Source of the DNA: Balanoglossus misakiensis
Lineage: Eukaryota > Animalia > Hemichordata
Assembly (NCBI GenBank): GCA_040954595.2
Contig: CM082598.2
Location: 2,480,001-2,544,000 of the forward strand
DNA: 64,000 nucleotides
Reading direction: 5' to 3'
The first letter of the stretch is position 1. Each line of letters begins with the position of its first letter. The translations under genes were made by a program, and so were the position numbers. The notes under the pieces are model-generated. The model was not told the DNA's origin. It saw nothing but the letters and a program-made list of their open reading frames with translations, and ran no database searches. This document shows positions 1 to 64,000 of this stretch, piece after piece.

Positions 1-3000
1 CCTGGTGATTTGCTATGTTTCTCTCCATTTTGCATCGAGCTGATATAAAACACACCATTCAGCTTACGAAATAACCAACGTCACGGAAAATTCAGTTTTC
101 AATGGTATTAATAATAACCAATCAACTGTGATGTGGTGGTTTCCGTAATTTTTCAGGGGATAATCTCATTTTATATATTTATATATCCCACTGACATTCA
201 GATACAATAGTCAGTGCTGCAAGGTATAACGTCAAGGCCGATAAGCACGTCATAGTGCCAATCTTAAATCACACCATCAACATGCTTGAATGAACCGTGC
301 ACCTTTTCCTCGACACACTTGAAATAGTTCAGTATACTCAGTTCACAAGATGACAAGTACGCGAGAAATTAAGTCAGGTTACCACACAAGAAAACTTTAA
401 AAGCGTTTTGAAGTACCAGTTTAATTCCAGGCCTATTTCGATTAATCTGCATTCTGGGTACTGCTCTCTTTATAGTGTCATAGAAAATAGCGATCAATCT
501 ACATACGTGCCCAGAAGGTGAAATGTATTGGTGGATGGATAAAATTACGTCAACCAATTTTCCTACTGTTTAGGGACCTTCTTTATGTGTCAGGAGGCAA
601 GGCTCGATTAATCGCCTCAGCCTACATTGAAAGTGCTTTGAGCAGTGCACTATCCAGTCATGATGAAGAGTAAGTCATAGACTTGTAGTTTGTATATCAT
701 CAATTACACTTTGCTGTCAGCTATAAGCTTATACGTTGGAGATTTAAGGCTCACAAGTAAGGGGTAAACAGAATGTTGTTGTCATATGACAATAATTTCA
801 AACGTCTCTCTCTCTCTCTCTCTTTTTCTCCAGCAAATTACTTCGGTTATACCTCTTTGATGAAAAAATACACCATATGCATATCTTTCTGACGGAACAT
901 GGTGTGATCAAAATAGTACAACGACCTTAGAACTACAAACGATACCATTATATGTCCTTGCTATCAGAATGCTAATATATACAATGCCTTGGCTTGTCCT
1001 TCACCCATAGAGGCTAAGCCATAATGTATCATCATCTAAAATCACATTATATTTATTTCCCGATATCAAATTAAGCAACTAGTAGATTCTCTGATGCCTG
1101 AGATCAATACTGTAACATGATAGAGCACGCAATCAAAGGAAGTTCAGCTAAAGCACCAGCAATTTTTTGTGACCAAATTACATGCTCATGACAGCGTCAC
1201 GAAGGCAGTTTGATCTCTGTAATGCATAAATAACATGCTACTTCGAAAGTGTACCGATAACTATGCATACTCTTCAGGGAATTTAAAAGGGAAGGGGTCG
1301 CCGCACCGCGTGGGTGTCCCCCTTGAAGAGAATATGTCCTCCCATACCAGCACAAACCTCACTTCAGACACTACAACCTACTAGGAAATTCAGTTGCTGC
1401 CATGCCCAGTCTACGCTACGGTTGGCTGCTTCGATCATTTTAAGAATTATCATATTTCAGGGATTTGTGGATGAATTATAATGTTTATAAACAAACAAGT
1501 GCGCGACGAGATGACCCGTTCACTTTAATTTCTACAATGTGTGATATATTCAAAATGCTAATTTTTTTCACATTTAAAATTCTAACAACGTGATCTCTGT
1601 GATGAATGTTGAAGAATTCAATCCTAGAGAATATTCCGAAATGCTGCGAGCTCTTGTTTGCATCGTGATGCAAAGCTCAACGTAGTTTAATACACAAGAT
1701 ACCTTTCGGTCTTAAAAGGCATTTGAATCTCCGCCATGCCCCATGGACAAAATAAATGTTTCCTTTTCGACATGCCGAAATGTCGGATATATCTATCAGT
1801 CACCTGTGTACATATCTACTGGGACGGGAAAACGTCTGTCACACTCTACTGCACAGCATGGATGCATTATGGTGTGAAAGAAAGACATTACCAGGGTCTA
1901 GTAGACTGACGAAGAACTGACGCTATAGATGAAAACATTCTTATCGCGTGCATATCTAGACCGAAATCAAGTTTAATGCCTATGCCGCGGAAATTAAAAG
2001 AGACAGATTTCTGTGCTCTGGAAATTATTCTACTAGAATAATAACACAAGGAGATCTCACCTGATTGCTCTCTCTGAATTCATGCATAATTGTCGGTTTC
2101 GTTGAAAGTCAGACGCTGGTGTTAAATCTAATCGAACGCTTTCAGCTCATATTGTACTGCCACAATTAAGTTAACTTTTTGGTCATGTGATAGACGTATT
2201 CTCAGTGAGTAATGAGCTAAATTTTAACCCCCAAATCACAACCTAACTATTTTAACAAGTATCCAGTGAGTTTATAAATATAAAGTATAGGGTGAAGTTG
2301 ACGATCCATTGGAAAAAATGTAAATGGCTGTTTCCATCAAACATAAATATAACACCATGCTGCTCTATGCAATACAGTTTGGCAATGATTGTATCACTGT
2401 CGATAGAACAATATGGATGAACAATATGGAAGAATATTGGTTGTCCATTAGTGACGTAATTACTAACAACTACAGCAGATGGTCTATGAATATTTATGGT
2501 ATTTCAAAGAATCCCTGTACAATTTTCCAATTATGCTGTTAACGTTGCTTGTAATCTGTTCATAATTGACTCAGATGGTGTATTTCCATCGCCTCATGTT
2601 TATCTCGATGTCTGTCTGTGTCAACCTCACAGTTCTTGTCTCGGCAACCACTATATGTATCTCTCTTGTGCGTCCTAATTGACACAGTGACATAGTCAAC
2701 AGCAAACAAACGCAGTAAGTGACACCACGGCTGCAGATGGTATATCAACATAGTGTTGATTGCCTCGTCAAATAAATCGATAAATTTGCCACACGGATCA
2801 ACATTCTCAGCGAAAAGAAAACCCTTGCGGATGCTAATTATTCTTGTCGGGTTCCTGGAAGGGCAATTTGTCACAATTACTGTGTTCGCCTTGCGTAAGG
2901 CGATGACGTGAACGACTTGCGGCGTAGACACCTGCCGTCTGCCGCTGGCATTGTAAACGAACAGGAGTTCGTGCAATGCATGTTTATTCAGCAATGTAAA

Positions 3001-3969
3001 ACAGCTATAGCCGCGAGCTGTTTTTAAAAGTCTTAACCAGGCTTTGCAATTTTAGGATGTATTTGATAAACCGACTGTATAGCAAAACGATTTAATCGAA
3101 TACTCCAAGTTCGTGACCTCTAAAACAGTGCGTTTCTGTGGTTTCATGTTTTTTCCACGACATCTAGACAGTATAATACTCATAAGGATTCCGTTAAACC
3201 CATCTGGACTGACCCTGTCATGCATTAACATGACCTGTCGTCGCGGAAACAATTCAAGCCTCTTCAATGGACACTCACAGAGCTATTCAAAGTCGACTAA
3301 CTTGATAAAATCAACCTCTGAACGAATTGAACTTTACAAGTCGTTGCTTGAGTGACGGGAATCGCAAATGTCTATCTTGTTTGTCTTTCGCTATGATTAC
3401 TGTTCAAACATATTCTCAAGAGGGGTTAGTCTATGGCTCATGCATTTGTGGTTGGAATTCTAAAAATGCCAGCTTTCTGGGGTTTTAAATCTAAATTTAG
3501 AAAGGCATGAATACCATTCAAAAGCACTGCGAAAGTAAAGATTTAACCTGTACTCATTACCTCTACGGTTGTTGTCGTTTTGTGTAATGTATAATTTATC
3601 AGTTTTATTTTGTTTTATTTTAACATACACTCACTAATCGATAGTGTTTAATTCAATTCATTTACATGGAATTGTGCCACGGTAAAAAAAAGGTCTTCTC
3701 ATATTTTTTTCCCTTGAGAACCTTTACATTTCACAATGCCAAAGTTTAAATATTAAGCGCGATGAGACACTGAATATTACGGATCAAACGCAAGCAGAAC
3801 CCCAGCATTGGTGAGAAATATTATCAGATCGAGAAATAGAGTTATTTACGGTGTTGCCACCAAGGATTTCTTATCAGAAACAATCGACCGCGCCAAACAT
3901 AATCTTTACGGCATATTGTATTAAATACTTATCCTTCCAATCACAATTATGGTTATCCATCTTTTTCAG

Positions 3970-6900
3970 GATGAAAAATATCAAATCATGACAACGCGGG
4001 TTTCACTGCATCAGGTAACTAAATGTTTTGTTCTGTTCACAATTGTCCAATTATTGCTTTATTTCAGTCATTTCAAATTCATTTCAAGTTAGCGCATGTT
4101 TCTTTGACACTGTAATACCCTACAATTCTTTATTGCAGGAATGGAATGATACACGATTGCAATGGAACCCGAATGACTACGACGGATTAACGAAAATTGT
4201 GGTTACCATGGATACCATATGGGCTCCCGATACTGCCTTGTTAAACAGGTAGGATACATATTCAGCATGATTGCCTGTAAGATTTCACAGCGACTCAGGA
4301 AACTACAAATGCCATGAATAAACATGGGCTCACGAGCGTCACAGTCGGAAGACATTCGCTTATGTAGGAAACTCAGTCTCCATTCGTCCTTTCCGGGATA
4401 ATCCATTGATGAAATGCCTCACGGCAATTAGGAAATTACTTTTTTTCATCAATGATTCTGCCTATTCAGAAGTCCCATTTTATTAACTATTTTGAAAGCA
4501 ATTATAAACAAGACAGTGCGATACTTATTCCACAGAAGCATAAAGCGTAGATGGGCAAATAAACGATTCCTATTCAAACCACTAACACTGCTGAATGCCA
4601 TCATCCATAGCAACGATTGTAATGTACAAGAAACGCGTATTATTTGTGTCAAATAATCAAAATAGTTGTGAATTACTGAGTGTTTTTTAAGTCGAGTAAA
4701 GCCATAGTAACATCAACTATTCCTGGTTACTTGTACCATCTACTAATGTCTGACTGCAAATTTTGAATATACTTATACCAACACAAAGAGTTTTAAGACA
4801 TGAGTTTAATGCTGATGACTTTTCATATTATTTTTCACCTTGTTTTAGCGCTGATAATGATTTCGACGGATTTCCACGGATGTTTATTCCGAAACTAACA
4901 ACAGAGATAGGATACCGAGGCCAAGTAATCCAGTCCATCCCTGGAATACTGAGAACTCCATGTACAATGGATATAACCTACTTTCCTGTGGATTCACAAA
5001 ACTGTGATCTACGATTCGGACTCTGGATGTACGTCAACAAACAAGTCCAGCTTATCTTGAAAAGGGAAGACGTACCCAAAGAAAACTTTGTTCGCAACTC
5101 TGAATGGGATATTGTTGCCACGAGAGGGCGTTCGCGCAAGTCGAATTTCCTATTTACGACGCATGAGCCGTACACGGATGTGATATTTGAAATCACTATC
5201 AAAAGGAAACCTTTATATTATGCAGCGAACCTCATAATACCTTGTGTTTTGGTTAATTTTCTGACAGTGGTGGTTTTCTCACTGCCCTCCGACTCATCAG
5301 AGAAAGTGAATTTGAGTATTTCTCTTTTGCTGACCCTCTACGTGTTCAGCTTATTGGTGGCAGAATTGCTGCCTCCAACCTCCAACATGGTGCCTATGCT
5401 GACTGCCTACTTAATATTCAGTATGATGCTAATCGCCGCGTCTGTGTCCATGACAACGCTGGTCGCCATGTTGTGCGAAAATACGGACAGCCGGCGGCAT
5501 GTCCCACACTGGGCGAGAGTGGTCTTCTTTAAGGGGATCGCGCGAGTGTTATTTCTGGACGTTGACAAACAGATGCTCCAGCTATCCAAGCCCAAATCTC
5601 AGGTTATATCTAATCAGCATTGTGAGAAATTCAACAATGTGTACAATGCGCTTCAGGATGAAACCTCGTTCATTTCCGGCGCCCCAAACAATAGAATCAC
5701 CAGAACTATTGGATTGGTTCAGAGCCAAATATCAGCAATACGGACACACTGTAGACGTCATCATATGAAGTCATCATCACTTAGCCAGTCACCCAAGCAA
5801 GGAAAGTTACTTAGTAAGCAACTTCGACGCATGCGTAGTGGTTACACCAATCAATTGGAAATCAAGACAAACCAGATTGCAAAATACATGAGGCTGTTCT
5901 TACGCTACATTGTTCCTAGTGAGAGGAGAATTCAGGTGAGTTGGTCATGTTCCCATTCAACCAAGGCCCTATCCATCAATTAATCAATCAACAAATCAAT
6001 CAATGTACAAATGTACCCATCCATCAATTCACCACCCTTACCTACCTTTCCATACACACCAACCCACCCATCCATCCATCCATCCATCCATCCATCCACA
6101 AATGTATCATATCTATCCATCAATCTATCTAAGCAACAAACCTGAAAGTGGTGGACTGTGCTTTCTGCGACTGTAACTGCATGTGTGTAAGAAGATAGAA
6201 GACCTGCAAATAAAAAAAAATTAATTTTGTTACTATTTGCATTATTTGTAATTTTCTTACTATTTCGCCCCTTGCACTCAATTTCAAGTTTTTGACACTT
6301 GCTACAATTGCAGCTAAATTGACAAAATGACAATGGAAATATTAATTCAATCACGTCACCAATCACAGATGTAAAAATCTAGATTTATATAATTTTGACA
6401 AGTTCATCTCAAGTTGTCATAACCTTACAGGTAGGTCACTTGTTAGTTCAACAACCTCCTCCATTGCATTATATCAGCTGATTAAATTTCACGCACGTTC
6501 CCACAAATAGCCTATTGGTTGGTAAGGTGGAAAATCCTATTTCTTGCCAACTGAATTCTACTTAACAGATGATAGATGGGCCAATTAGATTATAAGTAGC
6601 AAAATGGCCTCATTCGTCAAGGTGTAATTGCGTTTGACGTTAATGTGAGTGATATATTCGACTGATTTATCTGGACACAAGTGAGTCATGCACAAAAGTG
6701 GACTTCTGTCCTGGAAGCAAGAAAAACTATCTTTCTCTTTGCGTATGTTCTTTGCGTAAACCCCTCCATAAAACACGATATATAACACAAGCAGACTACG
6801 ACAGAACGCAAGGATTACCATCTGAAACATCAAAGCCACTAGGATATATCAGACGGACAGATTGTCTGTTTCTTATTGGCCGAAGACCATACATTGTCTA

Positions 6901-8145
6901 CATTCCTAATAGGCAGGAGATCTATTTTTAAAACCACACATGCGAAATTCACATTGTTTACCATTCATATGAAACAGACCATTCCTCTAATGCTCACAAG
7001 TATAGAAGTGTCGTCAATGTGACATAGGCAGTCTGTTAAATGATGGGGCCCTACGAAGCAGTTTGCGTTTAATTACGAGGTGTGGTATTACATACAGATA
7101 TCTGAAAAGTTTAACTTAAATGTACATGGTATAATTGAGAAATTTCTGTTCCCACAAATGTTTATGCAAATATTTACTGGATTATATCTATCATTTGACA
7201 TAATATGAATCGTGCATCTATGATCATACCAAATGGATTTGATATCAAATAAAGAATCACACTAGATTGCACTCGGCGATTAGCGCTCGGTCTGTAAAGA
7301 TGTAAATCTGCGGCCATGCTGGAACTTAATTGGCTATTTTACGGTAAATTTTTTCTGCAGTTATATTTGCCATCCTTTAATGTTCTCTGTGTAAAAGGTT
7401 CGCCGATTGGCAAATGGAACAAACTTGTAATGGCACATAATTGCAGATAAGAGAGTAAGGAATGGGTAGTATTGATCTCTTAATGAACGTCGTTTTTTTA
7501 CCCATGTCATGCGAACAGCCCAAGGCATTTTCAAACTTAACCGAGGCCGAAATGGTTTTCCGTCGATCACTCAGTGAAAGTGAATTTTCATCGCCATGGC
7601 TATGCTGCTTTTATTGCGAAAATAATTTCACAACTTGATTTTAAAAGCCTTGAGTTAGCGGAGACAACTGCTGTTTCATTAAATACATTTCGACTGTAAC
7701 TGCAAATTCACTATCTCTTGGGATTAATAATGGCATCGAAATGAATAAAAAGACTTGTAAAAATGGAAAGTGCACCAGTAGTTCTATAGATATGACAGTA
7801 ACATTTACTCTTCGAGGGAAATCATTCCATAGTCTCAACAATTTTCTTCCATGAATGACTTTTTAAAATGCTGCCGTGTTTTTGAGTCAGTCATACAAAA
7901 CTATAAAATCCATTAAAACTGAAATGCTTGTACAGAGGTGAACTGTTTGCTAAATGTGAGTGCGCAATCTCGATAAGCTTTGGTTGGACATTTCAATTGG
8001 TGTATTTATGATTTGTTTTCCTGTTTGTTTCTAGGTTCAAGAGGAATGGAAGCTGCTGGTTGCAGTCATAGACCGAATGCTTTTGTTGTGCTTTGCTCTA
8101 TCAAGTTCACTGGGAGCTACAATCATGCTCTCTAAAATTACATAG
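3970..8145 (+). CDS. nAChR-like Cys-loop channel subunit A (non-alpha, 5'-truncated)
   Basis: Exons 3970-4014 (DEKYQIMTTRVSLHQ), 4139-4248 (EWNDTRLQW..WAPDTALLN), 4849-5935 (Cys-loop CTMDITYFPVDSQNC, M1-M3, M2 region EKVNLSISLLLTLYVF) and 8035-8145 (M4, TAG). All introns are GT-AG with consistent phases. The signal-peptide exon and exon 2 were not found in 1-3969 and probably lie upstream of the window. Confidence 0.92.
6060..6130. repeat. (CCAT)n-type simple repeat in last intron of gene A
   Basis: ccatccatccatcc runs visible directly. Confidence 0.8.
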
Positions 8146-9179
8146 CCGAGAAGAGATTTCGACTCTAGCGATGCACTTCCGTATTTCTATCCAGCTTTAT
8201 CATCTTGTACGATATAAATAGCAATGTTAACATTTGGTTAACAGTCATCCTCCAAATCGCCCAAACCTAGTGGACATTATGGCATTTGCTGTGGTTTGGA
8301 AGGATGCTAAATCTCACAAGGATAATCCTGGTTTGCTTCAAACTAAAGAAACATACTGATTAATTAGGTAGAGTGTCCATGGCTAAATGTAGAGCAACTT
8401 TAATGTATGATGAAATATTGACTGGTCAAAAGTTTGGTCAGAGTATTACAATTTTAGTTTTATCATAACAATGTTCGTTTGTGTTTGGGATAATTGATAT
8501 TCATATATACAAGTTTTAATTTTCTCTTGCAGTAAAGAGAAACCTTATTATGCAAAATGTTGATATAAGCAATGAATTTACAATGTATCATGAATGTATG
8601 ATGTGAACTTTAAGAGCGTCAAAGAAATTGCAGTGTGTCTTTATTTCCAAACCATTGCTTATATCAGAGAGGGGCAGGTGCTCTAACATGTTCTGGGCAT
8701 ACAACAGCAAAAGATTTATAACCATGTAGTGCAACACACATACCTATTGGGTTTTCTGTTCACATAGTAACTCTTCTTTCAAACGTATAACATTCAGTCA
8801 TAAAGTTCTCACATTTTTTTACTATTTACGTGCCTGTAATATTTTCAACAGCAGAAACGCAGATACATTTGCCTACTGCACCAGATGGTACATATTTACG
8901 GGCAAAATATTCACTAAAGTTGAACTTTTTGTTATTCCCAATTTCAATCATTTTAAGTCAACCTTCATTTCCATGGCCACATATGGATTAATACCGGCAA
9001 CCGAAAAGTGACACAGTTATACACTGCTTTTATAAACCTGATATTTCCCATGAATTAACTTGGTAAATAAATCGATTTCTGGTTTTATCTCAATCAATGA
9101 TGAATTGACCTCATCTCAAAATGCTTTCATATTATTATGCATTTCAATCATGTATCATGAATTATATTATACCAGTATA

Positions 9180-9472
9180 TTGATGGTGTAAATCACGCTA
9201 TTTGATTGGTCGAGACACGACACGTGACCGTGATATATTAGCCATATACCACAGTCATATATCATAGTTACAGAAAATGCCTTTTTAAAATGTTTTATGC
9301 AAAGTTTCAATATACTGGCATAATATAATAGCAATAAAACACCCCCAGCCATGGTATACCACTCGATTTTGACCAGTTCAACTCCATATACGCACTCGCT
9401 ATCGCTCGTGCGTATATGTCGTGAACTGGTCAAAATCTCGTGATATACCATGGCTGGGGGTGTTTTATTGCT
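9180..9472. mobile_element. palindromic non-autonomous element with ~143-bp hairpin (9330-9472)
   Basis: Arm agcaataaaacacccccagccatggtataccactcgattttgaccagttca pairs with tgaactggtcaaaatctcgtgatataccatggctgggggtgttttattgct (3 mismatches). The inner catatacgcac/gtgcgtatatg also pairs. An upstream ttgattggtc..cacgtgacc block may belong to the element. Family assignment is uncertain. Confidence 0.65.
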
Positions 9473-10440
9473 TAAATGCATCATTTAAGAATTTGTAGAA
9501 TTCACAAATGTTCATTTTGCGCCTGTGTGAGGATGTCATTTTCTTTCTTCTTACAATTGTTAAAGACTAGTGATTGAATGTATAGTTAGAGGAACTGAGC
9601 ATAGTCTTGCTGTCATAAATGTATGCAAATATATCCTAGAGTGACATTTTGTGCCTTGAGTTTAGGATTACACGTACCCCACATGGCGTTGAGCGTCATC
9701 ACCGACATTTTGCATTCTTCCTTCCTAGTTTTAATGGATTAAAGAGAATTTTTGTCAATATCATGTCTCCGCTCGTAAATGTCGCTGATCTATCGCGATG
9801 CGTTGCTATAGAGACAACCATTTCATTTTACGAGGAAGATAGAACGCAAAGATATCTGTAATAACATCCAGTTTATCCACCTAAATCAGACGATATCCCC
9901 ATTTATATACTCTAGGCATGTTAAGCTTCCAACAGATTCTGTTTCGATAAATACATTTCCCCGTTAGTGTTGACACCAGGAATGTGTGTGGCAAAGTGGT
10001 CGTTCGTGGCCTGGTGCTATTAATGGGGTTTGGTATTAAGTTAAAAGCATTCTTATTCCTGGCCAGGAGCGAATTCTGGCTCTGTAAGCTTTTCCACTGA
10101 AGACAGGCACTACTACCATTAAGGCCACTGTTCAAAAGATTACTGATATTTCTCGTCGGACGTGTTCAAAGAAAGCTAAAACTACCCCTTGGCATGTGTT
10201 CCCAGGGCTAAGATGCGCAAACCCTCAGCGCAGTATGGCATACACATATTTACATCAAGCTAGTTCCGATGGATGTATTTTGTCGAAATTTCAGTGGTTG
10301 ATGAACAGCCGTAGATGTAACAGACTGTACTGGATTTGTTCAAAACACTTCTGCGCTCACAAGACAGTCATGCACTAAAATTACTTTCTTGACATTTCTT
10401 ACTCTTAATAAAAAATATTGACTTATTCTCATGCGTCTGT

Positions 10441-10900
10441 GTATGTATGTATGTATGTATGTATGTATGTATGTATGTATGTATGTATGTATGTATGTAT
10501 GTATGTATGTATGTATGTATGTATGTACATGTATGCATGTACATGTATGTATGTTAATAATGTATGTATGTACATGTATGTATGTATGTATGTATGTATG
10601 TATGTATGTATGTATGTATGTATGTATGTATGTATGTATGTATGTAGGTAGGTATGTATGTAGGTATGTATGTATGTATGTACATGTATGTATGTATGTA
10701 CATATGTATGTATGTATGTATGTACGTACGTATGTATGTACGTACGTACGTATGTACGTATGTATGTATGTGCGTATGTATGTATGTATGTATGTATGTA
10801 TGTATGTATGTATGTATGTATGTATGTATGTATGTGTATGTATGTATGTATGTATGTATGTATGTAGGTATGTATGTATGTACGTATGTATATGTATGTG
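10441..10900. repeat. (TATG)n microsatellite, ~460 bp
   Basis: Long gtatgtat array with tacg/tagg/tacatg variants; it explains the spurious YVCM/HTYI ORFs. Confidence 0.98.
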
Positions 10901-13900
10901 TGCTATCAAAATCATATGTCGAAGAATATAATTTAGTATATTGACAATTCTAAGATACTTTTGTGTTTCTTCAAAACTGCGCTCGTGATGACGCACTACA
11001 CAAAGTATTCTTACTCCGGCCTTATCTCAATGTAAGCACAACAGTGTGCGCCCTCTTTCAGGTGTAAGGTACTATTTTACATTTGATTGGACTCAGTACT
11101 CACCTTTCGGTCGCAGTTTTACCGAACAACATTAAAATTTAGAGCCTTTCTTATCATGGAGAAAGAAACGGAGGCTTTATATTCTGAGTCGGTGTGAACG
11201 TATCGGCTTTGTCATCAATTTTGATAAATAATGGTCAGTGAAAGCATTATTCATCAGTGTGGATATCAGAGGCTGATAAAAACGATTCCCTTTTGCTGGG
11301 AGGTTGAAGGTGATCGAAGAAATATTCTTGTGGGAATAAATGTATTGGTTTGATGTGTTTTAATGCTCGATCTACCCTGATAAACGTTATTTCTCCTGAG
11401 TTATATAATTCTATCGTCAAAATTCACTGCACAACACCAATGAATGGTCATCCAGCTCAGCTCAGTGCACTATCGATCACTCTGCCACTGGCAAGTTCTC
11501 CCGACTCTGGCAGGTTTTTTGCAAAGGCTCGGCAAGTATTTGTATTCACTTGCTTTGCCAGTACAGTGCGGCCAATTTCTTTCCGCCAACGAACTAGATA
11601 AAGAGAGATACAAGGTAAGTTCATGATCACTGACAGCAACAGAATCAGCCTTCAACTGGGTGGGAAGATTTACTGTGCACGGAACATCGAAAAACGACGG
11701 TCTACATACAAATGCCACTTAAATTTAATCGACTTGCCTGCACCATCACTTGCTACAGACCGTTAAATAATAGTGAATCTTCAATAGGGAATTACTGTGC
11801 GAATCGTAAAGTCACTTATTCATGGGCGCTGCACTGAAATCGCCTAAGATTGGGCCCGAAAGCTTTCTAAATCAAATGAGCAGTTACTAACATCTTCAGA
11901 TGGAAAGGCGTTAGGAAAGTCAGATATTAGCCTTAAAATGCCACAAAGAGTAATTTGCGCATGTATGCTAAAACATTTGAAATGGATTTTTCAAACGCAG
12001 TCCCACGGTACAGTGAGAAAACAACCCTTATTGAGTATTGGCACATTTTGTTCGCATGCACATCACGTGACCCATAATGAAACGGTGTTTACATCTTCAA
12101 ACTCAAATGGTATTCAAAATCCCACTAATACCTAGCGGGGAAAACGTGGCCACAAAATGCATATAGTTAATTAGTTCCGGCCTGTACGTTCCACAATTGG
12201 TAGATCCTGTTACATATGAACAGCAAATTACAACTTTCCTTCGAAATAACATCGCCAGCTACATAGATGACATGGTCTTCCGGAGAAATCAATACATAGA
12301 GCCAACTTGAATTACAAAAATATATTCGCGGACTTGATTATCAACGTTTCATTTAATGATAAACGTCTAATAGCATTAAACATTTATGTACGACATTGTC
12401 AGTTAATTATTAGTTTCATTCTAATGCACTTTTATCCAAATACTAATTCGTTACAAGCCATGGCTTAGTAATATATACACTGGGGGTGAAAACAACATTA
12501 ATTTTTCAAGACATAGCTGTATATAGAACTTCAGTCCTTCAGATATGGTATTGCACTGTGTGACTTCCATTACAGCTATACTGTCTAGTAGTTGAGTGTC
12601 CATCTTAGGGGCGCATGCAGGCAGTATAAATAGTCATATAGACGCAGAGAGTAATTATAGCCAGTTTAATGATGCCAAGAGGCCATGCAATGCATGTACC
12701 TGTAAAATGAAGATCTATCGCTTCCTACAGATAAATTGCATTGTGATTTCTCCATTCATAGAGCAGTATCAATGCATCCGTGGTAGATTAATCATTTTGT
12801 GTTTCTACTATCGATGTTGTCTACATTCAATAGATACAGGGCCTGTGTCATGTTCCCTAATAAGCTTAAGTCATATCATTTTGTTATCGAATCGCTGTTC
12901 ACATATTCCTGGTAGCCAGCTAATCCTCAGATGCAATGTATAGACCAAAAGCTTATTTGTAATTTGCTCAATTTTCTATCAATTGCTATCGGAAACATTG
13001 TTGTCTGTGTCATTTGATCCATCATTATATCCGCAATCAGGCGAGCTGTGTTTTTATTGTAAAAAATTTCCATATGCTACAAATTAGCAGCAGTTGGACA
13101 TGTGCCTCAACAGGGGTCATAAACTTTGCAAATAATGTACAGCATCAAGTCAGAGAAATGCACGTATCCTAGCTAGAAATTTCTTAGTTTGTGATTTAAA
13201 CTCAAACTATTCCCCTTGATTCAGCTAACTAACACCGTTATGCACATACCCAAAATGTTCACGACTGTGGATGTTCAACAAAACATTTCCAGTCACTCCT
13301 TTTAACAATTTATACGTCTTGTATAATAAGTCCTTGGGTATATTGCGTCCTCGAATCTAAAGAATTTGATATGTGCGGCCACATGTAAGGCAAACATCTG
13401 GAATGATTGAACACTCCCAGATGTGCTCATACTATCAGAGATCGACACATGCAGAAGAGACGATAAAAGGCACGTAACATCACGGCTCATTTGCCCGAAA
13501 ACACATTCGATAGCAAATACGATCTCTCGATATAAATCGACTTGTGCCCCAATCGCGACATGACACGAGTACTAAATACTAAAACCGATTTATAAGGCAT
13601 TTAGATGTTTAGTATTCTCTTACCATGATTGGAACCATTATGGAAATTAAATGGCTGGTCAGAATTTCATTATATTGCATGCATACTGTATGTAAAATTA
13701 TATTACAACTATTATTATTTTATTCTCTCTGATTGAAAGTAATTAAGAATGGTCAAATTATAATATATCATGAAGTAGAGTGTTCCTTTTTAAAATTATT
13801 ATATTAGATTGATGGGGTAAGGGGGTACTTAGTGTCAATTCACTGTTTCCTTGTAACAAAACGCTTGAGATTATAATGATGGCAGTTTTCAGAGAAATAT

Positions 13901-14869
13901 TATGACCACCAACTTTTTTAGTTTTATCCAAGCCTGCAAAGGACTCTGACCTGTGAGAACATATGCAGCTGTGTTGGGAAACTGAAATGACCTTCTGCGA
14001 TATGTTGCCAGGCAACGGGTGATGAGATCTCTGCAATAAGGACACCGATGAGTGGGATGTGTACACAAAATACTAACACGAGATTGCCGTTTCATACTAA
14101 ACTAGTTTTGCAATTGAAAGAAACACAAGCCGGGAACAGCAGCAGTAGCTTTATTAGTATGGAGCTGTGCCTGTGATAGTAGTAATCAAACATGCCATAA
14201 AGTAAACAACGATACACCGCATATGCTCCCAATGAACATACAAGGATTGTGACTGAATGACAACCACACGAAACGGGCAAGCAACTCACTTCAGTTTCCG
14301 ACTATCAGACTGTGACATCATTAATATCAATACTTGCATAGGTGGCAAGAATACACATGGAAGAAATTTACTGACACTTGATTGCCGATCTCGTTTTCTC
14401 AGCAACGTGCGACTGCAACTCAATGGAAAATTCCTACATTTGACGCTTTGGTCTATGCCACACAAGCACCTGCTACGAGCACGATTATACACATTTGAAG
14501 GTGAGTAAGGTTATTGGATCTTAAAAGGGCAACTTCATTTACTTTCTTTGTTTCTCGTCATCTAACTATTATTTGGCGATGTGGGAGGAGATCATGACTT
14601 CACTTGCGACACACCTAAACTTAATTACCTTTAAGGAATGGATAACACAAGATTCCGCTCAACACTGACTTTCCATTATGACGTGAACAACACGCCATAT
14701 TGGACGGCTGATACATTTCCTAACTTTCAAACTGCGCATGTGTATAACCTTACATTCCTGCGTCACTATTCGACTCACATATAGTTAGTTTATTATAAAA
14801 GGAAGCTTTTTGGCCATCTTTATTTCTTATCTTATCTTTATTCCATCAACGGCCATTCATCATGCTGTT

Positions 14870-16010
14870 AAACAGTGATATTACACACTCACACATTGTC
14901 TCCTTATCCTGATTGGCTAAGACATACTCACATGTAAAAGTGATATAACACAGCAGTTATTATAGCCCTCTAGTGTACATGGTATTGTCCTCCTGGGAGA
15001 CATACACTCAGCTGAACTTTATTTTGTTAATTCAACATTATTCTCAGGAGTAATTCCAAATTAACTGCACCTCGACAGTTATATGAGCTTGACACTATGG
15101 TCTGTGCAAGTTCTAATGTAATTTTGACTGCTCACTGTGATTAAAAAGCACATCAAAGTCTGGTGATATCATAAATTGTAGCCAGCCATCGGACTGGTGC
15201 TGCTTGACCAAATACTGTTGGTCATAATCCTCACCATCAGCTGTTGGGTCACCGTGCAGCTGTCAATATTCTATTACAAATATTACACCCCTGCAGTAGG
15301 CCCTTTGACAACCATATGGTACAGATCTATGTCAGCAAAGATGGCACTGTACATGCTTGTAACAGTGGCTGCTCTTAATGTCTGTCTGGCGAGAGCTGCT
15401 AGAAGTATGGCAGTAAATGGTGTTGATGAATACAGTGCAACCATGCCCCAGCACCTGTGCTGCGTTGTGAGCACAATTCTGCGACAGGGGCTGATTTCCC
15501 TATAAACACAATGTGCCCGTTTACACATTATGCGAACAGTGAAGAAAGCCTTGTGAATTAACTTACACAGATAAATCCCACTGTGCATCCCTGAAATACC
15601 AGGCATGATTAAGGCCCATGCATGCAGCCTTGAAATCTGACGGATCTTTACACAAGCCCCATAACAGAGGTCATTTCTTAGGGCCCATATGGCAGACCAT
15701 GAAAAACAACAGGGGTGGCCATTACATACATAAGCGTAAATAGCTCCATATATTGGGTTACAACTCATTGCCCCTGGCAAGCTGTTTTTTCTTGTTACCC
15801 TTGCTTCAAAACAGTCCAATTCATTTGCAACTTTAAACCCATGTTTTAAGTATGGGTAGTAAAATTCACTGACCTTGATGAAACTCTGATGGAGAGGACA
15901 AGTTTTTGGTATGCATGAAGGCCAAAATGAGTCTCAAACTTGACTGCATCGCCGAAGGACGTTTTCCGCCCCCGTGACTATTACAAAGGCGGCATATTAA
16001 CACAGCACAT
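14870..16010 (-). mobile_element. possible decayed tyrosine-recombinase (Crypton-like) transposon remnant
   Basis: Relatively GC-rich, CpG-depleted island. Minus-strand translation ARQTLRAATVTSMYSAIFADIDLYHMV resembles the HSLRAT..T.LY box of tyrosine recombinases, followed in another frame by DSCTVTQQLMV. It contains stops/frameshifts and the boundaries are approximate. Confidence 0.3.
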
Positions 16011-17285
16011 GAACTGGAAACTTAACTTTCAAGCTGAAATAGGTCTACCTCAAAAGGGCAGACGATGTGTCGTCAATCGGGGAAAAAATGAACATGATCC
16101 TTCAAAATAAACTCAAAGTGACAATGACATCTACGGTATAAAGATATGTTATGCTTAAGAAAAGTAAATTACATCGCAAAATATGATTAACCCATTTAAA
16201 AAGCATATCTACTTTCTGACCAACTGATTTTTTTAAATGGCGAAAAAACTTCCCTGCCTTCTATCTACAGCTGCGCCCTTCAACTTTTTGAATGGGTTAA
16301 CTAAACTATCAAATAATTAACAACCATGTTTAGACGATAACTTATCATGATAATTGTCTTGCTCATCAACATGTAGCCCCAAGCACTTGCAACCTTGGAA
16401 GATGTACACAAATAAACTAACAAGAACAGGCCTAATTCATGTTCTGATGGGCTAATGACGTATGTGGGCCCATGGTTAGACTTTCTCAGTGCGAGTAATT
16501 ACGTACATATTTGGCATGTTGCAAACGTCATCAACAACCTTCTGAATTTGAACGACACACGCTTGTAATGATCTATCTGCGGAACCCCAGTGCTTTTCGA
16601 CAGCTGAATCAATTCTGCACACTTGATAGATCCCAGCATGATGGCTGTTATTATCAACTTCAATTTTCTCTATCCCTGAACTAAAACAAATTTATGCAGA
16701 GAATTTCACTCCCTCAATATCACGCCCATGTAGGCCTTGTTTGATTTGTGCAGGTCATTCAACCAAAGATTATGCATGTATCTTGTATTGGTAAATAACT
16801 TTTGGAAATCCGGCAACACTTTACAGACAATATATTAAGTTTTCCCAACATTGGTACATCGGCCCCAACTGCCAATGGTACGTGGGGCCTTCATGTCCAA
16901 TGATTGTGCAATAATATGTATTTGCATATGACCTTTAATACATTGATTCAATTGCACCATCTGGTTAATTTAGCAATGCAATTAATACCGGTACACACAA
17001 TTAACAAGAAATCATCAAAGGATAAACCAAACATACATGCAGTGATTCCTGACTGTCAACAAAATTATCTCTACTTAGATGGTTCTAGATAGATGTACTC
17101 TACTTTTTACTACTACTACTGAACTATAATACTGCATTTGGGGTGGAAGTAATATGGGAAAGGTCAAAGAACTCCCGGTGACGTATTAATGCATGCTATT
17201 GAAAGTTGCCGAACGCCATAAATGAATTCACGCCGATTCACGTTACTTCCTCTCTACATCAGTTTAGGATCATCGTGACGAATAA

Positions 17286-20200
17286 ATGGCGACGTATATC
17301 CGGGGGCTATTTCTCCTCCTGCTGCCGATGGTTTCTGACATCACAAGTGAGTATGAAAAACACCAAGTGTGTTTTCACTATCTTTTTGCGGTTTCTGTTA
17401 TTTGGAAATTACTTGCTGAGCAAGGCCACGGTCCTCACTCTTGGAACCCAGCGGCCTTTGCCGGACACAGTTCCGGCGAGAGGGCAGCGTACATGACGCG
17501 TCCACTCGCCGTCTATTCAACTGGTTTACCTTGAGTTCCTCTGAAACAAATTGCTGATGGGAAAACGGCACTGCATGCAACAGTGCATTGGGATTTCAAT
17601 GCTAAATCTTTTATCTCTATAATGGCTTCCGAATGGCCGGCTTTCCAAACCAGGTTCCATGTGATATAGTACACTCTCGCATGACCTTATACTCGGCAAG
17701 GAGACTCCTCATAATTTTCCAAGTATTGCATGTGGTGTTATGCTATAATAGACTAACATAGTTACTCCAAATGAAATACTATCCCATCCTATTCACACCC
17801 CAAGCTTATTATTAGGAGTGAAATGTTTATTTTCCTATTTCATACTCTCTCAATTACGAGATACCTGCTGTCCTGAACGTTGCAATGATATGCCAACAGA
17901 ATATTATCAAACTCTGTAATTACCCAGTCTCCAAATTAGTCATTTATACTTTTTGGCTTGATTATCTACTGGTCAAAGTCCCCCATAGAAAACAGTGATC
18001 AGAAAAGAATAACCCTCTTGTCACATATATTATGTTCAAAGTAATACACCAGGAAGACAAAATAACAGTAATTCTTTTATAATAGAAGTAATTATAATCA
18101 CGAAAATGGAGTGAAATGTCAAAGTCTAGAATTTAAGTTTAAGTTAATCTAACTATACATATGTGCGTAAAAGATATTACAGGTGTAAGTCATGTTGCTT
18201 TTACATTCCTGGATGATATCAGTACGGCAATCACCCCCATCCTTTCCATCGGCATTGACAATCTTACCATTCATCTTCGGGTGAATTGAATCTTAAAGTT
18301 AACGACATCCATCGTATTTAACTTTCAGTTTCTATGTATCATGGCCAGTGGATAATCCATTACACACAGAGATGTATCCACAACCCATTCTCTCACTAGG
18401 TGTCACAGAATCCTCATGAAATTGCACATAGCTTGGATAAAGATCTGTTTCGATAGTATTCAGCATCATTAGCCTTTCTATTTCTAGACTTTGTAGAAGC
18501 ATTACTGACAGCAAATTAGTGTTGCTATTCTTGTGGCGGTCATTAGTAGTTTTCTCGTCAAAGATGCGAACAGCCTATGTGAACCATTAAATCCTTCATT
18601 TGTGATGTTGCACGCACAGTAAAAATCAGTGAGCCCATGCAAAATGTTAGCGAGAGGTCCAACTGAACTGAAATTCCTTGTATCTGGTAATTTATATTAG
18701 TTTTTGATCATTCCCATCCAGATTTTTAAGTTCATTGCAGTCAATGCCCTTTAGGCTTATCTGACATTTGCTGTCTTGACCTTTCTTAAAAGAATGCCTA
18801 TTTCACTACTAAGTATGCGAGTTGATTAGGATTTTTATCATTTCCCTATCGTTGTAAGTAATGTTCAATTTACCCTTGTCAAAATCTTATAAAACTTGGA
18901 CTTTGGGATATATTTACAAGGAAGGCATCATAAAAATCATGACATCCCATGTAAACTTTTTCTTGATCAAATTTCAAATCAAATGGAACCTGTCCATGTC
19001 ACATTAATACATACATTATATATACATACGGTACATACAAACATACACCATCTACACAAGAAACAGTGGCAAACATATTTCATTCTCTGCTTAACATCAC
19101 TGAGGTCATTCACAGTCTGATTTTATGACTACCTTTATTTTACTAGGTGCCTATGTGCCTTCTGCTGAAGATGAATTGATTGCTGAGTTGTTTGCAAGAT
19201 ACTCGAAGTCAACAAGACCTGTGCTGAACACGAACGACTCTGTGTCCGTCAATCTGTATATGGCATTAAATCAACTAATTGACGTCGTAAGTACATCACA
19301 TTCCTGATGACAGTGATTGGTTGTTTATAAATTGGTCTTTTTGTTTATCTCTGCACCTAATCCAGTTACATACAAAGATTGACTTCCTTACTTGGCTAGA
19401 AAACTGCTGCTATGGCAATTAAACAAGTCTCGATCGCGAGATCTCGCAATGAGCGGAAAACCATCTATTTGACCGAATGCATTGACCGACTATATGATTA
19501 CATGTTACATGTACCGTATGCCAATTATACATAAAGTAATAGTTACCCAGCAACTAGTTCTGACACTTCCTTACATTTTCTGTTCTTTTTGTACCACTTA
19601 TTTTACAACCCAATTACAAGCAAACCTTCACCAGACACTACTGTGATTTATTCATACGAAGATTTCCAAACAGGCATATTGCAAAATCATGAATAACAAG
19701 TGACAGCTTTTTCACAATTATCACACACAGCATGTCTATCGTCCGCTAATAGCAGGAGCTACAAGCTGTTTGTTCTATAAAAAGCTCATTTGATTAAAAT
19801 AATTGATACTCCTCTTCTAAACAACTGTATGTATTACAGGGGTGTAGACAAATGTAGTTAATTGTCAAGTCTTTGTAAGGAGCTTTGCCCGTGAGAATTT
19901 GTGCTCAGCATGCAATGTTTGGCGATTCTTAGGGGAATGTTAACCTTCAAATTTTAATGAATATAAATTTTCCGTATTATTGTGATTATATATATCCTTG
20001 CAATTCATGCAGTACAGCTGTTACATTTTGCCTGTAAAATTTTATATCTGGATATCGTTTCTCCGTCTGTCTGTCTGTCGATATTATGCATCTCTGTGTG
20101 GACTTAGTTTATTAGCATTAATAAATTTTGAAAAAATACGTTAGACTCACACAAGATCATTTATTTGATTATAACAGGATGAAAAGAACCAGATCATAAC

Positions 20201-23200
20201 AACCCGAGTCTGGGTTTATCAGGTGAGTTGAAGTAAATTCACGTTTGCAGTCGGTATAAAAAATATATCCAATTTATAACCAATAAATTGGGCATTACAA
20301 TAGATGAATAGAGACCAGGAGCTGTTCCATTTCCCCAGTTAATGTACATTGCAGTAACACCCTTTCTGAATACGTGAAACATGTGTATCATTTTGAGGGT
20401 GGAAGAGCTTGTTGATTTCATTTACACGTTTCAGCTCAATGATGTCATCGGATTGCTGGGAATATTTCGTGATTTGTACATTGAATGTTGTATTCCTTAT
20501 GGAATACTGGCTGTGTCGATCAAAGAAGGTGTTAAATAATTACTTGTTTTATCAGATGTGCAGAACAGGATAGGTTTAAAGCAATTTCTTCTGAATTACC
20601 TTTAGTTTGATGTATGAACATAAACTAAAGAATTCCCCACAAGCTTGCATACGATTGAATAAAATTGACTAGTCCAGCTTAATATAGAAGATATACAGAT
20701 GAAATGTGTATGCAGGCATTCCATTGGTATTATTTCACTCACAACAGAGACAACTTAACATGATAAATTAAATGCAAGATCTGTGTGTTTGTTTCTCCAC
20801 ATGCAATTTTATATCAGAATCATTAAAATGGGAAAATAGTTTAAATTGAAAAACAACGGTTTTAAGTTACTTGGGGGTCACACGAATAGTGTTATTTCTA
20901 AATGCCACAGACTGTTCTGTTAAGTGTTATTACATTTGATTGATGACTGTGCGATGGGGGAATTTGTGTTCGATCACAGACGGTCTGTCTCCGCTCGTTC
21001 TAGCTGTTTGAATGTGATGAGAGAAAAATACATCGTGTATGTTACGTTGATATTTGGCATCTTTTGGTATTCGACAACCAGTGTGTGGTTTTCGTAGGAA
21101 GTCTTCCTTCAGAAGTAGTATTTGGGATGACAATAGAATGTGACACAGCACAGAACAGAGCATCACAACACAACACAACACAAGTCAGTCCATCACTTCA
21201 GAACGATATGGATTTGGAAAAGTCAATATGACATGCCAATTGCACATACATTGAAGTCGGGAGCTCAAGCATGGCTTCCAAAGTAATATGGAACATGGTT
21301 CAAGATAACAGTTTTAACTTTGACGACAGTTCTCGCGGGAAATCAGAAAGAAATTGGATGTGTGTTTGTGTTCTATTGATGTTATAATCCAATAACGTTG
21401 ATGTATCTATCTCTGACATAAAAAGTGAAACGATTAAACTTTACATCGTAAAGTTATATTTCCTTCGAATTTCATGGTCATGTCAAACGATATCCAATCA
21501 GAAATTGTTACATGGCTTAAAGATAACATCCAAAGGAAACAATTAACTAACAAAGTACAGAACTTTGCAGGATATTTTCACATCTAAGCCTGTCACACTC
21601 TTTCAAAAGACACGTAGTGCTATTTTGTAGTCTAAAATTCACATACTTTTGGATCTCCCTAATATTCTGTCATTGCAATATAGTCACACTGACTGACATT
21701 TTTTGTCAATAATCTAGAATTCTCTCAAATGCAAATAAGCAATCCACATTGATGAACTTTTTGTCGGCGACTTATTTTATTAAGTCGTAATGCAGTTTTA
21801 ACGTTCACATGGGAAGAATTGAGAACTAGTATTCACATCGTGACATACCTTGTATTAAAGGGCAGCCTCTCGCGAGGATTCCCTATATTACCCTTCAAGT
21901 GGCACCTTTGATCATCCCGTTTCACGCAAGCGCGTTGGGATTTGTAAGCCAGGCGTGATCAGTGTATAAAGCCTCGAAGTATAGGTGAGCTTTGCAATGA
22001 CAGGAGACATTATAAATTGCGAACAAAGCGACGTGAAAACTGCATCGCAGGGGACGTGATATGCGACGCACATAGATTGAAGTATCGAGTGCTTGTTAGC
22101 AGGTGAATGGCATGATGCTAAGCTTCAGTGTTGGGTGTTGGAAAATCCCGGAAATGTCTTGATTTTCTAGGGCACTTTGTTTCAAGGCGCCTCGGAGCTT
22201 GTAAGCTTCTATAGCAAAAAATGACAATTACGAAAATAATTATTTTTGCCTGAAGATATGTATGAAATTTGTGCATACCAGTACAGTCTATATTATTTCG
22301 GCCTGTATACTTCAACTACATCCTATCCAATCCCCTGAATTCACAAGATGAAAATTTAGTGCGAGTATAATGCATTCTGAAAGTTATATCACAAACCATA
22401 AAGCAAACTACTTCTCGGGCGTACCATTAAACATTACATCAAGGATTGATATATTACCCCTGCCATGGTCATAAAACCTTACCTATACCATGGCATAGCC
22501 ATTAAATTTCACGAGTAAAGTTTAAAGTTGTATAAATCCATAATGCATTATATGTATAATTCTTACCAAACAAAATTCTAAAACCTGCCTTAAACGTCAT
22601 GCATTTTTATTACTGTTAATAGCTGATTTTTAACTGCAGCCGGGGCCAGTTAAAGAATTTAAATTTTGCAATAAACATAAAATACAGCAAAAAATATATT
22701 TCATTCGACTCTTCGAATTCCGTATTTTTTTTTACATTTCTGGTTTCCTCAATGACACCAACATGGTGGGTAACAAACATGCCAACCATCCATAATTGCT
22801 ATGAATATATAACAGATAAAGATTTTGCTGGCAGCAATATCAATATGACAGTTTTTGTGAAACCTAAAAGAGTCAAACAGACACTGGGACAGGAAGTCTA
22901 AAATCAATATACCAATAGACCTTTAAATTTCATACATGAATTCTATTTTTACATTATTTTATTGCCAAATTTTGCATTTCTCACTGGCTTGTTTGTTCTA
23001 TATCCCTCCCTCCCTCCTTCCCTCTCTCACGCAAAAGAAATGTGCGTAACAAAAGAATACATGTGAACATTTAATTTCAGTGCTTTTGTGTTCCAAATAG
23101 AAACTGAGAATGGTGTATATTATGTTAAAGTTTCAGCTGAATTTAATAATAATATATGCCCGAAGCCAACCACAGGGATTCTTTCAGCTTCCGATATTGC

Positions 23201-26200
23201 AGATTCCAAAAGCAATTGATCGAGAACTATTTCGCCTGGGGATGTATTGATGTGTCTAACATGCCTTCATAATTCGAAATTTCTTGCACAATGAGGGGGT
23301 TTTCACAGGCATAACTTATAAAGCCTTCATAAAGTGCTTGTAATTTCATAGATTGTGTTTCGCGTCCTTCTTTGTGGTTTCGATCGCGTGCCTTTAGAGG
23401 CATTATTAGTGCATTACAGAATGGTATTGCGTTTCTTTATGGTCGCGAGTTCCAAGTAAAAATTCTCATGACGAGGTCGATATAACACAGGTTTCCTCAT
23501 CTTGAGGCTTCCAATTTTTTTCGGGAGTTAGAGACTAATGGAAATACAAATTTATGATCACATAAAGCCATTCCATAAAATTACAGTTCACGTATTACGG
23601 ACAACATCAGGGATAAAATTGAAAAAGTCAGTTCCTGTATTGATTGAATATTGTACATCTGAAGGATGGGTTATTCCGTGACATATTAAATGTCATTATT
23701 TTCGACCTGGTTTTATTTGACCTATATAGGGTCTCTAGCAAAAATCTTGTATGAAATTTCTTTATGTTTATTCAGCCTCCCATTGCAAGTGTACAAAACT
23801 ATCATGGTATGCACATGCGCATTAGAATTTTCCCATTTCAAAATGGTGGCGTCCGTCAGTTAAGAAGACAGAAGTATTTATCATTAAAGGGACAAAGTCT
23901 CTCTCTCGCAGGCCTTTTTCCATTTATTATGTTTAATTGCAAGACACTGTTCATGTTATTCTACATGTGGAAATATAGAGAATCAACATTCAACGACACA
24001 CAACTTCCAACCCATTCGTAGGATATGAGAGTTAAAATCCCGCCAAAATGAATAAATGGTAAACACCGATTATTCATTTTTGCGAGTTTTTCACTCTCGT
24101 GTCTACACATGTGATTGAAGTTGTGTGTGGTCGAACGCTGATTCACCATATATCCGCATGTAGTGTCTTGTATCAAACATAAATAATGGAAAAGGGGCAG
24201 CCAGAGAGAGACTTTGTCCCTTTAATATTCTATAGAGTAAAACAGTCTAGCCTAGCCTAGCTGTGGGGTACGAATCAAATTAGTTATACAAGAACCTAGT
24301 CTTGGGGTTAGAATGAAATTAGAGGTGTCTCAGGACAGCTGAGTTGGATTAAAAGAATTCATCAGTCGAGCAATGATGATGTAGTGACTGTTTACTGTGA
24401 AGTATACGCACGTCTTAAGTCAACGTTAGACAGCTCAAACCAGAGTAGGTGGCATCACGCGTCCTTGGAGGGCTGTCTAAATAAAGTCACTGCTTATTGC
24501 GTCGTCATGTGACGCACTGTATGGCATCATTCTCGTTAGACCTGAGATCAACGGGTATGAGGTTACATTTTGCTAACAAATTGACTGTCTGCATTTGGGA
24601 CAGTGATCAGTTATATCTAGACCTACTGTACCTTTCAATAATACAAAATTCATTCAGAATTTTCAATTTTATTTTTTATTGATGTATAATCTAACTTTTC
24701 CTGAAATATCGCCATCTGGTGTCACGAAATGTCCAATCAGCCTCAAAATTACTGATAGAAAACAATTGATTTTAGAATTAATTTTTTGTTATGTTGTTGT
24801 TTAAAGAATATTGTGTCATCTATCATAAATGTTACATAATATGTTGGAATACCTGACAATCTATTGCAATGGAATAATTAATTGACTTCCCTCTAATGCG
24901 ACCACTTACTAGTCCGACATAAAACAACTTCCTGTCACGCGATAGTCGTCTTTTAGCATAATTGTCCTCTCTCTGTTTGTTTTTCCTTTGACAGGAATGG
25001 AACGACACGAGGTTGACATGGCAACCGAGCAATAATTTCTTGGGATTGGATTCCATTGTGGTCCCCATGGATGTGCTTTGGTGCCCGGATACGGCGCTAT
25101 TAAACAGGTTTTGGAATTATATTTGTTCAACATTAGCCTCGGCGTGCAAATTGTTCCGTGATTGTGTGGGCAGTTGTCAGTTGATTGATGCGACTTAATT
25201 TCACTGCATAAATACCAGTAGAGAAAATAACAAAATGTAAATATGGCATCTGATGGATTAAGAGTGGTATAATCAGTCGAATGACACTGATTCCACTTTT
25301 CAAATTCCTTTGTGGCACAGCTGATTAACAAAGTGATAATAACAAAATCTCTTGTATCATCTGTTATACAGTAGACTTTTAATATAATAATTTAAAATTT
25401 AATATGTTCATGTATGTTAAAATTTCTGTCTGCTTTGCTAAACTTTGTTTATAAAATCTTCAACAAAGGAATAGCATTTATTTGGTTTAAAGGGACAGGT
25501 TTGCTTATCAGACCTATTAAACACAAACAAATGACTCATAGTGAATAAACATTAATGTGAAAAGAAATGACTGTGACTAAGAAGGAGATGGTCTTCAGGC
25601 TTACTCCACTAAGATTGCGCCCTCATCAGGAGGCAGCTCTGAGAATATACTTCACATTGTCAATTGTTTGTTGCCTCTAGTCTAATTACTGCCAGAGAAG
25701 TCTGTGATGAAAAACATGGAAAACACTGAATTGTTTGTTTTTTACAGTTATAAGACAAATTAAATCCTCAAACAAATATAACAAGGTTTGTACTATGACC
25801 TTAAGTTCAAATTTTCAGACTGAATTGACCATTTTCATAACTTCACATTAAACCCTGTGACAAGTGAAATCTCACATGGCTAGGCCATCCATTCATGTGA
25901 CACAGGACAAACAACACAGCCAATCATGTTTAATGGCACAAAAGTTACAATTATTGTAAAGCTCTGCGTCTATTCAGTTCCGTTATTTTGCCAGCAACCT
26001 GTTGCTGAGGTAATTAATTAACCAAGTCTCACGAGATCTTGCAATAAGGGAAAAATCTATTACATCTACGTTCACAACTTGGCATATGGGGCAACATTTG
26101 TTTTATTCACTCTAATTGTAGCGACCTGATGTCAGTTGTTCATGGAAATAGACGACTTTGTCCCAATTCATCAAGAGTAATGCTTCGGAAGTCAGCACTT

Positions 26201-29200
26201 TAGCAGTCAAATCTCTCCAGGGAAGCTGTTGTGTGAAAGAGAAGTTTAATTGGAATTGCCTTTAAACGGACACAAATGTCTCCATTGATTAGCAAGCACA
26301 TGCATCCAATTAACCAGAAGTACAACGACCTCAACACAGTGCCAATTATTATGCATTATAGAAAAAAGCCTGTCTTAAAATCCTTTACAGTACCATGTTA
26401 ATTCTAGAACTTTCTTGGGACAGTTTCAATACACTGACCCCATTTAGCTTTGTGTTTTACACATGACAGTGTTTAGTTTGTTTAATTGAAGGAGTTTAAA
26501 AATTTTCTTGTTGTAAATGAGATACATTTATATACACTAATATTTACTTTGTTTACTTTATATGTATGGGATAACATTTTCTAAGTCTTTATTGGAAACT
26601 TAGGCTGTTGTTTTCATTTGCCTGAATTGTTACTCACACCTCGTCATTGTCTGTTTGTTAATTCATGCAGTGCGGACGACCATTTCGAAGGATTTCCCAG
26701 GATCGTCATTAATGGACTGACAGCTAATCTCTACCCTCACGGCAAGGTGCTCCAAGTCATCCCAGCCATATTGAGAACACCTTGCAATATGGACATCACG
26801 TTCTTTCCCGTCGACGTACAGACGTGCGAAATCGAGTTCGGTTTATGGATGTACGCTGACAGACAGGTCAGACTGAGGCTGCCAGACGATAACGTACCCC
26901 GTGAGAATTTCATCACCAACTCAGAATGGGATATTTCTGACGCTAGAGGGCGCACTACAGTGAAAGTGTTCTCAGCTACACCCGACAGGTATACGAGCAT
27001 AATCTTTGATCTGAAGATCAGTCGAAAACCGCTTTATTACACGGTGAACTTAATTCTACCCTGCGTGTTAGTCGCTGTTCTTACAGTTGTTGTGTTCGCC
27101 CTGCCTTCGGATTCCTCGGAGAAGGTAAACCTCAGCATATCGCTTCTCTTAACGCTCTACGTTTTCAGTATTCTGGTCGCCGAACTACTGCCCCCAACGT
27201 CGAATATGATCCCCTACCTCACGTCCTACTTGATATTCAACATGGTGTTGATCGGCATCTCGGTTGCCATGACGACCTGCGTCTCCATCCTCTGTCAGCA
27301 GTCGAGCGGGAAGAGATCGGTGCCGAAGTGGGTGAAGTTTGTGTTCTTCAAAATAATTGCAAGGGTACTTTTCCTGGATATACAATTAACAAGGAACGGT
27401 ACAAACAGCTCCACCTACACAATTGAAAATGGGGGACTCAAGGAAGAAAAGCTGGATAAATTCAAAACTGAGGTCAGTTACGTTGACGTTGATGACTTTG
27501 ACGAAACACCCACACTCAGAAAAAACATCTCATCGACAACTAGACTTATTGACTTGGCAAGGGACCCGCGAAAGCACCACCGCGAAGTCGCCTACATGAG
27601 TAGTCGACCGACTAGGATGAAAAGAAACTTTTCTGAGATCTCGTCGCAATTACGCGAGGCCAAGGAACAGCACAGACGAATGAGAACGTCAGCTGAGAAA
27701 AGAATCGAAGACAATACAGCACGCATTGTCAAATATATGGAGCTTCTACTTAAAAAGACTGTGCCAAATGAAAAGATTATACAGGTTTGTGAAATGTGTC
27801 CATGCTATTATTACTATAGTTTAACCCTTTCACCACCATGGTTTAGTCCAAACCCACAGTTTTCTATTCTGACATACATCAGATTTTATTCAATATTCCA
27901 GTATAGAGCGTCTGTTGTTTTGTGCAAGATCAACGTCTTCTTCATTCTTTGTTCCTCTCTATAAAATTGCAAAAGGAAAAAAAACAATTAGACCCAATAC
28001 ACAATATGTAATCAGAATACAAAAAAAGAAAAAAACAAAGTTCACAACAGTTCCATCAAGCTTTGGAAAACATATACAAACAAATTTAGTGAAGGGATTT
28101 AAATATGTTGATTGCAAGTTACATTCACTGCAATATAAATGTTTTTCAAATAAACAGTGCAATACAAGTACTTACGTAAAAAGCGTCTACAGCACGAAAA
28201 AAATCCATGGCTGGAATCCGGAAAAATCCATCCTTTCCAATATTCCAAGAACGGTATAAAAGTTGCAGAACATACGGTATCTTACGATAGACAGCCAGCG
28301 TCACAGCGCCACCTTTGGCTGATCTCATGAAATCTATCGCCCCGTCCCGAGGGTCGGGTTCACGTACGTAAGAACAAGGGCCCCGCTCGGGGCCTGGGCT
28401 CGCTGGAGAACTATACAAGGTGGTCAAGCGCACTTGAGTAAACATTTGGGGCCAATTTTACCAAAATTTATTTGAAGAAAAGTCTAAATGAGCCGAACAG
28501 GAGATTCAAAACAAATATAGCGTGTGCATTTGCATTTGCATTTGCATAGCGACACATATGAAATATATGCACAGCGACCCCCCCCCCCCCAGCTAATCAA
28601 CTACGGATGCAAGCATTACTATCGAGCATTTTACGGTGTACCACGGAAGATAATATAATAAACTTACCTGGCAGAGTTGCCAACAAAAAATAGTGAACCA
28701 TTTCCTTGAATTCCGACCTAAAAAACGTTTACGAATCTGACAAGAACGCGAACGCCCCACAAGGCACTAGTTCATGTTAAGCAAGCATGCTACAGTGTCA
28801 AACATTTGTCAGTGTTACTTTTTCACAAGCAAGTTCAACAAAGTTCTGTCGAATTCCAAGGACTAGAGTCAATATGATATACCAAGTTCCAATATCCCAA
28901 GGTTGAAGGACGTCCAGTCGCGCAAAAAAGGCACAATTCCATCTTCATCTTCGACTTCCTCCTTCCATGTCCTGGGGATGGCCTGGCGCTGGGGGTTGTT
29001 TCAGGTCACGCAATTAAATGGCGGCTATTGTTATGTAAATTAGCTCCCCTAGCTCTGCATGCGTCATTTAAGCTTATATCCAATCAGGTAACATGTAGGT
29101 TTGGAATTGCCAATTGGGGTAAAATAAATCCACCTAAAATAGTATTTAATGATGTTATCATTTTTTCCTTATGCATTTCTTTTTTCTGATTTGTTTCTAT

Positions 29201-29319
29201 AGATACAGACAGACTGGAAGTTGCTGGCGATGGTCATAGACCGTCTACTTTTGGTGTCATTTACACTGTGTACGCTGTTTGGTGGAGTGACAATTCTGAC
29301 AAAGATAACCACGCATTAG
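17286..29319 (+). CDS. nAChR-like Cys-loop channel subunit B (non-alpha), ~529 aa
   Basis: Exons 17286-17346 (signal peptide MATYIRGLFLLLLPMV), 19147-19286 (AEDELIAELFARYSKSTRPV..QLIDV), 20178-20222 (DEKNQIITTRVWVYQ), 24995-25107, 26671-27784 (Cys-loop CNMDITFFPVDVQTC, M1-M3) and 29203-29319 (M4, TAG). Phases are consistent; it is the closest paralog of A. Confidence 0.95.
23888..24221. mobile_element. MITE with TTAA target duplication (Kolobok-like), 334 bp, in intron 3 of gene B
   Basis: TTAA|AGGGACAAAGTCTCTCTCT ... AGAGAGAGACTTTGTCCCT|TTAA. Imperfect inverted symmetry extends well inside (ttccatttattatgttt / aaacataaataatggaa; acacacaacttc / gaagttgtgtgt). Confidence 0.85.
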
Positions 29320-30241
29320 CCAAACCAACCGGGTGCACTAACTCAGAAACAAGTCGCGAAATAATTCATCCACAAAAAATGACTGAAATCAAAATTCACA
29401 TGGTCTTTGGAGTTTCTGCTACTGAATTGAATTTCCAATATAGACAAGAACTCGCAGCTAATTTGAATTTCCTCTTTCCAAGTACACGAGGTATATCTTG
29501 GAAGATTATTTGTTGTAATTTGGTCCCAGAGAAAATACACGACTTTATGAAATATGATTATGTTATCAGTGATGAGTTTAAAAAAATCTCTCTCGTTTAA
29601 CAAATGGTTCGTTGATTTTATGTGTTTTGCGTGTGTGTACGATATTACCAGTCATACGACCAACACGCACCAATTATGTATGCACATAGGCACAGCTACA
29701 TAACGTGGCCACAAACAACCAATGAACTGCACATCTCCGGGTTACATGTATTCAAAATACTTTATTCTGATTATGGTACAAAAAATTAGGTTATCCGATT
29801 GTAAGTTCACACAATTCCCAAGATGTCGACATCCAAAAGTCGAACAATCGATTCATTTTGCTGAGTAAGTAACTGTTAATGTTTTCGGTTTCCATGACAA
29901 AAATCGAATCGATGTACGCCATGCCTAAAAACGGCAAGCTTTTGACCTTATACAGTCTATCATGTCTATGAAATGCGTCGTTTTACTTCCTGGCAGAAAA
30001 CATTCATCGTAAAATATAAATGCTATTGCTTCGTTACGTTGAGGTAATGAAATACAATTATCACTTTAAAAACAAATTCCATTACAGGTCTGGTCGCAGA
30101 AGTTAGTTTTATCTTTGTCATATTGAGATCTGAAGCGGGAAATTAAAAGCTATCGGCGCTGCTCGGAATATTTCCAGGAACCAAACAACTGCATTTTAAG
30201 CAAATGTTAATCTGTAACTGCACAGCCAACAGGGCCAAAGT

Positions 30242-33200
30242 TCAATTTGCAAACAGCCAAATTGTCCACGACAGAAACAACACGAAGAAGATGATCAAAA
30301 GCAATCGGTTGAGAACCGCGCCCACTATTTTCCAGTCTTCTTCCTGTGAAAAGAAATACATAACAAAAATAAATAAGTAAAACCTCAAACTTCCAATGAA
30401 ACAACAAGATGTATGGCATGCTTTTAATCCAGCAGGGAGAGGTTTATATTCACCTTTTCTGATTCAGACCCCTTCGATCGCTGTCGCAATTCTTCAATAA
30501 TCGAGTCCAACCTCTGAAGAATCTGTGAGGACATAAATGCCTCCGTATTGTCCTGTGACGCAGAGTGCTGGTTGTAGAAGTTGTCCGATTCAAAACAGAC
30601 CATTGGAATCTCACTGTCATTGATGTTTTGCCCTGGTCTCTCGTAGTGTCTGTGTTTGATTTGTGGGATTGGGGAAGGTGTACACCCCCGGTAATTGTTG
30701 TGGTTGACATTGTATTTGAGTGGTGACAAGCCCCTGTGCCTCTTGTACTGGTAATTGAAGAATAAATAACGAGGGAGGAAATCTATGAAGACTTTCCGCA
30801 TCCAACCGTTGACCTCGCCTGGCTGGTTATAAGTCTTCATGACCATGGCCGCCAGAATGACGGCGAGGACAACGGATGCCATGTTGACCATCAGGTACAC
30901 CGAAAGCACGGGCATGCTGTCTGACGTCTCGGGCATGATCTCCGCCACCAAGAGGTTGAACACGAAGAGTGTGAGCAGGATGGAGACCGCGAGAGGGAGC
31001 TTGTCTGAGGAATCAGGCGGCAGGTAGAAAACCAAGACTGTGAGGACAGAGAACAGGGCACATGGTAAATTCAGATTCATGATGTAGTAGAGGGGCTTCC
31101 GCTGGATGTTCAACTGGAACTCCAAGAACGCGTACTGTCCGGTGAACGTAAGAAATTCTGCCTCCAATCGCTGATACGAGGAAGAAACAATCTCCCACTC
31201 GGTGTTGGCGATGTAGCCTTCCTTCTTGATGCCCTCGAACGACGAAAAGAAGTCGAGGTCTTCCTTGTAGTGGACCCACGTTCCGAAGTAAATCGGGCAC
31301 GACTGCACATCGAACGGGAACTCAGCGATGGCCATGACGCAGGGAATCTCGTAGATGTGCGCCGTGCACATGGTCACCACGCCATCACTATGGACGATGC
31401 CCGTTGTCGTTATGGCAATAACTTGCGGGAAATTCGGGTGCTCTTCGTTGGCACTGATGAAACAACAGAACACGTGATCAGTATATTTCCTTATTAAGTA
31501 TAATTATCGCCAATTAACAACCGTAACTGAGGTGCACTGCAGTTGAAGATACATGTACACTGCAGCCAGTTTTTATTTGAACCATGGGGATGGTATTTCT
31601 TGATGATATCTCTTGCAGAAACACAAGCCTCTTTACGGCTATAAAGTTACTATTTGTTAGCTTAATTGTCTGTATTAAAAGTTCCTGATCCAAGAAGCGC
31701 TTTCCTTATGATTCAAACTGCTCTACTAATATGTAGTCCCAACAGACTACTACTAGTAGATAGATAGACAGATACTTGCCTTTGGTAGAGGGCGGTGTCT
31801 GGAAACCAAATCTCCTTAGCAATAACCGGTAAGTTAAAAATACCACTGTATTCCGATGGGTCCCATTTCAGACGATAATCAGTCCAAATCTATGTACGAA
31901 ATACAAATTAGGATGTATTGTATATACAATAAGCACATGCACTCGTAACATGGTATTGTAACGGCAGTACATGGATGTAATGTCATACAGAGGTCATGAA
32001 ATTGGCCTATTAAACATGATTCCCAGAGACGGGTATTGATTCTTAAGGTCATTGCGGTGGGATTGTATTACATATGAGAGCATTGACATTGAGAATCCAT
32101 GTTCGCTCGAATCCAACACTGGGGAGAATTCTGTCGCCAGTTGACCTTGTAAGTTTGCTGGTAGAATCATATATGGTACGGTCAACCTTGGAAACTGCTG
32201 GTGCTGGCGAACTACATTAAATATAGTTCAATGCAGGTTTATTTTTAAATTATAATACTTATCAGTTTCCATACCTGGTAGATCCAGAGACTTGCTTTCA
32301 TTACCTGTGCCTTTTCGTCCTGAAAAAGACACACACTGTTAGTGTGCCAATGGTCAATTGTGGTCGTTAGTACACTCAAAAGACCAGATGTTTCTTCAAC
32401 TTCTGGTTGGCATAGGCTAACCAGGTCGGTTTTAGCGAGCAATGTTGTCAGAGAGACCCTCTGAGTGTTTCCATACATTGAATCGTTTCATGGTTAGACA
32501 GGGAGGGGGGGGGTTAAAGGGCGATCATGTTAACTATTCGTAGAAAGTCGGTCGCTGCTCCCCGTTCCACGGTCACAACACTTTGCCCACACGTCTGATT
32601 CTCAGCAGTCGATGCCAAAGACCTTTGGACCCTTGCAACGCCTGCTGATCACGCTAATTTTAAATTTATGGAACGACAGATTGATGACTGGTCGGAATTA
32701 GCATACCGAGGTTGAAACATCTGTCACCATTCGTAAGGGACCATACTTGAGGGTTTTATCAACCATGCGATAAAAGTACAAGGGAGATCTAACAACCAAG
32801 ATACCTACCACATCAAGAATTTGTGTAATAGCCAGCACGATATCAATCGTCACGGCCTCGCCGGGGGTTTCTGCGGGTCTCACACTCTTGCTGTAGTTAC
32901 TGAACAAGTCTGTCCGTAGGCGTTCTTCCGCCTCACTTGCTGTGACACCTATACGAGGGAGATTGAACGGCGAAGACACAGGGAGAGAGAGACAGAGAGA
33001 GATAGAGAGTGAGAGATAGATAGAGAGTGAGAGAGAGAGAGAGACAGAGAGAGGGAGAGAGAGTGGATAGACAGAGAGAGAGTAAATCAATCAAAACTTT
33101 CCAGCACTATCTTTCCATGGTGACTGTTAAAAACTACACTTGATGTATATGTAGATACAAAATCTCCCTGTTCATATATAAATCTCAGAAATTAAATGGC

Positions 33201-36200
33201 GATGATTCAAAGGATTGTGTTGGATCCGGATTGTGTTTCTATGGTAATTCCATTATGTAACTGTGGTCTGATATTGAAATATTTTCAATGAATTGTACCC
33301 TGTTGTAAGATTTACGTTCTGTTTCTCAGAGAACTCTGGTAGCAACGGCGGTTGTTCATAACAGGCAATCAATCAACTGAAGTGCACTAACATGCAGATA
33401 AACCCTACACTTGTTGCTCAAGTACTGGAATTGTCATGGTTCTGACAGTAATGGCTCCAAACACAAACATTATTGCTGATGGACGGTCGCACTTAACCAA
33501 AAACAATGTCCAGCATTGTCCTTGTACTGCAAGTGAACTACGTCGAATTACGCATCAATTATGGTCCAGGTTTAAGGAACGCAAACAGGGGTCACAATTC
33601 GGGGTTAGTGTAAAGCATTAGGATACTCTATCATTAAATTACAAAGAGTATATATGACAATGAACCCCGATTAAAAACTACAGTCGAATAGAAGCTGATT
33701 TATATTTTCCTTGAATTCCAATGACAGCTCTGTATGGACAGAAGATCTGGAAATATCTCAACGTACATTATAGCAGAAAAAAAGTAACAGCCGGTGTATG
33801 TGTGTTTAAGTGATAATTTATGTTCCCCTGAAGTGTGATAGTGCTATAAAATATTAATCCACTTTGATCAATAGTAGCATATGTTTCTATGTCAGAAATA
33901 ATAAATACCTGTGTTCTCCGAAACTAAGTAGTAGTTATTTACCTTTGATATAGTGACTGTGACTTGTTTTATCTGTCTGTCTGTCTGCCTGCCTGTCTGT
34001 ATGTCTGTCTGCTTATGCTGTTGCCTGCATTCTTTATACCTTCGCCCATTTCACATACTCTTTGTAATGTCGTCATCATCACAGACACATGGCCAGTTCA
34101 CACTCAGTTGATAATTTATTGGCCCAATCATTGTACTGGAATCCCCAAACCATTAGTGGTCCGCACATTTTAAAGGCATTAGTGTTCCACACCTTTTGTG
34201 ACTGTAATTATTCACTTATATCCATAAAATATCAGCATTGTGTACGCAGTTAACAATTGTATGATTGATGCTAATTATCCAGTTGACACAAATGTGGCAG
34301 ATTCCGTAAACAAAGAATAAACTCGGCCATGATACCACCAACGCCTGTACAGCTGACAAAGCCTGAACCGTGTGTTGTATTGTTGTTTCTTTATATTGTA
34401 AGCGTACCTGCCCTACAATAGCTCAATGGAGTTAAAAAGGCTCAAAATATATCGACTTTACTTACAATGACATCAGGTATTGGCTCTTCTGCTGCCTGTT
34501 TTTTAATCAATCATATAAATTGTTTCTACGTTCATAGAAAATCAGACATAACACAAATATCATAATCACTATCCAACACACGCAAACTGAGTTCAGCAAA
34601 TATGACTTCAAACACTAAATTAGAAATAATTGGACATCTCGACAGTAGATGAAACTCATTTTGCCAACTGGTGAACTCGGATGATATTACAGTCACATTC
34701 CTCTGTTACACGTACAAGCTTCTGGACAAGAGTTAATATATCAATACCGACCATTGATATTATTAATAACGTAAGCTAACATTTGCGGGTACGTAAATAT
34801 AGGAAACAAATGGCATGTTTGACAACTTCTGATCTCAGCATACACAGCAGGGGTAAACGTCAAGGTGTGACAAAATCCATTTACATGTGTGCTTGCATAT
34901 GTGCGTTTGGAATTGTAAATATAATGTGCAGAGGATGTGAACAACAACAACAAAATAAGCATTGCATAAGATTGCGCTGCATGGGGTAAATAGGGTAAAT
35001 AGGCAAGCTTTGGAATATCAGCGAGATTGAATTTAAAGTATTTCTGATTCGTCTTGATCAAATGTTTCAGCCATATTACCGCCATGCCTATCTTTCGTCA
35101 TCTACGTCATTAGTATGTCTTATGTCCCAGCTAGTGAGTATAATTACATTTATTTCCATTCGCTAAATAACGGATTCGGCATTTATGGCAGTTTCAACAA
35201 CTAGTCCCTGACAACTGCGACATTATTAACACATGTGTGGTGCTAGGAATCTGTCCAAAAATGCAATAGATATTTAATTCTAAAAATAAATTATAAAAGT
35301 TCATACTCCTAATAATCGAAGGTCTAAACAGCGCTGTGAACAGATGTTAGCTGACGAACATATTCGATAACTATAACTAGTCCGGGAAGAAGTAGAAATC
35401 TCTCACAGTAGGGAGAAAGTTGATGAGTTTTTGCGAAGGAATTCGCTATGGCTAACCTACACAAATACATAAGCATAAGCTTAAGGATGAGAACAGTGGC
35501 ACCGATCCAAAATACTGGTAGTTGTGATGGTCTACCTCGAAACCTCGTTTTTGGACAGCCGATTATGCATGGCAAACATAGTATTGCACAGACAAAAAGT
35601 TCCAAGATCTGTCGAAGTTCGACAGGCATATTGAACTTGCTCATCAGACATAAATTAACTTCATAGTATTTTGAGAATAAAATGTCCTACTTAATAAACT
35701 ATTTCTGGTATTTTACCAGCGACAGCTGAAGTGTACATGTTGTGCGTTACACGCATAGGACACAGATGTGTCATTTATGAACAGACGACACGTCAAAAAC
35801 CTTTTCTAGTGACAGATGGGGTATTTCCACCGATGTTCATATGTGTAGAATTCTACAGTTGATTTATGACCAGGCAGATAATCGTGCCGCCCTAACAATG
35901 AAGCAAATTGACCTCTCTAATGTCAATTCATCATTTTGTTTGCTTGTTTGTTCAATATTTTGATGTTGATAATTTCCATGTACCTTCGTGTGTGTTTACA
36001 AGTTTGCCACATCCAGTCAAGGTCGTGGGGATATCAAACACTGTCAAACGTGAGGGGGTGCAACACCTGCAGATATTTAACGACTAAACGGTAAATGATA
36101 CTTCATTCTGTCATTTGTGGTCGTACACACAAATAGATAGAATCGTCAGCTTACAACGTGACTTCTTTGAACGGATGTCGCCAGATCTGTATAAACATGG

Positions 36201-37477
36201 TGGTAATGAAACATTTGTTCTCGATTTTCGTTTACTTATATGTGGGGCATTCTTCCTCTAAAATGTAAAGTATCATTGTATAAACACTGACCGTGCTCTG
36301 TAAGTGCAATCGATGAACCACAGAGGGACAGCAGATGAACATATACCATTACAGACGGTAAATATCAAAATCACAATAAATAAAATACCTAACATGCTTT
36401 TAGTAACACAAGTTTACAGAATACTCTTATACTGTGCGGAAAAGAACCACGATTCACCACCTAAACATCACGTGTTCTAAGTTTTATTTGATTTACCTTT
36501 CATATCACTTTCACTCATAAATTTTACATAGAGCTTTGTCTTGAATTATGTCTCCCTTTGGGTGGGGCTTATTGTTGTTAACATAGTTCCATAAATAAAG
36601 TACAACAGCATTTAAATAGATGAAGTGACAGTGTGGGCGACTCGGTGAGAGTATTTAGACAGAAATATCCTGCTGAGAGCAAGCAATCGTTCATTGACAC
36701 GGGAAATATCACGTTTCAGTATTGGATGCTAACCGCGCTTACGCAAAAAATAGGGCTGAGTGATTCAAGGTTTTAGTTAATGCAAAACATCGGTTGCTGC
36801 CGGTTTTACACTCCGGGTGAAACAAGAACACCCGTAAGTGTAAGAAATACTGTACTTACTGACAGGGACACTGGGAAAAGTCATTGAAAATATGTAGGGT
36901 GCCAAAGATCTACCGACAGGGCAGATGGAACTAAGACGTTTAAATATATGTGTGATAGACAGAAACCTTGTGCTTGCTGAGAATGTAACTCCAAATGAAG
37001 TTCATAGGAGTTAAATCAATCACATGGTGTCACATGACTGGTCACATCTCACATCAAAAACATCCGTATCATAAAGACGTTTATATCATAAAGACATCAA
37101 ACTATGCTGAAAGATTCTCGCTGTTCCATCTGTAATTTTACATCCCGACCACTACTACTTCAATCTAGACAAATGGGTTCTAGTGCATGTGTTGAAGACT
37201 ATTGATAGACACATAAAAAGACGGTTCATCCGTAGATACAATGTTATTAAAGGCTTGACAAGAGATATTCTATTTCGGACACATGTCACAACAAGTCGAT
37301 CATTAACAATCGGAGAATTACGTTATTACTGGGGGCATAACCACGCTTATGCGAAAAACGTGCAATTTAAGCTTCACAAAACGACACCGGTAGATCGAGA
37401 CCCTTACCTTTGGAGTTAAGCAACAGTACCAGTAGACACGAGGCCGCGAGAAAGGCAACAGTACGAACTGGCAACAT
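30242..37477 (-). CDS. nAChR-like Cys-loop channel subunit C (non-alpha), ~488 aa
   Basis: Exons 37477-37408 (MLPVRTVAFLAASCLLVLLLNSK), 32948-32809 (EAEERLRTDLFSNYSKSVRP), 32319-32275 (DEKAQVMKASLWIYQ), 31889-31780 (followed by a GC donor), 31453-30454 (Cys-loop CVMAIAEFPFDVQSC, M1-M3) and 30343-30242 (M4, TGA). Confidence 0.95.
32980..33082. repeat. (GA)n-rich simple repeat next to the exon 2 acceptor of gene C
   Basis: gagagagaca/gatagaga runs; pyrimidine-rich on the minus strand. Confidence 0.85.
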
Positions 37478-40400
37478 TTTGGGAACCGTTCGCGATATCT
37501 GTCAAATCCTGCACTGACGTGACTGCGAAAGTCGCCGAGGAAGACACTGTGACAGGTCTGTAGCTGAGCTCATCACTTTCGCTCACTGGACCATCAACAG
37601 CCGCACGGGAAGATTAAACTCCAGCGACAGTTGCAAAGGTCAACCGGATCACATGACTAGGCATATCCCTATAATAACATGTAGACTTCACTTGTTTGAA
37701 ATGGAGCCCCTGTGGACAGGATAGCCATTTAACTCAACAATTCACCTCGTGATTATAAGCTAGATAATGTTTTACTTTCATTTTATACTTGATGTGAATG
37801 TTAGACTAGCGGCCAATCGGTGACAATAACACCGTATGTGGGGAAACAAGGGCGTGTGGTTTAATCATACTGAGAATTGACCTGCTTTGGCTGTTTTCAC
37901 ACTTTAAAACCAAACAAAACAACACAAAGAAACAGACAAACAATACAATACATAAAAGAGAACAATGGATCCCGTGGAGTATTTATCTACGGCTGATGAA
38001 AGTCATCTGTATGAAATAACTTACCTCTTACATCAAACATCAGAACCATCGAAAAGGAAACTGCAACAAAATCTACTGTTCGTGCTTGTAACAACATTAT
38101 TGATTACTCGTCAGGAACGGTAACAATGTTTCCATTCAGCGCGCGCGCCGTAGCAACGCTGGTGTGGATGTAGTCCCGAACGGCGCACTGACGCAACAAT
38201 ACATGGAACGATGAGCATAACTTTTGTTGAGGTTAAACTGCTGTTTTGGGTCACGTCATGTGACAGCCCACATGCTGTGCTAATTACGTATAGAAATGCT
38301 TTAACTTTTTCTCTAGTCAGGGCTGTTTACCATGGGACTAGTGTCAAGTTATCACATGTGTGAAGGCATGTCTTTCTAATTTGCTGTAGCAACAATGCAC
38401 GACCAACATTTCGTAATTTCCATGTTGCTTGAACAACACTTGATATGATACGAGGAATTGGGTGATTTCTCTTGAAAATAAACGACACACTGAGTTATCG
38501 GTCCAAAGGGATGCAATCTTATCAGCGTTGGCATTTTAGAGAAACAGGCCTACTTCCTATAAATGTAATCCCCGAGACTCGCCATTAATCTTTGAACTGA
38601 GCCTAACACTATTAGCTTCGATGCCAGAGCGTTGACCCTAAAATTAATTGGAAAAATCAATCAAGTCGTCATGCAATCAGTTACGTTTACCACTTCATTG
38701 CCTTATTAGTGTGCTGTTCTACGTGTACATTTGGAAGTTCAACATCCTGAAACGTCTACTGGACCATTCCTTACTTGCAAAATCATTCGATCTTGACAGT
38801 GATTTGTAGGTAAGCAACATTTAAAAACGATGTCTAAAATCGTCGTCTGTGACAAAAATACAATTGTAATCATAATTTACTAACTTCACATAACCTGCCA
38901 GGGCCTGTGCTAAGTGTATTGAAGATGATGACTTTATATAATTATAAATGTAAACGAAATGAAGTTACGTCATGTACATGATAGATTTGCATAATAATGT
39001 CGCCGAAGATGTCTTCCAATATGGCGGAAGCAATGGCTGCCTTGTGACGTCAACGCTTATCGGCTCTTACCATTTGAAGGTTTTGTACAACGACCTCACT
39101 GCGAAGACATATTGCAGGAATAGCGCCGTGATGCAACCAGTGAGGAAGTCTGTCGTGTGGGTGGTTTTATGTCAAGGTTTGTGAACATCCGGGATCAACG
39201 GAACGACAAAAAGTGACTGAATTATATAGATGGCCTATAAATTTGTCTGCAGGCGAACAGTCCGCCATTGGTCAACGTTGTAGTTTGGCGAAACGATAAA
39301 ATATGTCACGGAAATGTGCAGATATGTAGCAACATTCGTCACCACCGAACGGCACGTTCATTAAAACCCAATAGCTGCGCATAGTCTATTACTTGAAAAT
39401 TCGCTCACGTCGAAATGCTTTGGATGTTTTCTCGAAATTGAAATATGTGGAGGTCGTGGTGATATTTATTGTGCCTAAAATAGTGTTCACTTTAGCATAT
39501 CAAGGCCCTCTTGCTGACGTAGAAATTAGACCACTATATTAAGCAGCTGGTCCTGTCAATCACAGAGCGTTTTAAATTATGCAATTTGGGTTAATATCTG
39601 GTGTTATGAATTCGAATATTTCAACTGAATACTGTTAGAGTCGAAAACCGCATGTAAAAGTCTTTGTTGTAGAGACGCCATTCTGTTGTCATTCTGAACT
39701 ATCTGGCTTCCACCAGTGCATGCTTAATACTTAAAGCGCCCGCGGGATTATAAATTACGACGCCGAAGAAAAACACACAGGCTATTAACAGGCAACAAGT
39801 ATTCAGCGGAGACGTTGTATCATCGAGACAGCATTTACTGCAAGATTTGTGTAAGTTTATCGGCCGCGTGGCGCTCACAATGCAATCTGTTTCGGTCATG
39901 ATCATGTCCGAACTACTTGAATGTAAATTGTCAATCATCATGGTAAGATTTCAAACTTTCCCCTATATTACTGTCAGTGTGACCTGGTTGTAGTCTGCAT
40001 GGGGGCCATGGTCCATGGCAGTGGGAGTACGCAATTCGATAGCGCCGTTAAGGTCTCGCCGAAAGACTAGCGGATTGTGCAAAATCTGAACTATCTGCGT
40101 TGGGAAACACTTGTTACGATTCATCTTATTGGTCATAACTCAATGCGTCAAGTTGACCCAATTCTCTAATGACTTGCAATTAGACTTGATGCGTGCTTGA
40201 ATCACCGTCTAGGGTCAGACCACTCCCTTTATGTATGGTCGGTTACTTTCTCTCTATTTTTACATTGGTGGCATAGTTCGTCGTAGGCGTTAACACGTGG
40301 GCAGACAATAGTCTTGTGCCAGACTTCGATGGCGAGCCCACGTTTCACTATCAGGAGCGGCCAAGGGATCTTTTAAGTCATCTTCACTTAAAATATCCGA

Positions 40401-40597
40401 AGTTATTTTATTAAATTGCCATTTTATAGAAAAAATGAAAATAATGTTACTGAAAAATGGAAAAAAATCAAAACACGTTTCATGTTAAAACCACACCTAA
40501 ATTAAGGCAGATGGTGCAGCCAATTTTCATGGCATGTTAGTTGGCCAAAAGTTTTGTTCAAAGAAAGTAATGCCGGTACACAATGTCCAAGCTTAGT

Positions 40598-43500
40598 TTA
40601 GTTTAAAAACAACCATGTCGTGCTTATTAAAAATAACATGAAGAATACAATCAATAAAAGTCTATTAAGAACCGACGCAACAATTTTCCAGTCTTCTTCC
40701 TGGAAAATAATTAACAATAAAAGTAACGTAAGTTGTGTGATATGTATACAAAGTTTCAATTGTCATTATAAGTGGTATCATATATCAAACAATGGTGCAG
40801 AAACCAGGAACAATTATTGCATGCTACCAGCAAAGAAGATATGCACATGGTGAGTATTTATTATTCACGAATACCTGCTCTTCTGAATCGTCTGAAGGTC
40901 GTCGCAATTCTTCAATGATCGAATCCAGTCTCTCCAAGACTTGCAGTGACGAGAAAGCGAGTGAACTGGCTTGGAATTCAGGTGAGAGTATGTCTGCTGT
41001 GTCGTCTGTCTCAAAGTCGGTGATTAATTGGTCGGCTTTAAACATGTTGAACAGATGTTCTTCGTATGCATAATTCCTGTCTCTGAGTAGTTCTGTTCGA
41101 GTAGGTATGAACTCTGTGGTCGATCTTGGGGGTTTGGTGTGTTGGTGGTTGTAAGATCGCCTGGAGACACGGTTTTTATTGTGCCAATTGAAAAACAGAT
41201 ACTTTGGGAGGAAGATGATGAATACTCCTCGCATTTTGCCACGAACTTCGCCTTTGTATTTGTCGATTTTCATTACAACCGCCGACAGGATAATAGCGAG
41301 GACAACAGACGCCATATTGACCATCAGATACAAGGTGAGTACGGGCATGCTGTCTGACGTCTCAGGCATTATTTCCGCCACCAAGAGGTTGAACACGAAG
41401 AGTGTGAGCAGGATGGAGACCGCGAGAGGGAGCTTGTCCGAGGAATCAGGTGGCAGGTAGAAAACCAAGACGGTGAGAAGGGAGAACAAGGCGCATGGGT
41501 AGTTCAGGTTGACGACGTAATAGAGTGGTTTTCGCCGTATTGACAGGATGAACTCCAAGTAGGTGTATTGGCCAGGGTATGTGAGGAACTGCCCTTCGAA
41601 CCTTTGGTACGTCGAGGCAATAATGTCCCACTCAGTGTTCGGTATGAAGCTCTCCTTTTTGATTCTCCCAAACGATGACCCCATGTCGAGGTCTTCCTTG
41701 TAGTGGACCCACGTCCCGAAGTACATCGGGCACGTTTGCACATCGAACGGGAACTCAGCGATAGCCATGACGCAGGGAATCTCGTAGATGTGCGCCGTGC
41801 AGACGGTGACAGTGCCGTTGCTGTGAAGAATGCCAATGTTTGAAGGATCGATGACTTGTGGGAAGTTGGGATGTTCTTCGCTGGCACTGAAACACAATGG
41901 AGAGTGATGGCTTTGGTGAGAATGGAGGACCAACGCAAAACGAGACAAAGGAATGTGTACATCGGTGGAATCAGTTGCAGGTATGATGTGAAATACTATC
42001 ACAGAAAATATTGCCCACTCTGGCAATGTGACTGTTTTCAGTACTATTGCTATAATACTGTACTGCACTGTCTCTCTGTCTCTGTCTGTCTGTCTGTCTG
42101 TCTCTCTCTGTGTCTCTGTCTCTGTCTCTGTCTCTCTCTCTGTCTCTCTCTCTCTCTCTCTCAACATACAACTTACCTCTGGTAGAGGGAGGTATCAGGG
42201 AACCATATATCCTCTGTCTTTATTGGCAGATGGCTGATACCATAGTACTTAGATGGGTCCCATTGGAGTCGATAGTCTTTCCAGGTCTATCATAACATAA
42301 GGTGATACAAATTACTCCCTAGATCTTGTAATATACTACTAGTTCCACAGGTGGCAACTGATAAACAATTACACAGTGTCCGATTCAAGTTAAATCATTG
42401 TGAACTGAGTTTATAAGACGGAATGCTTACCTGGTAGACCCAGATACTCGCTTTAATCACTTGGGCTTTTTCATCCTAGTATAACAAACAACAATACCGT
42501 AACGACATTTGAGAAGCTACTTGAAGCAGAGTTCTCAAAGATGAAAGTATGCAGCATCATGTCCAGCTCTGCAAATTACTCAAGATAAAATTATGTCGAC
42601 ACCAGTGTGACGCATATTTTTAAAGTTTTTGACAGGCTATACATTTACATCACAGCAATCGAAACCTGTCATAATATAATCAGACTATTAGGTTTCATAT
42701 GGAAGTTACATTAAAGGGTGGGTGTCGTTCCGTCTGCGGCTGCGTGTATGGGTCCCATGCATACTACCACACGTTTGCTTGCAAGTCAAGTAGGCGCAGG
42801 AGTAATGATACTAACCACATCAAGGAGTTGTGTGATCGCCAGATCAACGTCAATGTTCACAGTTTCACCAGGTGATTTAGCTGGTCTCACGCGAGCCATG
42901 TACCCAGTGAACAAGTCCTTGCGCAGACGGCCTTCCGCGTCACTAGCAGCGACACCTACAGTCATTTATTAGAGAGGAACGGCACAAAAGTGACGTCAGA
43001 AAATTTTCACGTGGCCACGCAGAAAACTTGCCATACGCCCACCCGACCATGTAATAATGAGTAGTATATCCATATTGCTGTCGGCTATATAACATTTCTA
43101 CTCTGAATAAACACACAGAGTAATCCTATCCAAAATTTAGTCATCCTTGAACTATTCGTTCATTGGAGTTTAATATGTTTTAATAGGCTTGCATAACTGA
43201 ACCAGCGTGATTTCAGCGAATTTGGCCTACATTTTGTCGTCTGGCGATTTTGCGAGAACCAGTGCAAACCGGTTCTGCTGGACAAAGTTTTTACTCTGTT
43301 GTGGGAGTTTGGTTTGATACCCACAATCGTTTCATGGTCAAAACTTACCTTTAACTTTAGAATGCACTTTTAAACAATGTTTATATTTTTGGCATCAGAA
43401 ATATTGAGGCGCCCGTTTGTGCTTAAAACCCGGGTTAGTTTCTGACCTCTATGATGTCATCTATAGGAATTTAATTTTACATGTACATACGAAATGTAGC

Positions 43501-43794
43501 CAGCAATGCAGATAATATACAGCTCGATTACGAATTAAATCAAAGTTGATTAAAAAATATTTTTGGACAAGTGATAGACCTTTTGATATCCATTGAAGGG
43601 TGTTTTGGATATATGAAGGAAACATGGTTAAGAAGATTAATTTACTTTTCTTTTTAGCGAAAGCAGAAAAGTTTGGTTTGTTTATAAATGTCTGCGTGGC
43701 GTTCTAGTCAAACGAACTCACCTTTTAAACTTATTACAAGAGCCAGCGAACAGAAGACAGCAATAATAGCTAGCAGTCTTGTTGGCAACGTCAT
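40598..43794 (-). CDS. nAChR-like Cys-loop channel subunit D (non-alpha), ~493 aa
   Basis: Exons 43794-43722 (MTLPTRLLAIIAVFCSLALVISLK), 42955-42816, 42475-42431 (DEKAQVIKASIWVYQ), 42286-42177, 41886-40875 (Cys-loop CVMAIAEFPFDVQTC, M1-M3) and 40699-40598 (M4, TAA). It is a close paralog of C. Confidence 0.95.
42070..42162. repeat. (CT)/(CTGT)n simple repeat in intron 4 of gene D
   Basis: tctctgtctctgtc runs; source of the spurious RERET N-terminus of ORF 40824..42167. Confidence 0.9.
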
Positions 43795-44789
<995 letters not shown>

Positions 44790-47503
44790 ATGATGCATAA
44801 CCACCATATATTCATCTTCTTCATTCTGGTGGTCTGCAAACAAAGTAAGTTTAAAATAACGTTGCCGCGGTACAATACACAGAACCCTTTTCGTTTCTAT
44901 GCCAGTGACAGATATATTGTTTTATTCTATTTTGGATATAGATCACACGTTTGTTTGATACACAGATGTCATAATCATAGTTGAAATGTTTTTGTATGTA
45001 TGTAAGTCTATTGATAAGCCTACAGAAGAAGGGCTGTTGCGAGATATGACAATGTGGGCATGACAGATGTACCATTTGAAATTAATATGTTGGATGTTCT
45101 CGTGCAAACGTGTGCATGTATCATTTTCTCAGTTTGGTAAATGCGACCAGCATATAAAAACCATTGTTTCCATTCATGGCAACCTTGTCAGGTTTCTATG
45201 GATAGAAACAACGGCTTCTGAAAACTGTTTTGGGAGAAAGAAGGTTTTTCTAACACCATTCTTCCCCATAGCTAATGTAACACCAAGTATTTGAAATGAA
45301 ATCCAAAAATCAAACCTAAGCGAACGAAATCAAACAAAATTGCACTTGGGATAATTGATTGCTCGGACGTTGAAAGCATTCTTGCCAACCAAACAGTTGC
45401 TAATAGTTATTTTATCGGGGTGTACCTAGACATAAATATTTACAGATAATTTCTCTGCGTCACTGAAAGAGTCCATTAACACAAGCATTTTTGTACTGAC
45501 AAGCCTGAGTCGACAACCTGTCTATAACTGCCAGTGAAGAGACTTTCCTAAATTGACCTTTACAGGTAAGGGAGAACATGTCATGGTCGTGCAGGGCCTG
45601 AACGTAACGGGAGTACAAGCAGAAGAAACGCTTAGACACAAGCTCTTCTCTACGTATGACAGAACAGTGCGGCCATCAAACGATAGCAAAACACCAGTAG
45701 TCGTCAATGTTGCACTGTCACTCACGCAGTTGCTTGATGTTGTGAGTATTACGCATGTTTTGCGAATATTTCACGGCGTATGAATGAATCCTAATGCTTG
45801 TTAGTTGTATCACAAAGGTCAGGATGTGACGAGGATAGTATCAGAAACTATAGTATAACGCCCTCGTCGGCAAATCTACAAGTACCGAAACCATTCGAAA
45901 TCTTCCACTAATATCCGTATTCTTTTTTTGTTCTGAAACAGGATGAAAAACGACAAGTTGTCACGTTAAGCACGTGGTTATATCAGGTAATTTTCACACT
46001 GCGAGTGTGTTGTGAGTGACGGTTAATTAGCTTTACTATACTAAGCTTACTACTGCAATTAAGAAGTCGGTATTATCATAGCGTCTCGTGTACTTGTGTA
46101 TAAATCGTTAATCCAGCTAAAACCTATCTTTTCAGATTTGGCAGGATTATCGACTTGAATGGGATCCGGATGATCATTCGGCGATTAAATCATTGGCAGC
46201 TCCTGCCAGCGAACTGTGGTACCCAGATACGGCTCTGTATACAAGGTATTTGTGTGAAAATATAACATGTACAATCTATGGGCAGTTTACATGTGATGTG
46301 TATGGATCTTTGTTTTCTGCTGCGAAACCCGTAAGTTATGTATTGTAGGCCATTTTGCTTGACTATTTGCATATCACGTGACCACGCTGCGTGTATTTCT
46401 TTCCTCGCAGTGCTAGCGAAGAACATGATAATTTTCCCAAAGTGATTACAGACACAACGACAACGCTGATACGCTTCGACGGTAACGTCACCGCCTGCTC
46501 CGCCCACATCTACATAATCCCGTGCAAGATGGATATTGTGAACTTTCCCTTCGACAGACAGTCGTGCGACATGACAATCGGCACCTGGGTGTACAACGTG
46601 ACCCAGCTCGACTACAAGCCTATGTTTGACACCATTCAGTACGAAGGCTTCATACGCAACACAGAGTGGAGTCTCACCGGCTCCGCTGTTGCCAGGCACA
46701 CGGCAGACTTTATTGTTTTCTCGGGGACATACGCGTACATGTCCTTTACCGTTTTCATGGAGCGCAAACCCCTCTACTATATTGTCAACCTAATTTTGCC
46801 ATGCGCTCTTTTCTCTCTTCTCTCGGTCGCTGTCTTTCTCCTACCGCCCAACTCAAACGACCGCATCAACATGGGCGTGTCCATTTTACTGACACTGTTT
46901 GTTTTTAATTTACTTGTAGCTGACATCATGCCCCCGACTTCTGAAAATGTCCCAGCGCTATCTCTCTACCTGCTATTTAATATGGCGAGCATTGTGGGAG
47001 TTGTCGTCATTTCCGCTTTTCTCATCTCTCTATACGGACGGCGAGGTAAGATTCCACATTGTGCGGAACGTGTCTTTTTGGACATGCTAGCTAAAGTCGT
47101 TTGTCTGGACAAGAAGGTCAATGCCAGTCGAGCTGGTCGCGGTAAAGTTTTGCCGTCGACATTTAACGGAATATCCAGGTCCGCCATATTGGTTGCGCCG
47201 TTCGAGCCGGAAAGCCCTGAAAATGAAAACGAGGCAATCGAGACGCGCGCGCAGTTCCGTTGCAAGTGCGGCGAGGGACCCGAAAAGCTTAAGGCGATGG
47301 AGAAGGCATTAATGATGCAAAATGCTCGCTTTCTTCGTGACGTTGTGCGAAAATTGGAAGAAGTGGTTGATTTGCAACGGCAACTTAACTTCAACGAAGG
47401 CGCGGAGGAATGGCAAACGCTTGCACTGGTCATTAACAGAATCGTGTTTATTTTGTTCCTCATTATGTACATAAGTGGCACCGTATTCATTTTTCTCATG
47501 TAA
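44790..47503 (+). CDS. nAChR-like Cys-loop channel subunit E (non-alpha), ~492 aa
   Basis: Exons 44790-44844 (MMHNHHIFIFFILVVCKQ), 45566-45741 (QAEETLRHKLFSTYDRTVRP..QLLDV), 45942-45986 (DEKRQVVTLSTWLYQ), 46136-46245 and 46411-47503 (Cys-loop CKMDIVNFPFDRQSC, M1-M4 in one exon, TAA). Confidence 0.93.
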
Positions 47504-48607
47504 AATGGACAAATAGACTGCGTTGATGCTTAGCTCTCATATAATCGTTTGTGGAACGATCAATATCGTGCTCGAGTGACTTTGTTGTAGGATTTTACCG
47601 GAAGCCTCTCTGAACCACAAATAGTAATCTTAATGGTCATTAGCGCGAATTATTCAAATGAGCTGTGTGCTTCAAAGCAGATGACTACGCAGGTGCAGTA
47701 CATGCTTATCACATTCCATAGACTTACATGTAAAAGTTTGCATCGTTCCCACGAGAGGGCACTATGTCAGTCTAACATTTGTCGACAAAGCACAGGTGTT
47801 GACTGTTTGTCATCGAAGTATTTGCTACCCCATAATTCATTGTTTTATGGGATTTTAGTCATATCTCTAAACGAGAGGTTTATTACACCTAATATAAAGT
47901 CCAGGAAAAATAAAATGGTGTATAATGGTGAATAAATGCGGTATATACCAGTACATGTAACGTAGAGATTTTTTCTACAAAAAGTGAGATGTCCGCGCTG
48001 AGTACAGTGCACAGAACACGTGGACACTAGAGTTACTCGAACTTTATTTTATCAGCACAACGCGCATGTGCATGATATGCCTGTTCTACCCAACTCGGTG
48101 TTGCTATTGCGTCGGTTGCTACGTAGGTACAGATAACATACCATCATTCATCGGTTATGCTATAATGCTTCTATTTTTAATGGATTTCCGCCCAGCTCCC
48201 TGCTGTAGCACCACATGACGACTCGACCCCGCATACCAGCGAAGTCGATACTCGCCAGCCTGAACTTCGAACCCGGAAAGGTGCACATTGTCACGGCCGA
48301 TTGCCTTGTCATTTTCTGCGTGGTGCACAACATAGACGCACCGACCTCGGAGAGCTGCTGTCACAAAATACAGGCTCCACTGAAACTGTAAAAAAAACGC
48401 GCAATCAATTACATTCATCGTTACTTCTAATACCAAACCGACGTCTTCCGCTTTCCTGTCGCAGACACAATAGCGAAAACATGTAAACGTGGTTTGTGAC
48501 GCAAGTACGCACACTTCCCCGTGTCTAGGTCTGCATAGCGTTGTATTTCCACATTTTCTGCTGGACGCAGCCTTTAAAAACTATCTCGCTGCACCCCGAG
48601 CTCGAGG

Positions 48608-51600
48608 ATGGCTTCCTTCGCTCCACTACACAAGCATGTCTCTGTGCTGGTCCTGCTTCTACAGCTCGTCACAGTGGTAAGTGCAAATTGTCTATTGTGT
48701 CTGACTCAAAACGCATTTCATCGTCCTTCACATTACCATCGACATACATCACGAAGTTTGCGAATACCTGAACACTGATCATAGCATTGATAAACACCAA
48801 TCGACTTTAGGTAAAGTATGCTTGTACATGACCATGATTGTTTTTACTAATTGATTTATAAATAAGTTGTTGACATAACATTACTGTATAGGGATTATCA
48901 AGGGAGCGTGTAAAGTCTATTAATAAATTCCACGATACAGACACACAGTACGGTAATGATTGCAAGCAGATAACAAAGTACATAGTTGTACAGTAACTGA
49001 CGGGTAATGTTTGGTGGACTGCCGCGAGCGAAACAAAACGCTTGGATAGCAACCATGGTGGAAATTTACAAAACTACTGGGGACAGAGTTCATACTGAGC
49101 GGACTTTGTGTGCGCTCTTCTCGCTGATAAATTAAAGTAGTATGCGCTTCGAAAAAATCTTAAAACATTTTCTCCTATTTTGTTTTAGACTATTCTCTCT
49201 TAAAATTGAGATATAGCATATTTGGGGGGGGGGGGTGAAAAACGTTCGAATGACAGAGCGTGGATAGAGGATTTGCTGATTACGATTTTAGCGCGTATGA
49301 CGAGGCGGTCTATATTTATACCTAAATAAAACTGCGCAATTTGAACAAACAGTATTGCCTGATTTTCTACAACTTTGAGTCAGAAAGAGCCGCCGGGGTG
49401 CGATTAAGCCTAATTGAAATAAACCGGTGTTCGCGAACTGGATAACGATATAAAACGGAATGTCGCTGTAACCCATAGCAACGTTTGCCGCATGCACGCG
49501 AGTGTTGAGTCAACTGTGGACAGAAGCGCGCATAATTTATTGTGCATCTCGTAAATGTCTCCAGTGGTTTTACTGGCAGATTACGCTCACTTCTCAGAGA
49601 ACTACAGCTGCGTGCACGCGTGCACACGCAATGCATGAGCTAAAAGTTAATCTGAAGTAAAATGTAAAATGTAAACTCTCGCTCGAGGAAATAGAAAAGT
49701 TGTGTCCGGGAAAACTTCATTTCACTACTCTTTTTTTAAAACTTTCCTTTCCTGTAAGTTGAAACGAGTGAAACTTCGCTATTTCTTGTCACGTGTGGTC
49801 GCTGGTCCGGGAGACGCTGTCAAACGACTGACGTTAAATACACTGGGCTTCCTCATTTAGATGAAAAATGTGTGTTAATATTTGTGATTGCGTAGAAAAT
49901 TTCAAAAGAAATGAAACACACAGATGACGAACGATAACACTCGATATGGTTATCTAATGATATGTCACAATCACGGTTGCTAGGTCGACTTGGTACGTCA
50001 TTTCCAGATGCACATTGATCAGAAGGAGTGAATAACATTATTGATCAGCGAGGCATCGTGTCACGTGATCAGATTTCTTTGTTTCATATCACATGACTGC
50101 CCGATATATTTCCTGATAAAAGCTGAAACATATATAAATATAATAAATATTCTTAGTCAAGACAGACGAGTATTTGCATAGTGTCAAAAACGCCATTTTT
50201 TATTTTTATTTTTGCACTAACGCATTTAGGGTCTGGTCAGTTTCTTCGGGTCACCCCCCCCCCGTCCCATCACCCAATTCCCAATTCCCGGACGAAGAAC
50301 CTGACCAGTCCCTTAGCCTCAGTGAATAACCATTGGATTGAACTGAACTTTTTTGTGAACTCTCAGTTGGGCTGTGAACCCAGATCTGTCAGAACTCCTG
50401 CTTGCCTGTATAGTGACACAGATGATGACTTTTGACCAGGCACAGTCTGGAGGGTCCGTGGACCCGGAAACGTGCTCTATCAGCCGGAAGTATATTGATA
50501 CTGTTTCCTCGTTTCTCGGTTTGAAGGAATCTCAATGCATGTGACGTAATCAAGACGGTCTAATTTTAGAGCAGTCGGTATTTCCCTACAAGGCACCTGG
50601 GGTATCCCCCCTTCAAAATACAGCACGAGGAAAAAGTGATTCTCCAGACGCTTTCGAAGGTGCTGTCGAGTACTGTACGAATTGTTTTATGAAGTTCTAA
50701 TATGAGAGCAGTTTATGTCAAAATGGTGTCAGTACTCCTAGCAAAGACCCTCAGCTCGACATAAACTATTGGTGTCACAGTGTCAGAAACCCTTTCAAGA
50801 TAGTTGTATACTGTTTGGGTTTATAGGGTCCCCACTCAAAACAAGTTGATCAGAAAGCATCAACAACACTGGAAATGAGGGCAGGGTAATAGCACTTGAC
50901 TCAAAAATCCCATCGACCACAAGTGGTTCAAGGACAGGCCTCTACCACTGAACTGGGTCAAGCATTTCGTGGCCGATTTTCGGTCACCGTGTTGTTCATA
51001 AGACGACGGGGGGGGGGGGGGTATATATGCAGACACACAGGGAAAGAGAATATAATTGGCTTCCTCTTCTGTTGGCACGGGCCAAAGAGTTAATAGCTAT
51101 GACCTCCGTGATTGGACAATGTGTTCAGTCAACGTTGAAAAGACAAACAAAACAGCTTTAACTGTGTGAACCTGTTTGTCATTGAAATACAGGTAACTAC
51201 TGTATGAACCTGTTATGGTAGTTAAGTACAGGTAACTACTGTAAAGGCATTGTGAATGAGTAAAGTTACTAAATCCGAGTCAATTCCAACAGCTCAAGGA
51301 AGTAACTGGGACGAGAGACTTGTAGAATGAAAATGGCCTATTGCCCTCACACTTTATTTATAAAAATGCCACTATTTTCTGTATTTTTTGCCCTGTAGGA
51401 TGCCACTACTTATTTTCCCTTAACGTCACCAGTGCAAACAACACAGTCTCCTTCTCGGACAACGGAAAACCATGAAACAACAGCACAGAGACTGACAACA
51501 TTGGTAACGACTACATCCAGTGAACCGCCAGCAACCTCAGTCGCGGTTGAAACTACCGTCGTGTCGACCCGACCGGACACGACAGCAACCAGACGGACTA

Positions 51601-54503
51601 CCACTAGACTTCCGACGTCGGAACTGCAGACGGAACCGAGGACTTCCGAGTTTCAAACGACGACGGAGTCGAGAACTACCGGACGAGGAATGACGACGCA
51701 AGGTCCGTCAACCGTCCAGACTACTGAGCGGCAGACGTCGAAAATGTCGACAGATTCGAGCACCGTTGCGCTGCAGCAGACAACAAAGTTGTCAACGGAG
51801 TCGGGGACAACCAGGGGAGAGACCACGGACTCAACAACGACAGCGAAAGCAACTTCTGAACACCAGACGACAACTGTGCGAGAAACCACAGAACCGACCA
51901 CTGCGCGTACCACTCTAACTACCAGGGGGATAACCAGCGCATCGACGTCTGCGCGACAAACTTTACAGACCACATCCAACAATCCTACCACCGATAAACC
52001 GACAACATCCGCGGCAACTTCATCAGCCCAGCCGCAACCAACATCAAGCCAGCCGCAACCAACCCCGACAACGATTCCAACAGAACGGAGCACGACAACT
52101 AAACCCGGGCGCACACCAGGTCCCAGTACAGCACGTCGGACCACAACCCGTCTCCACACGACATCGAAGACTCCTCAGACTGATACACGTACTAAACTTA
52201 CTACCAAGAATTTGATTACAACGCCGACATATCGTTCAACGACTGGCGATGAGGGGGCGAGTGACACAGGCGGTAATTGAATTTTCTTAATACTAGTATG
52301 TATCTGATTCGATGCATAGCTTCGATGTCCAGTTGCCAGAGCGACGGATGGATGGATTCATGGATGCATATAGATGGATGCATCATATTTTAGTTCCCAT
52401 ATGGTAGTGGTAGTTGATGTCCGTCCGTCCACCTGTCTGTCCGTCCGCCCACCCGTCTGTCGGTCTGTCTGTCTGTCTGTCGGTCTGTCTGTCTGCCTAC
52501 ATGCCTGCTTCCCTGCCTGTCTTAAGTGCCATAGATAGCACTGACAGACAGTTCAAGACGAAACACTTGCTGAAATGCCTGCATGGCACTTCTTCCTGAC
52601 AAAAAACCAACCAGACCGAATCCTCACCAGTTTCTCTGTTTCCTCTTCCTTGCAGGTTCTACTTCAGTCGCTCTTATTCTGACCCTGACCCTCTTGTTCC
52701 TTGCTCTAATCGTCATCATCATCCTGGCCTTTCTCTACCTGCGGCGGCACCACACGGACTCTGGAGACGTCAACGTAGAAGCGCCCACAGAGGTAACCGA
52801 CGAGAATATTAGACTGGTTAGTTTAGAAGGGAGCGGACCCCGATATTATATATTCCGCTGAATGTACAGTTGTGGCTCAATATTCGAAGCGTAAATTGGT
52901 GTCAAAGCGTAAATTGGTGTCAAGCTTTGTCACCTGTACCTTTAAAGAGCAAATTTCACCATTTCAAACTGTATATTCATCTCATTTAAAGACGAATTCT
53001 GACAGTCACGGTTGTGGAATGCCCCTGGCCAATCTGTTAGTAATCGAGCTTTGCTCTTGCATATCTAATGTTATATCTACTGACTGCAGTAGAGATGTAT
53101 TTTTGCATATAAGCCTACCAGTTCAAAATTTCAGCTCGGATATCCACTACGACAGTTACTGGCCAATAACAACTTACCACACGCTTTGCCAGTACACTGC
53201 ATTATACTTGTATATGCACACACCTAATATACAGAGGGTTATTCATTGATTTTTCAGCGTGGTTTCCCCCGAGTGGCGTCTTTCATGACAGCTACCTTGA
53301 AACGAGAACAGACGGTATATCTATTAGATTTACATCAGTTGGGCGTGACGCCCCCGTGCACCTTGCATGCATGCAAAACATATACGACAATGCAGACAAT
53401 TGATAACAATATATTAATACACACGCATTCACAACCTATTAACAGTAGTAGAACCTTTTCTCTGAAAAGGGCTAGAATTTAATGTTGTAACCACAGAATC
53501 TGTCGAAAGGCCCCATTAATTACGTTACATCATGAGCATTTTGCATTTCAGTCAGTTTATCGTCAGTCCATGACAATGAGCTGTCAATCCTAATAATAGA
53601 CCTTTTAGAGGAAACAGAGATAAAGCTCCATTCCATGCATACAGAAGAACATTGATTATAAAATCATTAACTGATGTTTATATAAGCTTTGTTTAGGCCT
53701 AAGTCTGTTTTTCACACACTACGTCATTTCCATATAGAGTTCAAGTAGTTGTAACATAACTGCACGCACGCTATATTTACTGTGATGAACAACCTATAAT
53801 CACATCACTTGAACCATAATCAGTCCATTCCTTGGCTGCGTGTAATGTGTAAGCCTGAAGTCATTTTCACTTATCGACTATCATGTATTAAGTGCAACAC
53901 CTTGAAAATCATTAACTTGTAGATGGCTAATCATCTAAATTATCCGGATGTTGGTTTCAGGTCGTGCGCAACGTCAACAACAACGACAATTACCGACGAA
54001 GCATGCATTTCAACCGCGGCAATCTTGCACTTCTTGATATCATTGGAAGAGGCAGCTACACTCAGGTTATGACGGGTCAGGCGTGGAAGGTCATTGACGA
54101 TCAGACGGTGTCCACTGTCGCAGTCAAGATGCTCCGAGGTGCGTTTATTAAATGGCTTCTAACTTTAAAAAGGAACACCTATCTATCTCTTCTGTCGTCT
54201 TTTCTTTTCTAGCATAGTCAAATAACGTTGTAACGCAGTCATTGTATATAGTCATACTTTCTTACACTTTCACACAGACGATGCAAGAGAGCTGGATAAA
54301 GCACGTCTCATATCAGAATTGGAAACAATGCGTAAACTCTTGGATCCACCGCGTAACATCATCTCACTTCTGGGATACTGCAAGGATGAGGGTGAGTGTG
54401 ATGTCATCATTTCAACAGTTATTGAGTCAGTACACTCCAAACTCGTGTAGCTGAATGTTAGGACTGGGCCTATATATCCAACAGCGCCAATTGGATATGT
54501 GAC

Positions 54504-54589
<86 letters not shown>

Positions 54590-56110
54590 CTTCTCACTAT
54601 CACACACAGATCCTGTCTACATTATCTATGAACGCGCAGAACGGGGCTCACTTCAAAGTTACTTGCGGGGAATAAGAGAGGAGTATTACAGCGACGACAG
54701 TACGGGAGACAGATCAAAAATCGCACCAATTCTACTCAGATTTATCGAAGAAATCGGCCAAGGGCTCGGATATCTTCACTCTATGAACGTGAGTGGTTGG
54801 TGTTTCTTATTATTTACGCGTGAAGCGCCCTCAGCAGTTCTTTTTTTCTCCCTCAAGATCCACGCGTTTATTTATTGACATACCTGTACTGAAGGAGTGA
54901 AGAATTAAATTTGATAAGAGTATTGGAGTTATAAAAAAGTTGGTGATACATATAAATTAAAACAGATTTGTAACTAACTTTTTTACTACAGGTAGTCCAT
55001 GGTGATATTTGTAGTTTAAGTATACTCATCACGGACGACTTGGTAATCAAAATATCTGACATAGGAAAGCAGCCTACAGATAAATCTGGAAAGTGCAGGA
55101 CACTTGACAAGGTATTTTTAAAATCATTATTTCACTCATGTGGATTGCTTTTGACAATTTATGAATCAGATTTACATCTGGAGTTAAAAGTGGATTTAAT
55201 ACGACTGTTTTGTCATTACTTTGCTTTGTAGTACTCCAGTTTACCTGTTCGTTGGATGTCCCCTGAGATGCAGCGAGGTGAATTATCAGCCAAATCGGAT
55301 ATATGGGCCTATGGAGTGGTCATGTGGGAGATAGCAACACTGGGTAATTAATAATTTTGAACCTCTTCTTTGGTTGAGCAGATCGATGAGGTAGCACTGT
55401 TTTGTTTTCACTGGTCATTATTTAAACCGTTGATTCCATGCAGGGCCATTATTCAGATAAAGCTTGGCATTCTGTTTATTTTGGATCATTGACAACGTTT
55501 TCCTCTTTTTTCTGATAATGGGTTTTGGTGCATCGTATGTTACTTATAAGTGCAAGTTCTCCATTGCAGGTGCAACACCCTACTTCACGCTGTCATGGGG
55601 TGAAGAAGTCATAGTCTGTGTCAAAAAGGGCGGTAGATTGGAAAAACCAGAACATTGTAGTCAGGATCTGTAAGTAGACATGCAAGTAGTGATACATATA
55701 GCACCATCTGTAATTAATAGCTGATGTATTAAGTTATGATATTGCCATTTGTACATTATGTCACACATGTGACACCTTTGTTATTTTAGATATAACACAA
55801 TGATGAAGTGTTGGACAGACGATTCTAAACAGAGACCAGCTTGCAAGACTATTATCAGGAAAAGCCAGCAATTCACAGGAAATCAGTCAGTAAGTCATGC
55901 AAAATTTGTTTACACAATATAATCTTAAAGGTATATACGGTCACCTCAATTTACATACTAATTCATGATTGCATTTTAGCCGAAGAAGCCTCTAGTATTC
56001 TCAAATATTTGTTTTCCCTTTTCACCGAACAGGACCTATTAAACATGGAAGAATTCAATCCAAATCTGTATGAGATCATAAAGACTCCTTCAAGAGACGA
56101 GAAGTTTTGA
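48608..56110 (+). CDS. single-pass receptor tyrosine kinase-like protein with mucin-like ectodomain and degenerate kinase domain, ~690 aa
   Basis: Exons 48608-48676 (signal peptide), 51399-52272 (Thr/Ser/Pro-rich), 52656-52816 (TM; alternative donor after 52792), 53961-54138 ([13 protein letters not shown]), 54278-54391 (LISELE..NIISLLG), 54610-54788, 54992-55111 ([12 protein letters not shown]), 55232-55343 ([21 protein letters not shown]), 55570-55669, 55790-55889 (CW..RP) and 56033-56110 (TGA). All phases are consistent. Confidence 0.88.
50229..50312. mobile_element. tiny MITE with TTA target duplication (PIF/Harbinger-like)
   Basis: TTA|GGGTCTGGTCAGTTTCTTCG ... CGAAGAACCTGACCAGTCCC|TTA; 18/20 terminal inverted repeat match. 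Confidence 0.7.
54508..54587. repeat. (CT)n microsatellite in a kinase-domain intron
   Basis: ~80 bp pure CT just upstream of the 54610 acceptor. Confidence 0.97.
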
Positions 56111-56699
56111 AGAAATGGAAACGAAAAGTGGGAAGAGGATTTATTGAAAAAGTCCAGTTTATTTACTCAAAAGTTGATTCCCTGTATGAAGGTCTTTAGG
56201 GTGTTATCGATTGAAGCCATAATTTCATTGACCTGACCTTCACGTGGACCTTTGTAGCAACTTAACTAGTTTGAAAAGTTCTGTTGGGATGTTAGATTTA
56301 TACATTCAGTACGTACGCGTGTTACATTATACTATGTACATACCCTCAAATTCTTCACAAGTGTATTAAGGAAAATTCCTTGGTGTTATATGTAGAGATG
56401 GAATTTTCTGCAATATTTATTCGCAATTGTTGATGTAATCTTTTAAATGGACATTTACTTTAACTTTTGGATATCTTATTCGGTTTTAGCATCAAGTGTC
56501 AAGGCTTGTCTTGAAGGATGTGCATGTATCATCCTTGTCATGTACTTGTGATTCTTTCACCTCAACACATTCTTTTACCTGAAAGTCATGCCAGCATTGT
56601 TTCAAGGAACATGTACATAAGATCTTTTGCAATTAAAATCTTTATTGTTGAAATAACAGCCTTATAATTGATTGGAATTCGTAAATCCTAATGTATGGA

Positions 56700-57006
56700 A
56701 CAAGCCCCTTTTCACGCGCACGCGCTGTGTGCAGATCGGGCACGTGTTGGCAGCAAATTATGCAGATGAGATGCTGAGACGCGCTCTTTGTGAACGGTGG
56801 TGGCGTTTAGTCTTTTTCCCTGACCTCATGAATTTGACCCCAAGCGCCATTTTGTCGTCGTTTTCTTGTTTGGGTTCCGTCGCTGTTTCTTCATGTAACA
56901 ACGCTGTTCTGGTGGTATAACCGTCGCTGACGTACTGGTCGTCTGTCGTTATGTGTTCAGCAATTTTGGAAAGGGTTTCGACGTGCTGCGAACGACTTAT
57001 TCTGAG
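56700..57006 (+). promoter_or_regulatory. CpG-rich promoter/first-exon-like island
   Basis: CG-dense relative to flanks; YY1-like GCGCCATTTT at ~56844; TGACGT at ~56929; ends at a donor-like GAG|gtaaag (57006). Confidence 0.35.
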
Positions 57007-59289
57007 GTAAAGTTGTCATTTATTCGAACGTTCACACGTGGTAGTTTGTTGACAAAAATTTGGTCTGGTTGCACGTACGCGCATGTGTATCTCGTTATTA
57101 AAGTTCATGGACTGGGATCGTCTCCGTTTGTCACAGAAGTTCAAAAAGCTTAATTCTGTCAATTAGATGAAAATTACCGTCTCTCCTAAGCAAAAGTTCA
57201 ATTGAGTGGAGAATATTTTTCCAAAAACTAGAGAATTGTATTTTGTGTGTGTGTAGTATGTGCGTACTTGGCCTGCATGTTATTGTAAACGGTAGGTTGC
57301 ATAGTTTCATGAGCAGGGACTTATTTCAATATTTGCTACATGAATTTCTGCAGCAGGTCTGCGCTCAAATTCCATACTATTGAATTTTACACCGTCTTGT
57401 GGCGTCTAAGGTCTTTGAGTCATTACCATAACAACACCAAATCTCGGTTTTCTACAAATGGGCGTGTCCATATCATGTGGTTGAAACTGGTAGCGTAGCA
57501 TGAAACACAACACACAGATGCATTGCTGGGGGGATTTTAAAATTGATTGTTTTTGATAACATGTTATTTCAAAGTAACTTAAAAATTTTAAGTGTCTATT
57601 ATACTACATTTGTCTTGCAATCTGATCATTTGTTTGGTTCAACGTTTCTAGGTGTCGACCTATACCCGACCCGGATTAATAACAGGGATCAGGTTGAAAC
57701 AATGTACTCTTACCAACTCCTTGAAGACTTCAGACAGGAATTTGGAAATAATTGTTGACTAATGCACAAGGTAGGGCTTTGATAATGTTTTCTGTACACA
57801 AGTTTAAAGTTTATAGCAATGTTAAGATTGTTATTGTACCGGGAGCTTTGGCTGGTACATTCATGGACCACTTCACAGATATGGTATCCGCAATGCATGA
57901 TGGTATAATTTGCGCGACAAGAACGCAAACTGTCCCACAACCCCTTGCGTTATTCTATCTGTGAAGTGGTCTATGTCACGATACCGGTAACTCATGGGAA
58001 AAACTTTGTTAGCAAGCAATTGTAAGTTGACACCCTGCCAGCATTTTGCTTGGGTTGTTAAAGTAACCTGTTAAGTTAAATGCTCTACGGCTGTTAAAAT
58101 ACGTGTTGTAACTTTTTCGGCCTAAAGCCACCATATGGTGGTGCGGTTCTCCTTTAGTGATAGGTGATTGTGGTACAGACAGACAAGTTATACACATTAC
58201 CCATGTTCAATTATACGTTAGATATGGTTTATTGAATTTCCTCTGGGTTGAAAACAACTGACAGTATCACCTAATGCGAATTAGGCCACAGTTGGCAATG
58301 GAACATCGCGATGTAGCCAATCACAGATTTTCAGTTGGTGCTTCACCACATAGTCATTTGGAGACTTAGACACGCCGTTTTGTCTATATAGTCTGCATCT
58401 TGTCAATGTGTGGCAAAACATCTTATTGGCTGATATCCATCTGCAGGTTCACTTTGGCAACATCAGTGGAAGTGCTCATGTTCAGATGGATGCGCCTATA
58501 ATTATACAGATCTTGTCAAGTCAAACTGGTCAGCCGATGGACTTCCATGGGGATGACCATCCACGTTCAGGGTCTAAGATTTATGACTCTTCACTAAGCC
58601 TTAATGTTACTGAACTACACTGCATATTGCAATGTTTCTTCTCTGTACAAATTTAATTGTATCTTTCATGCAATTGTTACCGTTAAGTTGCCCTGGGTGT
58701 CCTGTGATGGAATTTACATTAAAAATCCTTTATGTCAAATTCATTAACAACAAAATATAGCTAGCAAGCAGCCTCTTTGAAAGCCCTTCTTTAACAATAT
58801 AAAGTGATAGAAGTTGAATACTTTTAACAGTTGTTGTGATCTCTTTGGAGCCCCCAAAACTGTTAAAATAAGGTCTAAAATAATAAATAAATAAATATTG
58901 AGTAAATATATCAATAAATAACATACAACAAAGTACTGGTAAATACATTAACAACAACCAAGCCTTCTATTGAAAGTCAGACATTGATAATTCATGTACC
59001 AGAAATAATTTGTGTAAGAATACTGCTGTTGTGGTTTGCAGCTTGGTTTGTTCGAAATGTCAAGTAATATTCACGGTTAAAGGTCAAGTTTGTAAATGTA
59101 AACAGGCTTCTGCCTTCTTTAGATGTTGTTAACTTCAGATTTGTAATTTATTGTGGGTGTTGACTGTGATTATATGATGCTAGTATTGTAATATTGTTTT
59201 TCTCATTGAGCTTGGATGTCAATTGTCATGATTTAACAAGGAGATCAGCAAATAACTTCAGAAATGTACATTGAAGTGTCTGTTAACTT

Positions 59290-60080
59290 TGGCAAAATCC
59301 ATTAACAACAAAAAGAGCATGAACAACAACCAAACGTTGGAAGTTTGAAATTGCTAATTCATGCAATAATTTGTGTAAGAATACAAATAATTGTGATGCA
59401 GTCCAGGTTGTCCCAAATATAAAGAACGTAATATTAATTGGAACTTGTGTGGCAAATTCATTAACAACAACAAGAACATGTACAACAACCAATTCATTGT
59501 GAAAATGCTACTACTAATAAATAATGCATGCAATAATTAGTGTAATATTAATTGTAACTTGTGTGGCAAATTCATTAACAACAACAAGAACATGGACAAC
59601 AACCAATTCATCGTTAAAATGCTACTACTAATAATAAATAATGCATGCAATAATTAGTGTAATATTAATTGTAACTTGTGTGGCAAATTCATTAACAACA
59701 ACAAGAACATGGACAACAACCAATTCATCGTTAAAATGCTACTACTAATAATAAATAATGTATGCAATAATTAGTGTAATATTAATTGTAACTTGTGTGG
59801 CAAATTCATTAACAACAACAAGATCATGGACAACAACCTATAGTCAGTTAAAATTCTAATAATAATAATAATCAATAATTCATGCAATAATTAGTGTAAT
59901 ATTAATTCTAACGTGTGTGGCAAATTCATTAACAACAACAAGAACATGGTCAACAACCAATAGTTAGTTAAAATGCTTTTAATAATAATTAATAATTCAT
60001 GCAATAATTAGTGTAATATTAATTGTAACTTGTGTGGCAAATTCATTAACAACAACAAGAACATGGACAACAACCAATGC
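59290..60080. repeat. ~117-bp AT-rich tandem repeat (minisatellite), ~5.5 good copies plus degenerate ones
   Basis: GGCAAATTCATTAACAACAACAAGA(A/T)CATG recurs at 59451, 59565, 59682, 59799, 59919 and 60036 (periods 114/117/117/120/117), with a degenerate copy at ~59290. Confidence 0.95.
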
Positions 60081-60597
60081 ATCAGTTAGAAACTGTTGAT
60101 AATGGTCAGTAATTCTTTGATCCTTGTCTGCTGTGGCATTTGCACATCCTGCAGTGTATCATATCTGACTGTATAATTTACATTTGATTATACTTAAAAA
60201 TCTGTACCTCATCCTGTACCATAATTATCCCAAACCATATGGGTGTACCACCATTGTCTTCTAATCTGCCCCCGAAACTGTGTGTACGTTTTGTAGTTGG
60301 TGAATCACTTATCTCAAGAAAACCTCAAATGCGAGAGCTTTTAATTCATTGGAAATACTTAATACATGTATTTCATGTATCGGTTAGTATTTTCCTGTAT
60401 TTAAAAATCTCTGTAAGTAAAGTTTCTGTATAAAATTTGCCTTTCACCATTGGAAACAAACTGTGTGTCTCTTCCTTTATCACTGTGGTTTCTCTTCTCT
60501 AAGTGTTCATTGTGTCCACATGGATTGCCTGTAGTTATAGTGTCGTTGTATTATGTCCTAGTGTAGAAGTAATTCGGTAGTGACGTACGCATCCCTC

Positions 60598-63500
60598 TCA
60601 GGGTTCCACTAGAGGAGCAACATCAGCTGAATCACTTGTGTTTCCATCTGTAGTTGGTGTTGACTGGAAATAGAAGGGAGAGAAATTTCGCGTCAGTGGT
60701 ATAAAGTTCTGTAGACATTCAAAGCATTGAGCAGACAAGCAAGAGATATGATCTGGCTTGCCACAACTGAAACATACCAAGTAGTGTTTTCTAAATTACA
60801 CTATTTTATTTTTGTTAAGTGGCTAGAGGTTTAACATACCTGTACCTCGCCCATGTCACCATGGTTTTTCAGAGCCCTCTTCATGGCGTAGAAGATAAGA
60901 AATCCAATTATAACAATGGGGACACACAATGATACGATGATTAGAATATATCGTGTAAGAGCTTTATCAGCAGCTGAAACCAAAAAATAAAAACAATAGG
61001 ATATTTTACCTGCCTTTGGTAGATGCGAAACGTACTGCACCAAAATTATGTTGAACTTACTTAAATTGAAGGTTTAGATGGTACATGTAATTATAATTTC
61101 TTCTCTCTACTTACGTATACATCCTGCTTGATTCAAGGTACAGTCTTCGGCATTACCTATTGTCAAATCAGATAGAAACATGTGTAAATGTGTAAATATC
61201 ATCAGTAATCTCAGGGATTTGCAGCTCTTCTGTTGCAAGGTAGCAATTCTTGTTTGTGTTGATGGAAATAACGAACATTTTCAATACCTGCACAATACCC
61301 GACGGGACAGTCTGTTACGGGTTTCAGTTTATACACAGTGAAGCTTTCACAGGTTTTCACTGCAATATCAATACTCTCATCACAGCAATCCTCGCCACCT
61401 GCAAAATAAATTTTGAATGACTTTTTTAGCCATAAGCTTACCTTAAAAAATAAATAGAAACAATTCTCATAAAACACGGTCTTCTAACATTTTAACAGAC
61501 ATTTTGAGTGTTGCATTCCTAAGTTGCATATGACCATACACTCAGGATTAAAGTAAGCTGTACTGGTTTAGGTGTAAAAATTCATAACACAAACCTTTGT
61601 TGATACATCCCTTAACGATAGTGATGTTATCGTAGGTCTTATTATTTCCATCCAGCCATACTGGATAGTGAGTTCCACACATGCCAATATCCATGCACTG
61701 TGAGGGTATCTCGTTGCTTCCGTCACCGATAAACCGGTACCATCCCTCCTCTAAATCATCATCGCAGATCAGATCAGTCACGTTCCGAAACTGCAATGGA
61801 CTTTGGAGTGTCTTCCTGTTGTTTGCGTCAATTTCTGTGTACACGTTCTCTGTGCATGGATCTTCTGTAAAAGTGGAAGAAAGTAAACTGTACTGTTACC
61901 AGGGTCTTCAGTTTATTTAAGCACTAGCATGTGGGGCATGTGAATTTATTAAGTAAGAAATGTTCTTTGACATCAAAGAACAGTCTAGCTGTCTCTGGTG
62001 GTTTCTGTAAATGAAATTCAAACAAAGATATACTAGTGATATACTTACTTTCCAAAACTGTCCGATAAAACATCCCAACTTTATAACGAGGTTTCTTGTG
62101 TCCTTTGTCCTTTGTTGGAACTGCATAAAATAAATATGGATTAAGATTCAATATTTTAAGCTGATTATGAGTTAGAATGTGGATTAGTATGACTACATGT
62201 TCCATTTATTTGTGTGAGCATCTCATTGGTTTTATTGATAAATTTAAGAATTCATTTTGCCTTACCAACTGAGCTAGACACTGTCCCATCATGAAAGTGC
62301 ACGGCGTAGCAGTATGGAAAGTTCGGCTCCCCAAACTTTTCAATATCAGCACCTGTGTCTTTATCTGTCCTGTAGATTTGTGGGTCGTAGTAATGTAACC
62401 AATAGACGTAGTCACCAGCAACAGCCAAGCCATAGGTGTAGGGCACCGGTAAATCAACCAATGTTTCGTGTGATCCCTTGATCAGGTCATAGACTCCAAT
62501 CTGGTAGTAATCACTCCAGTAAAGTTTCCTATCTGTGAAAAACAACAGTACACAAACAATATGGGATATGAATACACAAACATGCCCCACTGATAACCAT
62601 GTTTACTAACTAATTCAATATATTGACAACGGCTTGGCTTAATACGTACCTTTCTTATCCAAAGCAAGTCTGTAGGGATAGTGAAGGCCAGATGTCAAGT
62701 TCTGTCTGTTATTTCCATCCAGATTGCTCTTCTCTATCTTGCCAGGGTAACAATCTGACCAGTAAAGGGTACTACGTAAATGAAATTAATAATAATAATA
62801 ATAATAATAAATAATAATAATAATAATAATAATAAACATGTGCTGTTTTCAAGACAAGGTATTTTTTTTCTCAAAACAATAACAACAACAACAATAATAA
62901 TACTGATACAAACAAAAGCGAGCACCATCCACCATCAGCATTTATCATCAACAGCATCACATTATTGTCATTACTGGAGAACAGCAACAACAACCACATA
63001 TATCACAATGAGAACAACAGGCTGTTGGAGAGCTATTGTTCTCTTTCATTGTGACAAAGTGCTACAATACGTGCCTGTCTTCACTGTCAACCAGGACATC
63101 ATACGGGCAGTTCAGGTCATCTTTAACCATAGACTCTCGATTTCCACCATCAAAATCTGCTCGTTCAATCTCGTGTCCTTCAAAGTCAGACCAGTAAATT
63201 TTTCGGTTCTTGTGATCCAGGGTTAAACCCCATAAGTCTGAAAAGAGATAATTTAGGAACGTATACTTTGTAATCATTCCATAAATGGTTGGGTCGAAAA
63301 ATACATGAGTGATCAGTCTTGTCCACGTCCCAAAGCATAATGCACCAGATGGTAATACATGTAGATGATCAAAATACTGAAAAAAATGGCAAAAACAACA
63401 GTTTATGTAGCTGTCGATAAAATGTTTTATGCAGTCAAATCACTGCATGATATAAGAACCATAGTAATAATTAATTGTGAATGGAAATAGTAATATTTCA

Positions 63501-63807
63501 ATCGCAAATATGATGTGGTTATATACATTGAAAAGGCACATAAATATTGTACCACACTTACATGATATATTATGCGAAATTATGACTTCTCGTCTAGCAC
63601 CATCCAATGCGGCCCTGTTTATTGTGTCAAAGTCCTGGTCAGCCCAGTACACCATGTTATCTACAGTGTCAAAATCGAGCCCGGTAGGCCTGTCGGTCAA
63701 GTCCAAGTTCATAGGTGTGTACTTCAGTGTTGAAGATTGAAGGTCAACTTTCAAAATGTCATGGTGGTAGTAACTTCCCACGAGCAGAAATTGTTCAGAA
63801 TTGTTGC
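60598..63807 (-). CDS. type I membrane protein: YWTD (LDLR class B) beta-propeller + UMOD/GP2/OIT3-type D8C Cys-rich domain + TM (5'-truncated)
   Basis: Exons 63807-63562 (YWAD), 63237-63075 (YWSD; followed by a GC donor), 62771-62650 (YWSD), 62532-62266 (YWSD, YWLH), 62120-62049 (linker), 61864-61595 (CDDDLEEGWYRF..CGTHYPVWLDG), 61398-61288 (CC..VKTC..VYKLKP..C..YCA), 61156-61115, 60973-60840 (TM) and 60663-60598 (TGA). Phases are consistent; the start lies beyond the window. Confidence 0.88.
62788..62835. repeat. (AAT)n microsatellite
   Basis: aataataat run in an intron. Confidence 0.9.
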
Positions 63808-64000
63808 CTGAAATGCAAATCAGATGGTGCAAGTCTTGTGGTAGCACTGACTCGCAAAGTTTGATAGAGTTTTGTATGCCCCCGGCCGCAGTAAAGCAAA
63901 GATTGCGTTGTCATTTCCGATACAGCTGTTGCAAAGATTGATCATTTGGGGGAAAAAACATCTGTGAATTAATTTATATATATGGCAACATTGAGTACGT

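What the first reader, a model, noticed from the sequence alone, without database searches (positions are those of the whole stretch)
3970..47503. Five-gene cluster of divergent nAChR-like subunits, none with loop C Cys-Cys: candidate non-ACh (chemosensory?) channel family
Seen: all five keep the Cys-loop, the loop B Trp and a full-length, alpha-like loop C with Phe at the Y190-equivalent and Tyr at the Y198-equivalent. The vicinal CC is replaced, mostly by hydrophobic or hydroxyl residues: A NFLFTTHEPY, B VFSATPDRY, C EFLTFTGQY, D QFLTYPGQY, E DFIVFSGTY (alpha7 has YECCKEPY). They share derived motifs: WxPDT(A/S)L, an S-A-x5-F-P segment after loop A, Pro just before the first Cys-loop Cys, and loss of the W-x-P-P of loop E. 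Known: alpha subunits are defined by the vicinal cysteines, and cephalopod chemotactile receptors are clustered nAChR derivatives that lost ACh binding and sense poorly soluble molecules. Inference: this is a locally expanded clade (A/B and C/D/E subgroups) that may form homo- or heteropentamers gated by something other than ACh, possibly a convergent chemosensory system.
Basis: partly seen in the sequence, partly recalled or inferred. Interest (0 to 1): 0.82.

Follow-up and report, generated by a model that had tools for sequence, protein, structure and literature searches.

The report
Ancient acorn-worm rewired nicotinic receptor cluster
Five neighbouring genes encode nicotinic-receptor-like channel subunits that lack the cysteine pair of acetylcholine-binding subunits; four have direct counterparts in three other acorn worm genera, and their altered but conserved binding pocket suggests they likely respond to a different small amine, still unidentified.

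Summary
In detail: five nAChR-like genes, none with the loop C cysteine pair. They are not a local expansion. A, B, C and E each have one-to-one orthologs in Ptychodera, Glandiceps and Saccoglossus (split at least 370 million years ago), on one contig in each; only D is an extra copy of C. They fall in a CC-less clade (support 100/99) whose 26 named rows are all acorn-worm proteins. Its closest relatives include CC-bearing acorn-worm alpha subunits, and grouping with beta subunits is rejected (p=0.005). The pore looks cation-selective. C, D and E keep the aromatic box with Tyr190 changed to Phe; A and B also lose Tyr93. Derived pocket residues are far more conserved across genera (43 of 51) than other derived ectodomain residues (245 of 511), unlike the diversifying octopus chemotactile pocket. 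Best reading (0.45): heteromeric cation channels for one conserved non-ACh amine-type ligand. Accessory role in ACh receptors (0.25) and hydrophobic-cue chemoreception (0.2) stay open. No expression or ligand data were obtained. CC-less nAChR expansions are known in molluscs and annelids; my searches found none described for hemichordates.

The parts
3970..8145 (+). Gene A, 5'-incomplete in the window: exons 3970-4014 (loop D, Ser at the Trp55 position), 4139-4248 (loop A), 4849-5935 (loop E to cytoplasmic loop), 8035-8145 (M4, stop)
   Evidence: exon 2 not found in 1-3969; ortholog of P0013/P0014/P0015
17286..29319 (+). Gene B: exons 17286-17346 (signal peptide), 19147-19286, 20178-20222, 24995-25107, 26671-27784, 29203-29319
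   Evidence: ortholog of P0010/P0012/P0165
30242..37477 (-). Gene C: candidate signal exon 37477-37408, then 32948-32812, 32319-32275, 31889-31780 (GC donor), 31453-30454, 30343-30242
   Evidence: exon 1 is only the top candidate of a hydrophobicity scan; ortholog of P0005/P0004/P0168
40598..43794 (-). Gene D, extra copy of C: candidate signal exon 43794-43722, then 42955-42816, 42475-42431, 42286-42177, 41886-40875, 40699-40598
   Evidence: groups with window C and P. flava C at 100/97; dN/dS to C about 0.13-0.14
44790..47503 (+). Gene E, head-to-head with D (candidate start codons about 1 kb apart): candidate signal exon 44790-44844, then 45566-45741, 45942-45986, 46136-46245, 46411-47503 (no intron before M4)
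   Evidence: ortholog of P0001/P0002/P0003

Best explanation
These genes belong to an ancient, clustered family of CC-less nicotinic-type subunits found here only in acorn worms, which likely co-assemble into cation-selective pentamers opened by one conserved small amine or quaternary-ammonium ligand that is predicted not to be high-affinity acetylcholine. Shown: the genes, their orthology across three genera, descent from the alpha side of the heteromeric nAChR branch, an acidic -1' pore residue with Val13', and a derived, conserved pocket. Inferred: C, D and E supply the principal face (Tyr93, Trp149, Phe190, Tyr198 kept; loop C tip turned hydrophobic; Lys145 and Asp200 lost), A and B (Tyr93 lost) act as partner subunits or form a second site type; the ligand's amine would sit in the aromatic box and a bulkier or more hydrophobic part under the new loop C tip; binding would open a cation pore and depolarise the cell. 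Whether the ligand is an internal transmitter or an external metabolite is not decided.
For: CC-less clade 100/99, 32 rows: 26 named rows all Ptychodera, Glandiceps or Saccoglossus, 5 window exons, 1 unnamed. One-to-one ortholog groups A, B, C, E at 100/98-100/100. Sister rows include CC-bearing enteropneust subunits, and P0042 with a complete ACh site is next; AU test rejects joining beta subunits, p=0.005. Six-exon layout with a very large exon 5 and an intron before M4 (A-D) matches the CHRNA2-6/CHRNB2-5 group as described in PMC6354393. Pocket table. Derived pocket sites invariant across three genera 43 of 51 against 245 of 511 other derived ectodomain sites (C 9 of 10, E 9 of 9). The same five-residue box cages betaine in ACR-23 (PMC11377560), and nAChR-family channels gated by betaine/choline or dopamine are known (PMC8747062; 10.1101/2025.04.02.646353). 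D and E are head-to-head, which fits shared regulation (inference).
Against: No ligand, expression or assembly data. The beta2-like reference also keeps Trp55, Tyr93, Trp149 and Tyr198, so these four alone do not prove a working principal face; the case rests on Phe190, loop C length and conservation of the tip. In A and B the pocket excess is not significant alone (p=0.14, 0.07), Saccoglossus A has Cys at 198 and window A has Ser at 55. Pocket sites are not independent and several lie in strands that may be constrained for folding. Alpo4, a CC-less subunit with a kept box, answered no tested ligand (PMC10338036). Vertebrate beta3 is alpha-derived, CC-less and accessory only (PMC6354393).
Confidence: 0.45

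Rival explanations
1. They are accessory or complementary subunits of ordinary ACh-gated receptors, like vertebrate beta3 and alpha5, and assemble with CC-bearing acorn-worm alpha subunits such as P0042.
For: Beta3 lacks the cysteine pair despite its alpha position in the tree, and alpha5/beta3 only fill the accessory position (PMC6354393). Loop D Trp is kept in all named orthologs. CC-bearing relatives exist in the same genomes. Strong one-to-one conservation fits a core neural role.
Against: At least eight distinct CC-less subunit types (A, B, C, E, F, G, H, x21) is many for an accessory role (inference). The principal-face loop C tip is invariant across genera in C and E and Phe190 in all of A-G. 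Loop E lost its Trp and one or both Pro, so the complementary face is also remodelled.
Confidence: 0.25
2. They are a convergent contact-chemoreceptor family, like cephalopod chemotactile receptors, sensing poorly soluble external molecules in the proboscis or epidermis.
For: CC lost, hydrophobic loop C tips in C/D/E, polar residues 145, 152, 200 replaced; clustered; lineage-restricted; further divergent paralogs and a second CC-less group in the sister clade (7 of 15 rows checked). Acorn worms are burrowing deposit feeders with mucus rich in halogenated aromatics (recalled, no call).
Against: [quoted passage not shown] The aromatic box for a cation is largely kept.
Confidence: 0.2
3. They are gated or strongly modulated by protons or a metal ion, through the acidic, His-containing insertion after loop A and the invariant Cys/His of loop E in C and E.
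For: Five-residue insertion rich in Asp/Glu, with His in C, D, E and most B; Cys119 invariant in C/D/E and His122 in 8 of 9.
Against: Acidic vestibule rings are also found in ordinary cation channels such as ACR-23 (PMC11377560). The insertion is poorly modelled (pLDDT under 50 at 119-128). It does not explain the conserved loop C tip.
Confidence: 0.1

Closest known systems
Vertebrate neuronal heteromeric nAChR subunits (CHRNA2-6, CHRNB2-4), especially CC-less alpha-derived beta3
   Same: Best PDB matches for the B and C orthologs are alpha4 and alpha6 (E 9e-79, 3e-73); same exon layout (PMC6354393); clustered genes; cation-type M2.
   Different: No vicinal Cys, Phe190, five-residue insertion after loop A, remodelled loop E; separate clade from both alphas and betas; 21-29% ectodomain identity of exon 5 to an alpha3-like reference.
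Cephalopod chemotactile receptors (CRT1, CRB1)
   Same: nAChR-derived, lineage-restricted, lacking canonical ACh motifs (PMC11526382, PMC10338036).
   Different: Structure-based identity of the E ortholog is 23% to CRT1 and 18% to CRB1 against 32% to beta2 and alpha7; pocket conserved here, diversifying there; no sensory expression shown here.
Nematode DEG-3/DES-2 and ACR-23 (betaine/choline-gated)
   Same: nAChR-like cation channels with an aromatic box, gated better by another amine than by ACh; DEG-3/DES-2 is heteromeric and proposed chemosensory (PMC8747062, PMC11377560). Best functional analogy.
   Different: Nematode-specific group; weaker matches than vertebrate subunits (E 2e-33 to 4e-28 against 5e-43); ACR-23 uses a loop C Cys and Tyr that these genes lack.
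Alvinella Alpo4 and bivalve nAChR expansions
   Same: CC-less subunits with kept aromatics, orphan ligand (PMC10338036); tandem arrays, only 33 of 132 oyster genes alpha-type (PMC6896357).
   Different: Those are lophotrochozoan, often intron-poor and lineage-specific; these are deuterostome, intron-bearing and one-to-one conserved.

Membership tests
nAChR-like Cys-loop cation channel subunits | Cys-x13-Cys loop, four TM helices, pLGIC fold | tested here: met
   model of ortholog P0001 matches beta2/alpha1/alpha7 at Z 24-25
nAChR-like Cys-loop cation channel subunits | Cation-type M2 (acidic -1', no Pro insertion, hydrophobic 13') | tested here: met
   Glu (A, B) or Asp (C, D, E) at -1', Val13'; the rule itself is recalled; selectivity not measured
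alpha-type nAChR subunit | Vicinal Cys pair in loop C | tested here: not met
   0 of 5 window genes, 0 of 32 clade rows
alpha-type nAChR subunit | Aromatic box Tyr93, Trp149, Tyr190, Tyr198 | tested here: not met
   Trp149 and Tyr198 in 5 of 5; Tyr93 in C, D, E only; Phe for Tyr190 in 5 of 5
alpha-type nAChR subunit | ACh gating | not testable with these tools
   needs electrophysiology
beta-type (CHRNB1/B2/B4-like) subunits | One clade with beta subunits | tested here: not met
   AU p=0.005, 12 clade rows plus 4 beta-like rows among 42, quick tree; three of the four beta-like rows were identified by motif and tree position, not by name
beta-type (CHRNB1/B2/B4-like) subunits | Short loop C without aromatic at 190 | tested here: not met
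   31-32 residues against 28, Phe190 kept
cephalopod chemotactile receptors | Membership of the CR clade | tested here: inconclusive
   no named CR sequence was in my trees; structural identity 18-23%, lower than to vertebrate subunits
cephalopod chemotactile receptors | Diversifying ligand pocket | tested here: not met
   pocket more conserved than background among orthologs, 43 of 51 against 245 of 511; between-paralog selection was tested only for C against D
cephalopod chemotactile receptors | Sensory epithelium expression and gating by poorly soluble molecules | not testable with these tools
   no RNA holder listed
nematode DEG-3 group | Closest sequence kinship to DEG-3/DES-2/ACR-23 | tested here: not met
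   these rank below vertebrate alpha and beta chains

The most novel reading that the evidence does not exclude
Acorn worms evolved, from a heteromeric-type alpha nAChR, their own family of ionotropic chemoreceptors for sediment, food or conspecific mucus compounds: a deuterostome parallel to octopus chemotactile receptors, fixed as an ordered gene cluster for more than 370 million years.
Probability: 0.25. Interest if true: 0.82.

Novelty: new variant of a known kind. Interest (0 to 1): 0.56.

Why it matters
Comparative work has described nAChR repertoires as expanded in bivalves and reduced in deuterostomes (PMC6896357). Here an invertebrate deuterostome lineage holds a sizeable, old, orphan clade with a rebuilt and conserved pocket. 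It gives a short, defined set of subunits (A, B, C, E, F, G, H) in established laboratory animals for ligand screening. A new ligand would add either a fast transmitter to the hemichordate nervous system or a third independent route from nAChRs to chemosensation.

Tried and rejected
No whole genome is held for this window, so the cluster's left end and A's first exons could not be read. No RNA holder was listed for the E exon; this says nothing on expression. The two-copy complex prediction for the P. flava C ectodomain gave no verdict (score 0.01). The ESM Atlas gave only generic ligand-binding-domain clusters. Earlier-findings look-ups returned nothing. The Schizocardium single-cell marker 'acha6' (neural cluster 34, PMC13554239) looked like a lead because the C and E orthologs are annotated alpha-6-like; the visible first part of its probe sequence (cell cut), translated by eye, does not match the C or E loop D region, so I did not use it. 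The marker table lists other nAChR-like genes without sequences and is cut (30 of 44 places seen), and the main supplementary PDF was too large to read, so expression data for these genes may exist there. Pseudogene or artefact reading rejected: open frames, valid splice sites, orthologs at 85-92% ectodomain identity in P. flava, purifying selection between C and D. Hidden intervening genes: 10 ORFs from before A to just past E, picked by eye, gave no credible Pfam match (one hit is an AG-repeat artefact). The loop B column was mis-anchored and the CC labels were faulty; neither was used (one search replaces them). A search for Y190F data found no paper, and PMC11055638 was not held. Spliced full-length window proteins were not built, so window genes enter trees by exon 5 alone and full-length statements rest on the orthologs.
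Full report
Observation. Six-frame ORFs show five large exons with nAChR-like sequence at 4754-5983(+), 26585-27964(+), 30424-31503(-), 40824-42194(-) and 46382-47503(+). tblastn with homologs located the smaller exons, which I read and checked by coordinate for splice ends and phase. First exons of C, D and E are top candidates of a simple scan whose control recovered B's exon 1. A's exon 2 was not found in the window and probably lies left of it (inference).

Origin. The best hits of E are Ptychodera flava (72%), Glandiceps talaboti (56%) and Saccoglossus kowalevskii (55%); 5 of 9 hits are from these animals, the other 4 at 26-30%. For B, 9 of 11 hits are from the same three species, 1 is unnamed and 1 is a weak nematode hit. 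The window is therefore most likely from an enteropneust close to Ptychodera (inference; window exons are sister to P. flava in each ortholog group).

Phylogeny. An unfiltered HMMER search with the E ortholog gave 14,680 proteins at E<=0.001, of which the best 150 were listed. A FastTree of 197 rows (192 domains plus 5 window exons) and an IQ-TREE of 84 rows that I chose from them, one added later agree. A 32-row clade (100/99) holds all five window genes; none of the 32 has the cysteine pair. Its 26 named rows are all from the three acorn worms; one row is unnamed. Groups A, B, C and E each contain one gene per named species. D joins window C and P. flava C (100/97); no separate D was found in the other species; C against D gives dN/dS 0.13 in the ectodomain and 0.14 in M1-M3. 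Further members (F, G, H and others) occur in those genomes but not in the window. The sister group (94/95, 16 rows, 10 named, all enteropneust) has the cysteine pair in 8 of 15 rows checked, and the next row, P. flava P0042, has a complete ACh site. An AU test on 42 rows rejects grouping with four beta-like rows (p=0.005); that test was set up after I had seen the tree. The trees are unrooted; a 100/99 branch separates the alpha7/alpha9-like rows from the enteropneust clade and the heteromeric rows. A profile search with 22 clade members returned 14 proteins at E<=1e-40, 11 enteropneust and 3 distant ones at 24-27% (candidates were capped). Limits: only the top 150 representatives were seen, 6 sister rows are unnamed, and no echinoderm or pterobranch genome was searched directly, so restriction to acorn worms is likely, not proven.

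Cluster. Orthologs share one contig length within each species (53,098,162; 15,961,026; 508,528). Accession order in P. flava runs E, C, B, A, G, G, F, matching the window; in Saccoglossus it runs F, A, B, E, C, H. Gene order is inferred from accession numbers only. Two Glandiceps members lie on other contigs. [quoted passage not shown] The six-exon layout with a very large exon 5 and an intron before M4 is that of CHRNA2-6/CHRNB2-5 (PMC6354393); E lacks the last intron.

Pocket. In muscle-alpha numbering (recalled; positions anchored on an alpha3-like database row): C, D and E keep Trp55, Tyr93, Trp149 and Tyr198, have Phe190, a hydrophobic tip in place of the cysteines, Cys at 119, and lose Lys145 and Asp200. 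A and B have Leu93, Trp149, Phe190, Tyr198; window A alone has Ser55. Counting only positions where the P. flava ortholog differs from three canonical alpha references, pocket sites are invariant across the three genera in 43 of 51 cases and other ectodomain sites in 245 of 511 (odds ratio 5.8; per group A 9/11, B 8/10, C 9/10, E 9/9, F 8/11). I chose the 15 pocket positions from knowledge of the family after seeing the table, and sites are not independent, so the nominal p overstates the case. A beta2-like row keeps four of the five aromatics too, which limits what their presence shows. M2 has Glu or Asp at -1' and Val at 13', the cation-channel pattern (recalled); C and D have an unusual Pro at 2'. 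The model of the E ortholog (pLDDT 74.6) is an ordinary pLGIC subunit, 32% identical to beta2 and alpha7, 23% to octopus CRT1 and 18% to squid CRB1 in structural alignments whose Z-scores all lie within 21-25.

Mechanism. A derived pocket held fixed for over 370 million years points to one stable ligand; the kept box points to an amine; loss of the cysteines, the 190 hydroxyl and the 145/200 pair points away from high-affinity ACh (established mutagenesis, recalled; one search found no paper holding all terms). Clustering and the split into Tyr93-bearing and Tyr93-less subgroups suggest heteromers. All of this is inference. The closest working analogy is the nematode DEG-3 group, where such channels prefer betaine or choline and may serve both signalling and chemosensation (PMC8747062, PMC11377560).

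Literature. Five searches aimed at hemichordate nicotinic receptors found no listing that describes this clade; most subscription papers are not in the library. The octopus DopC1 preprint included Saccoglossus in a Cys-loop tree, so these proteins may appear unnamed in its figure, which I could not see. What I saw of each paper: PMC11526382, PMC6896357, PMC10338036, PMC4729200, PMC8747062, PMC11377560: passages; PMC6354393: passages and section 6; 10.1101/2025.04.02.646353: passages and section 6; PMC13554239: passages and supplement searches. Primary papers on chemotactile receptors were not read.

Verdict. Interest 0.56; chemoreceptor reading 0.25 likely, 0.82 if true.

Noticed in passing
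window 51399-55228 (+): Thr-rich mucin-like stalk (51399-52280), a hydrophobic segment (52574-52861) and tyrosine-kinase-like exons (weak PF07714 hits). The catalytic loop reads HGDICSLS and the DFG position DIG, so it may be a receptor pseudokinase.
   Followed up: no
window 60831-63910 (-): Membrane protein with LDL-receptor class B repeats and a uromodulin-like D8C domain, likely the 3' part of a gene entering from the right edge.
   Followed up: no
window 59428-60088: AT-rich tandem repeat, 117-base unit, 5.6 copies, 91% matches.
   Followed up: no
window 4003-4005 (gene A exon 3): Ser codon TCA at the loop D Trp position, two base changes from TGG; all named orthologs have Trp. Could be relaxation of gene A in this species.
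   Followed up: partly
window 31779-31778 (-), gene C: GC donor after exon 4, where the other four genes use GT.
   Followed up: no
P0022, P0040, P0075, P0087, P0092, P0126 (sister clade): A second group of CC-less subunits nested among CC-bearing enteropneust subunits; P0022, P0028 and P0040 have consecutive Glandiceps accessions (XP_077992173-175), suggesting a second cluster and an independent loss of the pair.
   Followed up: partly
P0169 (Saccoglossus XP_006811720): A 184-residue protein in the same 90% cluster as Saccoglossus C, with a nearby accession: possibly a second C copy or fragment.
   Followed up: no
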